Position numbers and translations under genes: made by a program. The notes beneath the pieces were generated by a model. It was given only the letters and a program-made list of their open reading frames with translations. It was not told the origin of the DNA and ran no database searches. Of a stretch of 64,000 nt of DNA, positions 1 through 64,000 are shown in pieces. Source of the stretch: an uncultured virus (IMG/VR IMGVR_UViG_3300032164_000005) (taxonomy: Duplodnaviria; Heunggongvirae; Uroviricota; Caudoviricetes); IMG/VR virus record IMGVR_UViG_3300032164_000005; one strand, given 5' to 3'. Positions within the stretch are counted from its first letter, which is position 1, and each line of letters starts with the position of its first letter.

Positions 1-63
1 AAATGCCTTGCTGGTGAGGTATTCGTCGATCGCTGCCGCCGGGATCGTGATGAACGTGCTCAT
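1..63 (-). CDS. hypothetical protein, N-terminal fragment (MSTFITIPAAAIDEYLTSKAF...), runs off window
   Basis: ATG at 63, open to the window edge, preceded by -10-like TACAAC. Confidence 0.5.
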   Translation of the reverse strand, partial: MSTFITIPAAAIDEYLTSKAF

Positions 64-98
64 GGTGGGTTGTACGCCACGGTTTTGAGAATATTCTC

Positions 99-362
99 TC
101 AGTCAGACCGATTCTGCGTCGGCAGCGAGAATTCCAGGCACAACCGCTCCACGTCATCCAGACCCAGACCCGTCTCGCACCAGCGTCGGATCACCGCCAG
201 GACGTCGCCCGGCGAGGGCGGCAGGGCCTCCCCCGCTCCTCGCCGCGCCAGATACGCCGTGCGGTAGGCTGCCACGACCGTGCCTCTCAGCGCCTCGGCG
301 AGTGTCCTCGGCGTCGTCTCGGGGTCGTCGTCGTCGTCGTCGTCGTCGTCATCGAGCAGCAT
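99..362 (-). CDS. hypothetical protein with poly-Asp tract
   Basis: Start MLLDDDD at 362 overlaps the end of the upstream gene; (GAC)9 repeat. Confidence 0.55.
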   Translation of the reverse strand: MLLDDDDDDDDDDPETTPRTLAEALRGTVVAAYRTAYLARRGAGEALPPSPGDVLAVIRRWCETGLGLDDVERLCLEFSLPTQNRSD

Positions 363-828
363 CGAGCCACGCCCTGGCGTCGGCTGCCTTGATCCAGACG
401 CCTGGAGGTCGTCCCGCCGCCGGGCGCAACCCGTGGTCGTCGTCCCTGTAGGCCTTGAGCTTCTCGGTCTTGATCCACCAACGCACGAGCGAATCGCTCC
501 TCCCGGCGAGCACACAGAACTGCGCCAGCGACAGCGGCAGCCCAGCATCCATGCGCCACCGAGCATGGACCCGTTCGAGCATCGGCCGGAACGCGTGCTC
601 CGGCGTCACGAGAGACAGCGTGTAGTTCACGTTCCACGCCGTCAGCGCAGCCTCGAGAGCGGACGTGCCCCTCGGAGGCTTGCCGTTTCCCGTGACCCTC
701 GGCAGCTTCCCGCTCTCGGCGTACTCCGCGAGCCACTCGAGTCGCACGCCGGTCTCACGAGCGTACATCGCCAGCCGCAGCAGATCGCGCGCAGCCGCGT
801 CGCCCATCGTTCGCATCTCGCTCACCAT
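349..828 (-). CDS. DNA-binding protein with C-terminal excisionase/MerR-like HTH
   Basis: LSLAQFCVLAGRSDSLVRWWIKTEKLKAY resembles HTH_17-type helices. Confidence 0.5.
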   Translation of the reverse strand: MVSEMRTMGDAAARDLLRLAMYARETGVRLEWLAEYAESGKLPRVTGNGKPPRGTSALEAALTAWNVNYTLSLVTPEHAFRPMLERVHARWRMDAGLPLSLAQFCVLAGRSDSLVRWWIKTEKLKAYRDDDHGLRPAAGRPPGVWIKAADARAWLDAAR

Positions 829-1100
829 GTCTTCAACTCCCGCACGAAGAACAGACCGTCGAGATCCTTCTCTTGTAGCATGATCAGCCGCGCGTACCGC
901 GACCGATAGCTGTTGTTCAACTTGAACCCGTCACCGGCCGTCGTCTTCATGGCGTACTCCCAGCGGAGCACTTCCCACAGCATGCTGACCCCGATCCGGT
1001 CTCGACCAGCACGCTTCGCCTGTCGCGCGAGCTTTGTCAGTCGTTCGTAGACGCGAGGATTCTCGTGGTGGAACGACCAGAACCTTGCTTCCAAGCTCAT
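822..1100 (-). CDS. phage hypothetical protein
   Basis: ATGA coupling to the exonuclease; FKLNNSYRSRYAR motif familiar from phage proteins. Confidence 0.7.
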   Translation of the reverse strand: MSLEARFWSFHHENPRVYERLTKLARQAKRAGRDRIGVSMLWEVLRWEYAMKTTAGDGFKLNNSYRSRYARLIMLQEKDLDGLFFVRELKTW

Positions 1101-1972
1101 CGGAATCTCTCCGTCATCTCGATCGCCTTCGTACCCGCCTTGCAGACGCCGCCGCCGTACACGTTCGTACGCAGCCACGCCATCTCCTCCTCGAGTCGTG
1201 GCTCGACGATCGTCCGGTGCCAGACCTTGTTGTCAGAGTCCCACTGGTAGCGACGCCGCTTCAGGACGTCCTTGGTCTCGTACGGAGACCGGTATGCCGA
1301 GACTCGGATCCACGGCAGCCGCGACATCTCGAGAAGCTCGAGCAGGTACGTGTTCCCCGTCCTCGCGTTGCGCGTCGCGAGCAGGCGCACGAGCGATGCC
1401 GCATCAGAGCCTGCTCGATGCGCGAGCGAGTAGAACCCGTGCAACCAGCACAGCGTCTGCAGTTGCGCGCTCGGCAGTCCGTGCGTCGCCTTCCACTCGA
1501 TTTGCTTGTCCGAGCAGGCCCACACCTTCGACGGCATCGGCCCCATGGCCTCCACGAACGGACGGTCGAAGCCTGCGTTGTGCGCGATGACGATGCTGGC
1601 TACGTCGAGCATCGACCTGACGCGATCCAGGTCGATGGACTTGCCAGCGACCATCTCGTTGGTGATCCCGTTGATGCCCGTGATCTCCTCGCTGATCGGT
1701 TCGCCTGGATCCTGGAACGCGTCATACGTGTCAACGATCCTCAGGATCGAACCGTCCACGCACGAGTAGGCGAACGCTCTGATGCCGATCTCGAGCACCT
1801 TGCACGTCTTCGGATCGATCCCGGTCGTCTCGGTGTCGAGCGAGAGGCCCACGCGAATCTCTGACTGTGGAATGTTGATCAGCAGTTCTGGCAGAGCGCC
1901 ATCGTACGGGCGCACGTCAAGCACGTCGCCGTAACAGAGACCCAGCCACGGAAACGGTCCAGCGTCGATCAC
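1097..1972 (-). CDS. DEDDh 3'-5' exonuclease (DNA Pol III epsilon-like)
   Basis: LDTETTG (ExoI), AHNAGFD (ExoII), HRAGSD (ExoIII); GTG at 1972 with GAGGAGG RBS. Confidence 0.9.
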   Translation of the reverse strand: MIDAGPFPWLGLCYGDVLDVRPYDGALPELLINIPQSEIRVGLSLDTETTGIDPKTCKVLEIGIRAFAYSCVDGSILRIVDTYDAFQDPGEPISEEITGINGITNEMVAGKSIDLDRVRSMLDVASIVIAHNAGFDRPFVEAMGPMPSKVWACSDKQIEWKATHGLPSAQLQTLCWLHGFYSLAHRAGSDAASLVRLLATRNARTGNTYLLELLEMSRLPWIRVSAYRSPYETKDVLKRRRYQWDSDNKVWHRTIVEPRLEEEMAWLRTNVYGGGVCKAGTKAIEMTERFR

Positions 1973-2298
1973 GATGCCTCCTCGATGTATTGATCCCGCC
2001 ACGGCACGTAGCAGACGATCCCGATATCATGGGCGGATGTGTACAGGTCACCGAGGGGCGGGTACGCCTCGTTGCCAAAGCATCCTGCCGCGCGCTCGTG
2101 CTCGACCACCGCATCACGCAGCGATACGCACCCGAGGCACGTCTTGTACGAGTTCGCGTAGCCATCCCAGATGCCGCTCACGTACTCGTACCGAGTTCCT
2201 GGCTCGATCGTGATGCGACACTCGCAGCAACGGTGCTCCTTGCGCGCCCGCCGGACGCACTGCCAGAACGCTTCCGGGGGCTCCGCGTCGAAGCACAT
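1969..2298 (-). CDS. Cys-rich (Zn-binding) phage protein
   Basis: RARKEHRCCEC...YKTCLGC; coupled start and stop. Confidence 0.7.
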   Translation of the reverse strand: MCFDAEPPEAFWQCVRRARKEHRCCECRITIEPGTRYEYVSGIWDGYANSYKTCLGCVSLRDAVVEHERAAGCFGNEAYPPLGDLYTSAHDIGIVCYVPWRDQYIEEAS

Positions 2299-2543
2299 CA
2301 GCGTGGTTCCTTCAGGTGCTTGCGCACCGCGTCGGCCCACCCGTACTCCGTCTCGCACCCGAGCGCGCACGCATGGACTCCGCGATGTCCGTCGCACCGA
2401 CGGTAGTCCCCGAAGCAGTGCCACAGCGCGATGGCGTCGCACCCTGCGGTCTCGCACTTCGGCAGCGCCGAGATCACCTCATCGAGCAGGTCGAGCGCGC
2501 TGCGCCGTCCGGCCTCGTAGGCGTCACCGATCATGTCGCTCAC
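2298..2543 (-). CDS. hypothetical protein
   Basis: GTGA coupling; CxxxxC...CxxH. Confidence 0.5.
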   Translation of the reverse strand: MSDMIGDAYEAGRRSALDLLDEVISALPKCETAGCDAIALWHCFGDYRRCDGHRGVHACALGCETEYGWADAVRKHLKEPR

Positions 2544-2968
2544 GGCCCCTGCTCCTTGAGCGTCCACAACTCGAACGCCTTGCACGTACACTCGTCCTCG
2601 TAGCCGTCGCAGAAACCCACTCCGTTGTGGGACCGACGGAAGTGACCGCACCTGCATACCTCCATCTCGGCAGGAACCGGCGCATCTACGGGCGGAGATC
2701 GGTGATTGCGGATCGTCACAGCAAGCTGATGCATGCAATCTGCCGCGAATCGGTAGACGTGCGCGCTGTCAGGATGGTCATGGGGTCCGAATCCATCCGC
2801 CTTCCCGGAGAGTCGAAGCGCGTTCGCGTCGCACATCTTCGCGCACGTCTCCAGCCCTTCCGACACGCCGAGTCCATGCACCTCGACCAACGAGGCCCTG
2901 AACACATCAATGTCGTCCGTCAGAGATAGCGCCTCGGCCAGATCAACCGCCTTCTTTTCCCAGTCCAT
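2540..2968 (-). CDS. hypothetical protein with C-terminal Cys/His finger
   Basis: CRCGHFRRSH...C...CTCKAF. Confidence 0.6.
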   Translation of the reverse strand: MDWEKKAVDLAEALSLTDDIDVFRASLVEVHGLGVSEGLETCAKMCDANALRLSGKADGFGPHDHPDSAHVYRFAADCMHQLAVTIRNHRSPPVDAPVPAEMEVCRCGHFRRSHNGVGFCDGYEDECTCKAFELWTLKEQGP

Positions 2969-3143
2969 CCTTCGCCTCCTTCCGCGCGTGCTTCAGCGCC
3001 ATCGCAGCCCCAGCCAGGGCCGCGCCCTTCGAGATGTAGATCCGCGACCATGCGCCCTGCCGGACGAGCGGGTGACGCCAGCGCCACCGAGGATCGTCCG
3101 TCTGAGTGCCGCGAACCGATTCCAACTCGAGCGCCTCGTCCAT
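2943..3143 (-). CDS. hypothetical protein
   Basis: Fits the tight minus-strand gene array. Confidence 0.45.
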   Translation of the reverse strand: MDEALELESVRGTQTDDPRWRWRHPLVRQGAWSRIYISKGAALAGAAMALKHARKEAKDGLGKEGG

Positions 3144-3294
3144 CTTCCTGCCTTCTGCCGCGAAACGACCGTTCCGACGTCACGACCCCCGCGCCCCAAA
3201 CTACAACGAGAGGATCAGCGGCCCGGAACATCCAGACCGCCGCCGGAGCGGTCGTTTCGTGGCAGATCATACGTTGTACGCGGATCGTGCGATA

Positions 3295-3519
3295 TTATTC
3301 TCTCAGAGCCTTCCTGAGATCCGACAGGACGCTCGAGTGATGCGTCTCGGCCTCGCATAGCGCGTCGAGCAGGCGCTCGTCGCGTGACGCACCTCGGCCG
3401 TTGTACGCCGCCTTCGCGGCGACCAGCGCGTCGTACGCGATGGTGTAGTTCCTGGCCGCCTCGACGATCGCGCGAACGCGATTCAAGTCGGCGAGAAGAT
3501 CCGGCAACACATCACTCAT
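3295..3519 (-). CDS. hypothetical protein
   Basis: Coupled ORF, helical. Confidence 0.55.
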   Translation of the reverse strand: MSDVLPDLLADLNRVRAIVEAARNYTIAYDALVAAKAAYNGRGASRDERLLDALCEAETHHSSVLSDLRKALRE

Positions 3520-3725
3520 CAGGCTTCCCTCCGTCCGTACCTGGACACATCCTCGAGCAACCGCAGGGCGGTAGCTCTCTCTGCCGACACCGCGAGATCG
3601 TCAGCCGTCAACTTGCGCCGCAGCCGCAGGTTCTGTCCCTTCAGCACGCTGATCTGATGCACCATGTCCAGTACGCTGTGTCGAAGCCGCTGGCACGACA
3701 AGCAACCGTTCTCCTCGGTCGTCAT
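3519..3725 (-). CDS. hypothetical protein
   Basis: MTTEENGCLSC..., TGATG coupling, GGAGG RBS. Confidence 0.55.
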   Translation of the reverse strand: MTTEENGCLSCQRLRHSVLDMVHQISVLKGQNLRLRRKLTADDLAVSAERATALRLLEDVSRYGRREA

Positions 3726-4858
3726 CACTGCACCTCCGCGCTTAGACCGCATACCCAACGAACGACCCTCGGCCACACCGACGTCCGACGTAGCTCCGCG
3801 ACGCGCTCGAGAGTGTGAACGTGAATGCCGATGCCTGTTCCAGGAGTCGCCTCTGCCAACGCCTTGCTGAGCGACCGCAGCGTGTCGCAGTCGCACTCGG
3901 CGGAGTTGTTGTGCGGGCACGCCAGTGCCGCCATGAGCGCAGCGGCATCGCTGGCAATCGCGTGCGGCCACCCGGCGCTCGTCGCGGACGCGGGTTGCGG
4001 CGCTGCCATCTCGGCGCGAGCGGCGTCGCGTTCTCTGATCGCCTGCTCGCACGCGTCCGACTCGCGCCCGAACAGCGCGCGTGCCTCGTCCCGCTGCCGC
4101 GTGCGCGCTGCGAGTTCGCGCTCGGTCGTTGCTCGCTCGTCGATCGCGCGGCAGCGCCCCTCGTCCACCTCCGCGATCTCCCGCGTCAACCTATCCACCT
4201 CGACACTGGCCGCGTCACGCTCTTCGCGAAGGCACGCGATCTCCTTCAACGCCTTGCGCCGATCCGTGTCGAGGATCTCACGAGCGTCGGCCGCGTCGGC
4301 CTGCGCCTCATTCCTCTCCAACGTGAGCTTCTTCGCGATCTCGAGGGCCCGCTTCGAGTCGGCAACCAACTCGGCCCGCGCTTCATCACGCTCCCGCTCG
4401 GCCTTCTCGGCACGGTCAGCCTCACTGATGATGACCGCTGCGATCTGGTCGCGCGTGGCCTCGTTCAGCGAGTTCACGTAGGCCAGATCCCGCTCGGCCT
4501 TCTCGGCACGAGCGGTGACCTTCGCGACCTCCGCGCGCCACGTATCCGCGATGGTCTTGTCGTAGCCCGCACGGACACGGAGGTGCATGTCGTGCTCGCG
4601 CTCTTCGAGGCGAACCAGCGCAGCGTCCCGCTCCATCCTGGCCCGCTCGGCCTCGCACGCGCAGTCCTCGCGGGCGCAGTCGTGGTCGCGCTCCTCCGGC
4701 GTATCGCACTGGTCGGTCGTCAGCACCTTCTCGAGCGCGTCTCCAGCCTCGCCGACGGCCTTCGCCGTGTAGAAGTTGTTGACCTTGGCGTCCTTCACGA
4801 TGGCCTTCATCAGATCCTCGATCCTGAGCACCAGCGTTCCCGCCTCATCCTTCGTCAT
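3725..4858 (-). CDS. long coiled-coil phage protein
   Basis: Repeated ERDEARAE/AEKAERD heptads. Confidence 0.7.
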   Translation of the reverse strand: MTKDEAGTLVLRIEDLMKAIVKDAKVNNFYTAKAVGEAGDALEKVLTTDQCDTPEERDHDCAREDCACEAERARMERDAALVRLEEREHDMHLRVRAGYDKTIADTWRAEVAKVTARAEKAERDLAYVNSLNEATRDQIAAVIISEADRAEKAERERDEARAELVADSKRALEIAKKLTLERNEAQADAADAREILDTDRRKALKEIACLREERDAASVEVDRLTREIAEVDEGRCRAIDERATTERELAARTRQRDEARALFGRESDACEQAIRERDAARAEMAAPQPASATSAGWPHAIASDAAALMAALACPHNNSAECDCDTLRSLSKALAEATPGTGIGIHVHTLERVAELRRTSVWPRVVRWVCGLSAEVQ

Positions 4859-5057
4859 CGGACTGCTCCAGGACCGCACGGGCCCTCAACAGGTCGTTGC
4901 CGTCCAGCGTGACCAGCGTGATTACCGCATCGGCGCAGTTCTTCTCACCGTACTCCACGCCAAGCCGCGCGAACGGTTCGAGCGCGATCCTGAGCACCTG
5001 CACCCGCTTTCGCGGGAGCGCGATCTCGCTGACCAGTATCGACGTGCTTTCACTCAT
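4845..5057 (-). CDS. hypothetical protein
   Basis: MSESTSILV..., GGAGG RBS. Confidence 0.5.
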   Translation of the reverse strand: MSESTSILVSEIALPRKRVQVLRIALEPFARLGVEYGEKNCADAVITLVTLDGNDLLRARAVLEQSDDEG

Positions 5058-5292
5058 CGAGCACCTCCCGAAGACCAGCATCGCTGATCTCATCGTGCAG
5101 CAGGTCCGACAGCGACTCGATCACCCACTGGGCATGGTTCTTCTTCTTCACGTCGTCCGGCAGCCCGTACTTGCGCAACGACCGCAGCCGGTCCTCGAGT
5201 GCCCGCAACGCGCTCGCCAGGGCCTGAGCCTTCAGCGCAGCCTGCAGGTCGGCGCGTTCCTTTGGCAGCCTGAACCGCAGCGTGGTGATCAC
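5050..5292 (-). CDS. hypothetical protein
   Basis: GTGA coupling. Confidence 0.5.
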   Translation of the reverse strand: MITTLRFRLPKERADLQAALKAQALASALRALEDRLRSLRKYGLPDDVKKKNHAQWVIESLSDLLHDEISDAGLREVLDE

Positions 5293-5717
5293 GACACGCT
5301 CTCGGCGAACGCCATCGCCATCCGCCTCGCGTCGTCCAAGGTCTTCGCCTCGAATCCCACCGGCACCGCGATCACGAGTTCCGGGTGAGCCTTCTCGTAC
5401 TCCGGCGTGAACCCTGACTGCGTGCAGCCGTCGTCCTCCTTCGCGACGTCGCCGATGCCGTACCCGGCGATGGCCCGGTGCGACCAGCCGTACCACTTCT
5501 GCTCGCGCTCGCAGAACCCGACGGAGCAGATGTTGCTGTCGCGCGACGCAAGCTCCGGCTTGATGCCCATCTCTTCGAGGAGCTTGGCGTCCTTCTCGTT
5601 GCCGATATAGTGCCCGTCGAGCGTGTACGCCATCGGCACGGGCGTCGTGGTGATGTACCCATCGGTCATCATGCGGATCTCGTAGCCGTCTCGCTTCTCG
5701 ACGCTGTGGACCTTCAT
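5289..5717 (-). CDS. phage hypothetical protein
   Basis: QKWYGWSHRA...AFAESVS motif familiar from phage proteins; AGGAG RBS. Confidence 0.7.
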   Translation of the reverse strand: MKVHSVEKRDGYEIRMMTDGYITTTPVPMAYTLDGHYIGNEKDAKLLEEMGIKPELASRDSNICSVGFCEREQKWYGWSHRAIAGYGIGDVAKEDDGCTQSGFTPEYEKAHPELVIAVPVGFEAKTLDDARRMAMAFAESVS

Positions 5718-5922
5718 CGTCTTGCTCCTATCCGCTGAATCGGAATCCTGGCGATCCTTGAGACGCGCCCAGGGAACGCCACGTCGCACGCCGCCCGCAG
5801 ACACGCGATGTAGATGCCGTACGCAATAATGCGGGCCCTGCGGTCCACGCCGGGCTCGTTGGCGACGCCCTCGTAGACCTCGGTCACGTCGCGCAATTGC
5901 TCGTCGGTGAACCGCACCGTCC

Positions 5923-6315
5923 TCACGGGAACACCGTGCCCTGCCGCTCGGTCCACCGCATGGCGACCTCCGGCAGCGTCGGGTGCCGAGACGACGTGCT
6001 GCCCTCACGGGTGTGTCGAGCGAAGAGCCTCACGGCGAGGTGCATCCCGGCCGACGCGATCTCAGCGCGGATGCACTGGTCATGCGCCAGGAACACGAGT
6101 CGCGTGAGTTCGTCGAAGTCGAACGTGGCGAACGTCTTGCCGCGATGGAACACCAACTCGATGGCGTCGTCACAGAACGGACGCACCGTGTCGGGCGCGT
6201 GGTGCAGACCGTGCAGCCAGTCGCTCGCGAGATGGAGGCAGCGCAACTGCGCGACCGTCACGTCCACGAACTTCTTGTTGTAGCTGACCCACTTGCGCTC
6301 GTACTCGTAGTCCAT
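5923..6315 (-). CDS. phage hypothetical protein
   Basis: ATFDFDELTRLVFLAHDQCIRAEI...HPTL motif; GAGGGG RBS. Confidence 0.7.
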   Translation of the reverse strand: MDYEYERKWVSYNKKFVDVTVAQLRCLHLASDWLHGLHHAPDTVRPFCDDAIELVFHRGKTFATFDFDELTRLVFLAHDQCIRAEIASAGMHLAVRLFARHTREGSTSSRHPTLPEVAMRWTERQGTVFP

Positions 6316-6322
6316 GGTCCCC

Positions 6323-6919
6323 TCAGAACGGTAGCGACTTCCTGTACAGAAAAGGCATAACGCGTAGCCATTCCTCGTGGATCGAGTAGGAGCGACATGG
6401 TCCCCATGGCTTTTCTTCCAAAGTAGACATCTCGTGTAGATCGTCGATCGGCACGGACAGACACGGTCGCGATGGCCCACCGCCCCTCTTGGAAGGGTCA
6501 TCTCTGTAACGATCAACGCCCTTGGCTTCGCGGTACAGGAACCACCCGCGCAGTCCGAAAGATGGACCCTTCCCGGTCACCAGGACGAACGGAGCATCCC
6601 CTTTCTTCTCGTCCTTACGATGCAGCAACAGGCTGTCTTTCTCGTTGTAGGCGGCGCGAACCTGATAGTACCCGGCCACGTCATGGGCATCCGGGTCACC
6701 CGGATCTCCGTTCCACAGAACCCCAAGATGCTTTGCGAGAACAATCTCGCCAAGAGCACCGCGAACATGCATCTCCCATTGCTGATCGGGACTCGTGCCA
6801 TGAGCGTCCTTCTTGCCCAGCAACATGTTGCGCGTCTGACGAGCCACACCGATGCTCCCAGCGAACGCCATCTCGTTCTCGTCCAGGGTGACCGTCGGGT
6901 ACTTCGTCCTGCTCGCCAT
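6323..6919 (-). CDS. putative restriction-endonuclease-fold protein
   Basis: GALGEIVLAKHL...DV...QVR pattern resembles a PD-(D/E)XK variant. Confidence 0.45.
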   Translation of the reverse strand: MASRTKYPTVTLDENEMAFAGSIGVARQTRNMLLGKKDAHGTSPDQQWEMHVRGALGEIVLAKHLGVLWNGDPGDPDAHDVAGYYQVRAAYNEKDSLLLHRKDEKKGDAPFVLVTGKGPSFGLRGWFLYREAKGVDRYRDDPSKRGGGPSRPCLSVPIDDLHEMSTLEEKPWGPCRSYSIHEEWLRVMPFLYRKSLPF

Positions 6920-6970
6920 CGCGCATCTCCCACCGGCCGAGGGGCGAGGCCCCCCGGCTTCACCCGGACA

Positions 6971-7444
6971 TCAGAACGGCAGGCCTCCGCTGTCTCCGCC
7001 CGTGCCGCCGCCGCCGGGCGACAGCGCCTTCAGCGCCTTGATGCGGTCCGCGAGCAGCGCGCTGATCTCCTTCTGCCGCGCGATCGGCATCTCCTGCTTC
7101 TTCAGGATCGCCTCGGCCGGGACGCCCTTGTTGGCGTCGAAGATGCTCTTCACCTTCGGCCCGTACTCGTCGATCTCGATCCGCACGCGCAGCTTGCGAC
7201 TCGGGTCCACCTTCCACTCGCTCATCGGCAGCGAGGTGTCGCAGCCGAGGTTTTCGGCGTCCTGCACGGTGTACGCGAGCGACGCCTCGGTCAGGCCGCC
7301 GTTCTTGATCAACTCGTGCTTGCCGCCGTCGCCGTCATCGACGATGACGGCGAACGCCATCATCTCGGTCCCCTTCTTCGAGGACACGACCAGCTTCGCC
7401 GTCAGAGGCCCCGCGTCGTACATGCCTTCCTTCAGATTACCCAT
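6971..7444 (-). CDS. single-stranded DNA-binding protein (DUF669-like)
   Basis: Follows the Sak4-like ATPase; Gly-rich tail ending GGLPF. Confidence 0.65.
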   Translation of the reverse strand: MGNLKEGMYDAGPLTAKLVVSSKKGTEMMAFAVIVDDGDGGKHELIKNGGLTEASLAYTVQDAENLGCDTSLPMSEWKVDPSRKLRVRIEIDEYGPKVKSIFDANKGVPAEAILKKQEMPIARQKEISALLADRIKALKALSPGGGGTGGDSGGLPF

Positions 7445-7450
7445 CGTTCA

Positions 7451-8362
7451 TCACTCCTTCGTTACGGTCTGTTCGTACACCAGCGTCTCGGCACGCGAGA
7501 GCGCGGACCTGAGTTCGTCGATCGATACGTTCTTGCGCGTCAGGAACGTCTGCACCTTCTCGCGCACTGCCTTGTCCAGAATCTGCTCGGCAGTCTTCGT
7601 GATCCACTCGCGCAGCGCCGCCGAGTCCTTCTCGACGTCGCGGTTCAGGTACTCCGCGAATGTGTCCCACGAGAACGGGATCTCCGACGGCATCCCGTGA
7701 CGGTTCTTCGCGTACCACCCGGCACGGAACTCCGTGTACGCGATGCGCTTGCCCGTGCTCACGCCCTTCGCCTTCGTGTCGCCCTTCGTCTTCGCAGCGA
7801 ACGTCTCGAACGTCGCGAAGAGCACGTCGGAGGCCCACTGCCGGAACAGGCCTGCGGACTTCTCTTGCAGCGCGATGCGCCACTGGTCGTAGTCCGGTCC
7901 CGTCGGGTTCTTGAACTCCTTGATCTCGGCGTGCGCCAGGACGATCACGTTCATGTGCTTCTCGGCCCGTAGCTTCTCTAGCCCGGCCATGAACAGCCGC
8001 CACTGCTCTCGGGCGAGCGCGTAGCCAGCCGAGAAGTCATCGGTCATCTTCGTGACCTTTGTGAGAATGAACTCGTAAAGCATGGGCTCGAGCCAATCGA
8101 CCGTGTCGATCACGACGGACTGGTAGTCGTGATTCTCCAGGAAAAGCACCGACAGCCCTTCGAGCGCCTCCGGCCACTGCGTCGGATGCGGCATGCGCGA
8201 GACGTCGAGTTCCTCCGTGCCAACCTCCGGGCCCAGGAAGACGGGCTTCGGCGCAGCCGCGCCAAAGGACGATTTCCCGACCCCGTCTGGTCCGTAGACC
8301 ATCACCTTCGCTGGGCTCTTGATGCGACCCTTCGTGACGTTCGCCAGACTCATCCTGCTCAT
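7451..8362 (-). CDS. AAA_24 / Sak4-like recombinase ATPase
   Basis: Walker A YGPDGVGKS, Walker B VVIDTVDWLE, AKNR motif. Confidence 0.9.
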   Translation of the reverse strand: MSRMSLANVTKGRIKSPAKVMVYGPDGVGKSSFGAAAPKPVFLGPEVGTEELDVSRMPHPTQWPEALEGLSVLFLENHDYQSVVIDTVDWLEPMLYEFILTKVTKMTDDFSAGYALAREQWRLFMAGLEKLRAEKHMNVIVLAHAEIKEFKNPTGPDYDQWRIALQEKSAGLFRQWASDVLFATFETFAAKTKGDTKAKGVSTGKRIAYTEFRAGWYAKNRHGMPSEIPFSWDTFAEYLNRDVEKDSAALREWITKTAEQILDKAVREKVQTFLTRKNVSIDELRSALSRAETLVYEQTVTKE

Positions 8363-8643
8363 CGATGACCTCCATCGCTCTGCTCGCTCACAGGTGCTGG
8401 ACATACGCACCGCACGAGCACACGGCTGTTGTTCCACTCCACGACGGAGCGCGTTCCGGGCGTACAGGTATACTGCGTGCCGTTCCGGAACGCCGTTCCG
8501 CTCTCCAGCACCGCCGACGTCTCCTGGCATCGCTCCGGCCGGTCGCACGATCGCACCAGCGAGACGAACCCGAATCCCGTCATCGCAAGCACCGACAGGA
8601 TGACCAGCGTCCACATCGACTTTGCCCACACGTTACTCGGCAT
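8359..8643 (-). CDS. small membrane protein
   Basis: N-terminal TM helix followed by a Cys-rich domain. Confidence 0.55.
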   Translation of the reverse strand: MPSNVWAKSMWTLVILSVLAMTGFGFVSLVRSCDRPERCQETSAVLESGTAFRNGTQYTCTPGTRSVVEWNNSRVLVRCVCPAPVSEQSDGGHR

Positions 8644-9808
8644 GATCGGCCTCTCCGTTCGCATCGTCCTGTACACCATGGGCAGTTGCCTCCATCGAGA
8701 GTTCCGGGTTCGTCTTCAGCTTCTGCACGAAGCGAGACGTGTCGTCGATCGATGCGACCTTCGTGCAGACGTCCCAGAAGTCACACGGCGACCCGTACCG
8801 GAAGCACGCGTCCGGGTTGCGCGGAGCGACACCCGTGCGGGCAGAGACGTGGGCTTGCTGAGCAATATTCCAAACGTCGAGTAAATATTCTCTGCGTTCG
8901 TCTTCGAGGCGCACTACATCGACAACCTGGAAGAACCTGTCGTAGTCCGCCTGGATGATCTCGAGGCACCGAACCTCGTACTCCTCGGGCGTCTCGTCGC
9001 GCTCGCGCTGGTTGGCGTAGAGCCTGCCACCAGGGTCCGTCACGATGCGCCCTTCGGAACATTCGTGCCGTGTCTCGTAGCCCGACTCCTCGTCGAGCAC
9101 CGCGACGGTGTGAGGCGGCGGCGTCGCCTGTTTCTTCTTCTTGCACTCGGGGCACACGCGCGACTTCGCCTGCGTGTACTTCCGCTGATCGTCAGGCGTC
9201 GCGCTGTAGGGCTCGTACCCCGGCTTCACCGCCACGTCATACAGGATCACGTCAGCGCCGCGCGTGGTATGGCCCTCGGCGCGGAAGATCCCGTCGTGGT
9301 ACTCGCTCACCTGCGGGTCCAGCAACAGGCGATGCCGGTATGCAGAACCGGGCGCTGCGGGCTCTGCGGAGGTCTTGTGCTCGATCACCGCGAGGCGGCC
9401 GTCGCACAACAGCACGATCACGTCGACCTTGCCCGCACGCTCCCAGGTCCGCGACGCGCGGCCCGTGAGCGGGTTGATCATTGGGAGCTTGTACTCGCGC
9501 TCGACGCCCAGCACGCGTTCGACGTAGCCGACGCGCCGGACGTCCCAGCCGAGGCAGTACGCGTACACCATCGCCCGAAGCTTCGCGGCATCGTACGGAT
9601 CGAGGCTCTCGTCGAAGGCCTGCCTGGACCTCGCGACCGCAGCCTCGGTGCCGCAGAGCCAGTACTGCTCGATGCAGGCATGGAACGCCGTGCCGAAGCG
9701 AAGCGGCGCGCGCGAGGCGACCGTGCAGTACCCCATCACGTAGTGAAGGTAGTGCTGCCGCTGGCACGCTCTGAACGAGCGAGCCCGAGAGCTTGTGAAC
9801 AATTCCAT
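8633..9808 (-). CDS. PD-(D/E)XK (RecB/Cas4-like) exonuclease
   Basis: ACQRQ, FGTAFH, GKVDVI...IEHKT, C-terminal CFRYGSPCDFWDVC. Confidence 0.85.
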   Translation of the reverse strand: MELFTSSRARSFRACQRQHYLHYVMGYCTVASRAPLRFGTAFHACIEQYWLCGTEAAVARSRQAFDESLDPYDAAKLRAMVYAYCLGWDVRRVGYVERVLGVEREYKLPMINPLTGRASRTWERAGKVDVIVLLCDGRLAVIEHKTSAEPAAPGSAYRHRLLLDPQVSEYHDGIFRAEGHTTRGADVILYDVAVKPGYEPYSATPDDQRKYTQAKSRVCPECKKKKQATPPPHTVAVLDEESGYETRHECSEGRIVTDPGGRLYANQRERDETPEEYEVRCLEIIQADYDRFFQVVDVVRLEDERREYLLDVWNIAQQAHVSARTGVAPRNPDACFRYGSPCDFWDVCTKVASIDDTSRFVQKLKTNPELSMEATAHGVQDDANGEADHAE

Positions 9809-9858
9809 CTCGACCCTCGTCACTGCCGGTGTTGCCTGATCCGACGGTGACAGCACGG

Positions 9859-9887
9859 ACGGTATGCGCTTGCGGTTGTACTGTCAA
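9859..9887 (-). promoter_or_regulatory. sigma70-like leftward promoter
   Basis: TTGACA-17 bp-TACCGT on the minus strand, back-to-back with TTGACG at 9895 on the plus strand. Confidence 0.6.
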
Positions 9888-9919
9888 CCGGGTATTGACG
9901 ATTCAGCAAGGGAGGTTCC

Positions 9920-10141
9920 ATGGTGAGGTCGGACGGGGCGAGAATGCTCGAGCGCAAGCTCACGAAACGAGGCGAAACGCTGGCTTCTTTCTGCCGGAGT
10001 ACCGGCGTGAACTACTGGCTCGCCCGGCGCGCCATGCTTGGTGAAGTGCAGCAGATCAGCGTCGATCTCGCGCTCGATCTCGCAGAAGCAGCAAGAATTC
10101 CAGTGCGGACGTGGCGCGAAGAAACAAGGAAGGCTGGCTGA
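9920..10141 (+). CDS. Cro/Xre-like HTH regulator
   Basis: TLASFCRSTGVNYWLARRAM...ISVDLALDLA; sits at the divergence point; GGAGG RBS. Confidence 0.6.
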   Translation: MVRSDGARMLERKLTKRGETLASFCRSTGVNYWLARRAMLGEVQQISVDLALDLAEAARIPVRTWREETRKAG

Positions 10142-10213
10142 CATGAATCTCGTACATCCCATCGGCACGGGCCGCAACGGCAGCATGGACATACTCTGTC
10201 ACGGAGACGCACA

Positions 10214-10588
10214 ATGACCATCGATCCTGGCGTTATCGAGTCCATCATCAGCGGAGTGAAGGACGACCGAATCATCGGTCCATGCCCGCTCGATCACTAC
10301 ATGCTCATCAGGATCGTGATCTGTCAGTGTCACGGACCGGCTGGCATCGTCAGCTACATGCCGCTGAGCGGCGCGCCGAAGCAACTCGGGAGGCTGCGCA
10401 GGGACCGCACCGAGACGTCGTTGCCGGTCGTCGTCATCGACGAGGACGGCGACGTCGTCCACATCAGGACGATCCACTGGGACGAACCGAGGCCCCATCA
10501 GGTGCAGGCCGATCTCGAAGAGGTGCGGCTGCGCGAGGCCCAGGTTCAGCCAGTGCTTCGTGTGAACTCGCGCGGCGGCAACGCGTGA
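10214..10588 (+). CDS. hypothetical protein
   Basis: ORF with GGAG RBS. Confidence 0.55.
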   Translation: MTIDPGVIESIISGVKDDRIIGPCPLDHYMLIRIVICQCHGPAGIVSYMPLSGAPKQLGRLRRDRTETSLPVVVIDEDGDVVHIRTIHWDEPRPHQVQADLEEVRLREAQVQPVLRVNSRGGNA

Positions 10589-10791
10589 TGCTGTGCTGCA
10601 CCGAATGCGGCGAGTCTGTACCGCCGGATGACGCGATCCATAACCGCGACGCTGCGGACGAACCTCACACGTTTCACAGCGCCTGCTGGGCTGCGGTGCG
10701 GTGGTGGCTCGCGGGGCACGACGGCGAACCGACGGCTGCATGGGTGAACATGGTGAGACGATCGATGCGCGCATCGCGTAGGAGCGCGTGA
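10588..10791 (+). CDS. small Cys/His protein
   Basis: CTECG...FHSAC; coupled. Confidence 0.55.
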   Translation: MLCCTECGESVPPDDAIHNRDAADEPHTFHSACWAAVRWWLAGHDGEPTAAWVNMVRRSMRASRRSA

Positions 10792-10991
10792 TGGATGTGT
10801 TCTCGCCGAAGGCGTGCGCGGTGCGCGAACGAACAGGTGACGGCGTGTCGGTCGGGCGCTGCTGCTTCCACGTCGGCAACGACGACGTGTGCCCACGGCA
10901 CGGCAACGTGTCGGCGGCGATGGCTCGCTACCGGGAGACCGGGAAACTGACCGACGAGAACGAACTGCCGAAGAGGGTTCGCGATGAGTAG
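10788..10991 (+). CDS. hypothetical protein
   Basis: Coupled; CPRHG. Confidence 0.55.
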   Translation: MMDVFSPKACAVRERTGDGVSVGRCCFHVGNDDVCPRHGNVSAAMARYRETGKLTDENELPKRVRDE

Positions 10992-11496
10992 CGTGCTCGA
11001 TGGTCCCGGCGAAGGGACGTGGTCGGTGTTCGCGCAGAAGGTCGTTGCGGAGCGCGATGCCCTAGTGCTGGAGCGCGACTCCCTGCGCAGGGATCTCGCG
11101 GCGACACACGCCGAGGCTAGCAAGGTGGCATGTAGCGTTGCGGATCGATGCGCGCGCTGCAGCCACGCACAGAGCGATCACGACGCGTCGCCGAGACATC
11201 GGTGCGGCCAGTGCGAGTGCGGCGGGTGGGAAGAGCCCGCATCCACCAGCGACCTGACTGCGCTGCGGTCGCTTTCCGCACGCGGCATCAGGCATGCGAC
11301 AGCATGGACCGCGCATGAGATGACGGAGGCGCTACCTGTCCTGTGCGACGAAGTGGAACGGCTGCGCGAGCGGTTGGCAACGCTGGAGGCGACACTGCCA
11401 AGGTTGCGCGCCATCGAGGCCGCAGCGAGGGCGTGGCTGCGTGGTGACGGCAGCGCGCTCGCGCTCTCGAACGCCATCGACATGGTGATCCGATGA
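10984..11496 (+). CDS. hypothetical protein with Cys/His finger
   Basis: CARCSHAQSDH...CGQCEC. Confidence 0.55.
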   Translation: MSSVLDGPGEGTWSVFAQKVVAERDALVLERDSLRRDLAATHAEASKVACSVADRCARCSHAQSDHDASPRHRCGQCECGGWEEPASTSDLTALRSLSARGIRHATAWTAHEMTEALPVLCDEVERLRERLATLEATLPRLRAIEAAARAWLRGDGSALALSNAIDMVIR

Positions 11497-11855
11497 TGCG
11501 GTGGCCGGAGATCGGCGAGACATGGTGGAACAAGCAGGGCGGCGGGGCACGGATACTCTCGCGTCCGGTTGATCGGGTGGAGTATCAAAGCGTCTCGCGC
11601 AACGGCACGCTCAAGACCAGCAAGGGCTGCGACTCGCTCAACGGGTTCATGCACCGTTACGCGCTGGGACCGTCGGCAACGTGCCCTCCAGACCCCAAAG
11701 ACGTCACCATCGCAGCCCTGCGCAGCCGCGTGGCGGTGCTCGAGAGCGCGCTACGCGAGCACGGACACCACTCGTCCGTGTGCTCCTTCGGGCGCGACCC
11801 CGGCGACCCGTGCGATTGCTGGATCGCCGCCGCCCTCGCGACGGTGCCGCGATGA
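11493..11855 (+). CDS. hypothetical protein
   Basis: ATGA coupling. Confidence 0.55.
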   Translation: MMRWPEIGETWWNKQGGGARILSRPVDRVEYQSVSRNGTLKTSKGCDSLNGFMHRYALGPSATCPPDPKDVTIAALRSRVAVLESALREHGHHSSVCSFGRDPGDPCDCWIAAALATVPR

Positions 11856-11901
11856 AGCTCTGCGACGTTCGCGCCGCCCTCGCGGCACGGGAGACGAAGC
11901 G

Positions 11902-12165
11902 ATGAGATGCGAGATGTGCAACTGCGAACTGAACAGCAGCGACGAGTGCCCGTCGTGCAACCTCTACAACGCTGCCGTGCGGGCGCAACAGGCAGCAGCG
12001 AAACAGATTGCCGAGGACTTCAACCCGCGCGCGGATAGGGCTTGGTTGAACGAACACGGCGTGTTCGCGTATCTCGATGGCGTCACGGTGCAGCCCGGCA
12101 CGCCAGCGATGGCCGCGCCGTTCGTGGCGCTGACAGCCGTCGTGCGTACGGTGAGGTTCCCATGA
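11902..12165 (+). CDS. hypothetical protein with Zn ribbon
   Basis: CEMC...CPSC. Confidence 0.5.
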   Translation: MRCEMCNCELNSSDECPSCNLYNAAVRAQQAAAKQIAEDFNPRADRAWLNEHGVFAYLDGVTVQPGTPAMAAPFVALTAVVRTVRFP

Positions 12166-12527
12166 TACCAGCCGATCTGCCTGTGTTGCGGGCAACGATA
12201 GAGCGCATGTCGGCCGCACCGTGGAGCGTGTCCGGCGTGTCCACGGTACGCTCCGCCGACGACTCGATGGCCGCGACGTTCGTGGACTACGAACGCCACG
12301 AGGCTGACGCCGACGGCATGTGCGCGCTGCGCAACGCAGCCGCCGCTCTGCTCGACGAGATCGAGCGGATGCGCAGGCAGGTGAAGATGCTCACCGAGGC
12401 GCTGGAACCGTTCCACGTCGTGATCACCGACTGGTACGGGGCTCGCGGCGGAGGGCAGTCGTCGATGGTGGTGTACCGCGACGAGATCGAAGCCGTGGCC
12501 GCTGCCATAGCAACGGTGCGCCCGTGA
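12162..12527 (+). CDS. Ead/Ea22-like phage protein
   Basis: APW...ADADGMCALRNAAAALLDEIERMR pattern. Confidence 0.5.
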   Translation: MIPADLPVLRATIERMSAAPWSVSGVSTVRSADDSMAATFVDYERHEADADGMCALRNAAAALLDEIERMRRQVKMLTEALEPFHVVITDWYGARGGGQSSMVVYRDEIEAVAAAIATVRP

Positions 12528-13990
12528 AGCTCTGGCCTCACCAGGAGCGCGGGATCGAGGCCCTGCGGGTATCCCTGCGGACGCACCGCAGCGTTCTCGG
12601 CGTCGCCCCGACAGGGGCTGGAAAGACCGTTCTGGGCGGCTGGATGGCCCGCCAGAGCATGGCGAAGGGCTACCGCGTGCTCTGGATCGCGCACACGAAG
12701 GAACTCGTCGCGCAGCCGTTCGAGCAGTTCAAGCTCCTTGGTCTTGCACCCGGCATCATCCAGTCCGGCATCACGCCCTCGCCCGACGCGCTCGTCCAGG
12801 TGGCGACGATCCAGACGCTGGTCCGGCGCGAGATGCCGCCCGCCGACCTCGTGGTCTTCGACGAGGCCCACCTGCACGTCGGCACCGCGTCCTCGCAACG
12901 CGTGATCGACGCCTACCCGAAGGCGTGGTTCATCGGCCTGTCGGCCTCGCCCTGGCGTCTGGACGGCCGTTCCTTCGCGCCGCAGTACACCGACCTCGTC
13001 ACGATCGCTTCGCCGGAGGAACTCATCCAGCAGGGCATCCTGGTGCAGCCGACGTACTACGCGCCCTCGGAGCCCGACCTGACGGGCGTCGCGACCGTCG
13101 GCGGCGACTACGAGAAGTCCGGCCTCGAGGTCGCCTGCGACAAACCGCAGATCGTCGGCAGCGTTGTGGACTCTTTCCTCGGGCTAGCGAAGGGACAGGC
13201 TATCCTGTACGCCGTCTCGCGCAAGCACTCGCGAGACTGCGCCGAGGCCCTGTGCAAGGCCGGGGTGAACGCCGTGCATCTCGACGGCGAGACGCCGGAC
13301 CGCGAGCGCGATCGGATCATCGCGGAATTCAAGGCAGGGCGGATCGACGTGATCTGCAACGTCGAGGTGCTCACCACCGGCTTCGATCATCCTGGCCTGT
13401 CGTGCGTGATCATCGCGCGGCCGACGAAGAGCGTCGCGTTGTGGATGCAGATGGTCGGCCGCGCAATGCGACGTCATCCCGGCAAGACCCACGCGCTCGT
13501 GCTCGACCACGCGGGCAACACGATGCGCCTCGGCTTCGCGCACGTCAGCCGCGCCTGGACGCTCGAGCGCGAGAAGAAGCGCCAGGGCCAGACCTCGATG
13601 GCGCTGACGACCTGCAAGCAGTGCTTCGCGTGCTTCCTCTCCGGCACGAGCGCATGCCCCGAGTGCGGGTACATCAGACCCGTCGCGGATCTACGCGTGA
13701 TCGCGCGTGAAGGCCAACTGGTCGAGGTGACGAAGGCGTTCACGCCGGAGCAGAAGCTCTCGGAGTTCCTGAGCCTGTGCGAGCAAGCGATCCGCTTGCG
13801 GCTATCACGAGACTTCGTCAAGCGGAAGTTCTACGAGAAGTTCGACCACTGGCCGCGCGGCGTGAAGTGGCCGCCCGCGCTGCCGGTGAACATCGCCCTG
13901 GAGCGAGAGAAGCTCGAACGGGTCGCGCAGGCGAAGGGGCTGGGGTCGTGGTGGGTCGAGAAGAAGCTGAAGGAGATGGTAGGACGATGA
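12524..13990 (+). CDS. superfamily II DEAH-box helicase with C-terminal Zn finger
   Basis: APTGAGKT, DEAH, SASPWRLDG, QMVGRAMR, CKQC...CPECG. Confidence 0.93.
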   Translation: MKLWPHQERGIEALRVSLRTHRSVLGVAPTGAGKTVLGGWMARQSMAKGYRVLWIAHTKELVAQPFEQFKLLGLAPGIIQSGITPSPDALVQVATIQTLVRREMPPADLVVFDEAHLHVGTASSQRVIDAYPKAWFIGLSASPWRLDGRSFAPQYTDLVTIASPEELIQQGILVQPTYYAPSEPDLTGVATVGGDYEKSGLEVACDKPQIVGSVVDSFLGLAKGQAILYAVSRKHSRDCAEALCKAGVNAVHLDGETPDRERDRIIAEFKAGRIDVICNVEVLTTGFDHPGLSCVIIARPTKSVALWMQMVGRAMRRHPGKTHALVLDHAGNTMRLGFAHVSRAWTLEREKKRQGQTSMALTTCKQCFACFLSGTSACPECGYIRPVADLRVIAREGQLVEVTKAFTPEQKLSEFLSLCEQAIRLRLSRDFVKRKFYEKFDHWPRGVKWPPALPVNIALEREKLERVAQAKGLGSWWVEKKLKEMVGR

Positions 13991-14193
13991 TGAATCCTCG
14001 CTTTCGCCTCGAGATGCTGTGCGTCGCGCTGGGCATCAACCTCGACGACGTCATCGATCGTTGCAACGGTCCGTGCATCTGCGGCCACGCACGCGCGGAG
14101 CACGAGACGGAAGACGGCGTTGCGTGCGCGTGTCGGCACGAGGGGTGCGGGTGCCCGGCGCATGCGGTTCCGCCGCCGACGGTGCCGCGATGA
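13987..14193 (+). CDS. small Cys/His protein
   Basis: CICGHARAEH...C...CGC. Confidence 0.5.
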   Translation: MMNPRFRLEMLCVALGINLDDVIDRCNGPCICGHARAEHETEDGVACACRHEGCGCPAHAVPPPTVPR

Positions 14194-14369
14194 GATATCG
14201 CGAACCGGTCACAGAGAAGTGCGAGCGATGCGACGGGAGTGGCTGCGAACCGTCGGATCCGCCGGACGACGGCAAGTACGAATCCCACGACGGAGCGTGC
14301 GCCGACTGCCGAGGGCGCGGCAAAACGCACGCTCTCCACTGCCTGTGCGACTCGTGTGATCCGCAATGA
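14190..14369 (+). CDS. small DnaJ-type Zn finger protein
   Basis: CERCDGSG and CADCRGRG. Confidence 0.6.
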   Translation: MRYREPVTEKCERCDGSGCEPSDPPDDGKYESHDGACADCRGRGKTHALHCLCDSCDPQ

Positions 14370-14845
14370 TCATCGCTGGCACCGGCCATCGACCCGACAA
14401 GCTCGGTGGCTACAGCCTCGCGACCGATCAGCGCCTGCGCCGCGTGGCCCTCGCCGCCCTGGCACCGCTGCACCCGACGCATGTGATCTCCGGCATGGCC
14501 CTCGGCTGGGACATGGCGCTCGCCGAGGCTGCCGTCGAACTCGGGGTGCCGTTCACGTCCGCCGTGCCGTTCCGGGGCCAGGAGCGCGCGTGGCCGGTCG
14601 CGTCGCAGCATCGCTACAACGACCTGCTAAGCCGGGCCAAGAGCGTGGTCTACGTGTCGCAGCCGCCGTACAGCGCCTGGAAGATGATGCGCCGCAACGC
14701 GTACATGGTCGATCACTGCGACCTGCTGCTGGCGCTGTGGAACGGCGACGAAGATGGAGGCACCGCGAACTGCGTGAAGTACGCGCGCCTCGTGAAGCAC
14801 AAGCCGATTCAGAACGTGTGGGACCGATGGATGGAGACAACGTGA
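14366..14845 (+). CDS. SLOG family YspA-like (DUF1273) protein
   Basis: GTGHRP, SGMALGWD, RNAYMVD, GGTANCV. Confidence 0.85.
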   Translation: MIIAGTGHRPDKLGGYSLATDQRLRRVALAALAPLHPTHVISGMALGWDMALAEAAVELGVPFTSAVPFRGQERAWPVASQHRYNDLLSRAKSVVYVSQPPYSAWKMMRRNAYMVDHCDLLLALWNGDEDGGTANCVKYARLVKHKPIQNVWDRWMETT

Positions 14846-15258
14846 AAACAGAACGCTGGGCGATCCTCTTCCTGTGCATCACCACCGTCGTGGGCCCGTG
14901 GGCCATCTTCCAGGTCGCGAAGGCCATGGACAGGTACGCCGCAGAGCAGCAAGCCGCCACCAGGACGCCGGACTACACGGTGATGCGCCTGATGCGGTGC
15001 CGGACGGATCGCGGCTTCCTTGAGGTCTGGGTGAGCAACACGGGCGTCATCACGGCGAGATGCAACGAGGCCGCTGCCGACGCGCATCCCGGCTACCCGG
15101 ATCTCTCGCCGCCCCTGAACAACTACGGGCGCATCGTGGTTCACGAGATGGAGATCCCGCTGCCTCCGCAGAGCGGACTGGACCCGACGATCCACGCGTC
15201 GATCGGCGCGGACATCATGCAGGAGACCGTCACGTCGGTCCCCGCGTGGGCGCGATGA
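14842..15258 (+). CDS. membrane-anchored protein, paralog A
   Basis: TM helix plus GFLEVWVSNT...VTSVPAWAR. Confidence 0.65.
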   Translation: MKTERWAILFLCITTVVGPWAIFQVAKAMDRYAAEQQAATRTPDYTVMRLMRCRTDRGFLEVWVSNTGVITARCNEAAADAHPGYPDLSPPLNNYGRIVVHEMEIPLPPQSGLDPTIHASIGADIMQETVTSVPAWAR

Positions 15259-15611
15259 CGTTCAAGGACACGCCAGCAGGGATCATCGCATTCTGGACCT
15301 TCGTCGTGGCGATGTGTCTCGTGACCGCCCTGATGACGAAGCATTCGGAGGACACCTCGCGTCGCCCCGTTGCTGCCGTCTCCGCTCCGGCCCCCGAGAC
15401 CCTCCGGTGCAACGTCGGATACCTCGAAGTCTGGGTCAGCAACACGTACGTCATCTCCGCGAGGTGCCACGTCGTGGCAGGGGCAGGTTACGGGCAGGTT
15501 CAGATCCACCAGATGCTGATTCCTCGCCCAGGCAGACACGACGCCGACGATCAGGTCGGCGCGTACGTCATCAACGAGGTCGTCACCTCAGTACCGGAGT
15601 GGGCACGATGA
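15255..15611 (+). CDS. membrane-anchored protein, paralog B
   Basis: TM helix plus GYLEVWVSNT...VTSVPEWAR. Confidence 0.65.
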   Translation: MTFKDTPAGIIAFWTFVVAMCLVTALMTKHSEDTSRRPVAAVSAPAPETLRCNVGYLEVWVSNTYVISARCHVVAGAGYGQVQIHQMLIPRPGRHDADDQVGAYVINEVVTSVPEWAR

Positions 15612-15802
15612 ACGAAGAACTCACCGTCAAGCAGGTTTCGATGATCATCGGAGGCCTCGCCGGATCCATGTCGAACCTCGCTTCCATCGAGACGATCAGG
15701 GCCGCGCTCGCGGACGTCCAAGGCAACGATGCCTTCTGGGAGGGGATGAGGAAGATGCGCGACGAGGTCGTGGCAGGTGCCATGAAGATCAGCCGTGAGT
15801 GA
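15608..15802 (+). CDS. hypothetical protein
   Basis: Coupled ORF. Confidence 0.5.
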   Translation: MNEELTVKQVSMIIGGLAGSMSNLASIETIRAALADVQGNDAFWEGMRKMRDEVVAGAMKISRE

Positions 15803-16163
15803 GACAGACGACGTCACGCAGCCGCTTCGCAACGCGCTCGGCCGCATGAAGAACGGCCGCATCTTGCGCATGAACAACGGGGCCGCGAAGACGCCCGACG
15901 GCCGCAAGATCGTCTTCGGCGTGTCCGGCTACCCGGACCTCGGCGGACTCATCTCGCTGAGCGCCCCATGCGCCTCATGCGGGCACGTTCCCGCGCCCGT
16001 GGGTCGCTGGGCAGGCATCGAGACGAAGACCGACGTGGGCAGGCTCAACGACGACCAGAAGGCGTTCCACGCCATGGTCAGGAAGTACAACGGCCTCATC
16101 GAGGTCGCGCGAACCGTCGAGGAGGGCATCGAGATCGCAAGGCGATGGGGTGCCATCCTGTGA
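15795..16163 (+). CDS. VRR-NUC domain nuclease
   Basis: GYPDLGG...GIETKT..GRLNDDQKAF. Confidence 0.8.
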   Translation: MSETDDVTQPLRNALGRMKNGRILRMNNGAAKTPDGRKIVFGVSGYPDLGGLISLSAPCASCGHVPAPVGRWAGIETKTDVGRLNDDQKAFHAMVRKYNGLIEVARTVEEGIEIARRWGAIL

Positions 16164-16221
16164 TCCACACCACGGGCAGGGGCTCGCCACGAGGTGTCTT
16201 CTTGGCGTAGGAGAAACAGAA

Positions 16222-16253
16222 CCGCCGCCGACCCAGGCATAGGTCGGCGGCGG
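16222..16253. other. 12-bp stem hairpin upstream of the primase
   Basis: CCGCCGCCGACC-N8-GGTCGGCGGCGG. Confidence 0.55.
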
Positions 16254-16278
16254 CGGGGTCTGATGGAACTGAGGGTAC

Positions 16279-18642
16279 ATGGAAGATAGCAAGCCGAAGA
16301 CGCAGCGTCAAACGGACCTGCTCGAACACGCGTTGTTCTACGCCAGCAAGGGATGGAAGGTCATCCCGCTGCACACGCCGGTACACGACGAGGACGGCAT
16401 CCTCGCTTGCTCGTGCCGCAAGCCCGATTGCAAGTCGATCGGCAAGCATCCGCGCCTGATGCACGGGCTCAAGGACGCCTCGTGCGACCCGGACCAGATC
16501 CGCAAGTGGTGGGACATGTGGCCCGATGCGAACGTCGGCGTCTGCACCGGGTCCGTCTCCGACGACCTCGTCGTCGTCGATGTGGACGTCAAGCACAACG
16601 GCCTCAAGAACTGGTCCGACCTACGCGAAGAGAAGAAGCCGCTGGGAGAGATCCCGGACACGCCCATGGTCATCACTGGGGGCGGCGGGATGCACTACTT
16701 CTTCCGAGGCCCGCCCGGCGGCGTCGTGAAGAACAGCGCCTCCAAGATCACGCGCGGCGTGGATGTGCGCGGCGAGGGCGGGTACGTCGTCGCGCCACCA
16801 AGCGAACACGCATCGGGCCGATACTACCAGGACGAGTTGTCGTCGGATCCGCGCGTGATACCGCTCGCGGAGATGCCCGGCTGGCTTCTCGAGGCGGCCG
16901 TGAGCGACCCCACCCCCACGGCTTCTTCTCAGACTTCGCAGAATATTCCACCAACTGCTCCAGGAGTCGTCACCGAAGGAAGTCGCAACGAGACGCTCTT
17001 CAAGATCGGCCGGTCGTATCGCGCGAAGGGACTCGACGAGGAGGCGATTCTCAACGGGCTCCGGCTGTACAACCAGACGAAGTGCGAGCCACCCCTCGAC
17101 GACAGCGAGGTCGTGACGATCGCGAAGTCGGCCGCGAGCAAGCCCGCTGGAACGTCGAACTCGAAGCACGCGAAGGCTGCGGTCGAGGCGACCGAGCGCA
17201 TCGTGCAGGAGTCCGGCGCGGACGAGATCAAGAAGAGCCCAGACGGACCGGTCGTGTTCGCGCGCGGAGATGCTACCGAACTCGCGACACGCCTACTGGT
17301 CGATGCTCGGGGCGAATCGCCCGTCGCCATCGTCCATGATCGCGGGGAGTTCTGGCGCTACGAGGCACACCTGGGCCTGTGGCAGCCCTTGCGGCGAATG
17401 CTGATGGAGCGACACGTCACGCGATACGCAGGAGCACCGTGCGGCGACAAGGCGCTGAAGGTATCCGACGGGATGATGGGCGGTGCCGTAAACGTCGCGA
17501 TGCGGCTGAGCGATCGTCCTGGCTTCTTCGACAACGCGCCGCCGGGCATCGCGTTCCGCAACGGCTTCGTGTCCGTCGGTGGCAACGCGGAAGTACAACT
17601 CAACGAGCACTCACCCGAGTACCGCGCACGGCACGGTCTCGAGTCGGACTGGAATACGAGCTTGCGAGCCCCGAGGTTCGCTCGCTTCCTGCTTGACGTG
17701 TTCACCGTCGAAGGCCTGGACGACGTCCAGATGCCCGACAACGAGCGCGCCATGATCCTGGAAGACCGGCAGAGGACGATCGATCTCGTGATGGAGTTCA
17801 TCGGCGCATGCCTGCTCGGCGAGGCGACGAAGCACGCCATCGCGCTCGTGCTCTTCGGTGAGACGGCCGCGAACGGCAAGAGCACGCTGATCAAGATCGT
17901 GAAGTCGCTGTTCCCGTTGCAGTCGGTGACCAGCATCTCGCCGTCGGAATGGGGCAACCGCTTCTACCTCGCGGAACTCGCGCTCGCTCGCCTGAACGCC
18001 GTCTCCGAGATGCCGACGAAAGAGATCGCAGCAAACGACCTGTTCAAGTCGGTGATCTCGGGCGACGAGGTGATGGTCGCGAAGAAGTTCAAAGACCCGT
18101 TCAACATGCGCCCACAGGCGGGGCACATCTTCGCGTGCAACGAGCTTCCCGCGACCTTGGATCAGACGGAGGGATTCTGGCGGCGGTTCGTGGTCGTGCC
18201 GTTCGACCGCACCTTCGCGCCCAGCGAGCAGGACAAGAACCTCGCCGACAGGATCATCGCCTCGGAACTCGGGGCCATCACGGTCGCGGCGATCAAAGCG
18301 GCAGGCCGCCTGCGCAGGCAGGGCGAGTACACGCTCCCGAAGATGAGCATCATCTCGAAGCAGCGGTGGAAGGGCGAGAGCGACCCGATCCGCATGTGGC
18401 TCGTCGAGAAGACGAAGACCTGCTCGGGCAACTGCGGATTGCTGTGCAAGGAGCGGTATTCATCGAACTGCTCGGTGAACGCCGATCCGGCCTACACATC
18501 GTTCCGAGAGTGGTGTAAGGAGTCTGGTACTCCTCTCATGCAGAAGCGCACTTTCCTCATCGGACTGAAGCGAATCATCGGGCAGCGGCGAGAGTCCTCT
18601 CGTCGTTGGTATCCCGTGTATCTGCTCTCCTCCCACCCCTGA
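16279..18642 (+). CDS. bifunctional primase-polymerase with PriCT and D5-like SF3 helicase
   Basis: GKHP, VVDVD, TGGGGMHYFF, GGYVVAPPS, EGSRNETL, ANGKST, GFWRR. Confidence 0.93.
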   Translation: MEDSKPKTQRQTDLLEHALFYASKGWKVIPLHTPVHDEDGILACSCRKPDCKSIGKHPRLMHGLKDASCDPDQIRKWWDMWPDANVGVCTGSVSDDLVVVDVDVKHNGLKNWSDLREEKKPLGEIPDTPMVITGGGGMHYFFRGPPGGVVKNSASKITRGVDVRGEGGYVVAPPSEHASGRYYQDELSSDPRVIPLAEMPGWLLEAAVSDPTPTASSQTSQNIPPTAPGVVTEGSRNETLFKIGRSYRAKGLDEEAILNGLRLYNQTKCEPPLDDSEVVTIAKSAASKPAGTSNSKHAKAAVEATERIVQESGADEIKKSPDGPVVFARGDATELATRLLVDARGESPVAIVHDRGEFWRYEAHLGLWQPLRRMLMERHVTRYAGAPCGDKALKVSDGMMGGAVNVAMRLSDRPGFFDNAPPGIAFRNGFVSVGGNAEVQLNEHSPEYRARHGLESDWNTSLRAPRFARFLLDVFTVEGLDDVQMPDNERAMILEDRQRTIDLVMEFIGACLLGEATKHAIALVLFGETAANGKSTLIKIVKSLFPLQSVTSISPSEWGNRFYLAELALARLNAVSEMPTKEIAANDLFKSVISGDEVMVAKKFKDPFNMRPQAGHIFACNELPATLDQTEGFWRRFVVVPFDRTFAPSEQDKNLADRIIASELGAITVAAIKAAGRLRRQGEYTLPKMSIISKQRWKGESDPIRMWLVEKTKTCSGNCGLLCKERYSSNCSVNADPAYTSFREWCKESGTPLMQKRTFLIGLKRIIGQRRESSRRWYPVYLLSSHP

Positions 18643-19100
18643 TACAAGCGTCACTTCTGTCATCGAAGTGTCACCGCCAAGTTCGCGAGAACTAAGCGGA
18701 ATGACACTTGAGACACTTGTGACTCTTTCCCGCCATTCGTACGGAGAAATCTGTACTCTGTTATCCTACTCATACCACATGTACCTATACGAATATCTAT
18801 CCTACTTATTTTAATCGCAGAAAGTGTCATAAGAGTCACTACTGTCATTCTTGAGTAGTTTCAAGTAGTTAAACGTGACTGTTCTGGTGACTGAAGTGAC
18901 GGAAAGAATGGACAGTATTCCACAGTCGGACTATGGCGTCCGATGAACTGTACCATTACGCTCCAGTCGTGCGGGTCGTCCTGGTGCGGGGAGGAGCGGG
19001 TAAGTCCAATGATTTCTCGTGCGCGCACACGAGAAATCGTTGGCTTTTCTGTCTCGATCAGGACAAGTCCAATGATTTCTCGTGCGCGCGCACGAGGCGA
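18643..19100. other. putative replication origin
   Basis: Markedly AT-rich intergenic stretch after the primase-helicase, with many GTCA/TGAC repeats and palindromes. Confidence 0.6.
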
Positions 19101-19205
19101 CCATCGGTGCGCCGGGTGCCATCCGATCAGGTGGGCACCAGGGGATCTGAGGGTACGTTCCCCGTGCATCCACCCTCGTGACGTGTTATGATAACCCGTG
19201 ACGTC

Positions 19206-19439
19206 ATGTGTACCGCCACCGACATCTGTCCGATCTGTCGTGCTTCCGGCGCGGTGATCGACCAGTTCTACCGCTGCCCCGACGGGCAGGTGCGGCGTCG
19301 GTACGTCTGCGTCGAGTGCTACGACACGAGCACTGCCAAGGAGCGCGAGTTCGACCGCGCGTACCGTCGGCAACGCGTCAGGGCCGCCCGACCCATGGAC
19401 GGCCGCCGCGCTCGCAGAGTACTCTCGCGTCAGCCATGA
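19206..19439 (+). CDS. Zn-ribbon protein (NrdR-N/Ogr-like), possible late regulator
   Basis: CPIC...VRRRYVCVEC; first gene of the late region. Confidence 0.55.
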   Translation: MCTATDICPICRASGAVIDQFYRCPDGQVRRRYVCVECYDTSTAKEREFDRAYRRQRVRAARPMDGRRARRVLSRQP

Positions 19440-20275
19440 AGAAGCAGACGCGGAACTTGCTCTGGATCGCAGGCGGACTCGGCCTCGGCTACGTGATCTA
19501 CCGGAGCATGAGCGCCGCCCCCGTCGCTGCTCTTGGACCCGGCGCGACTGCCGGTGCAACGGGCGCGACAGGCACAACGGGCGCGACTGCCGGTGCGACA
19601 GGGACGACGGGCGCAACGGGCACGACTGGCGCGGCACCGACGCCGATGTCCGACGCCGACTGCTCGGCGGCGTACGACAGCTTCTGGCCCGCGCATCCCG
19701 AGTACCCGACCGCGCGAGAGAAGCTGACCGCGTTCGCCGCGCTCATGCCGGACTGCGCCGGGATGGCGAACGCCCGTCTCTCGCGCTTGCCGCCTCCAGG
19801 ATCAACAGGAAGCAGCGGGATGACTCCGCGCATCCCAAGCGGCACCGGGGCTTCGCAGCCGGAATCAACCGTTGCGCCGCGAACACTGACTCCGGTTCTC
19901 TACGATGCCCGCCCAGAATCGACTCTTGTGCCACGCACGCTGACTCCGATCTACGCCGCATCGAACGGCCCCATGCGGCCAGCCGTAGGCTTCCGTCCTG
20001 GCCCCGCGCCGATGGCCTATCCGAGGACGGAAACGGCGCGCACGAACCGCTCGAGCCCGCCGACAGCCGTGGTCGCTCCGATGGGCTACAGCAAGACCTC
20101 GAGCGCGTCTGACGTGGGAAGCTTCGCTCCGGCGGAAGCTCGCACCAATCGGCGCGAAGGAGTTCTCGGCGCACCTCCTGGTCCGACCGCGAACCCTGCG
20201 AACGCGACGCTGATCGAGCGCGCGAGACAGAGTCAGGGATGGGCTGCCGCGTACCGTCGTCGCATCGGGTACTGA
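19436..20275 (+). CDS. N-anchored virion membrane protein with GAT/GTT triplet repeats
   Basis: NLLWIAGG TM, (G-A/T-T)n, two-Cys helical domain. Confidence 0.7.
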   Translation: MKKQTRNLLWIAGGLGLGYVIYRSMSAAPVAALGPGATAGATGATGTTGATAGATGTTGATGTTGAAPTPMSDADCSAAYDSFWPAHPEYPTAREKLTAFAALMPDCAGMANARLSRLPPPGSTGSSGMTPRIPSGTGASQPESTVAPRTLTPVLYDARPESTLVPRTLTPIYAASNGPMRPAVGFRPGPAPMAYPRTETARTNRSSPPTAVVAPMGYSKTSSASDVGSFAPAEARTNRREGVLGAPPGPTANPANATLIERARQSQGWAAAYRRRIGY

Positions 20276-20314
20276 GCTTGTAGTTCATCAGCGAGCACGA
20301 TACGATCTCGCCCC

Positions 20315-21256
20315 ATGAGCAACATGCTGTGGTTGGCGGGCGGTTTCGTCGCTGGGTACATGGTCGCGAAGCGCATGACTCCGGCACAGGGTCTCGCTGC
20401 GGGCGAGGGCGCGGTGCGTGGGCTCATCGGCGGTGCGACCGGTGCGACCGGCATGACCGGTCAGACGGGTGCGACGGCCAACCCGGCGAACGCGTCCTAC
20501 TACCCTGCGAACGCGGCGTGGCCCTTCCGCGCCATGTCGCCGAGGGAAGTATACGTCTACGCCGAACTGGCGAAGCGCCATTCGTACACGCTCCCGGCGG
20601 GTGCGGTGGGCTGGCAGGCGTACGGGAAGGGACGCCCCGCACCCCCGTCCTATCCCCAGCCCCAGGTTCCGCAGGGCGGAGACATGCTCGGCGGAGACGA
20701 CGAAGCGAGACAGGCAGCAATCCACATCCTCGGCGTAGCCGATTACTCGCCGCGTCGGCTTCAGCAGTTGTTCGCGATCGTACGCGGACCAGGGTCAGGG
20801 TTCCCTGGACAACTCGAGTGTCATTCGTGGAACACGGTTGATGAAGCCATCCCTTTGCCGCGTCCTCGGACCCGTCTCGAGAAGCTCCAGATGGTGATCT
20901 CCGCGCTGCGAGTCACAGGAACGAGCATCACGCTCAATTCCAACGGAGACATTCGTGTCGGCGTGGTCTGGCTTGGTCGGCGCGTAGGCGAAACCGATGC
21001 TCAGGCTCGGGCTCGGACTGAGACAGAACTGAATCACGCCGCCTCGAACGTCGTGAACATCCTCGATCAGTGGTGCCTTCGTGAGGGGGTCGATCTGATC
21101 GATCGGCAGAACCTCGCCAAGCAAGCTCCTCGCGGTCTTCCTCGTCCTCGTCCCGTCGCCCCGGCTGCCCAGGGCATCGTGTCCCGGCCCGCCCCCGGAC
21201 AGCAGACCGTCATCTCGCGTCCGATCCCCTCGCAACACCTGCCCTCTCGCTGGTAG
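20315..21256 (+). CDS. N-anchored virion membrane protein
   Basis: NMLWLAGG TM, GATG repeats. Confidence 0.7.
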   Translation: MSNMLWLAGGFVAGYMVAKRMTPAQGLAAGEGAVRGLIGGATGATGMTGQTGATANPANASYYPANAAWPFRAMSPREVYVYAELAKRHSYTLPAGAVGWQAYGKGRPAPPSYPQPQVPQGGDMLGGDDEARQAAIHILGVADYSPRRLQQLFAIVRGPGSGFPGQLECHSWNTVDEAIPLPRPRTRLEKLQMVISALRVTGTSITLNSNGDIRVGVVWLGRRVGETDAQARARTETELNHAASNVVNILDQWCLREGVDLIDRQNLAKQAPRGLPRPRPVAPAAQGIVSRPAPGQQTVISRPIPSQHLPSRW

Positions 21257-21265
21257 GATCACGCC

Positions 21266-21859
21266 ATGCCCACGAAGAATCTTCTCTGGCTCGCAGGCGG
21301 CTTCGTTCTCGGGTACGTCATCGCCAAGCAGATGACGCCCGCTCCCGCTCCTGCTCCGGCGTTGCCGGGCGGCGCGACCGGCCCAGCGAGAACACTCTCG
21401 GGCCCTGCTCCGACCGGCGTCACTGGTGCCACCGCAGAGGCCACGGGGGCCACTGGCGTGACAGCGGGCGTCACTGGTGCCACGGGCGCGACTGCAGGCG
21501 CGACGGGGACGACGGGAGCGACGGCAGGTGCCACGGGCGCTACGGGCACCGTCACGGCGACGCCGACGCCCGGCGACTGCGCGGCGATGTTCGCCACGTT
21601 CCAGGCAGACAAGGCCGGAGCGTATCCGTCGGGCTCGGCGGACATGCTCAACGCGTTTGCGTCGGTCTACCCAGACTGCACCGCATGGGTTGCTGCGAAG
21701 CTCGGCACGATAGGTCCGACCGGCGCGACCGGCGGGCTCGTCATCGGTGCCACGGGATCTCTCGGTGCCACGACGCTCGGACTCGCTCCGGCGAACAAGC
21801 CGGTGCGCGACAAGAAGTCCGTCGGGTTCCAGCGTCCGGCCCAGTTTCAGCGCCGCTAA
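21266..21859 (+). CDS. N-anchored virion membrane protein with GAT repeats
   Basis: NLLWLAGG TM; paralog of 19436..20275. Confidence 0.75.
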   Translation: MPTKNLLWLAGGFVLGYVIAKQMTPAPAPAPALPGGATGPARTLSGPAPTGVTGATAEATGATGVTAGVTGATGATAGATGTTGATAGATGATGTVTATPTPGDCAAMFATFQADKAGAYPSGSADMLNAFASVYPDCTAWVAAKLGTIGPTGATGGLVIGATGSLGATTLGLAPANKPVRDKKSVGFQRPAQFQRR

Positions 21860-21898
21860 CGTGGCGGCCATCGAGCCTGCCGTGATACCGTCGCGTGC

Positions 21899-22549
21899 AT
21901 GAAGAAGCGATACGGCTACGCGCTGATGGAAGATCCTGGCTCCGAGGGCGTCGCCAGCGACAACGCAGAATACTCCTCGTCGTTGGCGACGGCAGAGAAT
22001 CGCGCGTCCCTCCTGGCGATGCGGCATCGCCATCCCGTTCTCGTGTGGGACACCGAGATGAACGTGGTCGTCGCGCACGTCGGAGCCAGCGGGACGGTGA
22101 AGTTCACCGCTGCGCACCCTCGACGACGCAACCCGTCGGAACCGATCACGGCGACCAAGACGCGCAGCGGCGGCATGAAGGTCTGCCGCACCGTCTCGCG
22201 CCGTGAGTCGGACAGGATGACGAAATTCTTCATGCGCGCCGTGCGCAGCAAGCCGGGGACCGTCGTGCGCGGCAACCCGACCTCGAAGAGGAACATCGCG
22301 CTGCCGCCCGAGGTGGTGACGGCGCTGTTCGAGTGGCACGGCGGGCAGTCCACGCCGACCTACTCGCTCGCGAGCACCGGCCAGGGCCACACGGTCAGCC
22401 TCGACATGATCAAGGCGGCCGAAGAAGAACTCGAGCGCGTGTACAAGAGGCTCAAGCCGAGGACCAAGGAGCGCACGCACCTGCGTCGCCTGCTCGGCGA
22501 ACTCGACACGATTCAGCGATACCCCGAGGAGTACAAGTACGATGAGTAG
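21899..22549 (+). CDS. RRNP-motif multidomain protein
   Basis: RRRNPS and RGNPT split it into three segments. Confidence 0.7.
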   Translation: MKKRYGYALMEDPGSEGVASDNAEYSSSLATAENRASLLAMRHRHPVLVWDTEMNVVVAHVGASGTVKFTAAHPRRRNPSEPITATKTRSGGMKVCRTVSRRESDRMTKFFMRAVRSKPGTVVRGNPTSKRNIALPPEVVTALFEWHGGQSTPTYSLASTGQGHTVSLDMIKAAEEELERVYKRLKPRTKERTHLRRLLGELDTIQRYPEEYKYDE

Positions 22550-23105
22550 CAAGACGCCTTGGGGCTGGATTCTGGCGGGTGCTGCCGCGATCTTCGTCGT
22601 TGCGAGAAATATCTCAGCAGCGCCGATGCCGCAGGCCGCACGCGCGCCGAGGCCCGGCCCGACAGGCGCGACCGGTGTGCCGACGTCCGGTCCGACGGGT
22701 ACGACCGGCGTGACGGGTACGTGGCTCGTTGGTGTGACGGGCACGACAGGCGCGGTCGGCCTGACCGGTGCCGGTGGAGGGGTCGTCGTGCAGTCGCGCC
22801 CGGTCCCGATCGATCCATCCACCGTCACGCCCTTCGAGGCTGCGAAGATCCTGGCAACCGTGCAAGGACAGCTTCGCGCGCTCGGCTACAACATCGATCG
22901 GATCGACGGCATCCAGAGCGATGCGACAACGGCTGCGGCGCAGCAGTTCTACGCGGACCATCGCGCTGCGGTAGACGCTGAAGCCGCACGGGTCCACAGC
23001 CACGACGACTGGGTCGTGTTGGTGATCCTCGACGACATCTACCGGGCGGCCTTCAACCTTCCGTCGGCCGTTGCGCCGACGCCGCTAGGAGCGACAGGAG
23101 CATGA
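22542..23105 (+). CDS. N-anchored protein with GAT repeats and a peptidoglycan-binding-like domain
   Basis: VQGQLRALGY...IDGIQSDATTAAAQQF. Confidence 0.7.
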   Translation: MSSKTPWGWILAGAAAIFVVARNISAAPMPQAARAPRPGPTGATGVPTSGPTGTTGVTGTWLVGVTGTTGAVGLTGAGGGVVVQSRPVPIDPSTVTPFEAAKILATVQGQLRALGYNIDRIDGIQSDATTAAAQQFYADHRAAVDAEAARVHSHDDWVVLVILDDIYRAAFNLPSAVAPTPLGATGA

Positions 23106-24247
23106 CCACGCAGCACAACTTCGGCCCGGTCGGAATCATCGGTTCGACCGTCGCGGACAGACCTGATCCGAGACTGCTTCCACTCGGCGAGTATTTCGTC
23201 TCGGAGTTGGATGGCCGGACGTTCTTCGTGACCAGGAACGGGATCGGCGTTCACGTCTGGAAGGAAGTCCTGGGCGCGGGCGGCGGAGGCGGAAGCCCGG
23301 TCGGGTTCGTGGTCGGTCCTGCGGGATCCGGCGCGCAGTTCACGACGTTCGCGTCGGCCATCGCAGCCGCGCTGCTCGCTGGTATCAGCACGGTGATGTT
23401 CCTGTCGGGTCGGTACGCCGCCGAACCAGTGATCAACCTCCCCGCTGGTATCTCGTTGCAGCCGTTTGGCGCAGAAGAGTTCACCGCGATCATCATCGCC
23501 GACATCGTCACGAACGCCCCGTTCAGCCTCACGCGAAGCGTCCAGGCTCTGCGCGGGTTCGTGCTCCAGGGTACGATCACCTGTGGCCCTCTCGCTGGGC
23601 CCGCGACGAACGCGATCGTCACGCTGACCGACATGCAGATTTCTTCGCCTGCGGGCCACGGAATCCGCACGCTCAACGACGGCTGGACGTTTGTGCTGAA
23701 GGAGGCGGATATCAACGTCCCCGCCGGAAGCAGGGACATCGACGCGAACGGATCGGTGAGCATCGACGCTTCTCGGAGCAACTTCGGATCGGTGGATCGT
23801 CCTCCTGTCGAACTCGGGAACGGCGGGTCGGCGAGGTTCGAGAACTGCTTCTTCCGTGGACCCGCGAATCGCATCAGCAACGTCGCTGCGAGCCTGAACT
23901 TCACCAACACGATTTTCGAGCTTCTGGGAAGCCCTTCGTACGTGATCGATGGCTTCGCGGGCAGCACGGTATCGATCAACGGCACGTTCGTTCAGCAGGG
24001 CCTTGCGGCGGCTGGAATGATCCTCGATCCGCTGCTGGGCACGCTTCAGATCGGGATGGGCGTCGATCTCGGAGAGCTTAAATTCTCCAGCCGACCGGTG
24101 CCGCCGTCCGCGAACATCATGCAGGGTGTCACGGCCTACTTCTTCGGCATGCTCCCCGGCGGTCCGAGTACCACCGCGACAGAAGCGCCTGTCTACTTCG
24201 CGGCGGGATTCTGGCGGCGCACCTCCGACGACTCGGTCGCGGCGTAG
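23102..24247 (+). CDS. putative spike/receptor-binding beta-helix protein
   Basis: AQFTTFASAIAAA...GRY..INLPAGISL resembles a pectin-lyase-like cap; beta-rich. Confidence 0.55.
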   Translation: MTTQHNFGPVGIIGSTVADRPDPRLLPLGEYFVSELDGRTFFVTRNGIGVHVWKEVLGAGGGGGSPVGFVVGPAGSGAQFTTFASAIAAALLAGISTVMFLSGRYAAEPVINLPAGISLQPFGAEEFTAIIIADIVTNAPFSLTRSVQALRGFVLQGTITCGPLAGPATNAIVTLTDMQISSPAGHGIRTLNDGWTFVLKEADINVPAGSRDIDANGSVSIDASRSNFGSVDRPPVELGNGGSARFENCFFRGPANRISNVAASLNFTNTIFELLGSPSYVIDGFAGSTVSINGTFVQQGLAAAGMILDPLLGTLQIGMGVDLGELKFSSRPVPPSANIMQGVTAYFFGMLPGGPSTTATEAPVYFAAGFWRRTSDDSVAA

Positions 24248-24249
24248 CC

Positions 24250-24570
24250 ATGAAGAAGCACATTCCGTCTGCGAGCAGCGCCCAGAACCTCCTGCCTCGG
24301 GGGATGGTTCTGATCCGCCGCCGAGACATCAAGAGAATATTCTCGTTGGCGAAGAAGCTCGGGTTCTTGACGGAACTGCGCGGGCTCGGCGTGCTGGTTC
24401 ACGAGGGCCTGATGGACGGCAGCAAGAACCTGATCCCGAAGGGGATGGTCCTGATCAGGAAGGCCGATCTGAAGCGGATCTACGGGCTGGCCGAGAGGCT
24501 GGGATTCCTGACGCGTCTGAAGGCGCTCGGGGTGATGGTTCACGAAGGCGTCTACCGGGAGTACAAGTAG
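24250..24570 (+). CDS. basic protein with two internal repeats
   Basis: NL(L/I)P(R/K)GMVLIR...LGFLT.L..LGV.VHEG occurs twice. Confidence 0.75.
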   Translation: MKKHIPSASSAQNLLPRGMVLIRRRDIKRIFSLAKKLGFLTELRGLGVLVHEGLMDGSKNLIPKGMVLIRKADLKRIYGLAERLGFLTRLKALGVMVHEGVYREYK

Positions 24571-24572
24571 CC

Positions 24573-24944
24573 ATGAAGAAGTACGGCACGACGGGCGACG
24601 TCAACGCGTTCGAGTACGGCGGCGGACTCGTGTTCGACAAGGGCAACGGCCCGGAGTGGTGGGTGTGGGACGAGCCCGACGAGGGCGGCGATCTCCTCGT
24701 GTACCGGGTGAGCGTCCCGGAAGACGTGCTCGAGTACTACAACTGGGCGGACGTGGACGCGGTGGCTCGTTCTACCGGCGAGAGCGTGATGGACATCAAG
24801 CGTCGCGGTTCGTCCAAGAACCCGCTGAACCGCGTTCGCGCCATGGAGAGCATTGCGGGGCACTACGGCATCATGGAGTTCGACTCGGAACCGCAGGAGT
24901 ACACCGAGGAGAGGCTTCGTGAGATCCTCGAGGAAGAAGAGTAG
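24573..24944 (+). CDS. phage hypothetical protein
   Basis: GDVNAFEYGG; acidic C-terminus. Confidence 0.7.
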   Translation: MKKYGTTGDVNAFEYGGGLVFDKGNGPEWWVWDEPDEGGDLLVYRVSVPEDVLEYYNWADVDAVARSTGESVMDIKRRGSSKNPLNRVRAMESIAGHYGIMEFDSEPQEYTEERLREILEEEE

Positions 24945-24946
24945 CC

Positions 24947-25504
24947 ATGTCGCTCAAGAAGATTCACGAGATCATCGTCTCGCCCCGCGTCCAGGTCCGC
25001 ACGTACAAGGACTCGGAGTGGGGAGAGTTCCAGACCAGAGTGTACCGGGATGGGAAGTTTCGCGAGTCGGAGACGAACCACGAGACAGATCGCGAGAGCG
25101 CGATCCTGACGGCGCAGGACATGGCGCGCAGACTCGAGACGCGACAGAACCCGTCGCGCACAAAAGCGCGAGCGATCGGTGAGGCACCGCGCTCGCGTAC
25201 CGAGGTGTCTCTCCAGAAGCGGGAAGCTCACCTCGCGAAGAGGGTCGAGGCTCTCGTGATCAGCCTGGGCGGCAAGAGGTTCTTGTCGCCCGGCTATCCG
25301 CTCGAGATCGAAACGAAGCACGGAATCCTCGCCATCGACCCGAATCTCGGGTGGATCGCCACGCGGTTCGAGGACGCCGCCAGGGGACAGCGCGCAGGTG
25401 CCGGTCAGACCGGGAAGTGGAACTTCTTCCCGCGCGGCGAGAGCATCAAGGCGTACGACGAGTTGTTCGAGACGTTCGCTGCGTCGTTGCGGAGGATCCT
25501 GTGA
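24947..25504 (+). CDS. two-domain protein joined at RQNPS
   Basis: ETRQNPSR linker. Confidence 0.7.
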   Translation: MSLKKIHEIIVSPRVQVRTYKDSEWGEFQTRVYRDGKFRESETNHETDRESAILTAQDMARRLETRQNPSRTKARAIGEAPRSRTEVSLQKREAHLAKRVEALVISLGGKRFLSPGYPLEIETKHGILAIDPNLGWIATRFEDAARGQRAGAGQTGKWNFFPRGESIKAYDELFETFAASLRRIL

Positions 25505-26292
25505 GAACGCGTCGTCGGAACCCGAGCGAGAGCAAGTACGTCCCGAGCGAGGGCAAGTACATCGTCGTGAACGCGACACGAGGCCGCGTGCTGGACAGCT
25601 ACGGCACGCTCGATGCGGCGCTCGAGGCCGTGAGCGATGCTCGTGACGGGTACGGCAACTCTGCACACACCTATCACGTCCTCGGTCCGTCATCGAACAA
25701 AACGGTGGCGGTCATCGACGGGGACAGCGGCGACGTACGGATGAACCCGTCCGGCCGTCGCCGTTCGACCCGGTCTCGCAGGAATCCCAACTACGCCGAC
25801 GTGCTCCAGACGAGGCGCGAGTTGAAGGAGAAGCTGCATGGCACGCCGCTGATGTACTCCGTCGCCCTGGAGCGATGGCTCGGCGACGACGAGGACAAGG
25901 AAGACCTCGTGATCAGCGCCGTGAACCAGATGCTGCGCGAGGGCTGGCAGAAATCTTCGCTCGACCGTTCGCACAGCCTCGTCATCGCGCGCCATGGCAC
26001 CGCGAAGCCGTACTACTCCGTGCTGCTGCAGTCGTCGCGCCGCAACCCGTCGAAGCGCGCATCGCTTCGCACGCGTGAGGGCACTCGAGTACGGTTCGTT
26101 CCGTCGTCCGCGAGCTTGGCGCTGTACGGCCAGCATCCGCAGGTCGGCGAGGATGGCACCGTGAGACCTGTGTCGTTGGGCAGCAGGCGGGCGACCAGCC
26201 TGCGCGGCCCTGGCGGCGGCCTGCTCTACGTGGACTGGGACCGCAGCGCGTTCCAGGGCGTGTCTCCGCTCGACCTTGTGGTGGTCCGATGA
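25501..26292 (+). CDS. RRNP polyprotein-like protein (4 motifs)
   Basis: RRRNPS, RMNPS, RRNPN, RRNPS; GTGA coupling. Confidence 0.75.
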   Translation: MRTRRRNPSESKYVPSEGKYIVVNATRGRVLDSYGTLDAALEAVSDARDGYGNSAHTYHVLGPSSNKTVAVIDGDSGDVRMNPSGRRRSTRSRRNPNYADVLQTRRELKEKLHGTPLMYSVALERWLGDDEDKEDLVISAVNQMLREGWQKSSLDRSHSLVIARHGTAKPYYSVLLQSSRRNPSKRASLRTREGTRVRFVPSSASLALYGQHPQVGEDGTVRPVSLGSRRATSLRGPGGGLLYVDWDRSAFQGVSPLDLVVVR

Positions 26293-27065
26293 GAGCGTTC
26301 AAGCAGGGCGATTCGATGCGGGTGACGGCTGACGAGCGCGACATCGATGCGTTCACAGACCGATTGCCCGCCTCTGGTCTCAGAGGGCTTCGATCCGTGT
26401 CGGCGATCTTCGAGCACAACGGGGATCTCGTGGACCTGTACACGAACGGACGCTACGGTGCCGGTCGCTTCGACGGCGGGGCTCTCGACGCGCTGCTCGA
26501 GGACATGCAGGAGTACGGGAAGCGCCGGATCTCCGGCACCGCTCGTCAGAATCCTGGTCTCGTCGTCGCAGACGAGATCCTGCGCCAACTCGGCGGATCC
26601 AACCGTCTCAAGGCGATGGTCGGCGCGCACTCGTTCCGTGGCGACAGAAACTCGCTCACGTTCAACCTCAAGGCGAGGGCGAAGCGCGGCATCAGGATCA
26701 TCAAGATCGTGCTCGATCCCAGCGACACGTACAACGTGGAGTTCTGGTCGGTCGCGCCCGTGAAGAAGGTCGCCGAGTACGAAGACGTCTACGCCGAGGG
26801 CCTGCTTCAACTGATCGAGCGCGAGACCGGGCTGGCGCTGCGGTTGAATCCTGTCGGCCGCAAGACGGTGCGGTTCACGAAGGTGGCCCCGAACTCCTGG
26901 GTCGTGAAGACGCCGATGGGCTCGATGTACCATGTGACGCACTACACGTCGCCGGTCATGGCGCGCGCGTGGGGCGGCGAGTGGGTGGCCGAGGGCTCTG
27001 TCGCACACACCAAGATCGTAGCCAACTCGATGGCGGAGCTACGCGCTCTGCTGGAGCGTCACTAG
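26289..27065 (+). CDS. three-domain protein joined at RQNP and RLNP
   Basis: Middle module ILRQLGG...DTYNVEF...TGL resembles a stand-alone phage protein. Confidence 0.75.
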   Translation: MRAFKQGDSMRVTADERDIDAFTDRLPASGLRGLRSVSAIFEHNGDLVDLYTNGRYGAGRFDGGALDALLEDMQEYGKRRISGTARQNPGLVVADEILRQLGGSNRLKAMVGAHSFRGDRNSLTFNLKARAKRGIRIIKIVLDPSDTYNVEFWSVAPVKKVAEYEDVYAEGLLQLIERETGLALRLNPVGRKTVRFTKVAPNSWVVKTPMGSMYHVTHYTSPVMARAWGGEWVAEGSVAHTKIVANSMAELRALLERH

Positions 27066-27067
27066 CC

Positions 27068-27313
27068 ATGGAGATCACCTTCAACCCAGAGAACGTCCAG
27101 GAGACCGTCGGCAACGCCGTGTCGGTCGCCGCGAACGTGATGAACAACCGCGTGCTGCCCCAGGAAGAGCGGATCATCGCTCAGGGCGCGCGACAACTAT
27201 CAGCCGCTGTCGATGAGGGCACGCGCGGGCTGCGGAACGTCCTGCTGATCACCGGCCTCGCGATTGCGGGAGCGATCGTCTACCACGGCTGGAAGTCCGG
27301 GAAGCGTGGGTGA
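27068..27313 (+). CDS. small C-terminally anchored membrane protein
   Basis: TM helix plus KSGKRG. Confidence 0.7.
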   Translation: MEITFNPENVQETVGNAVSVAANVMNNRVLPQEERIIAQGARQLSAAVDEGTRGLRNVLLITGLAIAGAIVYHGWKSGKRG

Positions 27314-27322
27314 GCAGTGAGC

Positions 27323-27763
27323 ATGGGCCGCACCGGACTGTTCCGTGGGTTTTCCGAGACGCTCGTAGAGTGGCTTCAGACGGACGAGGCGTACGCTTTG
27401 TTGCCGTCCTCGAGTACATGGACGGCTGGCGGGTGTTGGATACTCGGGAGCGCGCTCGAGGCATGGATGGACCGCCCGTACACCCGTCAGATGGCTCTCG
27501 TGTCCGGCGGGATCCCGCAACACGTCGTACTCGAGTTCAGGAAAGATGTCTTCGTTGATGGTGACGGAGTATCCACGCGCGTGAGGCTGAGAAAGCGGTG
27601 GCGTGAACTCGAAGGTCTCGAGATCGAGCGGATCGTACCTTTCGACTTGTACATGGTCCGGGTTGGTCGGCAGCACGGGCTATCATGCCCAGCAACACGA
27701 GTACAGCGTGTCACCCAGGAACTGCGAAAGGTGCTGGGGGATCCGTCTTACTGGGGCCTGTGA
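27323..27763 (+). CDS. putative Cys-His-Asp (transglutaminase/papain-like) enzyme
   Basis: GGCWILGSAL...HVVL...FVDGDG. Confidence 0.5.
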   Translation: MGRTGLFRGFSETLVEWLQTDEAYALLPSSSTWTAGGCWILGSALEAWMDRPYTRQMALVSGGIPQHVVLEFRKDVFVDGDGVSTRVRLRKRWRELEGLEIERIVPFDLYMVRVGRQHGLSCPATRVQRVTQELRKVLGDPSYWGL

Positions 27764-27829
27764 CAGGCCAGGAGTACGCCGGGCGGTGACACGCCCAGGC
27801 GGCCGTTGCCTGACCGTCGGCGAAGGCGG

Positions 27830-28195
27830 TCAGGCAGCAGGCTTCTGTGGCGTCTCGACGAGCCTGACGACTGCCTTCCGGTCGCCCCGGAGCAGCGCAG
27901 CCGTCAGCCGGTGGTGCCCGTCGGCGATGAGCATCCGCCCGTCGGACATGCGGTAGACCAGAGGTGGGTCTGGAGAGCTTGTCACGTACCGGTTCACGCC
28001 GACGGATGTCACCCTCCGCTGCGTCCCCCAGAGACCCTCCAGGGGCACGGTCGTCCGTTTGGCTCGGTCGATCAGTCGGGACGGGATGGCGGGCTTCTTG
28101 GCGTACGGGAACGGCGAGGCGAGCCAGATGACGACGGACCCGTCGTCCCAGAGTTCGCGCTCGAGCACTGGCAGGCCGAAGACGGTCCTCGTCAC
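27830..28195 (-). CDS. ParB/Srx N-terminal-like domain protein
   Basis: PPLV...LIADGHHRLTAA; GTGA coupling. Confidence 0.6.
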   Translation of the reverse strand: MTRTVFGLPVLERELWDDGSVVIWLASPFPYAKKPAIPSRLIDRAKRTTVPLEGLWGTQRRVTSVGVNRYVTSSPDPPLVYRMSDGRMLIADGHHRLTAALLRGDRKAVVRLVETPQKPAA

Positions 28196-29040
28196 GCGAA
28201 CAGGTCCGTGTCGATGAACGAGGCCTGCACGAGCGACCAGAAGTCGTTCGCGAGTCCCGAGGTGACGTAGCGGTACGGCATCCATCCATACCCGCCGTCG
28301 CCCCAGCCCGTGCCCCACGAGTTGCGCACGATGAATGCGCCCGTGTCGGTGCCGATCTTGTGCGCGTCGTTGTAGCCGACGATGACCATGGCGTGGCCGC
28401 CCTCGACGCTGTCGGTCTTGGCGGGGAACGGGATGTCGCCTCGGGGGTCATCGGGCGCTCCGATGCCTGGGAACGACGAGTAGACCGTCGTGCCGAACAT
28501 CGCCGGAAGCTGTCCAACGAGCGACGTCTTGAGCGCCTCCATAGTCTTCGCGGGGGAGCTACCTGCCGGGTCGTGACGGTAGTACTTCGTCGCTCGGTAG
28601 TTGCTCGCGAGGCTGTACAGGAACGCCGAAGGCTCTTCGTCGAACTTGGACTCGACGTACGGGTAGAGCTTCTCGGGCGGCGTGCCGAACATCGCGATGG
28701 CCTGCATCGCGGTGCGAAGCTCTGCGCCCGTGTCGCCACGGTCGCCCGCGAGATTCCGCGTGGCCTTGTAGATGAACAGGCGCGATGCGTCGAGGTGCTT
28801 GTTGAACGCGCGGCGCTCGAAGTACTCGAGCAGGCCGATGGCCGCGTTCGCGGTACACGAACCGATCTGTCCTTGGTCCTCGATCGGAGAACACCATGGC
28901 CGCAGATCGACCGAGGCGGGGAACGTGGCGGCAGCGATCCGGTTGGATTGCCCGAGCAGCGGCTTGATCTCCGGGTGCTCGGGGTGGAAGTCGCGGATGT
29001 CGGGGAGGTCGCGGATCCAACCCATCGCTCGGCGTGTCAT
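28192..29040 (-). CDS. papain-family (C1A) cysteine protease
   Basis: DQGQIGSCTANA, GGHAMVIVGY, IVRNSWG. Confidence 0.93.
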   Translation of the reverse strand: MTRRAMGWIRDLPDIRDFHPEHPEIKPLLGQSNRIAAATFPASVDLRPWCSPIEDQGQIGSCTANAAIGLLEYFERRAFNKHLDASRLFIYKATRNLAGDRGDTGAELRTAMQAIAMFGTPPEKLYPYVESKFDEEPSAFLYSLASNYRATKYYRHDPAGSSPAKTMEALKTSLVGQLPAMFGTTVYSSFPGIGAPDDPRGDIPFPAKTDSVEGGHAMVIVGYNDAHKIGTDTGAFIVRNSWGTGWGDGGYGWMPYRYVTSGLANDFWSLVQASFIDTDLFA

Positions 29041-29052
29041 GCGTGAACAGTA

Positions 29053-29277
29053 CTACTCGTCCGCCTCGGCGAGAAGCGCGTTGCACAGCGTGCGCAACTC
29101 CTGGAGACGGTCGCGCGTGAGGTAGACGGTCACGATGGTTCCGTTGGGCGTCTGCACGGCGTACACGGACCCGGCGACGACGGCGATGCGGCTGCCGTCG
29201 CGCACCATCGTGAAGCTGTCTTCGCGACGACGCTCGACGGCCGCCTGGGCGGCGTGCAGCGCCTCGGTCAGGTCCAT
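29053..29277 (-). CDS. hypothetical protein
   Basis: ORF in the minus-strand array. Confidence 0.5.
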   Translation of the reverse strand: MDLTEALHAAQAAVERRREDSFTMVRDGSRIAVVAGSVYAVQTPNGTIVTVYLTRDRLQELRTLCNALLAEADE

Positions 29278-29437
29278 GCCGCCCGGCGTCGCTTCCGTGG
29301 GTTGCGACGGCGTCCTCGTGTCGTTCCGGCCCGGCGCGTCGGGGTGGGCTCGTCCGGCAAGAGATCAGCACCACCGAGTCCGCTCAGGACGAGATACCCG
29401 AGGCCGATGACGACGACACCGATGACGAGAGGCTTCA

Positions 29438-29950
29438 TCACATGTCTCGGAGCGCGCGGTTGATGTCCTTCGCGCCGTACCGGATTTCGAGGTAGATCAC
29501 GAAGACGTCGTTGCCGCGCTCATCGACCGCGTAGTGACGAGTCATTGCTCTGAAGGAGTCTGCTGGCACCAAGGCGCGCAGTTGCTCGAGCACCTTCTTC
29601 GCCTTGCGCTCGGCGGCGTTCCAGCCGCGTCCAGAGACCTCGATGGTTCCCTGGTTGGTCAGGTCGTTGATGAAGATGCGGCTTGGCTTCGCTGCTCGCG
29701 AGACGGACGGGTTCCTGATCGACCCGCTCATCACGGCGGTGTACACGCCCTGGTTCGCGTGGTGCCGCTTCAGGGCGTACTTCACCGCAGCGGTGATCGC
29801 TCCCTTGGGCCACTTCATCTTCGTGGTCTGCTTGCGGATCTCTTCGGCAATTTCCTCGTCGGGAGTGCCGACGTGGTGCCTGCCTACGGCGCGGTCGATC
29901 GCGTGCTTCGGGAGGATCTTGTCGTAGTTCACGCGCTTCTTGGTCGTCAT
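29438..29950 (-). CDS. two-domain protein joined at IRNPS
   Basis: GAGG RBS; SIRNPSV. Confidence 0.65.
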   Translation of the reverse strand: MTTKKRVNYDKILPKHAIDRAVGRHHVGTPDEEIAEEIRKQTTKMKWPKGAITAAVKYALKRHHANQGVYTAVMSGSIRNPSVSRAAKPSRIFINDLTNQGTIEVSGRGWNAAERKAKKVLEQLRALVPADSFRAMTRHYAVDERGNDVFVIYLEIRYGAKDINRALRDM

Positions 29951-29984
29951 CGTCTACCTCGAGGTCAGTGGATCAGGCCCAGGT

Positions 29985-30440
29985 CTAGCGGCGCGGATTG
30001 CGCCGTCTTCGCCCTGAGGGATTCGATCGCGCCTTCGGCTTGCCGAGACCCTGCGCCAGGGCGACGGCGGGCACGATGATCGGGAACATGAACCCGAGGA
30101 AGCCCCACCACAGGCCCCAGCCGAGGGAGTTGTTGCGCCGGTAGCCGTGGTACACGCCGATGCCCGACGAGGCGTACGCGACGGTCTGCATCAGGGGCGA
30201 GCGCCCCATGTACCCGGTCTCCGGTGTCGGGCTGACCGGGATGAGTTGCGTTACGTGCCCACCTGGGACTCGAATCAGGATGTTCTGCCCGTCCGTTGTC
30301 ACCGTGAGGTCGCCGGGCGTCGCGCCGACGTCCTGGATGATGCCCCGGCTGACGACAAGGTTCGCGATGCTACTTGGGGACGAGTAGGGCGGGATGTCGA
30401 TCCGGGATGAGGGGCTGCCATCGACGTAGTACGTGGTCAT
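29985..30440 (-). CDS. membrane protein with RSNPSGRRRRNPRR tail
   Basis: YHGYRRN..WGLWWG TM; leaderless -10 TATCAT. Confidence 0.7.
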   Translation of the reverse strand: MTTYYVDGSPSSRIDIPPYSSPSSIANLVVSRGIIQDVGATPGDLTVTTDGQNILIRVPGGHVTQLIPVSPTPETGYMGRSPLMQTVAYASSGIGVYHGYRRNNSLGWGLWWGFLGFMFPIIVPAVALAQGLGKPKARSNPSGRRRRNPRR

Positions 30441-30608
30441 GGGCGGATGATACAGGATCCCCGACGTAGTGGGTACGGCACCGCTCGCACCGGAACAGGC
30501 ACGGCATGTCCCGCCGGATCCGACGGAAGGTGTCGTGCCCGCAGGCGCAGCGGAACAGGGTGCCGTTCCGCGTGAGGTGGACCCGCATGCTGCCCCCTTG
30601 CCTAGAGT

Positions 30609-30875
30609 CTACATCTCCGTGACCAGATGGAACGGGTCGAACGATTCGGTCGAGATCCAGAACTGCTTGCCCTTGCTCGGCGTGATCAACTCTCCCTCGT
30701 CGCTCACGACGCGCAGGTAGCTCGGCACGGGGACCAGGAGAGCGCCGACCTTCAGCACGCTGACCCCATCCTGGATGATCAGATCGTTCTTCTCTCGCCT
30801 GACCTTCACGCACGCCCACGGCTTCTGCGTGTACTGCGTGCGGTGCAGGTCGCGCGGCCTGACCGGATGGGTCAT
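30609..30875 (-). CDS. hypothetical protein
   Basis: TGATG coupling. Confidence 0.45.
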   Translation of the reverse strand: MTHPVRPRDLHRTQYTQKPWACVKVRREKNDLIIQDGVSVLKVGALLVPVPSYLRVVSDEGELITPSKGKQFWISTESFDPFHLVTEM

Positions 30876-31053
30876 CAGGGCCTTCCAAGCATTTCTTGGA
30901 TGACCGGCAGCGCGAGCCATTGCCGTGAGTGTTCCTTGTACGTCCCGGTCAGCATCTGCTCGGGCGTGACCCAGGCCGCTTCGCCTTCGGGCCCAGAAAT
31001 CAGTTCGACGTCGTCGTCGATCACGCCGAGGAACGTCGAACAGAGCGTTGTGT

Positions 31054-31500
31054 TCATGCTCCGGCCTGCGACCGTAGCCACTTCCCGAGCCCCACCAGTT
31101 CGTCGTCGATGCTGATCTTTGCTTTCATCGCTGCCGCGACGAGGTCACGCAGTTTGGACGTCCAGCGTCCGGCCTGATCGGGAGCAAGGATCGCCTTGCT
31201 CGCTGCGACCGGTGGCGCAGGCGGTGGTGCAGGCGCAGGCGCGGGGCGAGCATCGAGCGCCGGGTCGCGACTCTGCCCCTTGCCGTCCTCGATGGCCGCG
31301 AGTACTTCCTCGACGGCCGGTTCGTTGCCCTCGGGCACGCCCTTGTAGTCCGCCATCACCTCGACCAGGGCGCGCCAGTGGACGGCCTTCCAGTGGCGCT
31401 TGTTCAGCGGCCGGATGTAGACGCCTCGCGGGCCCATGGCGACGGTGTATCGCTGCCCGTCGAGTTCGAGATCCCGCGACAGTACCTTCGTGAACTTCAT
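31054..31500 (-). CDS. hypothetical protein
   Basis: GAGGG RBS; Pro-rich linker. Confidence 0.65.
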   Translation of the reverse strand: MKFTKVLSRDLELDGQRYTVAMGPRGVYIRPLNKRHWKAVHWRALVEVMADYKGVPEGNEPAVEEVLAAIEDGKGQSRDPALDARPAPAPAPPPAPPVAASKAILAPDQAGRWTSKLRDLVAAAMKAKISIDDELVGLGKWLRSQAGA

Positions 31501-31557
31501 GTTTCCCTCGTTACCGCTAGCTGTTGTACGCGCTTTGCTGCGACGTGTCTACCGCGC

Positions 31558-31881
31558 TCACATCGTGGTGACCTCCGGCCGGGCAATGCACTCGCAGGGG
31601 TACTGCACGCAGTCGAGGCACACCTGCGTCACGACGCCGCGTAGCATCCGGGCGTACTTCGCGTCGGCGATCTCTTGGACGAAGGTCTTCCGCTTGACCT
31701 TGTAACTCTCGACGGCGTTCCTCTTCGCGGCCTCGACGTGCTCGTCGCAGCAGGGCGTGCCGCGCCAATTGGCATTCGGCGAGACCGTGTGGGTTGCGAG
31801 TTCCTGGCAGAACGCACAGCCGGGCACGTACTGCTGAAGCAGACGCAGCATGGCGGTGACTTCTTCGATGGTCAGGTTCAC
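31558..31881 (-). CDS. Cys-rich hypothetical protein
   Basis: CAFC...CCDEH...CLDC. Confidence 0.55.
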   Translation of the reverse strand: MNLTIEEVTAMLRLLQQYVPGCAFCQELATHTVSPNANWRGTPCCDEHVEAAKRNAVESYKVKRKTFVQEIADAKYARMLRGVVTQVCLDCVQYPCECIARPEVTTM

Positions 31882-32438
31882 GACAGCGCCCCCTTTCCAA
31901 CCTGCTCGAGAGTCTCGCGCAGCGCCTCGCGGTTCGCGGTGCCCTCCAGCCGGGCGATGGCTGCCCGCGTGTCGGCGAGATTGCGGATCTGGTGGGTCTC
32001 GCTCTCGCGCAACCGGGCGAGTTCCTGGTCGCGCTTCTCAGCCTCGGTGTAGATCGTCCGGGGCACGATCATGCCCTTGGTGACCATCTGCGCGACCTTG
32101 GCGTCGAACTGCTCGATGAGGCTAGCGAGCGCCACGCGCTTCGCGAGGAAGAACACGGTCGGCAGCGGGTTGCCCCTGCTGTCCCCTACGCCTTCGACAT
32201 CGTCGAGAACGACGGTCGTCTTGCCAGCGGAGGCGAACTCCGCGAGGAGCTTGTCACCGAGGGCGATGCCCTCCGGAGTCAGGGGCAGATTAATGTGCCG
32301 GTGCGAGGTGTGACCACGGGCCTCGCTGTATCGGCCGCGCATCGCCTTGATCTGCTTGCCGTAGCGACGGACAAGCTCCGGTGACGTGTTCAGGTCGAGG
32401 CGGACTGACGTTGCTCGGATCGTTGCCGTCGTGCTCAT
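31878..32438 (-). CDS. hypothetical protein (cassette-driven)
   Basis: Directly downstream of conserved cassette copy 1. Confidence 0.7.
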   Translation of the reverse strand: MSTTATIRATSVRLDLNTSPELVRRYGKQIKAMRGRYSEARGHTSHRHINLPLTPEGIALGDKLLAEFASAGKTTVVLDDVEGVGDSRGNPLPTVFFLAKRVALASLIEQFDAKVAQMVTKGMIVPRTIYTEAEKRDQELARLRESETHQIRNLADTRAAIARLEGTANREALRETLEQVGKGALS

Positions 32439-32510
32439 TAGTCGTACCCTCCAGAACGTCAGACGAGTCCACTGCGAGTATATTCTAAGAATTCGTAACA
32501 GACTGGAATG
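32439..32510 (-). promoter_or_regulatory. conserved promoter/leader cassette, copy 1
   Basis: ATTCCAGTCTGTTACGAATTCTTAGAATATA...CGTCTGAC...GGAGGGT. Confidence 0.75.
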
Positions 32511-32531
32511 CTGTCGCTTCCCGGTAGCCAG

Positions 32532-32738
32532 CTACCTCTTGCGCCTGAGCCATTCCTGGTGGCGCTCCTCTCCGATGCGCCAGAGCCCCACCAAGCTGCC
32601 GACTGAGCCCATGGCCCAGCCTGCGATCAGGTACGCCAGGGCCCACGGACTGTTCCGGGTCCAGGAGAGAAGCGGGAATCCGGTCACGAACATCGCCGCT
32701 CCCGCGAGCACGACGATCATGTTGATGTGACGCTTCAT
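32532..32738 (-). CDS. small two-TM membrane protein
   Basis: Two hydrophobic helices and a basic tail. Confidence 0.55.
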   Translation of the reverse strand: MKRHINMIVVLAGAAMFVTGFPLLSWTRNSPWALAYLIAGWAMGSVGSLVGLWRIGEERHQEWLRRKR

Positions 32739-32989
32739 GTCGGGCACGCCGCTGCGATGGCATCCGCGATCGACTGCGCCGTGATCTCGCGCCACTCCCC
32801 GCCGACGCACACCTCGCGGCACGCGAACATGCCAAGCAGGCGCGCGGCCTCGTACTGCGGCGATCCGGGCTCACCAGGGCGAGCTTTGCGTCCGGGCCAG
32901 ATCCTGAACTGCCGGACGTCGCCGTCGCGGCGACAATGGATCTCCGTAGGCCTGAACGAGATCGTGGCTGCCCAGCCTACCGGCCTCAC
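32735..32989 (-). CDS. hypothetical protein
   Basis: GTGA/ATGA coupling. Confidence 0.5.
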   Translation of the reverse strand: MRPVGWAATISFRPTEIHCRRDGDVRQFRIWPGRKARPGEPGSPQYEAARLLGMFACREVCVGGEWREITAQSIADAIAAACPT

Positions 32990-33336
32990 GTCGCCACCGC
33001 GCGGTAGCAGTAGCAGGTCGCGTGTGCGTTGACCCCGCACGAGGGGCAGGGCTCCGGTTCCGCCAGGAAGCCGTCCAGGGCGAAGAACGCGCGGTCGTCA
33101 CCGTCGCGCGTCGCGAGGGACCAGCCGGGTACGTCGTTCACCCTGGAGGCCGCCGTGCAGGGGCGCAGGCCTGAGGACTCGTTCACCGAGGCGGCAGCGG
33201 CGTAGCCAGACTGCCATGCGTACGGTGCGTCCGCGTACGTCCTGGACACGGCGTCCCAGGTGTACACCTCGGCCCCATCGTCCCAGCGGACCCACGCGTT
33301 CCATCCGTCCAGGAAAAGCTCGGTCGTTGTCGCCAT
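32986..33336 (-). CDS. hypothetical protein (cassette-driven)
   Basis: GGAGGGTGTGACG-ATG start. Confidence 0.65.
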   Translation of the reverse strand: MATTTELFLDGWNAWVRWDDGAEVYTWDAVSRTYADAPYAWQSGYAAAASVNESSGLRPCTAASRVNDVPGWSLATRDGDDRAFFALDGFLAEPEPCPSCGVNAHATCYCYRAVAT

Positions 33337-33418
33337 CGTCACACCCTCCATTGGCTCAGACGGACCCATTGCGAGTATATTCTAGGAATTCGTAACCGAC
33401 CGGAATTCCGTGTGATTC
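33337..33418 (-). promoter_or_regulatory. conserved promoter/leader cassette, copy 2
   Basis: ATTCCGGTCGGTTACGAATTCCTAGAATATA...CGTCTGA...GGAGGGTGTGACG. Confidence 0.8.
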
Positions 33419-34398
33419 GACTGCTCGCGCTCGCACGTCTGGCAGCGCCCATCGCTCGAGAGGTCGCCCGCGTGCCACCGGGCTCCGCACGACGAGCAGG
33501 GCGTCCAGGCCCCGCGATCCACGACGTTGCGGTCGAAGGCCGCGTCGGCCCTGGCGCACTCGCACTCGAGCATCCCGCACTCGGGACACTGCAACGCGCT
33601 CGAGACGCACACGCGGCCGTCATGGACATCGACGCGCGGGTGCTCGGCGAGCCTGCGCAGGACGCTCGCCTTCAGCCCGTCCAGGTACAGGTTCCCGGCG
33701 TCGTCCGTCCAGGTCCAGTCCGTGGTGCGCAGGACGTGGCTACGGAGGATCTCGTTCACCTCCGATGGTAGGGTTCCCAGGTGCGCGGCGAGGTCGTCGG
33801 GAAGCCCGCGACCGACCATGGCCCTGATCGTCTGCGGGTGCAGGACCGTCTCTGCCTCGGGCAGCTTCACCCTCACCCTGGGGGCTCGCGGAAGCTTCAC
33901 CGGCTGGGGCGCGAGGAGCAGATCGACCTGCTCCATCTCCCAGGCGGCGAGCACGGGCAGGCGGCCCTCGAGACGCGCCTCGCGGAACCGAGCCAGGGTG
34001 CGCAACGCGGACGTGTCCGCATGGATCTCGGAGAGCGGCGTGCGCTGCTTGAACTGCTGGCAGTGCGTCAGTTCGTGGGCAGTGAGCTTCACGATCGCTT
34101 CGACGGCATCGACGAGATCGTACTTGGGGGCGGTCTTCAGACCTCGGTACGACATGTTGCGTACCGGGAACTGATCGTCCGCTCCGACTGCTGACACGAC
34201 GAGGTAGCGTGCGTGTCCGCCGCGACGCGACGAGATCGATGGGATGCGGGAGTACGCGCGCCCACGATACGCGTGACGGGAGTTCTTCACGTTCAGCGCG
34301 ACGTGGCCGTGCTCCCTGCCGTCGCGGGCGAACTCGACCAGTTCTCGCACCAGGGAGATCGGGAAGCGGTGCGTGCTTTTCACATCGACACGGTTCAT
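33382..34398 (-). CDS. HExxH metallopeptidase-like protein
   Basis: AHELTH...E; C-terminal Cys motifs; GGAGG RBS. Confidence 0.55.
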   Translation of the reverse strand: MNRVDVKSTHRFPISLVRELVEFARDGREHGHVALNVKNSRHAYRGRAYSRIPSISSRRGGHARYLVVSAVGADDQFPVRNMSYRGLKTAPKYDLVDAVEAIVKLTAHELTHCQQFKQRTPLSEIHADTSALRTLARFREARLEGRLPVLAAWEMEQVDLLLAPQPVKLPRAPRVRVKLPEAETVLHPQTIRAMVGRGLPDDLAAHLGTLPSEVNEILRSHVLRTTDWTWTDDAGNLYLDGLKASVLRRLAEHPRVDVHDGRVCVSSALQCPECGMLECECARADAAFDRNVVDRGAWTPCSSCGARWHAGDLSSDGRCQTCEREQSNHTEFRSVTNS

Positions 34399-34787
34399 CG
34401 TGATCCTCCGACCAACAGACGCACGCGTGCCGCTGCGTCTGACAACCGCTTGCGCGACTCTTCGAGCAGGCTCGAGCGGCTGTGCGTCAGCCGGTAGAAC
34501 CTGTAGCCGCTGTACCGGCACTCCTTGCGCTGGCACCAGTACGGGGCCGTCTGAGCGCGCTCCTCCTTCGAGGCGTCATCCGCGCCCGTCGCCGGGACCA
34601 ACTTGCCGTCGCACACGGAGCAGCGCCAGGGCTGCCCGCCGCACTCGGCGGTGAGGAACGCGTCGAAGGCCTCGAGGCAGCGGGCGGCGTCGTGGTGCGC
34701 CTTGAGCGCCTCGGCGAGTTCCGCGTTGTCGAAGTCCGTCGGGATCTCCGACCGGCTGAAGTGAATGCCGTACCGCAAGAGTTCCAT
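34395..34787 (-). CDS. hypothetical protein with Zn finger
   Basis: CSVC...CQRKEC. Confidence 0.55.
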   Translation of the reverse strand: MELLRYGIHFSRSEIPTDFDNAELAEALKAHHDAARCLEAFDAFLTAECGGQPWRCSVCDGKLVPATGADDASKEERAQTAPYWCQRKECRYSGYRFYRLTHSRSSLLEESRKRLSDAAARVRLLVGGSR

Positions 34788-34790
34788 CGC

Positions 34791-35132
34791 TCAGCCTCCG
34801 GTCTTCGGTTGCATGTAGCCCAGCAGCGGGGGGAGCCCGCGACTCTGCGCCGTGATGATCTCGCGCAGGAACGCGCGGGTCGGACCGTAGACGGACACCT
34901 TGTGTGCGCCCGCTTCCGTCCCTGGGTAGTCCTTCGAGTAGGACGTGCGGCCCGCCTCGCGCTGCTGGATGCCGTCCGGCAGGAAGCCGTCGTCGCCGGT
35001 CAGGTGCCGACGGGTCTTCGTCTCGGTCCAGCCGAGACGGGCCGCGATCACCTTGATGGTGACGTCCTCGCCTGTCTCCAGGAACATCGCGACGATCGCG
35101 CTGCGTACTGCGCCACCGTGTAGACCAGCCAT
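34791..35132 (-). CDS. putative winged-HTH protein
   Basis: VTIKVIAARLGWTETKTRRHL; GGAGG RBS. Confidence 0.55.
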   Translation of the reverse strand: MAGLHGGAVRSAIVAMFLETGEDVTIKVIAARLGWTETKTRRHLTGDDGFLPDGIQQREAGRTSYSKDYPGTEAGAHKVSVYGPTRAFLREIITAQSRGLPPLLGYMQPKTGG

Positions 35133-35150
35133 CTCACACCTCCGCTTCCT

Positions 35151-35282
35151 TGGTGGACCCCGAGGGGATCGAACCCTCGATCAGCAAGCACCGGCCGTCG
35201 TCCTCCGAGAGGCGGCGCATCGATGCCGCCGCTCGTGACTGCCCGGCCGGGCGAGTTCCTGCTGACGCAACCGTGCTGGCCC
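35151..35282 (-). ncRNA. tRNA/tmRNA-like structured RNA (132 nt)
   Basis: 3' end GAGGG-TTCGATC-CCCTC-GGGGTCC-ACCA; 5' GGGCC pairs with it including G3.U70; internal helices TCAGCAGG/CTTGCTGA and CCGGCCG/CGGCCGG. Confidence 0.6.
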
Positions 35283-35533
35283 TAGCTGACCTCGCTGACC
35301 GTCAACTCGCTCCCGTCGAAGTCGAAGCGAAGCATCGTGCCCTCGTCGCCGATCTCGCGGTGGTAGATCCAGGGCGACGAGAACGGCTTGCCCTGGTAGT
35401 GGGCCAGGAAGCGGTCCGCCTGGACGCGGCACGCCTCCACGAACCCTTCGCGCTGGTCCTCTGCGGCCCTGACCGCTGCCCCGTGCTTGTTCAGGGCCTT
35501 CTCTGACACCGGCTTCTTCGCTCTGGTCTTCAT
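35282..35533 (-). CDS. hypothetical protein (cassette-driven)
   Basis: GGAGGGTGTGACG-ATG start. Confidence 0.65.
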   Translation of the reverse strand: MKTRAKKPVSEKALNKHGAAVRAAEDQREGFVEACRVQADRFLAHYQGKPFSSPWIYHREIGDEGTMLRFDFDGSELTVSEVS

Positions 35534-35615
35534 CGTCACACCCTCCAGTGGGTTATACGGCTGCCCTGCGAGATTATTCTCTCAATTAGTAACCGATGGG
35601 AATTCCGTGTGATTC
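35534..35615 (-). promoter_or_regulatory. conserved promoter/leader cassette, copy 3
   Basis: ATTCCCATCGGTTACTAATTGAGAGAATAAT...GGAGGGTGTGACG. Confidence 0.8.
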
Positions 35616-35952
35616 ACGTCCTCGTGCGACGCCCCGTCACGACGTTGACCACGGTCACGCCGGGACCGAAGGCCGCGCGCATCTCGTACCGCTCCTCGTC
35701 CGAGGGCGCGCGGCTGTTCGCGCGGTACTGCTGCACGAACGCGTCGAGGTAGGCGGAGTAGCCTGCCGCCTGGACGTCCGAGCAGACCACGTAGGCGTCC
35801 GCGAAGGTGCTCGGCGAGATCACGGCGTCATTCGACGTCCAGCGCAGGACGCCATCGACCTCGCGCGTGTCCGTGACGAACTGAGCGCGCAGGCGCTCGA
35901 TCTCGGCCCGCTGCCAGGACGGCAGGGTCGCGGGGATCTCCAGGCGGTTCAT
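35614..35952 (-). CDS. phage hypothetical protein
   Basis: YEMRAAFGPGVTVVNVVTGR motif. Confidence 0.7.
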   Translation of the reverse strand: MNRLEIPATLPSWQRAEIERLRAQFVTDTREVDGVLRWTSNDAVISPSTFADAYVVCSDVQAAGYSAYLDAFVQQYRANSRAPSDEERYEMRAAFGPGVTVVNVVTGRRTRT

Positions 35953-36677
35953 CGGTTCACCATGCCGAGGATCTCGCCGATGGTGGGCGGCAGCGTCTCC
36001 TTGACCGGAGGCAGCGCCTTGCACGCGCACGCTGCGGTCCAGAGGCGCAGGCGGTCTCGTGCGCCCTCGACGCGCCACCGGTTCGCTCGCGCCGCGTACA
36101 CCTTCCCGTTCGAGTCGAAGGTTCCGATCGTGCGCTTGCCGATGCGGACCACGCAGCGCGCTTCGCCGCTTTCGTAGGTACTGAGTTCCCAGGACATCAC
36201 GGGCGCGACGACCTCCTCACGGTCCATCAGAACGCCGGGCTTCCAGGCCGCCAGCCGGGCTCGCACGCCGCGCAGTTCTTCGGTGCCGCGCTCGGCCTGA
36301 TACTCGGCAGCCTTGGCCGCGTTGTTGACGGCCAGCGTCCAGGTGTAGAGGTCCGTGACGCCGCACACGAGATCGTAGGGCGTCGGCGTGTGCTTGTAGT
36401 GCTTCCAGACGGTCAGAATCCTGACCTCGCCGCGACGCAGGGCCAGGGACCGGTCGTGCTCACGCACGATCATCTGCTCGAGAGCAGCGGCGTACCGCTG
36501 CGTGGGCTCGGGCGAGACCTCCCAGGCGGTCTGGCTCGACGAGGGGCAGTGGCCGTGCAGCCAGCCATCACCCGGACGCTGGAAGCCGTGCTTCGACAGC
36601 GTGCCCTTGGCGGCGCTCGCCGTGAACACCCGCTGGCAGACCCCGCACGTCCCGGTCTTCTCGTTCGTTCGTCCCAT
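35949..36677 (-). CDS. hypothetical protein with N-terminal Cys/His motif (cassette-driven)
   Basis: GTCGVCQR...KHGF...CPSS. Confidence 0.7.
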   Translation of the reverse strand: MGRTNEKTGTCGVCQRVFTASAAKGTLSKHGFQRPGDGWLHGHCPSSSQTAWEVSPEPTQRYAAALEQMIVREHDRSLALRRGEVRILTVWKHYKHTPTPYDLVCGVTDLYTWTLAVNNAAKAAEYQAERGTEELRGVRARLAAWKPGVLMDREEVVAPVMSWELSTYESGEARCVVRIGKRTIGTFDSNGKVYAARANRWRVEGARDRLRLWTAACACKALPPVKETLPPTIGEILGMVNR

Positions 36678-36753
36678 CGTCACACCTCATGGGGTCAGAC
36701 GGGGGCCTTTACTGGTATATTCTACAAAATCGTAACCGATGGGAATACCGTCG
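36678..36753 (-). promoter_or_regulatory. conserved promoter/leader cassette, copy 4
   Basis: 40 bp identical to copy 6 in inverted orientation. Confidence 0.8.
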
Positions 36754-36756
36754 GAT

Positions 36757-37125
36757 TTATCTGCCCAGCCGGGACCGGTAGGCACGGTCCAGAACCGTCA
36801 GAATCGCCTGCTCGGTGGGGTCGTTCGCGGCACGTAGCTGTGCCTGGATCGCGTCGGCCCGCTGCTCAGAGAACGCCGCCAGCGCGCGACGCGTGGCGTC
36901 GTCCATGGCCCCGGTGGGCTGGAGCGGGTAGCCGAGGGCGAGTAGCTGCCGCTGAGCGATACGGATCACCGTCGGCCGCAGGATCGCTGGGGTGAGCGCG
37001 AGCTTTCGGATCGGCAGCGACTGCACCGACCGGAAGCGCCACCACCACGCAGCGCCCCCGACGGCGGCGCTGACGACCCCGGCGATGCCGAGGCCGATGT
37101 ACAGCCGACGCAGGCGGCGCTTCAT
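36757..37125 (-). CDS. N-anchored protein with peptidoglycan-binding-like domain
   Basis: AQRQLLALGYPLQPTGAMDDATRRALAAF; resembles 22542..23105. Confidence 0.7.
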   Translation of the reverse strand: MKRRLRRLYIGLGIAGVVSAAVGGAAWWWRFRSVQSLPIRKLALTPAILRPTVIRIAQRQLLALGYPLQPTGAMDDATRRALAAFSEQRADAIQAQLRAANDPTEQAILTVLDRAYRSRLGR

Positions 37126-37128
37126 GCG

Positions 37129-38019
37129 CTACTCGGGCTGGTGCTCGTGCCGGATGTCGCCGTCCACCATGTGGTAGACCGGTTCGTCGGCAGCGCGACC
37201 GATGCCTGACTTGGAAAGCCGCAGGTAGGTGGCGTAGGCCACGTTGGCTCTGTGTCCGTCGTGTCCCGAGTACACCGTGCCCACGTTGCCCACGATGACC
37301 TCGTGCAGCGCGCCGGACGGATTACGTCGCGCTCGAGCCCTCGCTGGCTCGGGCAGCATCCTGGACGTGCTGCGCTCTCGCTGACCGCTTCCGAGTTGCC
37401 GCGCGCTGCTCCTGGACCCGCGCGACCGGGCGGAACTCAACCAGGGCCACGCGAGGTACAGCAGCAGCACGCCGCCGCCGACCCACGCGATCGTGGTGAT
37501 CAGGTTCGTGGCACTGGCAATCGTGCCCGTCGGGGTCAGCGCGTCGCCGAGACTCGCCGGGTGCGTCGCGTCGCTTGTTGGACCGACCGGGTTCTCGTTC
37601 AGGCCCCACGCGACCGGAGCGTTCGACGAGGTCTGTGTGTTCGCCATCGCGCCGCTGATCCAGTCGGACAGCGGGCCGTTCCGAGCTTCCAGGAACGGCT
37701 GCACGGTCACGTTCGACCAGTTCGTCGCGGCAGCGCCGATCACGTTGTCGTTCATGTGATCGAGTCGCTGTTTCAGATTCGCGGCGGTCTGCTGCGCGTG
37801 CTCGAGCGTGTCAGCGTCGAGCAGGGCGACCGCGTACGTGTAGAACGGCATGAACAGCGAATGGTCGCGCGTGATCCGTGGCACCGAGGCCCAGCGAGCG
37901 ATCACGGGGACGCCGCGTCCGGTCATCGAGGTCGCGTTGAACGCGTTGACGATCTCCCCTTCCGTCGGCATCGACGTTTCGATGTGCGAGGTTTCTACCG
38001 CGCCGAGAACGAAGTACAT
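37129..38019 (-). CDS. membrane protein with an RRNPS-linked C-terminal module
   Basis: TM helix, Arg-rich linker RARRNPSG; AGGAG RBS. Confidence 0.7.
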   Translation of the reverse strand: MYFVLGAVETSHIETSMPTEGEIVNAFNATSMTGRGVPVIARWASVPRITRDHSLFMPFYTYAVALLDADTLEHAQQTAANLKQRLDHMNDNVIGAAATNWSNVTVQPFLEARNGPLSDWISGAMANTQTSSNAPVAWGLNENPVGPTSDATHPASLGDALTPTGTIASATNLITTIAWVGGGVLLLYLAWPWLSSARSRGSRSSARQLGSGQRERSTSRMLPEPARARARRNPSGALHEVIVGNVGTVYSGHDGHRANVAYATYLRLSKSGIGRAADEPVYHMVDGDIRHEHQPE

Positions 38020-38094
38020 GCTGTGCTCCTGTTTCGGGGAGGGTATCACAGCCCTGGCTGTCAGAGGTACGATCGGTCGCGCGTCGTGGAGGGC

Positions 38095-38637
38095 ATGAGC
38101 ACAGAACGAGTCCGGTCAGCGTTCGCCGCCCTCCGTGAGGTTGCGCGGCCCTACTACGACAGCCTGTACGCCTCGCGTGCGGGTCTCCTGCCGACCGGGT
38201 ATCGCAACCCGGCCGCTGCGGGGTCCATCTACGGCATGACGCCGGAGCGGCTTCAGCGAGAACTCGAGCAGGTCGCCGAGTGGCGTCCGTTCCAGCATCC
38301 TGCCGTTGCGCCCGGCTGCGAGGCCTTCTCAACCGACCTGCCGGGCGCGCTCGGCATCGTGGACGTGCGCCTGCTTCCGCCGACGGCGAGTCTCACGCTC
38401 ATGGACCCGAAGGGCACCGGCACCGTCGAGGCCTGCGTCTCCGGGCTGCGCGGTGTCCTGGTGCCGTTCACGGTGGCGATCCTGGGCCAGGAGGAGGGCC
38501 GCGAGGTCGTCTTCACGTTCCACCCTGGCGATCCGATCCGACCGAGCAGCGTGCCCTCTGAGGGGCGCTCAGGACGCGTCGTGAGCCCAGCGGAGTGCCT
38601 GGAACTCGGATTGCTCATGGCGAAGGTTGTGGAGTAG
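38095..38637 (+). CDS. hypothetical protein
   Basis: GGAGG RBS; FTFHPGDP. Confidence 0.65.
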   Translation: MSTERVRSAFAALREVARPYYDSLYASRAGLLPTGYRNPAAAGSIYGMTPERLQRELEQVAEWRPFQHPAVAPGCEAFSTDLPGALGIVDVRLLPPTASLTLMDPKGTGTVEACVSGLRGVLVPFTVAILGQEEGREVVFTFHPGDPIRPSSVPSEGRSGRVVSPAECLELGLLMAKVVE

Positions 38638-38648
38638 CCTCTCGAGGC

Positions 38649-39128
38649 ATGAAGCTCGGGAAGCACATCAGCCATGGGTTCTACATGGTCTCCGACTCGG
38701 AGGCCGCCCGGATGGCGCGAGAGGTCGGCGCGAAGCTGCCTCGGTACGGCTACGAACTTCGTCTCGATCGTGGCGCGCTCATGCGGACGCCGTATCGGTA
38801 TCACAGCGACGCACCGAAGCGCGGGTGGGTGTGGGCGGTGCTGGCGGACGATGATTGGATCGTCGAGCAGTCGAGGGCGGCGCGGCGCAACCCGTCACGC
38901 TGGCCCGCGACGCTCGTCATCAAGCTGCGTCGCGGCAACGCCCCCTGGCGCGTGCGCGGCACGTACGACGAGAACGTCCGCGACAGCACGCGGAACTTCT
39001 ACGTGAGCGGCAAGCCCTTCGCGCACGAGCACACGTCCGGCGACTGGGCACTGGTCGAAGTTCCGGCTGGCGCGCGCACCAACATCGTGGACGCGCATCT
39101 CGAGGAAAGAGGATCACATGGCGGGTAG
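38649..39128 (+). CDS. two-domain protein joined at ARRNPS
   Basis: AARRNPSR. Confidence 0.65.
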   Translation: MKLGKHISHGFYMVSDSEAARMAREVGAKLPRYGYELRLDRGALMRTPYRYHSDAPKRGWVWAVLADDDWIVEQSRAARRNPSRWPATLVIKLRRGNAPWRVRGTYDENVRDSTRNFYVSGKPFAHEHTSGDWALVEVPAGARTNIVDAHLEERGSHGG

Positions 39129-39342
39129 AGTCACGAAGAGCGAGTTGGAAGGTCTGGCCGCATCCCTGAACGAGTACACGAAGGGGAGGCACCGCTTCGA
39201 GATCGAGTGGGCGTACGGATCGCCGCGTCTCGTGGCGAACGGAGGATCCGCCGACGTGTCCCCTCGCCTGACGTCGAGAGAACTCGCGCAATGGATCCGT
39301 GCGTTCATGGCCGGGTACGACCTCGCCAAGAAGCGCGGTTGA
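39118..39342 (+). CDS. phage hypothetical protein
   Basis: AYGSPRL...RELAQWIRAFMAG. Confidence 0.65.
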   Translation: MAGRVTKSELEGLAASLNEYTKGRHRFEIEWAYGSPRLVANGGSADVSPRLTSRELAQWIRAFMAGYDLAKKRG

Positions 39343-39375
39343 TCGTCGCAGCCGTCGTGAAGTAGGATCGGCGGC

Positions 39376-39903
39376 ATGATGACCAAGGCCGACGTCCTCG
39401 TGCAGTTCCGTGAACTCTGGCGCGACGCGGTTCGTGCTCGACCCAGCCTGCGCGGCGACGACGTCGCGCGGCGTGAGGCGTGGAACGACTACACGGACGC
39501 GTTGCAGAAGGACGGCCTGATCTCGACCCGGCAGTACGACACATGGTCGGGGCCGTTCAGGAACCCCTCCGGGTCCGTGGATCGCAGGCGTCCAAGCGCC
39601 CTCATGCCTGCCGGGACTCCTCGGTACGTTCACGTCTACGACAACGGCGGCAAGACCGCCGATCGTTACACGATCGTTTTCACGGGTCGCTACCGACACA
39701 AGACCAACGGATCGTTCGTCCATCTGGGAGCGAGCGCCCATCCGTTCCATCCGCAGGGCGTCGGCATGCACGGCGAGTCGCGGGACCAGATCGACTACCC
39801 GTCGTACGGCCATCTCGGCAAGAAGATCGGGTTCAAGGATCTTCCGCCGGACGTGCAGAAGTTCGTGGTCATCACGTACAAGGACATCTGGAGCCTGAAG
39901 TAG
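39376..39903 (+). CDS. two-domain protein joined at FRNPS
   Basis: AWNDYTDALQKDG module plus YDNGGKTADRYT...HPQG module. Confidence 0.75.
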   Translation: MMTKADVLVQFRELWRDAVRARPSLRGDDVARREAWNDYTDALQKDGLISTRQYDTWSGPFRNPSGSVDRRRPSALMPAGTPRYVHVYDNGGKTADRYTIVFTGRYRHKTNGSFVHLGASAHPFHPQGVGMHGESRDQIDYPSYGHLGKKIGFKDLPPDVQKFVVITYKDIWSLK

Positions 39904-40503
39904 CTACGCCTGCGCGAGCAGCACCTTGCGCGCCGAGAGCACCTTCTTCATCTCCTCGGGCGATCCCCCGCGATCCGGGTGGTGCTTGAGCGCGGCCTTC
40001 TTGAACGCCTCGTCGATCACCTCGCGCGTGGCAGGGAGCGTGATGCCGAGGACCGCTGCCGCTGCCGCTGCTTCGTTCACCGACGGCACCGCGCCACCCG
40101 GTAGTTCGTCGGCGAGGAACTTCAGGAAGTCGTCGAGCACCGACGCGCTCTTCGCGTAGAGTTTCTCGAGCATTTCGACGGCGACGTCGTCCTTCTCCTC
40201 CTCCTCGTCGTCACCCTCGTGATCGATCTCGTAGTGCTGCGTGATCTCCTCGGGGTAGTCGGACTCGTCACATGGTTCGCCCGCGTCGCACGTCGCGCAG
40301 AACGATGCCTTCAAGCTCTTCACGAACCGCTCGGCCCCGCGATCGGTGAAGACCCACGCATCGACGTCCTCGTCGTAGACGCTCTCACCCTTCGGGAGGA
40401 GTTTCTTTCCGCCTCTGGGAAACGGACGGCTGAGAATCCACAGCGCCCGCTGCTCCTCGTCCTCGTTTTCCGTCACCGGCAGCATGTGGATCATCTTGCT
40501 CAT
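39904..40503 (-). CDS. protein with C-terminal DnaJ J-domain
   Basis: VLGI...AFKKAALKHHPDRGG (HPD motif). Confidence 0.8.
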   Translation of the reverse strand: MSKMIHMLPVTENEDEEQRALWILSRPFPRGGKKLLPKGESVYDEDVDAWVFTDRGAERFVKSLKASFCATCDAGEPCDESDYPEEITQHYEIDHEGDDEEEEKDDVAVEMLEKLYAKSASVLDDFLKFLADELPGGAVPSVNEAAAAAAVLGITLPATREVIDEAFKKAALKHHPDRGGSPEEMKKVLSARKVLLAQA

Positions 40504-41368
40504 CGGACTTCTCCTTCTTCGGGTCGTACGACACCAGACCTACGTTGGTCATCTTGAAGTGGGCCTTGTACATCGTGTCGCCCTCACGATTCTTCGTGCA
40601 TCGAGCGACGCGCTTCACCTTCGTCGGGTCGCCCTCGAAGAACGACACGATGTCCACCATGAACTCGATTTCGCGCAGACCCGCGATCACGTTCTCCTTG
40701 TTGATGTGACCGATCACGAAGATCGTCCGCTTGTACTTCTGTGCCTCGCGGATCAACTGGAACGCGATGTCCCGCACGGTCTGCTGCGTGTGCTTGGGCA
40801 TCTTCACGGTCACATCGTCGTCGCCATCGCCCGGCACATCTTCCGGGGCGCTCAGCCGCATGCCCTGGAGCGAGTCCACGATCACGATCTTCGCCTGGAC
40901 CTCGCGGATCGCGCGCAGGGCCGTCGGCAGATCCTGGGTGTGCGTGATCTGGATGTCCTCGGCGTTGCGCATCTTCAGGCGACGCGCTCGTCGGCCGATG
41001 CGTGACGCAGCCTCTTCGGAGGCGATGTACAGCACGTCCTTGCACAGCGGCCCACCCGCGATCTGGGTGAGCAGCGTGGACTTGCCGATGCCCGGCGGTC
41101 CCACAAGCTGGATCACGAACCCCTCGGGCACGCCCGGTTCTTCTTCGCCTCCGTAGAGTCGGTCCAGGTTTTCGACGCCGGTCTTCAGCCGTGGCACCAC
41201 CTCGATGCCATGCTCACTCACCTTGGCGACCAGCCGCCTGGACACCTGTCGCATGCTGGAAGGAATGACCGCCCCTTGCGGCACCATGACACCTTCCTCG
41301 CCGCACGCTGGACACATCCCCATGTGGTACGGGTTGACCGCGTGGCAGAGCCTGCATTCGTACTCCAT
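40385..41368 (-). CDS. radA: RadA/Sms-like ATPase lacking the Lon-like C-terminal domain
   Basis: N-terminal CxxC...CPACG, GPPGIGKSTLLTQ, YIASEE, IVDSLQ, KNREG. Confidence 0.8.
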   Translation of the reverse strand: MEYECRLCHAVNPYHMGMCPACGEEGVMVPQGAVIPSSMRQVSRRLVAKVSEHGIEVVPRLKTGVENLDRLYGGEEEPGVPEGFVIQLVGPPGIGKSTLLTQIAGGPLCKDVLYIASEEAASRIGRRARRLKMRNAEDIQITHTQDLPTALRAIREVQAKIVIVDSLQGMRLSAPEDVPGDGDDDVTVKMPKHTQQTVRDIAFQLIREAQKYKRTIFVIGHINKENVIAGLREIEFMVDIVSFFEGDPTKVKRVARCTKNREGDTMYKAHFKMTNVGLVSYDPKKEKSDEQDDPHAAGDGKRGRGAAGAVDSQPSVSQRRKETPPEG

Positions 41369-41373
41369 GATGG

Positions 41374-43128
41374 TTGCGATCCTCCTCGATCAGATGTACA
41401 CATGCAAGCGCAACGCAAGCGGAGTGCAACTTGACGAATCCCGCCAACAACGAGCGTCCGATCTCTCCCCTATTTCCTCACACAGAAGGGGCCGGAAACG
41501 TACCGAAGGTGTACGCAGACGAGATCAAGCATCTGAAAATCTACCGACAGATCCCGAACGGGAAAGGTCGGCGGACCTTGATTCCGAAGGAGGAGTACGT
41601 CAACGGCTTGAAGGAGTTCGAGTTCAACGCCTTCGAGACGACGGAGAACGACATCGAGGAGTTCTTCGGTGGCGGCGACTTCTTTCTCGAGCCCATCGGG
41701 CACAACTACAAGATCCTGCCGGGACGTCTGATCTCGATCGATGCTCCGCGTCGTGGGAACATGTCGCTCGAGGCCGCTCGTCCGGTGCAGCAGCAGCAAC
41801 AGCAACAGCCTGCCGTTCAGCAGGATGAGACCCAGCCGATGTTCTCTGCGCGCAGGAATCCGTTCTCGCAGCAGCAGCAGGCGCAGCCCGAGGAATCCAT
41901 GATCAAGCAGGTGCTCGAGTCGCAGAAGGAGATGGTCGGTATGGTGCGGGAGACGGCCGACTCGAGAGTGCGAGCGGCCGAGGAGTTCTCCTCGAAGAAG
42001 GAGGGCATGATCACCCAGTTCGCCGAGAAGGCGATGGAGATGGTCTCGGGCAACCGGCAGCAACTCTCCGCGAGCGATCTGTCCACGCCGCTGGTTGAGT
42101 CGATGCGTCGCCAGCTAGAAGAACTCCACACGCGGCACACCGAAGAGGTGCGTCGGTTGCACCGGGAGAACGACGAGGAGCGCACGCGGATGCGCGGCGA
42201 CATCGAGCGGCGCGACCGGGCGAACGAAGATGCGCGTCGGTTGACCGACGAGACGATTCGCGATCTCCGTCGAACCAACGATGAGGGGCTGCGCGCCGCG
42301 CGAGAGCGGTACGATCGAGACCTCGAGGAACTGCGCAAGCGGTACGACCGGCAGGTTGCCGAGGAGACGGAGCGGTACGGCCGCAAGATCAAGGATCTCG
42401 AGACCGAGCTTTCCTCCGTGCGATCCAAGCTGGAGAAGGAACTGTCCGAGGAGCGCGCGAAGTCGCAGAAGCGCATCTACGAACTCGAGAAGGAGAACCT
42501 CGAACTGACGCGCGAGTTGGCCTCGATCCCGGAGCCCGTGGAGCGCGACGACAGCGGTCCTGGTCCCGGCGGCGGCGGAGGGGGGCCGAATCTGCCCGAG
42601 GATGCTCCGTGGTGGGCCGGGATGATCCCGGACGTGATCAAGGCCGTCACCGAGGGTCGGCGCGGCGCGCAGGAGCAGGCACAGGCGCAGCAGGCGCAGA
42701 TCCAGCAGCAACAGCAGCAGTTCGACGACGAACCAGAACCGGTCCAGTTGCCTCCGCAGCGGCAGCAGGTGGTGCAGCAACGGCCCGTCCAGCGGCAACC
42801 CCAGCCGATGGTGGTGCAGCAGGTTCAGCGGCAGCCGCAGCCGGTCGTGGCGCAGCCGCAGCCGGTGGTGCAGCCTCCGCCTCCGCAGTCGCCACCACAG
42901 CCGGTGGCGCAGCCCCCGCAGCCGGTCGTGGTGCAGCAGGCCCGGATGCTCAGCGAGGAGCAGGCGCAGGCGCTGTACGACCACCTCGCGAGAAACAGCG
43001 AAGATGTCCCGTCCTCGCCACAGCCCCAAGACGCGCCTGTCGAGGCCGCGCCGATCGACCTGAAGCTGGATGACTCCCCCGTCCTGGAAGGGTTCTCACT
43101 CGAGAACTTCACCTTGCACGAGTCGTGA
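41374..43128 (+). CDS. coiled-coil, Gln/Pro-rich protein (start uncertain)
   Basis: Long charged coiled coil, QP-rich tract, one ARRNPF. Confidence 0.75.
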   Translation: MRSSSIRCTHASATQAECNLTNPANNERPISPLFPHTEGAGNVPKVYADEIKHLKIYRQIPNGKGRRTLIPKEEYVNGLKEFEFNAFETTENDIEEFFGGGDFFLEPIGHNYKILPGRLISIDAPRRGNMSLEAARPVQQQQQQQPAVQQDETQPMFSARRNPFSQQQQAQPEESMIKQVLESQKEMVGMVRETADSRVRAAEEFSSKKEGMITQFAEKAMEMVSGNRQQLSASDLSTPLVESMRRQLEELHTRHTEEVRRLHRENDEERTRMRGDIERRDRANEDARRLTDETIRDLRRTNDEGLRAARERYDRDLEELRKRYDRQVAEETERYGRKIKDLETELSSVRSKLEKELSEERAKSQKRIYELEKENLELTRELASIPEPVERDDSGPGPGGGGGGPNLPEDAPWWAGMIPDVIKAVTEGRRGAQEQAQAQQAQIQQQQQQFDDEPEPVQLPPQRQQVVQQRPVQRQPQPMVVQQVQRQPQPVVAQPQPVVQPPPPQSPPQPVAQPPQPVVVQQARMLSEEQAQALYDHLARNSEDVPSSPQPQDAPVEAAPIDLKLDDSPVLEGFSLENFTLHES

Positions 43129-43140
43129 TAACCTCTCGGC

Positions 43141-43629
43141 GTGATCGCCGACGAGAAGCCATTCTTCGTTCCCAACACCGTCACGCCCTGCGAGAGGATC
43201 GCCATCCTTGAGCGGCTTGCCACGTCCGGGTCCAGAAGACCGTTCGTGCAAGCCTTCGCGCAGAAGCTTCCTGGCAAGACGAACCTCGAGATTGCTCGGT
43301 CGGCCCTGGCGGCCGTGCAGGAGCTTCCGTACGTGCCTGGACCTCCCAACGAGGAGTGGATGCAGGGTGCGACCTGGACGATGGCGCACGGCGGGGAGTG
43401 CAAGGCGCTCTCAGTGCTACTTGTTGCTGCGCTCCGGGCCCGTGGCGTGCCTGCCGAAATCGTCTGGATCACCCAGACCGGCAAGCCGCTGAACCACGTC
43501 ACCGTGGTAGTGTCGGACGGACCTGATCAGTACTGGGCGGAGCCTGCCGTGCCCGGAGCAAGGCTCGGCGAGAGTCCGTACGAAGCCATCGAGCGTACGA
43601 ACGCGTGGCATGTGGTAGGAGGCCGATGA
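43141..43629 (+). CDS. transglutaminase-like Cys protease
   Basis: GGECKALSVLLVAALRARG...NHV...WAEP. Confidence 0.75.
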   Translation: MIADEKPFFVPNTVTPCERIAILERLATSGSRRPFVQAFAQKLPGKTNLEIARSALAAVQELPYVPGPPNEEWMQGATWTMAHGGECKALSVLLVAALRARGVPAEIVWITQTGKPLNHVTVVVSDGPDQYWAEPAVPGARLGESPYEAIERTNAWHVVGGR

Positions 43630-43913
43630 TGAGCGCGTATGGACCCGTGGGTAGACCTGCCGCAGCGTATCGCCCCGCCGGAGTGTTGCGAGTAGTCTCT
43701 CGTTCTGGCGCGGACTTCTCGCAGACTCATGTGACTGCGGCTGACCGTACGTCGCTTGTGACCCGTTACCCTGGACCGTTGCCGACGCAAGGTCTGACCG
43801 GTCCGGGGCCTACCGCCGCGTCGTCGTCCGGCATGAGCGCGGGCAAAATCGTGCTGATCGCCGGAATCGGCGTCGCGCTCATCTGGGTGATCTCGAGGAA
43901 GAAGAAGGGGTAG
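43626..43913 (+). CDS. tail-anchored virion membrane protein
   Basis: C-terminal TM plus RKKKG. Confidence 0.7.
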   Translation: MMSAYGPVGRPAAAYRPAGVLRVVSRSGADFSQTHVTAADRTSLVTRYPGPLPTQGLTGPGPTAASSSGMSAGKIVLIAGIGVALIWVISRKKKG

Positions 43914-43917
43914 GAAT

Positions 43918-44571
43918 ATGCCGTCGTCATTCAGGTTGGCTGATCCGGCTTCCGCAACGTGGAGCATCGGCACCGATCGCGCCTGCGCCACCAACGGACG
44001 TACGTTCGTGCAGTCTCTCCAGAACGCGCTCGGCGTCACGGTGGACGGCCAGTGGGGAGCCAACACGTCGTCTGCCGTGGTCGCGCAGATGCGCGCTGCA
44101 GGCATGCCGTCCGCGATCGTGAACGCGGCGCAGAACGAAGCGGTGAACCATCGTGTCGGCAACTTCCTGCTGATCGGTGCCGTCTACATCGTCATGCGCG
44201 ACGTGCAGAGCGATCCGGTGCAACTCGGACAGATCGTTCTTCCGTCGGACGTTGTTGCGCCGCTGTGGAACGTCGCAGCGCCCGGCGACGGCAACGCCGG
44301 GATCAGTTGTGTGCAGCAGGTGCCTCTGACTCCCGACGCCACAACGCCAGTCGAGACACCATCTGTAGACGCGGGAGCCACCGGAGGCACGGGCCCCACC
44401 ACCATCGTTGGTCCCACGATCGACATCACGGGAAGCGTTCCGCCGCCGCGAACGCCAGCAGCGCCACCGAGGGTCACGAGCGGGGTCAGCGCCGGGCTGG
44501 TGCTCTTCGTGGTGGGAGCGGTCGTGGTCACCTCGTTGATGTTCACCAAGAAGAAGGGTCGCGGACGATGA
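43918..44571 (+). CDS. tail-anchored protein with peptidoglycan-binding-like domain
   Basis: LQNALGVTVDGQWGANT; TM plus KKKGRGR. Confidence 0.75.
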   Translation: MPSSFRLADPASATWSIGTDRACATNGRTFVQSLQNALGVTVDGQWGANTSSAVVAQMRAAGMPSAIVNAAQNEAVNHRVGNFLLIGAVYIVMRDVQSDPVQLGQIVLPSDVVAPLWNVAAPGDGNAGISCVQQVPLTPDATTPVETPSVDAGATGGTGPTTIVGPTIDITGSVPPPRTPAAPPRVTSGVSAGLVLFVVGAVVVTSLMFTKKKGRGR

Positions 44572-46583
44572 GCGCGTATCGACAGCCGGGCAGGCAATCT
44601 GCGGCGTACCGACCTGCTGGAGGGGTTCCGCTGGTCAGGTCTCACTCGGGCGCGGATCTCTCGCGGCTTCATGTGACTGCGGCGGACGCGAACCTTGCTC
44701 GCGTGGTGTCGGAAGCGGGTGTTCCTGCCGAAGAATGGCAACTCCTGTGTATCCCCGTTCCCGGCGACATCGCGTTCAAGGACGCGATGGGCAACAACAT
44801 CACCGATCCGTTCCTGCGTCCCGGCGCGGTCATCCGTCACTGGGCCGACCCGGATCTTGCGAGGGCGTGGTTCCAGCGGGCGTACGACCTCGCGTTCGAC
44901 CAGCATGCGATCGATTCGCTGAACGCGCTGGGAGATCAGTCGATCGCGGTTGCGGCGGCCACGATGCTTTCGGATCCTGGCAACGCAACGACCGGTCCGT
45001 TCGTCAGGACCATGACCGACAGGTACAACGCTCAGATCAGGTACGTCGCCGACATCGTCCAGGCGCTGGCGAACGGGCACAACGCGCTGAACATCCTGTG
45101 GTTCGAGGATCCGGTCGCGCGCTGGCTCTACCGCTACTGGATCTCTGGTCCTCCGGCAGACGCGAACGCGGTGTTCCTGAAAGACCGTAGCTACGGCGGT
45201 GCCGAGGGTTGGTATACAGGATCGTTCCGTGGTGCGATCGAGAGGTTCCCGATCATCCCGGAAGACAATCCGCCATCCGCTGGTGGTGCTGTTCGTGTTC
45301 CGGGTAATCCTGGCGGAGTTCTGGCTCGTCGCGCGTGGGATCTCTATCATGCCTACTGGGGCCGCGACACCATCGGAACTCATCCTCTGCGATTCGTACC
45401 GACAGTAGGACTGACGGTTTCGTTGCCGATCGACGTGATGCCGAATGGGTCCGCGCTAGATGACAATCAGGCGCTGAATGTCACGGACTACCCGTTCATC
45501 GTCAATCAGCCTTTTGTGTTGACGTACGGAGACGGTCAGTCAGCACCCGGACAGGCGACGTTCTATCACGCGACGCTGTCCGACGTGGACAACAACCCTC
45601 ACCCCACCCTGTTTCCTGCGACGGCAGGACTGAACCAGTATCCGTTCAACGCGGCCATGGGATCATGGCGAAACGCGCTCGACTACGACACCGGGATCGA
45701 GAGATTTTCTCACTGGGACACCGGGATTCGCATCATTCCTCCCAGTGATTTTTCTCATACCTCCGTCGTGGACCGATTCAGAGGTCCGAGCGATTCTCGA
45801 TGGACGAAGGTTCGTGACTGGCGGCAATTCAACTCGAGCGGTTTCATGGATGTCGCAGGCGCAGAGGCTCTCGGATCCGGCCCTCAAGGAGGGACGCCCG
45901 TCACCGTCTGGCTAGGCGCGTACGACTACCTTCCGTACCTCCGTGCGTGGACCGAAGCAATCGTGAATCGCAGCATGGAACGCATCATCCTCGAGACGCG
46001 CTCGTTCGTGATGTATCAGAACAACCAGTCTGCGTTGACTGCCGGAAGCGCGCAGAACTTCCTCGAGGACGTTCTCAACGCTCCGCGCGACGTTGCCAGC
46101 GAGCAGGGTCGCCCTGACAACGTAGCCAACGCTGCTGCGGCTGCCACGATGGCAATCGGCGCTGCGCTCTCGACCGTCACCTGGGGCATCAGCGCCATCA
46201 TCGGTGGCATCGCCGCTGCGGCACTGATGGGGTACGGCAACAGGAAGAAGGACACGCCCGGCATCGGCAGGGATGACCTCGGTCGGATGAAGCCGACCTA
46301 CGAACGGGCGATCATCGGTGGTCACCCGGATCTGGACAGCCCTCTGGATGGACCGCCAAACCACTACCACGTCCCCATGCCTCCGACCGGCATGGCCGGT
46401 GTGCGGCACCCGGAACAGCTTCCGCTGTGCAACCCGCCTGGAGGGCCAGGAACCGGACCCGGTTCGCAGCGCACCCAGACGCTCACCCAGCCCGGAGGGG
46501 GCGGCAGCATGGGCCTGCTCGTCGTCGCCGGGGCAGCCGTCGCGCTGGGCCTGATGCTGTTTGGGAAGAAGTCGAAACGCTGA
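44568..46583 (+). CDS. large tail-anchored virion protein
   Basis: Internal hydrophobic helices; GGGGSMG-TM-KKSKR end. Confidence 0.75.
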   Translation: MSAYRQPGRQSAAYRPAGGVPLVRSHSGADLSRLHVTAADANLARVVSEAGVPAEEWQLLCIPVPGDIAFKDAMGNNITDPFLRPGAVIRHWADPDLARAWFQRAYDLAFDQHAIDSLNALGDQSIAVAAATMLSDPGNATTGPFVRTMTDRYNAQIRYVADIVQALANGHNALNILWFEDPVARWLYRYWISGPPADANAVFLKDRSYGGAEGWYTGSFRGAIERFPIIPEDNPPSAGGAVRVPGNPGGVLARRAWDLYHAYWGRDTIGTHPLRFVPTVGLTVSLPIDVMPNGSALDDNQALNVTDYPFIVNQPFVLTYGDGQSAPGQATFYHATLSDVDNNPHPTLFPATAGLNQYPFNAAMGSWRNALDYDTGIERFSHWDTGIRIIPPSDFSHTSVVDRFRGPSDSRWTKVRDWRQFNSSGFMDVAGAEALGSGPQGGTPVTVWLGAYDYLPYLRAWTEAIVNRSMERIILETRSFVMYQNNQSALTAGSAQNFLEDVLNAPRDVASEQGRPDNVANAAAAATMAIGAALSTVTWGISAIIGGIAAAALMGYGNRKKDTPGIGRDDLGRMKPTYERAIIGGHPDLDSPLDGPPNHYHVPMPPTGMAGVRHPEQLPLCNPPGGPGTGPGSQRTQTLTQPGGGGSMGLLVVAGAAVALGLMLFGKKSKR

Positions 46584-46610
46584 TACATTCGCGGCAGGAG
46601 AGAGAAGAAC

Positions 46611-47495
46611 ATGGGCTACACGAACAGCTACGGCGCGTACACGACTCCTGCTTTCGGTAGGGTCATCCCGATCCACCGGAGGCCGATCTCCGGGCCGTTC
46701 ATCATGGGGTACGCCGCAGCGCCTGCCGGGCTGATCGGGGGCGAACCGAAGGAGCGTTCGTCCAGCTACTTCGGCGCGCCCGCCGGGCTCATCGCCGTCG
46801 TCAGGGACAGGAACGCCGCGCCGTCGCAGCATGCAGGTCGCGCATCGGAGTACTGGGGCGCTCCTGCAGGGATCGCAGACGCTGCCACCAGGGGCAAGCT
46901 TCGGTTGGTATCCTCGGCTGGGATGGGCTACTTCGGTGCGCCCGCAGGCCTCGTGACGAACCCGGCCGCAGGAGGGACGGGGGGCTACACCGGGCCGGGC
47001 GTCTCGGGTGGGGACATCGATCCGTCTACCGGTCATCCGTGGGGCGAGATCAACCCGTCCACGGGGCAGTACTGGCCCCCCCTCGACGGCGGCGGCGGCG
47101 GATCGACTCCCGTGAACTACGCAGGCATCGCGCAGTTGATCACGGCGCTCGGCACGGTCGGCCTCGCAGGCGTGAACACCGTTCTCACCCAGATGAACCA
47201 CGACCAACTCGTGCAGGCGCAGCGTGATGCCCAGGCGCTTGCGGCGTCGAGCAACGCCGCGCAGCAGAGGCAGGCCGCAACGCTGAACGCAGCCATCATG
47301 CAGGCTCTCACGGCTTCCCGCACGCAGACCGGTCCCGGTCCGCAGCAGGGAATGAGCACAACCACGATGGTCGTGATCGGCGGCGTGGCGCTCGCGGCCC
47401 TGTACTTCTTCATGCAGCAGGGCAAGCGCCGTCGCAACCCGGTCATCGGCAGCAACCGCAGCCGTCGCTACGTCAGCCCGCACGGCAGGAAGTAG
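46611..47495 (+). CDS. membrane protein with four YxxAPAG repeats and an RRRNP tail
   Basis: Strong RBS; repeats; TM plus KRRRNP. Confidence 0.75.
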   Translation: MGYTNSYGAYTTPAFGRVIPIHRRPISGPFIMGYAAAPAGLIGGEPKERSSSYFGAPAGLIAVVRDRNAAPSQHAGRASEYWGAPAGIADAATRGKLRLVSSAGMGYFGAPAGLVTNPAAGGTGGYTGPGVSGGDIDPSTGHPWGEINPSTGQYWPPLDGGGGGSTPVNYAGIAQLITALGTVGLAGVNTVLTQMNHDQLVQAQRDAQALAASSNAAQQRQAATLNAAIMQALTASRTQTGPGPQQGMSTTTMVVIGGVALAALYFFMQQGKRRRNPVIGSNRSRRYVSPHGRK

Positions 47496-47497
47496 CC

Positions 47498-47830
47498 ATG
47501 CCCGTGTCGACTGAGCAGCAGGGCGTCTCGCAGATGATGTCGGCGATCAGTACGCTCGGCGTCCAGGCTGTGAGTGTGGGCCTCGCCCAGATGAGTCGTG
47601 ACCAACTCATGCAGGCGCAGCGAGATACGAACGCCCTCTTGGCGACGATTCGCGCGGAGGGCGGCACGCCGGAGCAGACCGCCAACGCCAACACGTTGCT
47701 CAACCTGATCAACCAGCAGACGCAGTCGGGTACGACGCCGCAGGGCACGAGCACGACCACGATGGTCATCGTCGGCGGCCTCGCGCTCGCTGCCACGTAC
47801 TTCTTCCTGCGAAGCAAGAAGAAGAGGTAG
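47498..47830 (+). CDS. tail-anchored protein, paralog of the C-terminal half of 46611..47495
   Basis: DQL.QAQRD...STTTMV..GG.ALAA.YFF. Confidence 0.75.
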   Translation: MPVSTEQQGVSQMMSAISTLGVQAVSVGLAQMSRDQLMQAQRDTNALLATIRAEGGTPEQTANANTLLNLINQQTQSGTTPQGTSTTTMVIVGGLALAATYFFLRSKKKR

Positions 47831-47833
47831 CGC

Positions 47834-48526
47834 ATGTACCCCGCAGCCAGTTCATGGATCAGCACCGAGGATGGGTCCGCGTGGTTCTACCGAGACACGC
47901 CGGGGGCCGGTCGTCGCGCGTGTTCGACCACGGGATGGGACGCACTCGTGGACGTCCAGACCGAGGTGTACGCCAGACTCCAGGCCCTGGGACCGAAGCC
48001 AACATGGACCGGCGATCAGGTGAACGCTGATTCGGTTCCGAACACGGCCAACGATCCGGCGATCGGATGGAACATGGCCCTTCTCCAGGCGCTGTACGCG
48101 GTCGCGAGCGTGGACATGCACAGCCTTCCGCAGGGAGTTCAGACGAGCTACCTGAACGCGGTTCTTGCCGATGCTGAGTACGACAGGATCAGCGCGCAGA
48201 CTCTCGCGCTCGCCCTGTGGGTCGCGTACGTGTCACATGACTACGACGCGTCAGGCGCGGACACCTTCGGCAACGGATCCCCGGCGCAGGTCATCATCCC
48301 GGCAGGGACTGCCCTTCCGGCGTTCAACACGCCGCCTCCGATGCCTCCCGCGCGCGCTGGCGGAACGGTACAGGCTGGCGTGCGGTGCGTCGCCGCTGGC
48401 ACGGTTGCGGGCGGCGCGACGACATCGGTGATGTCAGGCTGGATGACCGCTGGTATCATCGGCCTCGGCATCTTCGCCGTTCTGATGCTGACCAAGAACG
48501 TCACGGTGAAGAAGAGGAGCAGGTGA
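47834..48526 (+). CDS. tail-anchored protein (CSTTG family)
   Basis: SAWFY...CSTTG; TM plus KKRSR. Confidence 0.75.
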   Translation: MYPAASSWISTEDGSAWFYRDTPGAGRRACSTTGWDALVDVQTEVYARLQALGPKPTWTGDQVNADSVPNTANDPAIGWNMALLQALYAVASVDMHSLPQGVQTSYLNAVLADAEYDRISAQTLALALWVAYVSHDYDASGADTFGNGSPAQVIIPAGTALPAFNTPPPMPPARAGGTVQAGVRCVAAGTVAGGATTSVMSGWMTAGIIGLGIFAVLMLTKNVTVKKRSR

Positions 48527-48765
48527 TGGGTGCATCGTGCTACGCGAACGCGAACAGGAAGGCCGTTGCGGCTGCACCGGCCGCGAAGCCCGTCGTACCG
48601 CTCGACCCGATCGACCTGCTCGCCCGGATGCGGGTGGGCACGAAGGCGTGGAGCAAGCTATCCATGGATCAGAAGTACGCGCTCGCGATGCGCGTGACGG
48701 GTGACTCGACGCGTGCGACCCGCGCCGTTTCGTACATCGACGCGGCCGTGAGGATCTACGGGTAG
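48526..48765 (+). CDS. small hypothetical protein
   Basis: TGATG coupling. Confidence 0.6.
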   Translation: MGASCYANANRKAVAAAPAAKPVVPLDPIDLLARMRVGTKAWSKLSMDQKYALAMRVTGDSTRATRAVSYIDAAVRIYG

Positions 48766-48767
48766 CG

Positions 48768-49391
48768 ATGACGTATCCGAGCACGCCAGACTTCACCTCG
48801 GGCGACTGGGACTCCGCGTGGTGGATCTACCACCGGACGGATGTCGGCGAGGACGATCTCTGCTCAACGACGGGCTCGGGGATGATCCTCGCGGCCCGCC
48901 GCGCGCTCGGCGTCTTGCCGACAGCAGTCTGGGACGACACGTTCCAGCGGGCGCTGATCCGCAAGGCCGGGACAATCTCCGGCGCGGAGAGCGTCGTGAC
49001 GCTGCTCCAGGCTGACTTCTCTGCCCGGTCGATCTCCGTTGCGTCGCTTCAGTTCGCGATCTTCATCGCGTGGTACTACCGCACCGGGCTTCGACTCGAT
49101 GCGATCGAAGTCCAGCCCGATGCAGTGGTGCCGCAGTGGGGCGTCGCGGTCCCGGCCGGTCCTGCAGGGCTGTACTGTGCCGTCGTCGGCGTCGATGTGT
49201 TTCCACCGGCCCCTTCGGATCGTGCGATCGTGGCAAGGCAGAGCGCCTCGGGTGTGCGCGTCCATCCCGGCGAAGCATCTCCGGCGCAGGTGCCGCCGGA
49301 CGCGGGTCATGTGAGCTTCGTGTGGGTCGGCCTCGCCGCCCTCGCGATGGTGGGCGTGGTCTGGACCGTCACGAAGAAGGGGAAGAAGTAG
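48768..49391 (+). CDS. tail-anchored protein (CSTTG family)
   Basis: DSAWWIYH...CSTTG; TM plus KKGKK. Confidence 0.75.
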   Translation: MTYPSTPDFTSGDWDSAWWIYHRTDVGEDDLCSTTGSGMILAARRALGVLPTAVWDDTFQRALIRKAGTISGAESVVTLLQADFSARSISVASLQFAIFIAWYYRTGLRLDAIEVQPDAVVPQWGVAVPAGPAGLYCAVVGVDVFPPAPSDRAIVARQSASGVRVHPGEASPAQVPPDAGHVSFVWVGLAALAMVGVVWTVTKKGKK

Positions 49392-50110
49392 TGGCGTACC
49401 CTAACGCGCCGAACTTCGCATCGAGCAACGCGGACTCCGCGTGGTGGCTGTACCACAACGCTCGCACCGTCGCGCCCGGAGGAGCGCCTCTGTCGAATCC
49501 TCCGACGGACGTGTGTTCGACCACGGGAGCGAGTGTTGTGCGGGCGGCGAAGACGGCCGTGAACATGAGCCTGTCACCCTCTTCGCAGATGCAGCCGTCG
49601 TCCGTGTGGAGCGATCAGTTTCAGCAGTCGCTCATCGGCAAAGCGAACTCGATCATCGCTGGCTCGAGATCCTTCGTGAGGGAGAGTTGGTACGCCGCGT
49701 GGCTCGCCGAAGTTCAGCGAGTCCTCGCGCGGCTTCGGCAGGACGCGAGCGCGCGGGCAGTGTCTTCCGACTCGATGAGGTGGGCGATCTACGTCGCGTA
49801 CTACAACGAGCAGGGGATGGACATCACCAACATCGAGATGGGGCCCGGCGCGGTGTTACCCTCGTGGGGCAGCACTGTTCCTGGCGATCCTGACCTGCTG
49901 CGCTGCGCGGAGATCGGGAGAGATCCACTCATGTCAGGGGCGTCGCCAGGGGAGCGCGCGGTTGCGGCGCAGGAGAGTACCTCTGGAGTCCGCCTTCGCC
50001 CCGACAGCTTCGGCTATCAGAGTTCAGCATCGGGCGGCAACAGTAACCTCTGGATCGGTCTCGCTGTGGTGGCACTCTTCGGAGTCCTGATTGTGAAGTC
50101 GAACGCATGA
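49391..50110 (+). CDS. tail-anchored protein (CSTTG family)
   Basis: DSAWWLYH...CSTTG; GTG overlaps the upstream stop. Confidence 0.75.
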   Translation: MAYPNAPNFASSNADSAWWLYHNARTVAPGGAPLSNPPTDVCSTTGASVVRAAKTAVNMSLSPSSQMQPSSVWSDQFQQSLIGKANSIIAGSRSFVRESWYAAWLAEVQRVLARLRQDASARAVSSDSMRWAIYVAYYNEQGMDITNIEMGPGAVLPSWGSTVPGDPDLLRCAEIGRDPLMSGASPGERAVAAQESTSGVRLRPDSFGYQSSASGGNSNLWIGLAVVALFGVLIVKSNA

Positions 50111-51123
50111 ACGCCAGACAAGCGCAACTAGATTTCTACACCGAGCTTCACGAGGGGCTCGAGCCTCGTCACGCGTTCAAGCAGAAGGTGCAGGAAAAGC
50201 CGCCTGTCATCGACATCAAGGGCAGAATCGTCGAGATTCAGTACCTGAAGAAAACGACCGACGGAGAGCACCATTACTGGCACCCCTTCGAGCCTCACGC
50301 GCGGCCCAAATTCGGCCTGGATCAGCGCGGAAATCCCTGGATTTACCAGGGTCGATACGTCGTAACAACGCATGGGATCGAAGACCTCCCCGAGGGGCAG
50401 GTCCGGGCCGAGAGACTGCCGAGCATTCCGAAAGAGCTAACGGATCTTGGCAAGCTCGAATGGATCAAGTACAAATCAGACGGCGAACGGACCCACACGA
50501 TTCGGTTCCCGTCGAATCCCACGATCGCAAGAGACGAAAGTGGGAACCTGCACGTTCTGACCAAGGAGAAGAAGATGGCAAAGCGCAGTCGCCGGGGATC
50601 CCGGTCTCACTCGATGTTCGCAAGCAGCAAGCACTCGCGGAAGCACGGCGCGAAGCGCCGTCACTACGAGAACCCCGCCAAGGGCGGCGGCAAGGCGATG
50701 GAAGCAGTCAAGGGCGCAGCGGTCCTCGGCGCGGTCGGCGTCGGCACGCTGCTGCTGATGAACTACGGCATCGAGAAGTACAACACCTCGCGCATCACGG
50801 CGGGCTCGACCCCGTGGTCCGAGAACATGTCCGCCGCGATCGAGATCGGCGTCGGCCTCGGCGGCGCGGCCCTGATCGGCATGTACTGGAAGGGCACCAC
50901 GGGCGCGACCGCAGCGGCCGGTGTCGGCGCGGGCGGCGTGATCGCCGGTCTGCAGCGCATGTACGACAACTACCGCCTGCAGCAACTGCGCAACGCGCTG
51001 ACGCAGGGCGCGGGCGCGAGCGGCGCAAGCGGTGCGAGCGGTGCGGCCCCGGCCAACCGGGCGCTCCCGGCTGGCATTCCGCAGTCGTACTCGGCCCGCA
51101 CGCGTCAGTCGTGCGCGGCGTAG
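50107..51123 (+). CDS. fusion of a beta-rich N-domain and a basic-leader multi-TM membrane protein
   Basis: YWHPF...GRYVVTTHGIED domain; in-frame AAGGAG-ATG at 50575. Confidence 0.7.
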   Translation: MNARQAQLDFYTELHEGLEPRHAFKQKVQEKPPVIDIKGRIVEIQYLKKTTDGEHHYWHPFEPHARPKFGLDQRGNPWIYQGRYVVTTHGIEDLPEGQVRAERLPSIPKELTDLGKLEWIKYKSDGERTHTIRFPSNPTIARDESGNLHVLTKEKKMAKRSRRGSRSHSMFASSKHSRKHGAKRRHYENPAKGGGKAMEAVKGAAVLGAVGVGTLLLMNYGIEKYNTSRITAGSTPWSENMSAAIEIGVGLGGAALIGMYWKGTTGATAAAGVGAGGVIAGLQRMYDNYRLQQLRNALTQGAGASGASGASGAAPANRALPAGIPQSYSARTRQSCAA

Positions 51124-51218
51124 TCAACCTGCCGCGCGCTTGACGCGCGGCGCAAGCAGAAGACCGCCGTCGTTCTGTTGGGGCGACAGCACCAGGATCG
51201 GAAACAGGAGAGAAGAAG

Positions 51219-52169
51219 ATGACGATGAGCAATTACGTGTGCCCCGACAGCCTGCTGATCGATGGGCCGTTCGTGCTGGATGTCGCGCACCAGAGTCGCA
51301 GCTACGTCGGGATCGGCATCTGCGACCCGATTCTCCAGACGTTCGTGCAGGGCCCGGAGCCCTGGCGCTACGACGCGGCGCTCTGGGCGATCCAGATGGT
51401 CGCGACGAAGAAGACGGTGACCGGCGCGGGCCCGCTCGCAGCGAACACCGACGGCTGCGATCTCGCGCCCGTCGTGACCACCCCGATCGGCCTCACGTTC
51501 CTCCAGTCGGGAAGCATCGGCGCGCAGGAACCGATCGCGATCTCGGACGGGTCGGTCTGGTACAACAAGAGCGCGTCCGACGCGGACCTTCTGCGTCGCG
51601 GTTCGCCCGTATCGCGCGGGTTCATGTTCATGGTCATCGCGATGACGGTCGAGTTCCTTCGGCCGTTCCAGCGCGGCGGCACGGGCACGGACGCGACCGA
51701 CCCGAAGAAGTTCTCGAACTGGCTGACGGATGCTCCGAACAGCCCGGCGTACGGGGAGCAGATCCAGAAGTTCCTCATCGAGACCGTCGCGATGCGGATC
51801 GCGTTCAGCGACTCGGGCAAGTACTTCTTCCTCGGTCGCGCGTCGAACTTCCCGCAGTACGGCGGCGCTCGAGGCAATCTGTCGATCAGCAACGGCAACA
51901 TGTCGTGCGGTCCGACGGCAACGCCCCTCGCAGTGGCGCTGATGCTCGGGTCGTTCGATGATGCGAATCAGGCGACGCTGGTCGCTTCGATCGGCCAGGA
52001 CGCTCGCATCCAGTCGGACGGCACGACGCTGACGACCGCAGGCTCGGTGGTCCCCGGCGTGATCAACGACGCCGACAACGGCACCGTGTACTGCCAGCAG
52101 GTCATCACGCTGGTCGGGCACCCGGTGATCGCACCGGCCGACCAGTTCTGCGCGATGCCCGCGAAGTAG
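51219..52169 (+). CDS. candidate major capsid protein (non-HK97)
   Basis: 316 aa, soluble, beta-rich, strong RBS, strongly GC3-biased codons, located between membrane genes and the basic core gene; capsid role is inference. Confidence 0.45.
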   Translation: MTMSNYVCPDSLLIDGPFVLDVAHQSRSYVGIGICDPILQTFVQGPEPWRYDAALWAIQMVATKKTVTGAGPLAANTDGCDLAPVVTTPIGLTFLQSGSIGAQEPIAISDGSVWYNKSASDADLLRRGSPVSRGFMFMVIAMTVEFLRPFQRGGTGTDATDPKKFSNWLTDAPNSPAYGEQIQKFLIETVAMRIAFSDSGKYFFLGRASNFPQYGGARGNLSISNGNMSCGPTATPLAVALMLGSFDDANQATLVASIGQDARIQSDGTTLTTAGSVVPGVINDADNGTVYCQQVITLVGHPVIAPADQFCAMPAK

Positions 52170-52202
52170 CAGGAGGTCGTCTCCTCGAGAGGGTGAACTG
52201 CC

Positions 52203-52838
52203 ATGACGTCTCCGAACCCTCCGTTCATCAGCAGTTCACCCCAACTCATTCTTCTGCCGTCGGGCGGCCCGGAAGGACTCGAGTCCGCCCGCGTCGTCCC
52301 GCCGCCGCAGAACATCCACCTCGCTGACCCTGGCGCTGCCTCGCTCACGAACGCCGCGTCGTTCCAGGCTGTGCAAGCGGTCACGATCGACTGCGTTGAC
52401 ACGTACGTCGGGGATGGCGGCCAGATTCAGCGGTTCCCAACACGCGTGAACAACGCGATGTCCCGCTTCTGGCTGTGGCTCGACCAGATTTCTCCGGGAT
52501 TCGGTCAAGCGGGAGCAGTCCCGGTCTTGCGACCGAAGTTCCCGGCGCAGTTCGAGATCCAGATCAGGGCTGCGACCGGCAGGGTTTCCGAGACGGTGTT
52601 CCAGGGCCTCGTCAAGCCAACGTCATTCGATGACAACGGCCTGCTTGTGGGTCTGGACGGGTATCTATGCTCGCAGTGGGAAGTGTGGGGCAGGGTTCCG
52701 AATCTGGGCGGAACAGAGTACCCGCTGATGGTCAAGTTCAACATCTTCGTGGACAGGATGGCGCAGCGGTGCTCGGGTGTTCAGCCGCCCACGCTTGGCA
52801 GACTCGTTTCCGCGACGCCCATCCAGTACTACCCGTAG
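52203..52838 (+). CDS. beta-rich structural protein (minor capsid/vertex candidate)
   Basis: Follows the MCP candidate; alternating hydrophobic strands. Confidence 0.4.
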   Translation: MTSPNPPFISSSPQLILLPSGGPEGLESARVVPPPQNIHLADPGAASLTNAASFQAVQAVTIDCVDTYVGDGGQIQRFPTRVNNAMSRFWLWLDQISPGFGQAGAVPVLRPKFPAQFEIQIRAATGRVSETVFQGLVKPTSFDDNGLLVGLDGYLCSQWEVWGRVPNLGGTEYPLMVKFNIFVDRMAQRCSGVQPPTLGRLVSATPIQYYP

Positions 52839-52848
52839 GAGAGGTCTC

Positions 52849-53370
52849 ATGGCTCGATACAATCCGTTCTTCCTCGGCAAGAAGACTGCCGTCGGAACCA
52901 GTCTCAGTGGTCGCCTCGTGCGGTCGAAGAGCAAGAAGCGCCGCCTCTCGGGCGCGGCCCTGCTCGCGTGGCGCAAGAAGCACGTCAAGGGTCGTCGTCG
53001 GGTCAAGAGCCTGCTCGGTGGCAGCAAGAAGTCGCGTCGGCTGAACCCGTGGTTCCTCGGCAAGAAGACCGCCGTCGGATCGAAGATCACCGGCCGCGTG
53101 ATCAAGTCGAAGCACAAGGGCAAGCGCCTCTCGAAGGCCGCGCTGCTCTCGTGGCGCTCGGAGCATGTGAAGGGTCGTCGCCGCGTTTCGAGCCTGCTGA
53201 AGGGCAGCAAGAAGTCGCGTCGGCTGAACCCGACCCACGGCAACAAGGGCCTGTCAGCGCGGATCGCGCTGCTCGAGCGCAAGATCGCCGCGATCACCAA
53301 GGCGCACAAGAAGATGATCAAGAGCCTCTCGGCGAAGATGTCGCATCGCCGTCTGAACAGCGGCTACTAG
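52849..53370 (+). CDS. highly basic repeat protein, candidate DNA-condensing core protein
   Basis: Two ~63-aa K/R-rich repeats bounded by RYNP/RRLNP. Confidence 0.75.
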   Translation: MARYNPFFLGKKTAVGTSLSGRLVRSKSKKRRLSGAALLAWRKKHVKGRRRVKSLLGGSKKSRRLNPWFLGKKTAVGSKITGRVIKSKHKGKRLSKAALLSWRSEHVKGRRRVSSLLKGSKKSRRLNPTHGNKGLSARIALLERKIAAITKAHKKMIKSLSAKMSHRRLNSGY

Positions 53371-53393
53371 CCGAGGCTCCGCGTCGAAGATAA

Positions 53394-53430
53394 GGGCACC
53401 CGTCGCAAGGCGGGTGCCCCTTCTGGTTTC
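53394..53430 (+). terminator. hairpin terminator after the structural operon
   Basis: GGGCACCCGTC-GCAA-GGCGGGTGCCC followed by a pyrimidine-rich tail. Confidence 0.7.
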
Positions 53431-53492
53431 TCCTTCCACATCGCACGCCGCGCCCCGCGCGCCGGACGCTGAACGGTGGTAGATTCGTCGGC

Positions 53493-53747
53493 ATGACTGA
53501 CCCCGTCTCGGCCTTGCTCGCGCTGCTGCCTCCGACGGTCCGCGTCGTCGTGAGTTCGATCCTCTCGCTGATCGTGCTCGCGTCCGTGATCATCGGCGCG
53601 CTTCCGACGTCTTCGTCGAAGAACCCGATCGTGAAGGCCTTGCGGTTCATCGGCGGCCTCGTGCATCACGACGAGGACGGCACGATCAAGCTGCCGTTCT
53701 CGAACTACGTGATCCGCGTTGGCGTGACCCCGCAGGAGAAGAAGTGA
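53493..53747 (+). CDS. putative holin
   Basis: Small TM protein with a charged tail, first gene of the lysis cluster. Confidence 0.5.
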   Translation: MTDPVSALLALLPPTVRVVVSSILSLIVLASVIIGALPTSSSKNPIVKALRFIGGLVHHDEDGTIKLPFSNYVIRVGVTPQEKK

Positions 53748-54187
53748 TGCGAAGACTGCTGTTCCTGGTGGTTCTCATGCTTCCCGTCTCCTCGTGTACG
53801 GACGCCCAGTGGCGGCAGTTCGTCGAGATCAACACGAAGGTCGCCAACTACGTGAACGACGCGATCCTCGCTCTGAGCCTCGTAAGCGGCCTCGTGGAGA
53901 GCGCGGTGCCGCCGGGCGACCGAGGTACGGTGTCGGACGTCTGGGACGCGATCAGGGCCTGCAACGAGGCTCTCCAGGCGGAGGCGGACGTGGTTCAGCA
54001 CTCGAGCGCGCCGCTCGACACGCCCGCGCACATCGCCGCAGCGTTTCCGAGCTTCCTGGCCGCATGGAACCACCTGACCAACGCGTTGCACGGTCACAAC
54101 CTGCTGCCGTCGTCCGGGCATCCGATGGCGACCCCTCACACGATCCGCACGCCGCGCCTCGTGCGCGACGCAACGGTGCAGCACTGA
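53744..54187 (+). CDS. lipoprotein
   Basis: MRRLLFLVVLMLPVSSC lipobox-like signal. Confidence 0.6.
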   Translation: MMRRLLFLVVLMLPVSSCTDAQWRQFVEINTKVANYVNDAILALSLVSGLVESAVPPGDRGTVSDVWDAIRACNEALQAEADVVQHSSAPLDTPAHIAAAFPSFLAAWNHLTNALHGHNLLPSSGHPMATPHTIRTPRLVRDATVQH

Positions 54188-54235
54188 GATTACGGCGTGC
54201 GTTTCTTACGTCGCATCGCATAGGCCAAGTATAAC

Positions 54236-55168
54236 ATGAATTCCCAACCAGGATCTGTCCAAGACATCCCGTGTCCGATGCGTAACGGCCTGAGTCTTTG
54301 GATCTGGCCGGGCGGACGCGGTGAAGGATGGAAGAGCGCGCACCAACAGGCCGACAGGGCCCTGGCGCTCGGTGCGACCGGCGTGATCGCGCAGTCCGGT
54401 CTGAGCGCCCCCGTGTGGCTTGCAGGGCGCGACAAGGGCGATGCGGTGCCCAGGTTCGAGGTCTTCCAGCAGGCGGGCCTGCAGGTGACCGCAGGCCTCG
54501 GGATGGACGGATCGGAAGCGACCGTCGCGACGATCACGCGCGCTGTCGTCGATGCCGTGGATCTGCCGAACGTGCTGGTCATGGCCGACGAAGAGAAGAT
54601 GTGGTGGGAAACGCCCACGGGACGCGCAGCCGCGAAGTCGATCGTGGCCGCCGTGATCAAGGCGAGGCCTCTCGCGCCGACGCGCGGCATGTGTTGCCCG
54701 TGGTGGAAGCCGGAAGTTCACTCCGGCGCACCGGACCATGAGTTCTTTCCGCTGTTCCACCACTTCTTCTGCCAGGACTACGGCGCGAGGGGCAAGGACG
54801 CCCCGCTGGACAACACGCTCTCCATGCTCGCGCACTCGCGAGAGTCGTACGCGAAGCGCGGCATCTCCCCGGACCACATCCATCTCGCGTTCCAACTCTA
54901 CGCGCACAGCCTCGCGAACGCGGGGCGCATCGTTCTGTGCGGCGAGCCTGTCATGGCTGGGTGGGACGTCGAAGAGATGGACGAGCACATGCATCTCGCG
55001 CTGCTGGCTCGCGCTCGTCTGATCGCGCTCGGCTATCTGCCGTCACGCGGCGGCCTCGTGTCGTTCCAGGCGGGGGCGGGAATCACTGCGGACGGCATCC
55101 TTGGTCCGGTCACGCTGCGCGCTCTCGCCATCTCCATGTCGGGAATACTGGATCCAGGGCTGAAGTAG
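54236..55168 (+). CDS. putative glycoside-hydrolase-like lysin with C-terminal PG-binding domain
   Basis: (beta/alpha) pattern with DEE and QDY; FQAGAGITADGILGPVTLRAL. Confidence 0.6.
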   Translation: MNSQPGSVQDIPCPMRNGLSLWIWPGGRGEGWKSAHQQADRALALGATGVIAQSGLSAPVWLAGRDKGDAVPRFEVFQQAGLQVTAGLGMDGSEATVATITRAVVDAVDLPNVLVMADEEKMWWETPTGRAAAKSIVAAVIKARPLAPTRGMCCPWWKPEVHSGAPDHEFFPLFHHFFCQDYGARGKDAPLDNTLSMLAHSRESYAKRGISPDHIHLAFQLYAHSLANAGRIVLCGEPVMAGWDVEEMDEHMHLALLARARLIALGYLPSRGGLVSFQAGAGITADGILGPVTLRALAISMSGILDPGLK

Positions 55169-55352
55169 CCGCCGTGGACGATCCTCCGCACCGTCCATCG
55201 GTGAAGCTCGAAGCGGTCACGTTCGAGCAGGAATTCCAGCACTGGCTACGCACGCGAGGGGCCGTGTACCGGTTCGATCTGACCGACGAACAGATCGAGC
55301 GGATCACAGAGCACGCCGCCTCGATCGCGAGGCGTCACGGAATGACATGACA

Positions 55353-55381
55353 TTGCTTGTCGGTCCGCAAGCGGATAGTAT
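55353..55381 (+). promoter_or_regulatory. leaderless sigma70-like promoter
   Basis: TTGCTT-17 bp-TAGTAT-7 bp-ATG. Confidence 0.6.
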
Positions 55382-55388
55382 GCCGCCC

Positions 55389-55673
55389 ATGACAACGACG
55401 AAGAAGCGCGTCACGGCGAAGACGAAGAAGACCAAGAAGCGCGTCACGAAGAAGCGCGTTGCGGCGAAGCGTGGCGGCGGTGCTCCGCAGAAGACCCCCG
55501 GAGGACTGAAGAAGATCCTGTACGTGCGGGCCCCTGCGGATCTCGTTGCTGCGCTCGATCGGCGCGTGGAGGCGGACCGGAAAAGTACCGGGTTCAGCGT
55601 GTCCAGAAGCGACGTTGCGCGCACGCTTCTCACGAGGGCGCTGAGTGCTCCTGACGGCACTTCCGGCAGCTAG
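55389..55673 (+). CDS. ribbon-helix-helix-like protein with Lys-rich N-terminal tail
   Basis: KKRVT repeats; ILYVRAPADLVAALD...VSRSDVARTLL. Confidence 0.65.
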   Translation: MTTTKKRVTAKTKKTKKRVTKKRVAAKRGGGAPQKTPGGLKKILYVRAPADLVAALDRRVEADRKSTGFSVSRSDVARTLLTRALSAPDGTSGS

Positions 55674-55696
55674 CACGGCTGTGCTATCGAGCACGG

Positions 55697-56299
55697 ATGA
55701 ACACTCTTCGTTGGCTCTGGTTCGTCGTGGTTCTGCTCGTCGCGAGTCCTGCGGTCGCACAGCAAGCGAATCCGTGGGGAACGACGACCGATCGTGATGC
55801 CGCTCTGATGGTGGCAACGCTCCTGCATCATTACCCGAGCACTCCTGCTCGAGCATGCATCGAGGCACATCAACTCGAGATCATCGAGCATCTGATGGCC
55901 GCCGAGAGGCTCAGCGTGCCGTCGGGTCTGGCGCTGTCCGTGTCGTTTCACGAGACCCACGTCGGCTGCGATCGGAACGAAGGCGGAGGATGGGGCGCTC
56001 CGATCGACATACGGCATCGACACACGGCCGGTACGCCGGAGCACGCGATCCGCGCGCTGCGCCGATCGTTCGAGGTTTGTCACGACTGGGAGGGCGCGGT
56101 CAGCAGGTTCCGTTCAGGCCTCTGCCACCTGCCTCGCGGCGACCGGCGACGCGGGTACGTGCGAAGCGTGCTGCATCTCGCTGGTGTGATCTACCGGGCC
56201 GTCGATGGCAACAACCCTCGCGGGTTCGCGTTCCAGTGGGTCTTCAACCACGAGTGGATCGCGTCGTATCGCGTGGGGCTTCGTCCCGGAGGCGAGTGA
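55697..56299 (+). CDS. secreted lytic transglycosylase/lysozyme-like protein
   Basis: Signal peptide; LALSVSFHET...WEGAVSRFRSG...YVRSV. Confidence 0.6.
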   Translation: MNTLRWLWFVVVLLVASPAVAQQANPWGTTTDRDAALMVATLLHHYPSTPARACIEAHQLEIIEHLMAAERLSVPSGLALSVSFHETHVGCDRNEGGGWGAPIDIRHRHTAGTPEHAIRALRRSFEVCHDWEGAVSRFRSGLCHLPRGDRRRGYVRSVLHLAGVIYRAVDGNNPRGFAFQWVFNHEWIASYRVGLRPGGE

Positions 56300-56451
56300 T
56301 GTGTCGCAACGGCTGTACGAAGCCTGTGGTGGAGGATGACCTGTGCGAAGACTGTCTCGTCGGCGAGCTTGTGGAGTTCGCGGTGAAGTACCGTCGCGAG
56401 GAGGATCCCGATCCGCCGGTACTGGTCCTGTTCGATCACGGAGGTGAGTGA
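56299..56451 (+). CDS. small Cys-rich protein
   Basis: CRNGC...CEDC; coupled. Confidence 0.45.
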   Translation: MCRNGCTKPVVEDDLCEDCLVGELVEFAVKYRREEDPDPPVLVLFDHGGE

Positions 56452-57197
56452 TGCTGGTTCTCGCTGGGAAGCAGATCGAAACGCCGTTCGCGTCCAAGTC
56501 ATGGCTCGACGACCCGGCGTACAGGATCGCGAACGACAAGGCTTCGCGGTCGGCGAACACATGGATTCGCGGCATCACGCTGCACACCACGCACGGAAAG
56601 TACCCGCAGCCGATCATCCCTGGTATGGGCATGCCGGGTTCCGCGCTCGCGAACATCCTGTACTGGAACAGGTCGCCTGCGTACGCCTCGGCCCATCTGC
56701 TGCTCGACCAGGACGGCACCGTGTGCCAGTGCGCCGACCTCGTGACCGAGACGACGTGGCATGCGACGTCGGTCAACCCCATCACGGTTGGCGTCGAGAT
56801 TTGCCAAGCGGCCGACGGGTCGTTGTACCAGGGTCAGATCGACGTGGCGGTGAGCTTGTGCGACTGGTTGACGGTGCAGCTTGGCATCCAGCGGCAAGTT
56901 CCGCAGGCCTACGCCAACAAGCCCATCCAGCGGCTTGTGGATGGAGCGCGAGACTTCGTCGGCATCTTCGGTCACCGGGACCAGACGAGCGATCGTGGTC
57001 GCGGTGATCCTGGCGACTTCGTCATGGATGCTCTCGTGAAGGCTGGGTACGAGAGATTCGATCTCGATCGGCTGGAAGACAGGACCGCGTGGCGCGAGCG
57101 ACAGGCTCGTCTCGGGATCGTCGCCGACGGTCTCCCTGGGAAGGCCACCGTGGCCGCGCTGAAGTCCAACCCGGACGGGCTGTGGGTGAGACGGTGA
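56448..57197 (+). CDS. N-acetylmuramoyl-L-alanine amidase (Amidase_2) endolysin with PG-binding tail
   Basis: ITLHTT, SAHLL, TWHA, VGVEI, FGHRD, DPG. Confidence 0.88.
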   Translation: MMLVLAGKQIETPFASKSWLDDPAYRIANDKASRSANTWIRGITLHTTHGKYPQPIIPGMGMPGSALANILYWNRSPAYASAHLLLDQDGTVCQCADLVTETTWHATSVNPITVGVEICQAADGSLYQGQIDVAVSLCDWLTVQLGIQRQVPQAYANKPIQRLVDGARDFVGIFGHRDQTSDRGRGDPGDFVMDALVKAGYERFDLDRLEDRTAWRERQARLGIVADGLPGKATVAALKSNPDGLWVRR

Positions 57198-57508
57198 ACC
57201 ATCCGGTCGACAAGCAGGGCCGAAGCGTGAGGCAGGTCGCGCTGCTGAAGTGGTTCGTTCGCAAGAACTACGTGAACCTACCCGACGAGGCGATCAACCG
57301 TTACGCCGTCGCGATCTACGACTCGCTCAGCGAACTACCCGGTACACGAGGTACGCCCCGCCGATCAGCAGAAGCCAGCCCACAACGTCCACCTCGGTCC
57401 GGCCTCGACACCGACGCGGCAACAACCCTGGACGACCGCCGCAGCGGCCACGCAGGATAGGGTTTCGTCGTCGTCTGGTCATGTCTCGGATCGTAGTAGA
57501 ATCCCACC

Positions 57509-57907
57509 ATGATGTCCCCGTCGATGCTGCTCACCCTGTTCAACGCGGAGCGGAACGAGTTCGCGAAGTACTTCCCGAAGGCCCGTGAGGCGCAACTGGC
57601 GATCTCGAATCGGGAGTGTTCGATCGGCGGTCGGTGCGGCCTTCGCGATCTTGGGTGGGCCTACGACGGGGATCACACGGTGACGCTCCTGCGTCGGTCG
57701 CTGACGCTGCCCGACAACCGGATCGTCGGTCTCATTCGCCACGAACTCGGACATCTGGCCGACCCGTACATCAACGAACCAGGGGCGGAGCAGCGGGCCG
57801 ACGACATCGCCGAGATGGTGTCCGGCCAGCAGATCCGGTACGATGCAGACGACATCCAGACCGTCGGACGCGGGAAGTACCCGCGTCCCCTCTACCTGCA
57901 TCGGTGA
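57509..57907 (+). CDS. small HExxH metallopeptidase-like protein
   Basis: IRHELGH...EQRAD; leaderless TAGAAT-6-ATG. Confidence 0.65.
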   Translation: MMSPSMLLTLFNAERNEFAKYFPKAREAQLAISNRECSIGGRCGLRDLGWAYDGDHTVTLLRRSLTLPDNRIVGLIRHELGHLADPYINEPGAEQRADDIAEMVSGQQIRYDADDIQTVGRGKYPRPLYLHR

Positions 57908-57911
57908 CCGC

Positions 57912-58157
57912 ATGGCACGTCGTCGTCGTCGTCGTCTCAATCCGACAACGCCCGAAGGGGCAGTTCTCGGCACGGCTGCCATCGGCGGTCTCCTCGCGAG
58001 CCTGTACTACGCGGTCACGGCCGTCGGGACGTCGATGAATCCGTCGGAGTCGCGTCGCCGTGCCATGCTTTCGGGCGGCATACTCCTCGGCACGATGACC
58101 GTGTTCGCTCTGACCGGCGAGGCTTCCGCGCGGCGACGCGAAGGGCGCGCGACTTGA
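57912..58157 (+). CDS. small two-TM protein with N-terminal RRRRRRLNP
   Basis: Motif plus two hydrophobic helices. Confidence 0.7.
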   Translation: MARRRRRRLNPTTPEGAVLGTAAIGGLLASLYYAVTAVGTSMNPSESRRRAMLSGGILLGTMTVFALTGEASARRREGRAT

Positions 58158-58197
58158 GACTTGTGCGCGAGGCGAATCGCTGACATATGCTAGCGGT

Positions 58198-58539
58198 ATG
58201 CACGCTCGTCGTCTGAACCAGCAGATCATCGAACTGCTGCCTCCTGCCGTGATCGACACCACGGGGGTCGCGTTGATGGCTCGAGATGCTCACGGCTGCG
58301 GACGAGCGCGTGACTGGCTCTTGGACGGGAGCAGGTCAGACTTCAGCCGCGACTCGCTGAACGTCATCGGGAAGGCCTTGGACTACGCGAAGCAGCACGA
58401 CGGGCTGCGGCGCATGGTCCTGGTGATCCCGCAGGCGATGGGTAGGATCGTGGCAAAAGGCCTGCTCACTCACGCGCCGGTCGCGGTCGTGGTGGTCGAG
58501 ACGCGCGCCGAGGCGCTCAACATTCTGGGGGCACGATGA
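58198..58539 (+). CDS. hypothetical protein
   Basis: Leaderless TATGCT-6-ATG. Confidence 0.55.
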   Translation: MHARRLNQQIIELLPPAVIDTTGVALMARDAHGCGRARDWLLDGSRSDFSRDSLNVIGKALDYAKQHDGLRRMVLVIPQAMGRIVAKGLLTHAPVAVVVVETRAEALNILGAR

Positions 58540-58808
58540 CGAAGGATGAACTGATGGCCCTGCTCGCCGAGATGGACGACGAGATCATCCTGGCGGACGG
58601 ATTCGAGGATGCTTTCGTCGGGATCGCCGAGAGGTGCTCGAGCCTGCGCGTCGCGGTGTACGACTACGCCAGGGCCGTCGAGGTGTTGATGAAGCGGGAT
58701 GGGTCCACGCACGAGGACGCGGTCGAGTACCTGGACTTCAACGTGCTGGGCGCGTACGTGGGCGAGCAGACGCCCTGGTTCATCACGTACCGGCCGCCGC
58801 CGAAGTAG
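58536..58808 (+). CDS. phage hypothetical protein
   Basis: ADGFEDAFVG...AVYDY...EYLDFNVLGAYVGEQTP motif. Confidence 0.75.
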   Translation: MTKDELMALLAEMDDEIILADGFEDAFVGIAERCSSLRVAVYDYARAVEVLMKRDGSTHEDAVEYLDFNVLGAYVGEQTPWFITYRPPPK

Positions 58809-59081
58809 TCACCGTCGCGGGCGTCGCGGATCGACCGTCACCCCTTCGAGGATCATCGGCTGATACCTCGTACCGAACTTCAGTGACCGGATAACCTCGG
58901 CCGCATCGACCCTGCTGGTCGTGAAGATGGACGCGACCTTCTTCTTGCCGCTGTGCGCGATCACCGCGTATCCATCGAGGCCCTTGTACGAAGCGGGGTG
59001 GACGCGGAATACCATCGCGGGTCGTTGTTTGCTCATGGTCGTGATCCTAACAGGGAGACGCCCTGGTTCATCACGTACCGG
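58768..59081. repeat. 26-bp direct repeat pair
   Basis: AGACGCCCTGGTTCATCACGTACCGG at 58768-58793 and 59056-59081. Confidence 0.85.
58809..59036 (-). CDS. hypothetical protein (leaderless)
   Basis: TGTTAGGAT-7-ATG. Confidence 0.55.
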   Translation of the reverse strand: MSKQRPAMVFRVHPASYKGLDGYAVIAHSGKKKVASIFTTSRVDAAEVIRSLKFGTRYQPMILEGVTVDPRRPRR

Positions 59082-59223
59082 TCGTAGCCGGATGCGTGGG
59101 GGTGGGGTACGAGAAGAAGATGATGTAGACGGCCAGCGCGCCAAGCAGGATCGCTCCTGGCGTCACCTTCTTGCCGGTCAGAATCTGAGAAATGGCGTCT
59201 GGATTGGTTCGTCGCCTGCTCAT
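59071..59223 (-). CDS. 50-aa TM peptide with RRRTNP (absent from the ORF track)
   Basis: MSRRRTNPDAISQILTGKKVTPGAILLGALAVYIIFFSYPTPTHPATTGT; leaderless TGTTAGGAT-7-ATG. Confidence 0.65.
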   Translation of the reverse strand: MSRRRTNPDAISQILTGKKVTPGAILLGALAVYIIFFSYPTPTHPATTGT

Positions 59224-59411
59224 GGTCGCGATCCTAACACGGCATCCAGACGGCCTCGACGCCGTCGGTCGTGAAGCCAGATGCCACCAGGACGCCCCGG
59301 AACGCCTCCGGGAAGGCCCGGACGACCACGCGGCGCAGGCGTCGCCCCCGGTAGGCGAAGGCGACCCGTGCGCCCGCCTGCATGGCCTGCTGGAGGATCG
59401 TGAGGATGTGT

Positions 59412-59807
59412 TCAGGGCAGTGCAGCATCGTCCACCTCCACATCGTCCATCTGGGGGCGCGTCCCCTGGGCCCCGCCGGGCATGTCGTCCAGGGCCGCCG
59501 CCCTTCTCTCGTAGAGCGCGTCGTACTCCTCCTGGGTCACCTTCCTCGCGTCCGGGCTAGCAGGCGCGACGGCAGCTTCCTCGATCTGACGGATCGCGGC
59601 ATCCAGGTACGGGCGCACCCAGGAGTCCAGGAAGAGGCGCAGCGGTGACATCCGGTCGGTCGAGTGCAGCAGTTCGCGTAGCTCGTCGGACAGGCGCGTC
59701 GGGTCATTCAGGTGCTCCTGCGCCTTCTTGAGCAGGCCCATGATCTGGTAGTTGATCTTGAGCTTGGGGCGCGCGTGACCGCGCCCGTTGCGAGGAGTGC
59801 GTCTCAT
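59412..59807 (-). CDS. hypothetical protein
   Basis: Coupled ORF. Confidence 0.55.
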   Translation of the reverse strand: MRRTPRNGRGHARPKLKINYQIMGLLKKAQEHLNDPTRLSDELRELLHSTDRMSPLRLFLDSWVRPYLDAAIRQIEEAAVAPASPDARKVTQEEYDALYERRAAALDDMPGGAQGTRPQMDDVEVDDAALP

Positions 59808-59998
59808 GTCCCTGCTCCGTGTGTGGTCGTGACGTGGTCGTGGATGTCGCCTGACGACGTCGTGGTGTAACCACAGTCGCACCGATACGACACCGCCGTG
59901 TGTCCGCCCGTGTTCTCGGGGTGCCAGAAGTCCGCTGTGCGGTCCTCGAACTCGACCACGGCGCGGGCTTCCTTGTTTCTGAACTCACGACGGTTCAT
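59804..59998 (-). CDS. small Cys/His protein
   Basis: CDCG...H...H; ATGA coupling. Confidence 0.5.
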   Translation of the reverse strand: MNRREFRNKEARAVVEFEDRTADFWHPENTGGHTAVSYRCDCGYTTTSSGDIHDHVTTTHGAGT

Positions 59999-60216
59999 GT
60001 CGTCGCCACCTTTCCTGCTGCGAGGAACGCCTTGAAGTCCGTGCGGAACTTCTTCCACACGAACTGCTGGCACCGGCACCCCTTCGCGATGCAGGGCCCT
60101 TTGCCTTCGCCCATGTGCAGATCCCGGTGCATGGACACCGGGCCGTCGCCCCTGTGCCCGCACTGGCACAGGCTCTTCGGGCCATCGAACTTCATCGCCT
60201 CGAGTACGGTCATCAT
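59995..60216 (-). CDS. small Cys/His finger protein
   Basis: CQCGH...H...C...CRC; AAGGAGG RBS. Confidence 0.65.
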   Translation of the reverse strand: MMTVLEAMKFDGPKSLCQCGHRGDGPVSMHRDLHMGEGKGPCIAKGCRCQQFVWKKFRTDFKAFLAAGKVATT

Positions 60217-60246
60217 CGCGAACCTCCTTCGTGGTACAACTGGGTC

Positions 60247-60363
60247 ATGCGCAGGAAGCGAAGACGGAACCCGGACACCGGACCCGCAGGATGGCTTCTC
60301 GCCGCGACCGTGCTGATCGTGATCGTGGGCTTCGCCGTCGCTCCTAGCGCCCCGCCTCGCTGA
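60247..60363 (+). CDS. 38-aa TM peptide with RKRRRNP
   Basis: MRRKRRRNPDTGP plus TM; leaderless TGGTACAAC-6-ATG. Confidence 0.6.
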   Translation: MRRKRRRNPDTGPAGWLLAATVLIVIVGFAVAPSAPPR

Positions 60364-60538
60364 TCTCGATGTGCTCCATCAGCATCGCCTGCTCCAGGCC
60401 CATCACGGTCCGCTGCCCACACGCCGGGCAGGGATACCCCTCGGCATCGGGCTCGGTCTCGCTCCGTGTGATCTCGTTGCACGCGGTGCAGTACCCCGCG
60501 TACTCCTCGGTGCCCGCGTAGTACGCATCGCTGGTCAT
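60344..60538 (-). CDS. small Zn-ribbon phage protein
   Basis: GYCTAC...EPDAEGYPCPACG; GAGGAGG upstream. Confidence 0.65.
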   Translation of the reverse strand: MTSDAYYAGTEEYAGYCTACNEITRSETEPDAEGYPCPACGQRTVMGLEQAMLMEHIEISEAGR

Positions 60539-60543
60539 CACGA

Positions 60544-61464
60544 TCACGCCGCTACCTCCTCGGCGACCTTCTCGGACGCCTCGCCCCCGACGTTCAGCGC
60601 GTCGAGGATCGTGTTCGCGGCCTTCACGATCCGCTCGCCCACGCGGGCGATGATCTTCGTGGCCGGGTCGCCGCCGTTCTGCGCCCAGGTCGCGACGTAG
60701 GGGAACGAGTAGCACCCGGTGTCCAGGCCGAGGGCGTGCGAGACGATGAACGCCACGCTCTCTGCCTCGACCTCGCACACGGGGCGCTCGTGGCGCTCGT
60801 CGGACCCGTGGAGCAGAGAGTGCGCGACCTCGTGGACGAGGGTCTTGAACTGCTCCGCGCGGTTGCGACCGCCGGTCACGATCACGATCTCGCGTGACAG
60901 GCGGGAGTACCAGCCCTTCGCGCCGCCGCCGAATTCCGTGTCGGTCTCCTGGAAGCGGATCGCCGAGACGGGCGCACCCTCGAGTCCCAGGGCGACGTCG
61001 CGCAGGCGCTCGATGGACTGCTCGAACACCTCGGGCGCGTCGATGCGCGGCAACTCTTTGGACTCAGGGAGGGGCTCGCCGTCGGTCTGGCTGACGTCGA
61101 ACACGGACACGACGCGGAACCGCACGCCCTTGAGCGTCTCGGTGGTCTCGATGCCCTGCGCGTCCGTACGCTTCACGTCGCGCTTGAACGGCACGGGGGC
61201 GAGGATCGCGTGGCTCTTGGCACCGCGCACGACGTGGCGGTTCACGGACAACCACGTCTTGAACCCTGCGACGGCGCGCATGTCCGCGCCCTGGCTGATC
61301 AGGAGTAGCTGGTTCGCGAACGAGTAGCGGCGCGGCGAGAGCTTGCCCAGGGTCGCGCTGGCGGTCAGCACGGCCTTCCAGTCCTCGTCCGTGTTGAGCG
61401 CCGCGAGACCGCGCTGCAGGGCTTCCTGCGCGGCCTTGACCCTGTCTGTCGTCTCGTTCGTCAT
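60544..61464 (-). CDS. ArdC-like antirestriction protein (ssDNA-binding plus HExxH domain)
   Basis: YSFANQLLL, AGFKTW..VNRHV.RG, VFDVSQTDG, LVHEVAH, EVEAESVA. Confidence 0.85.
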   Translation of the reverse strand: MTNETTDRVKAAQEALQRGLAALNTDEDWKAVLTASATLGKLSPRRYSFANQLLLISQGADMRAVAGFKTWLSVNRHVVRGAKSHAILAPVPFKRDVKRTDAQGIETTETLKGVRFRVVSVFDVSQTDGEPLPESKELPRIDAPEVFEQSIERLRDVALGLEGAPVSAIRFQETDTEFGGGAKGWYSRLSREIVIVTGGRNRAEQFKTLVHEVAHSLLHGSDERHERPVCEVEAESVAFIVSHALGLDTGCYSFPYVATWAQNGGDPATKIIARVGERIVKAANTILDALNVGGEASEKVAEEVAA

Positions 61465-61552
61465 CGTCGTACCCTCCACTGGGTCAGACGGCTGCCTACT
61501 GTGATTATTCTCGGAAATCGTAACCGATGGGAATACCGTTCGATTTTGTCGC
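61465..61552 (-). promoter_or_regulatory. conserved promoter/leader cassette, copy 5
   Basis: ATTCCCATCGGTTACGATTTCCGAGAATAAT...CGTCTGAC...GGAGGGT. Confidence 0.8.
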
Positions 61553-61555
61553 TGC

Positions 61556-61613
61556 CGGATATCAGGCCGGGCTCGGATATCTGGCCGGGCTACCCGCCGG
61601 GGCCGGGATATCC
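61556..61613. repeat. 18-bp tandem repeat with GGATATC cores
   Basis: CGGATATC(A/T)GGCCGGGCT twice, plus a third GGATATCC. Confidence 0.7.
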
Positions 61614-61659
61614 GACGAGGGCTTTCCCCGTACGGCATCGCGCTCACGCGCGAGGTCAC

Positions 61660-61746
61660 CGACAGAAAACGACGGTATTCCCATCGGTTACGATTTTGTA
61701 GAATATACCCAGAAGGGCTGCGTCTGACCGTGTGGAGGGTGTGACG
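61660..61746 (+). promoter_or_regulatory. conserved promoter/leader cassette, copy 6
   Basis: CGGTATTCCCATCGGTTACGATTTTGTAGAATATA...CGTCTGAC...GGAGGGTGTGACG. Confidence 0.8.
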
Positions 61747-62073
61747 ATGACGCAGACGACGACGATCGAGTGTCTGGAGTGCGGACGGCGCGACGCGGAT
61801 CGCATGCTGACCCTGCGCGAGCAGGGCCAGACCGAGGGCGGCTGGGAGTTTCCGGTCTGCGCGCAGGACGCAAGCCGCGTGATCGGCCAGTGGTACGCCC
61901 ACACGCACGGCGCGGTTCGCCAGCACGTCCTCGCGACGGGCGACGTGGTCGAGGGGCGCTGGATCAGCCGCGAGGCGGTGCTGGCGCTCAGCAAGCGTGG
62001 GATCTGGTTCGCGGGCGGGACCATCATCGACGATGGGGCGATCGAGACTGTCTACCGTGGGAGGACGCGATGA
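61747..62073 (+). CDS. hypothetical protein (cassette-driven)
   Basis: CLECG...C; start set by the cassette. Confidence 0.65.
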   Translation: MTQTTTIECLECGRRDADRMLTLREQGQTEGGWEFPVCAQDASRVIGQWYAHTHGAVRQHVLATGDVVEGRWISREAVLALSKRGIWFAGGTIIDDGAIETVYRGRTR

Positions 62074-62555
62074 GCACGATGTTCGAGACCTCGATGGCCC
62101 GGTCCGGGCAGATCACCGTGACCGCATGGCTCGACCCGATCCTCGGCGTCGTCACCGTGCAGCACGGCACCCGCGTGACCAACCGGATCCTGGTCGGTCG
62201 CCGCGCACCGGACTGGTCGGTCCGAGAACTGATCGCCTCGGCGATCGGCTGTGGCGTCGGTGCGGTAGGCGCACGGATGGACGACGACTCGTGCGACCAG
62301 TGCGGTCGCCACGTCGATCGGTGCCAGTGTCCTGCCGAGGACGACGGCGGCGACGCCATGCTGTCCGTCGAGACCGCGCTCGGGCTCGCCGAGACGCTGC
62401 GGTCGGACGGGCTGCGCGCCGAGGTGCGTGGCGACTCGATCGTGTTCGCGGGCGGCGCGTACGGAGAGCACTCGCTGTACATCCCGGTCTCGAGCAGGGA
62501 TCGCGTGATGGCGCACTGGAACGGGTACGTGACCAACAACGGCAGGAGTCTGTGA
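62070..62555 (+). CDS. hypothetical protein
   Basis: ATGA coupling. Confidence 0.6.
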   Translation: MSTMFETSMARSGQITVTAWLDPILGVVTVQHGTRVTNRILVGRRAPDWSVRELIASAIGCGVGAVGARMDDDSCDQCGRHVDRCQCPAEDDGGDAMLSVETALGLAETLRSDGLRAEVRGDSIVFAGGAYGEHSLYIPVSSRDRVMAHWNGYVTNNGRSL

Positions 62556-62809
62556 TGAGCCTTCAGGCGTACTATCAGGACTTCTGCCGGGGCTTCTGGG
62601 CGGATCCCGACGCGCGAGAGTGCGCGTGCCGTGGGTCCGGTTACGCCCTCTCGGACGTCGATACGTGGCACAAGTGCCGCTACCACCACGTTTCGGGGCA
62701 GCCGCACCCGGAGGACGAGCCCGTGCGGGACGAGGCCGCTGACGATCGGTCCGAGGCGGACATCGAGGCGGCACACCGGCAGGCGAACGACATCAACGGC
62801 GCAGAATGA
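62555..62809 (+). CDS. hypothetical protein
   Basis: CACRGSG..LSDVDTWHKC. Confidence 0.6.
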   Translation: MSLQAYYQDFCRGFWADPDARECACRGSGYALSDVDTWHKCRYHHVSGQPHPEDEPVRDEAADDRSEADIEAAHRQANDINGAE

Positions 62810-62820
62810 GGAGCACGACA

Positions 62821-63270
62821 ATGCTGTACACGATTGCCAACAAGATTTCTGGGCTCCGCCTCGGCACCTACACCGCGCCAACCAGCGACGCCGCGCTCGA
62901 CGCACAGGCCCGTGACGCGGGCTACGCAAACCGCGCCGACATGCTCTCGGTGATCGGCGGCGACGGATCCGACATCTCGGTCGAACAGACCGAGATCATC
63001 GTGTACGTCGCTCCCGACACCCTCGGCACGGACGCGGCCTACCCCGAGGCTTTCGCCCGTTACGCCGAGGAGCGCCTCGCGACGATCTACGCCGGGGCAG
63101 AGATCACTGTGGAGATCGGCGAGGGGTGCGACAGCGTGCCTGACGGGGACGAGCGCGTGATGCAGGATCTGTGGGACAGCTACTGCGGGCTCACGAACCA
63201 CGACTACGAGATCCTCGCGCTCGCGGTCCCCGAGGACCGGCGCGCGGGCTACCTCACAGGGATCGAGTGA
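62821..63270 (+). CDS. acidic hypothetical protein
   Basis: GAGGAG RBS; ALDAQARDAGY. Confidence 0.65.
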   Translation: MLYTIANKISGLRLGTYTAPTSDAALDAQARDAGYANRADMLSVIGGDGSDISVEQTEIIVYVAPDTLGTDAAYPEAFARYAEERLATIYAGAEITVEIGEGCDSVPDGDERVMQDLWDSYCGLTNHDYEILALAVPEDRRAGYLTGIE

Positions 63271-63282
63271 GCAAGTGAAGCT

Positions 63283-63313
63283 CCGGGTTGCAGGGTACGT
63301 TCCTGCAACCCGG
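63283..63313. other. 12-bp stem hairpin
   Basis: CCGGGTTGCAGG-N7-CCTGCAACCCGG. Confidence 0.6.
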
Positions 63314-63346
63314 CACGACCAGTTTGCAGGAGACACGGAGGTTCAC

Positions 63347-63577
63347 ATGGACACGGGGTACGAGATCCAGAAGCTCGATCGGCGCACCTGGGTGACCGTC
63401 GCTCGCGGCGACGACCTGGAACGTCTTACGACCAAGGCTCTGAAGATCGCGAAGCAGGATCGCACCGACGTTCGCGTTCGCGACTACGGCAAGGTGGTGG
63501 TGTTCACGGCGTACCGCGACGGGGCCTACAGCGGCCGTCGCGCGCCCGACGCCGACTTCGGCGACGGAGAGGGATGA
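63347..63577 (+). CDS. hypothetical protein
   Basis: GGAGG RBS. Confidence 0.6.
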   Translation: MDTGYEIQKLDRRTWVTVARGDDLERLTTKALKIAKQDRTDVRVRDYGKVVVFTAYRDGAYSGRRAPDADFGDGEG

Positions 63578-63689
63578 GACCGATGAATCACGCTGAACTG
63601 GCTACGAGCGCCCCGACGGCGTTACAGGCGCGTTCGAGTGCGTAGCCGAGGATGACGACGGAGTTCTCGGCGGTGCTGGCTGCGAGTGC

Positions 63690-64000
63690 ATGAAGTTCAA
63701 GAAGGCGCGCAACCCAACAACATCGAGCCCGAGTGATCCTCGCGCTTTCGGCGTTCAGGGAGTGGTGGTAGCCTCCACCATCATGCCCTACGCCACCCGA
63801 GTGAACCCGTTCGTCAGCCCAGCCGACCGCAAGAAGGTGCTGATGGCGCTGTTCAAGAAGTTCAAGTCCATGGGCGACGGCAAGGTGATCAGCGGTGGCA
63901 AGCACAACGTGATGCTTGCGACCGAGGGCTACCGCACCGTGACGCTCGAGACGCTGCCGGACGACGAGATCCTGCGTCTCGCGCGCAAGCACGGCATCCT
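63690..64000 (+). CDS. partial protein with ARNP and RVNP motifs (start 63690 or 63783)
   Basis: Open to the window edge; -10-like TAGCCT before the ATG at 63783. Confidence 0.5.
   Translation, partial: MKFKKARNPTTSSPSDPRAFGVQGVVVASTIMPYATRVNPFVSPADRKKVLMALFKKFKSMGDGKVISGGKHNVMLATEGYRTVTLETLPDDEILRLARKHGI

Follow-up and report, generated by a model that had tools for sequence, protein, structure and literature searches.

Arg-x-Asn-Pro motifs at the disordered joints between small exchangeable modules fused in single genes of an uncultured sediment phage

Motif-bearing genes in the window

The window, i.e. the whole stretch of 64,000 nucleotides that was analysed, comes from an uncultured sediment phage (IMGVR_UViG_3300032164_000005). 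Gene calling gave 119 genes, 39 upstream ("early") and 80 downstream ("late") of 21.9 kb; "late" is the term of the first-pass annotation, and no capsid, portal or terminase was recognised in the window by PHROGs or Pfam. A separate gene at 43141-43629 encodes a transglutaminase-like core protein and is the sole hint toward a head protease. Every instance of the Arg-Asn-Pro motif listed in the first-pass annotation was present in the sequence, those at 29950, 30440, 38019 and 59223 belonging to minus-strand genes, and two sites were added to that list (RRRNPR in the ORF at 29268-29438 and SRGNPL in the ORF at 31878-32438). The densest clusters were found at 21.9-27.1 kb, 29.3-32.4 kb and 37.1-39.9 kb, beside the replication genes and on both strands, and no Pfam family was found in the motif proteins of the window (Table 1).

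Table 1. Motif-bearing ORFs of the window and the neighbouring peptidase gene
Coordinates	Strand	Feature	Motif sites and remarks
21899..22549	+	three-module ORF, 216 aa	seams RRRNPS (N78, nt 22130-22135), VRGNPT (N126, nt 22274-22279)
24947..25504	+	two-module ORF, 185 aa	seam TRQNPS (N68, nt 25148-25153)
25501..26292	+	263-aa ORF	seams N7, N82, N95, N182; leader MRTRRR-NP followed by modules a (9-81), b (97-181) and c (184-263); between a and b two NPs flanking a basic 11-mer, between b and c one NP
26289..27065	+	three-module ORF, 258 aa from ATG 26289 (gene caller start 26397)	seams ARQNPG (nt 26550-26555), LRLNPV (nt 26847-26852)
28192..29025	-	cysteine peptidase of the papain family (C1), 277 aa, signal peptide not seen	candidate processing enzyme
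29268..29438	-	56-aa ORF; weak gene call, score 5.0	C-terminal end RRRNPRKRRRAAWT
29438..29950	-	two-module ORF, 170 aa	seam SIRNPS (N80, nt 29708-29713)
29985..30440	-	151-aa ORF	C-terminal ARSNPSGRRRRNPRR, then stop
31878..32438	-	186-aa ORF	SRGNPL at N90
37129..38019	-	296-aa ORF	ARRNPS at N233
38023..38637	+	204-aa ORF	GYRNPA at N62
38649..39128	+	159-aa ORF	ARRNPS at N81
39376..39903	+	two-module ORF, 175 aa	seam PFRNPS (N63, nt 39562-39567)
41431..43128	+	565-aa protein, family unassigned, no PHROG or Pfam match	ARRNPF at N143
46611..47495	+	294-aa protein	C-terminal tail KRRRNPVIGSNRSRRYVS, then stop
50107..51123	+	338-aa protein	QRGNPW at N76; loose RRHYENP (R at -4)
52849..53370	+	173-aa protein, two 61-aa repeats and tail	seams MARYNP-FFLGKK, RRLNP-WFLGKK, RRLNP-THGNKG
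57912..58157	+	81-aa ORF; weak gene call, score 5.0	N-terminus MARRRRRRLNP
59071..59223	-	50-aa ORF	N-terminus MSRRRTNP
60247..60363	+	38-codon ORF, missed by gene caller	N-terminus MRRKRRRNP
63690..63998	+	ORF truncated by the end of the window	KARNPT (N8), TRVNPF (N39)

The motif R-x(0-2)-N-P (R.{0,2}NP) was counted in the called proteins and in 500 within-protein, composition-preserving shuffles. In the late set (13,019 aa) 28 sites were found, distributed over 19 of the 80 proteins, compared with 4.61±2.12 in the shuffled sets (maximum 13; 0 of 500 reached 28), and there were also more occurrences than in the shuffles of RNP (14 against 1.63), of R.{0,1}NPS (10 against 0.19; 0/500) and of the NP dipeptide as such (49 against 22.96±4.35; 0/500). 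The early set (6,682 aa) had one site in its 39 proteins, with 1.89 expected (433 of the 500 shuffles reached 1), and no excess of NP (9 against 8.75). These counts bear out what the first-pass annotation had proposed, namely recurrence in about 19 unrelated late proteins and near-absence from the early genes. Among all 400 dipeptides at most two residues after Arg, NP was the sole outlier (28 against 3.24, z 13.5), the runner-up being RR (z 4.0). Of the 28 sites 19 were internal, five were located in the first 12 residues and four in the last 20. In the window the residue following NP was mostly S or T and the flanks were very basic; in several proteins an NP followed by an Arg-rich 10-13-mer forms the end (e.g. 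29268, 29985, the inner 11-mer of 25501, and P0169, P0172, P0212 and P0138).

Selection on the motif acts on the protein; conservation at this level had also been claimed at first pass. It is confined to the coding frame, and seven of the eight occurrences of the octamer AACCCGTC (both strands) were in coding-strand frame 0 of late genes. The Arg at -2 had a CGN codon at 23 of the 28 sites, and its third base was random (A7/C7/G8/T6), which argues for selection on the protein. Asn was encoded by AAC at 17 sites and AAT at 11, and the third base of Pro was A3/C4/G19/T2.

Module boundaries and rearrangements at the motif

The anatomy of these genes had been overlooked in the first-pass annotation: the motif is located at seams between exchangeable modules in fused ORFs, and such seams also occur far outside this genome. 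PHROG matches were obtained for four of the 19 motif proteins and in all four the match ended or started a few residues from the motif. For example, phrog_7884 spans aa 1-62 of the 24947 ORF and stops at its seam, phrog_9437 (profile 2-98 of 98) occupies the stretch between the two seams of the 26289 ORF, and phrog_336 and phrog_4496 span aa 2-61 and 70-165, respectively, of the 39376 ORF. Separate database matches were likewise found to residues 7-91, 92-191 and 184/191-262 of the 25501 protein, and separate tblastn matches to aa 9-81 and aa 77-190 of the 26289 protein. When the internal ends of BLAST HSPs were examined, 10 of 19 in the window proteins lay within 6 aa of a motif (random expectation 2.06±1.33, maximum 8 in 2000), as did 13 of 28 in the ORFs of relatives (1.92±1.27, maximum 7; L014 was left out as a duplicate of L013). 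The motif coincides with module boundaries. In the repeat protein at 52849 a seam opens each repeat unit and the tail, and in the 46611 protein the motif comes after a domain of which gene 47498-47830 encodes a paralogue.

For the 25501 protein, AF2 modelling gave three folded parts (pTM 0.44), with pLDDT<50 at residues 1-12, 85-94 and 164-182, where N7, N82, N95 and N182 lie; shorter stretches with pLDDT<50 (151-153 and 155-159) had no motif. The model of the 39376 protein had a single low-confidence stretch, 57-67, which contains N63-P64. The C-module of this protein is a stand-alone protein of ~110 aa in most of 120 homologues among the matches listed, and its N-module, matched by 323 phage records, occurs as a stand-alone protein of 57-62 aa (in the T7-like Escherichia phage SD6, the one record inspected, it is a 62-aa CDS near the genome start). 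Module c of 25501 was found in 147 proteins of 59-1858 aa. The stand-alone versions in other phages lack the motif. ORFs of the window contain 2-4 modules and homologues contain up to 8 segments (e.g. P0175 and P0203). In this uncultured sediment phage the motif marks disordered joints between small exchangeable modules fused in single genes.

The close metagenomic relatives L013-L015 carry the same modules in different orders with breakpoints at AAC-CCG; in relatives, modules are gained, lost and rearranged precisely at the motif. L015 corresponds to the window (91% nt) plus a two-module insert of 595 nt, placed in the 24947 seam exactly at its AACCCG, and in L013 module a is joined straight to module c. 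In L015 and L013 the N-module of 29438-29950 has the other strand context and follows the 24947 N-module in a fusion, and at the 26289 ORF DNA homology to L013 begins at 26285. P0070 follows the 39376 N-module (93%) through FRNP and continues with unrelated modules and a further SRLNP; P0123 and P0124 have two modules in common and diverge after SN/P. The 21899 ORF has homologues in L013 and L015, and contigs of runs X5 and X6 lose the match at 22129 and then have TGA, a stop replacing N78. In L015 (P0125) module c opens a gene at GTG-KRASL, in place of the S after NP. Given that natural variants have a stop for N or a start for the residue after NP, the N-P is dispensable for either module; N and P belong to neither of the flanking modules.

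Per 1000 aa, L013, L014 and L015 had a motif density of 2.1-4.3, and 68 of the 80 loci had 0.95 or less; the motif type made up 16/16, 16/16 and 9/10, respectively, of the NP dipeptides in the three relatives. In 137 representative distant homologues (39,489 aa outside the shared domain) NP occurred 223 times against 72.6 (z 20.5), the second dipeptide reaching only z 5.2. At least two seams were found in 38 of these 137, with up to seven per protein, spaced 50-150 aa. Across lineages N-P is invariant and the flanks drift. Judged from these comparisons, the seam feature is lineage-wide and extends beyond the lineage.

Separator function and alternative explanations

The reading that we prefer, and to which we give about an even chance, is that R-x-N-P is the signature of seams between small modules and acts as a separator for splitting the chain. 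Modules of ~45-115 aa that fold and occur independently are strung together in frame with disordered joints in this lineage, and the chain would be split at the seams into its small proteins during or after synthesis. The putative cutter would be a phage or host endopeptidase reading Arg(-2)-x-Asn-Pro; a split through the chemistry of the Asn-Pro bond is less likely. A separator needs a seam at each joint, which is more than a tag requires. By neighbourhood, the obvious candidate cutter would be the papain-like peptidase at 28192-29025, which matched PF00112 (E 6.3e-17, 62.8 bits against a cut-off of 20.7) and PDB 3ois (E 5e-36), with GSCTAN, GGHA and RNSWG, the motifs of the catalytic Cys, His and Asn of family C1, aligned. 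A relative of this peptidase (47% identity) is located on a 111-kb viral contig and its 17 kb of flanks had no motif enrichment, which counts against the peptidase as cutter, and no peptidase domain was recognisable in the array-type homologues (0 Pfam families in 19 proteins). Most endopeptidases disfavour Pro at P1', and the scissile bond is therefore uncertain. For the sites 5-10 residues from the N-terminus (five) or near the C-terminus (four) a cut would free only tiny peptides, so that a tag or a recombination leftover fits these equally well. Also against a cutter are the tandem seams 8-13 residues apart in 25501 and 29985, which have no obvious use, and that a fused protein of several domains joined by flexible linkers can function uncut.

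A less probable alternative, but one of some weight, is that R-x-N-P is a docking or address motif that binds a common partner (DNA, the capsid interior, a host factor or a modifying enzyme) while the fused proteins stay whole. The position of the motif in disordered segments, including N-termini (5 sites), C-termini (4 sites) and linkers, the basic flanks and Arg-rich ends, and a gain in avidity from tandem copies are all compatible with such a function. A single tag per protein would be enough, however, yet nearly every joint has one, with up to seven at module spacing; moreover, the same modules occur in other phages without the motif and the stop and start variants indicate that neither module needs the dipeptide.

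It is unlikely that the sequence matters merely as DNA microhomology for in-frame cassette swaps, with a functionless peptide. The breakpoints between the window and L015/L013 coincide with AACCCG, and a Sak4-like annealase and an exonuclease are encoded in the window (PHROG), but the random third base of Arg(-2), the use of both Asn and all four Pro codons, the retention of the peptide where DNA identity is often just 5-6 bases, and the retention of N-P in distant lineages with different flanks (R-K-G-N-P, M-R-E-N-P) all speak for the peptide.

The first-pass annotation had suggested a protease site and/or packaging signal by which many small proteins are loaded into the virion and released, in analogy with T4 capsid targeting and adenovirus protease sites. 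A cleavage mark is indeed the most economical reading; a packaging signal was not supported, and we consider the combined tag-and-cleave scheme improbable. Some motif proteins are encoded in the long plus-strand block at 41.4-55.2 kb, just upstream of the endolysin gene (56451-57197), and the Arg-rich mini-peptides after NP may resemble adenovirus core peptides. Against cargo loading, no gene for capsid, portal, scaffold or head protease was recognisable in the window (capsid, portal and prohead protease by PHROGs, Pfam and ESM Atlas), the densest clusters adjoin replication genes on both strands, the seam cluster of L013 abuts primase and helicase genes, and the identifiable modules are small accessory families, including the one with the SD6 homologue.

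Splitting without a protease, either by attack of the Asn side chain on its own carbonyl or by failure of the ribosome to join Asn and Pro (a bacterial StopGo), is more doubtful still. The invariance of N-P amid drifting flanks would suit it, as would the fact that Pro is the poorest acceptor; each downstream module would have Pro as its first residue, as in 2A. RsgI and aquareovirus VP5/reovirus mu1 are documented cases of Asn-Pro autocleavage, but in the available text of PMC10328401 it takes place inside folded, bond-straining domains, whereas the seams here are disordered. The 2A consensus D(V/I)ExNPG/P is absent, no prokaryotic 2A activity is known according to the accessible part of bioRxiv 10.64898/2026.09.24.754024, and RAPP-type arrest cores, as far as described in the available text of PMC12992588, tolerate no residue other than Pro and Gly in position three. 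Chance or amino acid composition is refuted, since, although the late proteins are Arg-rich (8.15% R), no shuffle matched the observed count, NP stood alone in the dipeptide scan and the feature is common to relatives, with an NP excess even in distant homologues.

Relation to known systems

In head maturation of viruses, one viral protease reads a site code and trims virion proteins. Such codes include adenovirus protease sites, L/I-x-E of T4 gp21 and A/S/G-x-E of phiKZ/SPN3US (in part from the available text of PMC5694885 and PMC10052503). Here too many proteins of a single virus, unrelated to each other, have a short degenerate peptide in common; unlike those sites, it is found between exchangeable accessory modules and comes with no identified head protease or established virion link. 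A further case of Asn-Pro autocleavage is NPTH of FlhB/YscU. All of these cases share with the seams the invariant dipeptide and a downstream product that would begin with Pro, but they have one site per protein and, around the bond, a folded domain (a turn between strands) in which Asn cyclisation is promoted (for RsgI and VP5/mu1, PMC10328401, available text), whereas here many sites lie in pLDDT<50 linkers with a basic residue at -2/-3. The seams also resemble 2A/StopGo of eukaryotic RNA viruses, where N-P-containing separators within one ORF give a Pro-first product; 2A has an 18-22 aa consensus ending NPG/P, depends on the eukaryotic ribosome and has no prokaryotic activity reported in the accessible part of bioRxiv 10.64898/2026.09.24.754024. 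The sequence NPGP was not found among the 58 NP contexts of the window. RAPP-like ribosome arrest cores (SecM RAGP, ApdA/ApdP RAPP) have the strict sequence R-A/G-P-P or R-A-G-P and were rejected as a counterpart, the motif being R-x-N-P; "RANP" has 0 occurrences in the available text of PMC12992588.

Polyvalent proteins of mobile elements, encoded by phages or conjugative elements, combine two to 15 unrelated domains per polypeptide with extensive shuffling and a proposed proteolytic release (Iyer et al. 2017, PMC5512222, available text), and the ORFs of the window are similarly multi-module (2-4 each). Polyvalent proteins are, according to the same text, large, with recognisable conflict domains (ArdC-N, MPTase, ParB-like) and their own zincin-like MPTase peptidase; here, in contrast, the modules are small and without a Pfam family (window motif proteins and 19 array-type homologues), and the peptidases are separate genes (28192-29025 and 43141-43629) rather than part of the chain. 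The ArdC-N protein of the window (60544-61464) has no seam. A uniform Asn-Pro seam is a further difference: "linker" occurs 0 times in the available text of PMC5512222 and a seam motif was not found there.

We found no published description of the R-x-N-P seam arrangement. In these polyprotein-like accessory genes the seam is best read as a separator and probably serves for processing. Being short and uniform, the seam would also supply in-frame microhomology at which the recombination system of the phage could swap cassettes.

Enrichment of the motif and level of selection

Given that spurious ORFs are common at the G+C content of the 64-kb window (61-68% in 2-kb windows), genes were called by dynamic programming with a model of codon usage that had been trained on the window itself, which yielded 119 genes (named below by ORF start). 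All R(R)xNP instances listed by the first-pass annotation were present in the window sequence. The 80 proteins encoded downstream of 21.9 kb total 13,019 aa, and R.{0,2}NP was found in them at 28 sites in 19 proteins compared with 4.61±2.12 in shuffled proteins, and none of 500 shuffles reached 28. The same proteins contained R.{0,1}NPS 10 times (0.19 when shuffled) and NP 49 times (22.96 when shuffled). The 39 upstream proteins (6,682 aa) had one R.{0,2}NP, the PRNP of the nuclease, compared with 1.89 expected from shuffling, and nine NP compared with 8.75, so that the downstream enrichment and upstream near-absence reported earlier held. Within two residues after Arg, NP was the sole outlier among the 400 dipeptides (z 13.5), and chance is excluded as an explanation of the motif.

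Seven of the eight AACCCGTC octamers were in frame 0 and on the gene's own strand, whichever strand that was. CGN codons, whose third base was random, specified the Arg at position -2 in 23 of the 28 sites; Asn was encoded by either of its two codons and Pro by any of its four. These synonymous differences agree with the first reading of the sequence, in which conservation was placed at the protein level: the motif is preserved as amino acids.

Modules, seams and exchange between relatives

The motif marks seams inside fused ORFs, rather than being a tag scattered over unrelated proteins. PHROG matches were obtained for four motif proteins and in all four the matches were bounded by motifs (see table). 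The C-terminal module of 39376 is a protein of about 110 aa in most of the 120 homologues listed, and the N-terminal module, which matched in 323 phage records, stands alone as a 62-aa gene of Escherichia phage SD6, a T7-like phage; no longer fused forms of the N-terminal module were found beyond the 39376 protein itself and the database protein P0070. Two parts of ORF 26289-27065 (aa 9-81 and aa 77-190) matched different phage proteins, and the 25501 protein (263 aa; modules a, b and c), when searched exhaustively without a profile, gave separate matches to residues 7-91, 92-191 and 184/191-262. AlphaFold2 models of 25501 and 39376 had folded modules, low-confidence motif-bearing linkers between them and low pTM. 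For 25501 (pTM 0.44) the motif-bearing stretches with pLDDT<50 were 1-12, 85-94 and 164-182, with shorter ones lacking the motif at 151-153 and 155-159, and the sole low-confidence stretch of 39376 was 57-67. A fold search with the 25501 model gave no match at E<=0.001, and weak SH3/KOW-like rows for module c. Internal HSP ends were located within six residues of a motif in 10 of 19 cases for the window proteins (2.06±1.33 at random positions) and in 13 of 28 for the ORFs of the close metagenomic relatives (1.92±1.27), where locus L014 was omitted as a duplicate of L013.

The N-P dipeptide is part of neither flanking module. In the relative L015, module c is a gene of its own starting GTG-KRASL where the window has NP-S-KRASL, and a module of the 29438 type ends in a basic tail and a stop at the position of SIRNPS in the window. 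Contigs from two sediment runs matched 21899 to base 22129 and continued with TGA, a stop that replaces N78; this variant is modest evidence given that it is known from contigs.

Other variants were seen around the seams. Four contigs from three sediment runs lacked two nt (22275-22276) within the AACCCG at the second 21899 seam, and one sediment-run contig had a 15-nt deletion (25530) a few bases after the first 25501 seam; the assemblies often break around these positions. A mini-element consisting of NP and an Arg-rich peptide of 2-13 residues (e.g. NPSGRRRSTRSRRNP) was observed at C-termini or between two seams, at 25744-25788, 29994-30023 and 29268-29303 in the window and in the homologues P0169, P0172, P0212 and P0138. 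This element may itself be a separate product.

A metagenome scan with the module c alignment gave 80 loci. Motif density was 4.26 per 1000 aa in L015 (9 of 10 NP dipeptides of motif type), 2.53 in L014 and 2.14 in L013 (16 of 16 in each) and 1.6 in L026, compared with 0-0.95 in 68 loci of the 80. Of the remaining eight, four were short (1.1-2.4 kb) with a single site each and densities of 1.44-2.54, and four had 1.03-1.23. The density was at background in eight IMG/VR loci with module c. Related genomes thus do carry the motif at high density (L013, L014 and L015), and since this was the case in the nearest loci only, high density is a feature of a lineage.

The seam is the exact place at which relatives exchange modules. 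At window positions 21368-25156 and 25147-25964 the DNA of L015 is 91% identical to the window, and the extra 595 nt that L015 has between these stretches encode the N-terminal module of 29438-29950 (minus strand) and a copy of module c, with the insert breakpoints at the AACCCG of the 24947 seam. In L013, module a of 25501 is fused directly to module c, and module b is found in another ORF flanked by two other seams. P0070 follows the N-terminal module of 39376 (93%) as far as FRNP and continues with unrelated modules and another SRLNP, and P0123 and P0124 have two modules in common and diverge after SN, at the P.

Distant homologues and gene content of the window

Among 150 representative homologues (pairwise identity <=50%), many were chains of 50-150-aa segments in which a segment ended in R-x-x-N and was followed by P, with four to seven seams each in, for example, P0145, P0174, P0175, P0187, P0203 and P0244. 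For dipeptide counts the shared domain was masked, as its own F-x-P-N-P-A-S would raise the NP count. In the masked homologues (39,489 aa, 137 proteins) NP occurred 223 times compared with 72.6 expected (z 20.5, against 5.2 for the dipeptide next in rank). GNP and RNP were the top tripeptides, NPS, NPA, ENP and KNP were also within the nine most enriched, and 38 of the 137 homologues had at least two basic-x-NP sites. The invariant core is N-P, and the position of the basic residue differs by lineage. A GGLG-type alternative separator was dropped, not being among the tripeptides enriched outside the shared domain.

No Pfam domains were found in 19 array-type homologues. The long arrays P0145, P0174, P0175, P0187 and P0203 have in common a Lys-rich last module, ...P(I/L/M)A(K/R)..(L)(G/T)G(K/R)ACY..(K/E)CF..., which resembles a common C-terminal unit of seam arrays. 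P0203 had no match in genome contigs and four relatives of near its length among proteins.

The recognised genes are listed together with the four PHROG-matched motif proteins.

Recognised genes of the window and PHROG-matched modules
Feature	Position	Strand	Basis or remark
Exonuclease subunit, Sak4-like annealase, PD-(D/E)XK exonuclease, helicase, primase	1-19 kb		replication/recombination set; PHROGs, Pfam
Tad6 homologue (Type I Thoeris inhibitor), 142 aa	5289-5717	-	Pfam Tad6 E 8.8e-46, nearly full profile
YpsA/SLOG-like (DprA-related) protein, 159 aa	14366-14845	+	replication block
Papain-family peptidase	28192-29025	-	PHROGs/Pfam
Transglutaminase-like core protein, 162 aa	43141-43629	+	Pfam E 3.7e-5, barely over cut-off
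Amidase endolysin	56451-57197		PHROGs/Pfam
ArdC-N anti-restriction domain protein, 306 aa	60544-61464	-	Pfam E 2.4e-7; phrog_7245; seam motif absent
24947 protein	aa 1-62		phrog_7884, ahead of N68
25501 protein	aa 13-73		phrog_7402, between N7 and N82
26397 protein	aa 56-150		phrog_9437, whole profile, between N52 and N151
39376 protein	aa 2-61 and aa 70-165		phrog_336 and phrog_4496, N63-P64 in between

Capsid, portal and terminase genes were not recognised in the window with PHROGs or Pfam, and the late region is therefore a label of the first-pass annotation only. The plus-strand block 41431-55168 contains 18 called genes, 14 of which are on the plus strand and at least 110 aa long. None of the 18 had a PHROG match; the sole Pfam match at the gathering cut-off was 43141, with sub-threshold Pfam rows for four others. 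In the block, neither a terminase nor a portal nor a major capsid protein could be recognised by PHROGs, Pfam or, for 41431 and 51219, the ESM Atlas, which gave nothing usable or leads at or below 0.90. The transglutaminase-like protein is located directly 3' of a 565-aa unassigned protein and could be a second cysteine peptidase.

Similarities within the window were observed at several places. Four adjacent genes (19436, 20315, 21266 and 22542; 19436-23105, plus strand) have a similar N-terminal stretch, and a PG_binding-like C-terminal part is common to 22542 and 36757. The tandem paralogues 48768 and 49391 (48768-50110, plus strand) share 36% identity from end to end, and the C-terminal domain of 46611, at aa 172-274, shares 47% identity with the adjacent gene 47498-47830 (plus strand).

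Scans of the window for tRNAs and Rfam families gave no match. No close relative was found among 50,697 phage records, where the primase was at most 27% identical to those of cultured phages in the 12 records listed and below 60% in all 626 matching. Neither megablast of 41374-46583 nor tblastn of the 316-aa protein gave a match in phage collections, and scans of viral contigs with 51219 and 41431 gave none. All contigs carrying window DNA were from sediment metagenomes, and no RNA runs were seen among the sequencing runs listed as carrying it.

Possible functions of the seam and their meaning

Given a uniform signature at every joint that is dispensable for its neighbours and conserved at the peptide level, we favour a separator function, and put at about an even chance that the seams reflect processing of polyprotein-like accessory genes into small component proteins. 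The chain would be split at R-x-N-P seams to release small module proteins and, since the seam is uniform, it could also act as a microhomology for in-frame cassette exchange; an annealase and an exonuclease are encoded in the window (PHROGs).

A candidate cutter is the papain-family (C1) peptidase, which is intact, shares its minus-strand block with five seam genes and, being without a signal peptide, is predicted to be cytoplasmic. The Asp in its GLANDFW, which we take to lie in the S2 pocket, might accept Arg at P2, and this would presumably imply a cut between x and Asn of R-x-N-P. A 47% identical relative on another viral contig had no seam-rich neighbours in 17 kb, which counts against this peptidase as the cutter. 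Prediction of a complex between residues 30-277 of the peptidase and the linker at 163-204 of 25501 scored 0.01 (mark 0.34) and speaks neither for nor against an interaction.

Alternatively, the motif could be a docking site that stays uncut, which agrees with the occurrence of copies at termini and in tandem and with the very basic flanks but leaves one seam per joint unexplained; we consider this unlikely. The tag-and-cleave system for virion cargo proposed in the first-pass annotation stands in part: a processing mark is plausible, whereas the cargo version lacks any link to the virion and is improbable. A seam acting purely as DNA is hard to reconcile with the synonymous variation at the motif and has a similarly slim chance.

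Equally doubtful is the idea that viruses of bacteria and archaea widely use a chain-splitting code that needs no protease, in which R-x-N-P would break between Asn and Pro by ribosomal non-coupling of the two residues or by Asn cyclisation, one ORF would give many small proteins and the same seam would let modules swap in frame. Protease-free splitting as such would fit the invariant N-P, and Asn-Pro autocleavage is documented, but in the accessible text of that source the autocleaving bonds are within folded domains (PMC10328401); the window lacks the 2A consensus, prokaryotes have no known 2A activity according to the available part of bioRxiv 10.64898/2026.09.24.754024, and RAPP-type arrest cores are described as intolerant of Asn at the third position in the accessible part of PMC12992588, which makes it very improbable.

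Expression as polyproteins is, to our knowledge, considered uncommon among viruses of prokaryotes. The first-pass annotation knew of no description of its proposed system, and the literature searched, which was largely outside subscription journals, did not describe Asn-Pro seams in proteins of phages. The nearest concept, as far as the accessible text of PMC5512222 goes, is that of polyvalent proteins, which are large, with known conflict domains and an in-chain metallopeptidase; that text mentions no seam motif, whereas the arrays in the window have a uniform Asn-Pro seam. The polyprotein or polyvalent architecture is thus known, and the uniform seam is previously undescribed in the literature searched.

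The signal reaches well past the window genome, into 137 distant homologues, and the seam would explain the in-frame swapping of accessory modules among relatives, modules that are likely a source of anti-defence functions. It also provides a simple rule for splitting ORFs into functional units for annotation and structure prediction. Should splitting turn out to need no protease, the seam would be useful as a tool and would give bacteria their first equivalent of 2A-type separators. Cutting at the seams would mean that many phage 'genes' of unassigned function are in fact polyproteins, and that the gene and protein counts of such genomes are wrong.

What the first reader, a model, noticed from the sequence alone, without database searches (positions are those of the whole stretch)
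24947..27065. Polyprotein-like strings of small domains joined at NP motifs
In ORFs 24947, 25501 and 26289 the motifs fall between 60-100 aa globular-looking modules. The middle module of 26289 (VADEILRQLGG...TGLALRL) looks like a small protein found alone in other phages and is bounded exactly by RQNP and RLNP. Inference: the virus fuses captured accessory genes into cleavable cargo polyproteins, possibly injected anti-defence or host-takeover factors.
Basis: partly seen in the sequence, partly recalled or inferred. Interest (0 to 1): 0.8.

Follow-up and report, generated by a model that had tools for sequence, protein, structure and literature searches.

The report
Asn-Pro seams joining swappable viral modules
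Three neighbouring genes of an uncultured bacterial virus are chains of small, independently folding protein modules, and every joint carries the same Arg-x-Asn-Pro mark, which looks like a cut-here signal although no cutting has been shown.

Summary
Genes A (24947-25504), B (25501-26292) and C (26289-27065) carry 7 Asn-Pro pairs against 0.9 expected. All 7 lie at module joints or in a short N-terminal leader, and none lies inside a module. Modules match stand-alone phage protein families end to end. In the middle module of C, Asn-Pro sits where free-standing homologues have Met-Ala, and the next Asn-Pro follows their last residue. Relatives carry the same modules in other orders and combinations, again with Asn-Pro at the joints. 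A near-identical strain (L004) has swapped modules exactly at these seams. The AlphaFold model of C puts both motifs in coil linkers between three domains. R-x-N-P is enriched window-wide (19 against 2.4). Eight more distant viral contigs with one of these modules show no [RK]-context Asn-Pro enrichment, so the seam is lineage-specific. Cleavage, cargo and injection remain untested. No peptidase could be tied to the motif, although the window encodes a papain-like enzyme, a weaker transglutaminase-like one, and three proteins with a zinc-peptidase HExxH motif. My best reading, at about 40%, is a polyprotein processing site. This scan noted the same seams earlier on other uncultured viruses. 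I found no paper describing them.

The parts
24947..25504 (+). Gene A, 185 aa. Module 1 is res 1-67 and module 2 is res 70-185, joined by TRQNPS (Asn-Pro codons 25148-25153).
   Evidence: Res 1-62 match phrog_7884 at positions 1-63 of 66, E 1.6e-5. A homologue of module 1 is joined through RRTNP to a different module in strain L004.
25501..26292 (+). Gene B, 263 aa, GTG start overlapping the A stop. It comprises leader MRTRRRN-P (NP codons 25519-24), module 1 (res 9-81), an 11-residue basic spacer with Asn-Pro on each side (NP 25744-49 and 25783-88), module 2 (res 97-181), NP 26044-49, and module 3 (res 184-263).
   Evidence: Res 13-73 match phrog_7402, E 1.1e-4. Relatives P0005, P0015, P0016 and P0017-P0025 recombine these modules at Asn-Pro. 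The single-sequence model folds only module 1 confidently.
26289..27065 (+). Gene C, 258 aa. It comprises module 1 (res 1-87), RQNPG (NP 26550-55), module 2 (res 90-186), RLNPV (NP 26847-52) and module 3 (res 189-258).
   Evidence: PHROG match. AF2 model with mean pLDDT 84 shows three domains, with the seams in coil 82-90 and 181-194. Stand-alone forms are P0011, P0013 and P0012. Shuffled forms are P0005-P0009.
39376..39903 (+). A second seam protein elsewhere in the window, 175 aa, with two modules joined by FRNPSGS (NP at res 63-64).
   Evidence: phrog_336 matches res 2-61 (profile 3-57 of 57, E 1.8e-16) and phrog_4496 matches res 70-165 (E 7.1e-13).
29438..29950 (-). 170-aa protein with SIRNPS at res 80-81. 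The module after the seam differs in a near-identical strain.
   Evidence: The L004 homologue (218 aa) reads A-module-1-like, RRTNP, the shared module, SIRNP, then an SH3-like module known from the P0015 N-terminus.
29985..30440 (-). 151-aa protein ending in a hydrophobic (putative membrane) stretch and then two C-terminal seams plus a basic tail (…ARSNPSGRRRRNPRR*).
   Evidence: The L004 homologue ends …ARPNPRSRSRRRR*.
29268..29441 (-). 57-aa protein with a hydrophobic N-terminal stretch, ending …GRRRNPRKRRRAAWT*.
   Evidence: It is conserved in L004.
52849..53370 (+). Very basic protein made of two 61-aa repeats plus a tail. Each unit begins right after an Asn-Pro (MARYNP…, KKSRRLNP…, KKSRRLNP…). 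The ATG start is inferred.
   Evidence: NP spacing 61 aa.
21899..22549 (+). 216-aa protein at the head of the same + strand gene run, carrying RRRNPS (res 78) and RGNPT (res 126).
   Evidence: No module homology was obtained.
28192..29040 (-). Papain-family (C1) cysteine peptidase. It is the nearest candidate processing enzyme, 1.1 kb from gene C.
   Evidence: Pfam PF00112, E 6.7e-17, 62.7 bits against a 20.7-bit cut-off. Sequence. No link to the motif was shown.
43141..43629 (+). Transglutaminase-core (papain-like fold) protein, a second candidate peptidase.
   Evidence: Pfam PF01841, E 3.7e-5, 24.4 bits against a 23-bit cut-off.
57509..57907 (+). Small 132-aa protein with an HELGH zincin motif, a weak candidate metallopeptidase.
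   Evidence: Motif scan. The SprT-like match is only E 0.025, below the cut-off.
60544..61926 (-). ArdC-like anti-restriction protein with an HEVAH metallopeptidase motif.
   Evidence: Pfam ArdcN E 4.3e-7. phrog_7245 E 2.5e-13. Motif.

Best explanation
A, B and C are polyprotein-style chains of small, independently folding accessory-protein modules. Each module carries its own short, usually basic C-terminal tail ending in Asn, and the next module begins with Pro.

I read this R-x-N-P seam as a processing site. After translation the chain is cut at or next to Asn-Pro, and each piece is released with almost the same ends as its free-standing homologues. The most likely agent is a virus-encoded peptidase. 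The papain-like enzyme at 28192-29040 is the first candidate, followed by the transglutaminase-like and HExxH proteins.

Because any module with such ends can be joined to any other, the format lets the virus lineage gain, lose and swap modules at the seams.

Shown here: modularity, seam positions, conservation of Asn-Pro, linker location and module swapping. Inferred: the cut itself, its agent, and the functions of the modules.
For: 1. All 7 Asn-Pro pairs of A-C lie at the 5 module joints or the B leader, and none lies inside a module; 0.9 were expected.

2. The seams coincide with the natural termini of stand-alone homologues.
- Seventy-five free-standing forms of the C middle module were listed. 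They typically begin M-[A/S/T]-x-D-[L/M]-T-V-A and typically end G-L-x-L-S-L.
- Fused forms read N-P-x-D-[L/M]-x-V-A, so Asn-Pro takes the place of Met-Ala.
- In C, Asn-Pro directly follows …GLALRL.
- The same Met-to-Asn-Pro replacement is seen between two strains: MTTKKRVNYDK against …RRTNPSKRVNYDK.

3. Asn-Pro is invariant while its flanks drift. In 21 proteins (A-C plus 18 relatives) there are 47 NP against 12.9 expected. Arg is at -2 in 23 of 47, and every other position is variable.

4. In the top 150 representatives of a phmmer search (2527 hits at E<=1e-3) plus proteins fetched earlier, 149 carried the middle module.
- 27 of the 61 with an N-terminal flank of at least 25 aa have NP within 15 residues before the module.
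- 12 of the 35 with a C-terminal flank have NP within 14 residues after it. Both counts include the window's own protein.
- NP is the most enriched dipeptide in these 94 seam windows, 41 against 7.7.

5. Relatives shuffle modules at the seams, and so does strain L004, whose flanks are 99-100% identical in DNA.

6. The AF2 model of C (pLDDT 84) shows three separate domains with both motifs in coil linkers.

7. The seam is lineage-specific. Eight more distant viral contigs with module B3 show no [RK]x?NP enrichment, and they fuse the same modules without NP.

8. The DNA at the motif varies (AAC or AAT, all four Pro codons, varied Arg codons), so selection acts on the protein.

9. The window encodes several candidate peptidases.
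Against: - No cleavage has been observed, and no data type available here can show it.
- Pro just after the scissile bond is disfavoured by most endopeptidases (general knowledge, not tested).
- No peptidase could be linked to the motif. Earlier notes of this scan name different candidate enzymes in other viruses, which argues against one obvious dedicated protease.
- Motifs at the extreme N-terminus of B (res 7-8) and in C-terminal basic tails (29985, 29268, 46611) would release only tiny peptides. That fits a tag at least as well as a separator.
- Asn-Pro is not depleted in Pfam-supported enzymes of the window: 7 observed against 5.7 expected in 4051 aa. The pair alone therefore cannot be a sufficient signal.
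- Fusions of the same modules exist without Asn-Pro in other lineages (P0055, L009).
- Asn-Pro is also a favoured helix N-cap, and in C a helix starts two residues after the first seam.
Confidence: 0.4

Rival explanations
1. The seam is an uncut structural element. Asn-Pro acts as an Asx-Pro turn or helix N-cap that insulates neighbouring modules, so that any two can be fused and still fold. The proteins work as intact multi-module chains.
For: - The seams lie in coil linkers, and at C res 88-89 a helix starts at res 91.
- No protease could be tied to the motif.
- Multi-module fusions of the same families exist uncut-looking, without any motif, in other lineages.
- Asn-Pro is not avoided inside enzymes.
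Against: - Asn-Pro also precedes beta-strand modules (NPVGRKTVRF, NPSKRASLRT), hydrophobic stretches and bare basic tails, so it is not a helix cap in general.
- Insulation would be served equally by Asp-Pro, Ser-Pro or Asn-Gly, yet only NP is enriched in seam windows: NP 41 against 7.7, DP 9 against 6.1, NG 8 against 6.9.
- Tandem seams and terminal seams have no insulating role.
Confidence: 0.2
2. The basic run plus Asn-Pro is a short linear tag, not primarily a separator. It would dock the many unrelated proteins that carry it onto a common partner, for example packaged DNA, the capsid interior or a chaperone, possibly with later trimming.
For: - The motif occurs in at least 15 otherwise unrelated proteins of the window.
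- It occurs at an extreme N-terminus (B; also 63690) and in C-terminal tails of Asn-Pro followed by an Arg/Lys run (29985, 29268, 46611; relatives P0017 and P0022).
Against: - In relatives the residues before Asn-Pro can be acidic (KLEENP in P0018, P0019, P0021, P0024 and P0025), so a basic nucleic-acid-binding arm is not universal.
- The number of motifs tracks the number of joints rather than one per protein.
- At C res 187 there is no basic run at all, only RL-NP.
Confidence: 0.2
3. The chain cuts itself at Asn-Pro without a protease. The Asn side chain attacks its own peptide bond (asparagine-peptide-lyase chemistry), as in FlhB/YscU, reovirus mu1 and RsgI.
For: - The Asn-Pro bond is exactly the scissile bond in those systems. 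I read passages of PMC3207474 and PMC10328401.
- This would explain why no common protease is found across viruses.
Against: - In all known cases the Asn-Pro sits in a turn of a conserved fold that activates it (passages). Here it lies in variable linkers between unrelated modules.
- The uncatalysed reaction is slow (general knowledge).
- Seven Asn-Pro pairs inside enzymes would be at risk.
Confidence: 0.08
4. The modules are separated co-translationally. The ribosome fails to join Asn to Pro and restarts at Pro, a bacterial counterpart of eukaryotic 2A peptide skipping.
For: - As with 2A, the seam tail stays on the upstream product and the downstream product would begin with Pro.
- Some relatives carry an L-E-E-N-P variant that resembles the 2A core, which I recall from memory.
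Against: - There is no NPGP in any of the six frames of the window.
- The host is bacterial, as shown by an Amidase_2 peptidoglycan amidase at 51.2 bits, and 2A is not known to work in bacteria (recalled).
- Asn-Pro, one in an Arg context, occurs inside a PD-(D/E)XK nuclease and other enzymes that would then be broken.
- The upstream context is too variable.
- There is no special RNA structure: mean folding energy is -22.3 at 23 sites against -21.4 at 148 controls.
Confidence: 0.03
5. The motif is a DNA-level recombination signal or scar, and the protein-level pattern is a by-product.
For: - Breakpoints between the window and strain L004 fall within about 5 codons of the Asn-Pro codons.
- Two seams share a 17-nt stretch at 82% identity (D7).
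Against: - Only about 5 nucleotides (AAYCC) are fixed, and the Asn, Pro and Arg codons all vary.
- No flanking repeat family marks the seams.
- The motif is always in frame and always at structural module boundaries.
Confidence: 0.05

Closest known systems
Polyvalent proteins of phages and conjugative elements (Iyer et al. 2017, PMC5512222; abstract and 'find' passages read)
   Same: Both are multi-module proteins of mobile elements with extensive mosaicism. Both carry a prediction that the chain is processed into separate units by an element-encoded peptidase. An ArdC-like protein with a metallopeptidase motif is present in this window.
   Different: Those proteins are large, with 2-15 recognisable enzyme domains, and no junction motif is described; the words 'Asn' and 'linker' occur 0 times in the text. 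Here the modules are 67-116 aa with no known domain, and every joint carries a fixed dipeptide.
Viral polyproteins cut at a consensus site by a viral protease (RNA viruses; tandem-unit polyproteins such as nematode polyprotein allergens, PMC3079579, listing only)
   Same: Both have a recurring short consensus exactly at the ends of the mature units, with units that are functional on their own.
   Different: No protease-substrate pair is known here. The Asn-Pro core is not a described viral protease site. The chains are short (2-3 modules) and sit beside ordinary single genes in a dsDNA bacterial virus.
Asparagine peptide lyases with an Asn-Pro scissile bond: FlhB/YscU (N-PTH), reovirus mu1, anti-sigma RsgI (PMC3207474, PMC10328401; passages read)
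   Same: The same dipeptide is involved. In the reovirus case, a viral protein is split to release a small piece.
   Different: There the Asn-Pro lies in a turn of a conserved fold that activates the Asn. Here it lies in variable linkers between unrelated modules, and the following residues are not conserved.
T4-type capsid-targeting sequences and prohead-protease processing of internal proteins (recalled, no call)
   Same: Both involve a short shared peptide on many unrelated proteins of one virus, removed or cut at a simple consensus.
   Different: The site in those phages follows Glu and depends on a known prohead protease (both recalled). No capsid, prohead protease or virion role could be identified in this window; PHROG searches of the large proteins found nothing.
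2A 'StopGo' peptides of eukaryotic viruses (recalled)
   Same: Both have an Asn-Pro core at the joint, a tail left on the upstream product, and Pro as the first residue downstream.
   Different: The Gly-Pro that defines 2A is absent, with 0 NPGP in six frames. The host is bacterial.

Membership tests
Polyvalent proteins (Iyer et al. 2017) | Several unrelated domains in one polypeptide of a phage or conjugative element | tested here: met
   A has 2 modules, B has 3 and C has 3, each with separate homologues. The AF2 model of C shows three domains.
Polyvalent proteins (Iyer et al. 2017) | Domains drawn from the recognised conflict-domain repertoire (MPTase, ArdC-N, MuF, nucleases and others) | tested here: not met
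   A, B and C have no Pfam family above cut-off, no NCBIfam family, and only 'unknown function' PHROGs.
Polyvalent proteins (Iyer et al. 2017) | Delivery into the target cell with the DNA | not testable with these tools
   The virus is uncultured and no virion data exist.
Protease-processed viral polyprotein | A recurring consensus at every junction between mature units | tested here: met
   All 5 module joints of A-C carry Asn-Pro, and Arg is at -2 in 23 of 47 seams of the lineage.
Protease-processed viral polyprotein | Junctions coincide with the ends of units that exist as separate proteins | tested here: met
   Stand-alone forms P0011, P0012 and P0013 plus 75 free middle-module proteins were listed. 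Asn-Pro replaces Met-Ala and follows the last residue.
Protease-processed viral polyprotein | A dedicated protease encoded by the virus | tested here: inconclusive
   One clear C1 peptidase, one transglutaminase-core protein and three HExxH proteins are present, but none is linked to the motif.
Protease-processed viral polyprotein | Cleavage demonstrated | not testable with these tools
   This needs protein chemistry or proteomics.
Asparagine peptide lyases (N6 FlhB/YscU, N7 reovirus mu1, RsgI) | Scissile Asn-Pro bond | tested here: inconclusive
   The dipeptide is present and invariant. Whether it is scissile is unknown.
Asparagine peptide lyases (N6 FlhB/YscU, N7 reovirus mu1, RsgI) | Asn-Pro held in a turn of a conserved self-processing fold | tested here: not met
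   The seams lie in coil linkers between unrelated modules with variable flanks. There is no sequence or fold match to those families.
2A / StopGo peptides | Asn-Pro-Gly-Pro core at the joint (recalled) | tested here: not met
   0 NPGP in all six frames. The residue after Asn-Pro is S, G, N, V and others.

The most novel reading that the evidence does not exclude
Asn-Pro seams are a protease-independent separation code. The chain would come apart at Asn-Pro either by Asn-driven self-cleavage in a flexible linker or by a ribosomal failure to form the Asn-Pro bond. That would give bacterial viruses their own counterpart of the eukaryotic 2A device and a universal plug-and-play format for capturing small genes.
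Probability: 0.1. Interest if true: 0.95.

Novelty: new variant of a known kind. Interest (0 to 1): 0.7.

Why it matters
If the seams are cut, this virus lineage expresses its small accessory proteins as polyproteins with a simple, readable punctuation. That strategy is textbook for RNA viruses, but the searches run here found no description of it for dsDNA viruses of bacteria.

It would matter in three ways:
- It gives a rule for splitting hundreds of unannotated multi-module viral proteins into their functional units.
- It explains how such viruses swap small genes without needing new promoters or ribosome-binding sites.
- It could yield a very short separator peptide that works in bacteria, which would be a useful tool.

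Even if the seams are not cut, a strictly conserved dipeptide at exchangeable module boundaries is an unexplained rule of protein architecture.

Tried and rejected
**Searches for close relatives with DNA context**
- The search for related loci with C in viral contigs found none.
- In metagenome contigs it gave only the near-identical strain L004 and one distant hit.
A smaller one found nothing.
- The 584-aa protein found nothing.
- blastn of 24000-30000 against phage records gave no match.
- No whole genome is held for this window.

**Protease link**
- Complex prediction of the C1 peptidase with B residues 66-112 returned 'no answer' (score 0.01). It counts neither way.
- Look-ups of the C1 peptidase and of the small HELGH protein in earlier notes of the scan found nothing.

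**Asp-Pro and Asn-Gly alternation**
- I noticed Asp-Pro and Asn-Gly at the homologous linker position in some relatives and considered a 'labile bond' series.
- The counts do not support enrichment: DP 9 against 6.1, NG 8 against 6.9. I dropped the idea.

**RNA and DNA signals**
- Seam windows fold no better than controls.
- No repeat family marks the seams.
- There are no tRNA genes and no Rfam families in the window.

**Avoidance of Asn-Pro inside enzymes**
- None was seen: 7 against 5.7 expected.

**Function of modules and nature of the virus**
- Foldseek against PDB found nothing at E<=0.001.
- The PDB sequence profile found nothing meaningful.
- NCBIfam found nothing.
- The protein atlas search on a possible capsid gene gave only weak lyase-like leads below 0.9-0.95.
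- PHROG and Pfam found no structural genes.

**Other**
- The single-sequence fold of B was poor (pLDDT 45.5). I should have given it an alignment.
- tblastn against phage records gave one weak hit for A (E 0.01) and none for B.
Full report
**What is there.**
- The window is a 65% GC stretch of an uncultured virus-like element. It has a replication block: RNase T-type exonuclease, AAA_24, PD-(D/E)XK nuclease, helicase and primase-polymerase.
- An Amidase_2 peptidoglycan amidase (51.2 bits) points to a bacterial host.
- There is no recognisable tailed-phage structural gene, no DNA match among 50,697 phage records, and no whole genome held.
- The finding covers three co-directional, translationally coupled genes: A 24947-25504 (185 aa), B 25501-26292 (263 aa; GTG start inside GTGA) and C 26289-27065 (258 aa; ATGA overlap).
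- They are the last members but two of a run of tightly packed + strand genes that starts at 21899.

- A, B and C hold 7 Asn-Pro pairs where composition predicts 0.90.
- The pairs cut the proteins into units of 67-116 residues, plus a six-residue leader (MRTRRRN-P) and an 11-residue basic spacer in B.
- No Asn-Pro lies inside a unit.
- Profile matches stop at the seams:
  - A res 1-62 is the whole of phrog_7884 (66 positions, E 1.6e-5).
  - B res 13-73 matches phrog_7402 (E 1.1e-4).
  - C res 92-186 is the whole of phrog_9437 (positions 2-98 of 98, E 2.7e-17).
- tblastn of C against phage records gave 7 records, none covering 80% of the query. Six match only res 77-192 and one matches only res 9-81.
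- The matched genes are free-standing small ORFs:
  - a 106-aa protein of Morganella phage Mecenats66 and a 103-aa ORF of an uncultured phage, both ending exactly where C has …GLALRL followed by Asn-Pro;
  - a 99-aa gene in Tunturiibacter phage Tunturi_5.

**The pattern is window-wide and far above chance.**
- In 100 crudely called genes (18,105 aa; the list contains some false ORFs), R.NP occurs 19 times against 2.4 +/- 1.6 in within-protein shuffles (maximum 9 of 1000). R.NP or RNP occurs 33 times against 4.6 +/- 2.2.
- A gene 12 kb away (39376-39903) repeats the anatomy. phrog_336 covers res 2-61, phrog_4496 covers res 70-165, and FRNPSGS sits between them.
- A very basic protein (about 52849-53370) consists of two 61-residue repeats and a tail. 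Each unit starts right after an Asn-Pro.
- The DNA under the motif is not fixed. The Asn codon is AAC or AAT, with AAT in 8 of 23 sites against 61 of 470 Asn codons overall. All four Pro codons and varied Arg codons are used. What is conserved is therefore the protein.

**Relatives shuffle modules at the seams.**
- Searches with C and B returned proteins that recombine the same modules.
  - P0005: C module 1, then B module 1, then B module 3, joined by …RRPNPCSRANP… and …VRMNP….
  - P0006: two new modules, then C module 3, joined by ARQNP and LRSNP.
  - P0007: an unrelated N-terminal part, then LVPNP, then the C middle module, then stop.
  - P0008: the middle module first, then three others, joined by MRNP, QANP and RANP.
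  - P0015 and P0016: an SH3-like module, then VRRNP, then B module 2, then RSNP, then either B module 3 or another module.
- Some relatives end in Asn-Pro plus a basic tail (P0017, P0022). Others use a K-L-E-E-N-P variant before hydrophobic stretches (P0018, P0019, P0021, P0024, P0025).
- Free-standing versions of C module 1 (P0011 at 75 aa, P0013 at 89 aa) and of the middle module (P0012 at 99 aa) have no Asn-Pro.
- Over A-C plus 18 relatives there are 47 Asn-Pro against 12.9 expected. Arg is at -2 in 23 of 47, and the other positions are variable. A few of these 47 lie inside modules, for example P0015 res 183 and P0027 res 24.

**Register with natural termini.**
- A phmmer search of C against 1.84 billion representatives gave 2527 hits at E<=1e-3, almost all to the middle module.
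- I looked at the 150 listed hits plus proteins fetched earlier. Of these, 149 carry the module.
  - 27 of the 61 with at least 25 residues upstream have Asn-Pro within 15 residues before the module start.
  - 12 of the 35 with at least 25 residues downstream have it within 14 residues after the end. Both counts include the window's own protein.
- The 75 free-standing forms typically begin M-[A/S/T]-x-D-[L/M]-T-V-A and end G-L-x-L-S-L. Fused forms read N-P-x-D-[L/M]-x-V-A. Asn-Pro therefore occupies the place of Met-Ala, and a cut between Asn and Pro would give a product of the same length as the Met-trimmed free protein.
- NP is the most enriched dipeptide in the 94 seam windows (41 against 7.7). 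Asp-Pro (9 against 6.1) and Asn-Gly (8 against 6.9) are not enriched.
- Proteins with an Asn-Pro at this module's seam have 0.90 further Asn-Pro per 100 residues elsewhere, against 0.19 expected. Seam use is therefore a property of the protein lineage, not of this one module.

**Swapping between strains.**
- Contig L004 matches the window at 99.2-100% over 26751-29450 and 32411-37116, and at 95.6% over 30018-31567, but is mosaic in between.
- Its homologue of window gene 29438-29950 is a 218-aa protein (start inferred) with this order:
  - a homologue of A module 1;
  - RRTNP;
  - the shared module;
  - SIRNP;
  - a basic spacer;
  - the SH3-like module that stands at the N-terminus of P0015.
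- The window version starts MTTK- where L004 has -NPSK-, and it carries a different module after SIRNP.
- DNA similarity (85%) begins and ends within about five codons of the two Asn-Pro pairs.

**Structure.**
- With a 124-sequence alignment, AlphaFold2 models C at mean pLDDT 84 and pTM 0.56. It shows three domains (elements in 2-81, 91-180 and 195-257).
- RQNP (86-89) and RLNP (185-188) lie in coil 82-90 and 181-194. The 81-90 block has pLDDT 62.
- BFVD matches are single-module phage proteins of about 80-125 aa. The PDB gave nothing at E<=0.001.
- B, folded without an alignment, was poor (pLDDT 45.5). Only module 1 (about res 13-84) was confident, and it is flanked by the seams.

**Lineage specificity.**
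- Eight viral contigs (6-192 kb) encode relatives of B module 3 at 45-56% identity.
- None shows [RK]x?NP enrichment, with observed 0-4 against shuffle means of 0.8-2.9. One (L010) has more plain NP than expected (18 against 7.8), but the pairs sit in non-seam contexts.
- These contigs fuse the same modules without Asn-Pro. In L009, for example, an 855-aa protein holds B module 3 and the C middle module with no seam motif. Four of the eight even have an Asn-Pro inside module 3.
- P0055 has C modules 1 and 2 in the same order, joined by …RRGNLAS….

**Mechanism.**
- The seam behaves as the C-terminal tail of the upstream module (…SSRRNP stays with B module 2 whatever follows it). The next module starts at Pro.
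- This evidence, together with the Met-to-Asn-Pro equivalence, the invariance of two residues in an otherwise drifting linker, and the tandem-unit protein, is what a processing site predicts. I take that as the best reading, at confidence 0.4.
- Candidate enzymes in the window:
  - a papain-family peptidase 1.1 kb away, inside an operon of seam-bearing proteins (PF00112, E 6.7e-17);
  - a transglutaminase-core protein (E 3.7e-5);
  - three HExxH proteins, namely an ArdC-like protein with HEVAH, a 384-aa protein with HELTH, and a 132-aa protein with HELGH whose best family match is sub-threshold.
- None is tied to the motif.
- Weighing against the reading:
  - no cut is shown;
  - Pro after the scissile bond is awkward for most peptidases;
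  - terminal motifs fit a tag better;
  - Asn-Pro is not depleted in Pfam-supported enzymes (7 against 5.7 expected in 4051 aa), so the pair alone cannot be sufficient.
- That last point also weighs against ribosomal skipping. So do the absence of NPGP, the bacterial host, and the absence of special RNA structure at the seams.

**Comparison with what is known.**
- Iyer et al. 2017 describe polyvalent proteins and predict peptidase processing, but no junction motif. 'Asn' and 'linker' occur 0 times in the text (I read the abstract and the passages found).
- Asn-Pro self-cleavage is established for FlhB/YscU, reovirus mu1 and RsgI, always inside a dedicated fold (passages read).
- Seven full-text searches found no paper on Asn-Pro seams in viruses of prokaryotes. 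Subscription journals and supplements were not covered.

**Earlier notes of this scan.**
- At least a dozen notes describe the same 'Asn-Pro seams' in other uncultured viruses of 69-140 kb. None shows cutting, and they name different candidate proteases.
- Those notes are unchecked and were used only as leads. They prompted the HExxH scan and the tag reading.

**Verdict.** The pattern is real, strong and reproducible on this window. 'Cleavable' is the best but unproven explanation. 'Injected anti-defence cargo' is unsupported.

Noticed in passing
window 43959-49391 and 27068-27313: Five proteins end in a hydrophobic stretch followed by a short Lys/Arg tail (…LMLFGKKSKR*, …FFLRSKKKR*, …TKNVTVKKRSR*, …VWTVTKKGKK*, …YHGWKSGKRG*). 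This looks like a set of tail-anchored membrane proteins. Together with the lack of any tailed-phage structural hit, it may point to a membrane-containing virion.
   Followed up: partly
window 52849-53370 (+): This extremely basic protein is built of two 61-residue repeats plus a tail, each unit preceded by Asn-Pro (KKSRRLNP). It overlaps long ORFs on the opposite strand and was missed by my crude gene call.
   Followed up: partly
window 25521-25562: A 21-nt tandem duplication (90% identical) starts at the Pro codon of B's first Asn-Pro and gives PSESKYV-PSEGKYI. Relative P0005 has one copy.
   Followed up: no
window 24250-24570 (+): This 106-aa protein is made of two copies of a roughly 45-residue unit (…LIRRRDIKRIFSLAKKLGFLTELRGLGVLVHEGL… and …LIRKADLKRIYGLAERLGFLTRLKALGVMVHEGV…). 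It has no family match.
   Followed up: no
window 22542-23105 (+): This protein has an N-terminal hydrophobic stretch, a collagen-like G-x-T run (weak matches to tail-fibre and collagen-like PHROGs) and a sub-threshold peptidoglycan-binding domain. The following 381-aa protein has no match. These may be host-recognition parts just upstream of A-C.
   Followed up: no
L004 4920-5391 versus window 31567-32411: Between 100% and 95.6% identical flanks, the strain variant replaces about 840 nt (window genes 31558-31881 and most of 31878-32438) with about 470 nt of unrelated sequence. Only the first 9 codons of the 186-aa gene are shared.
   Followed up: no
window 25719-25772: An imperfect 23-nt inverted repeat (74% complementary) puts the RMNPS seam codons in its 8-nt loop, with a local fold of -40 kcal/mol. 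This is not a general feature of seams.
   Followed up: yes
window 33382-34536 (-): This 384-aa protein has an HELTH motif and a Cys-rich C-terminus (several CxxC pairs). It has only a weak match to a putative metallopeptidase family (DUF6782, E 0.09).
   Followed up: partly
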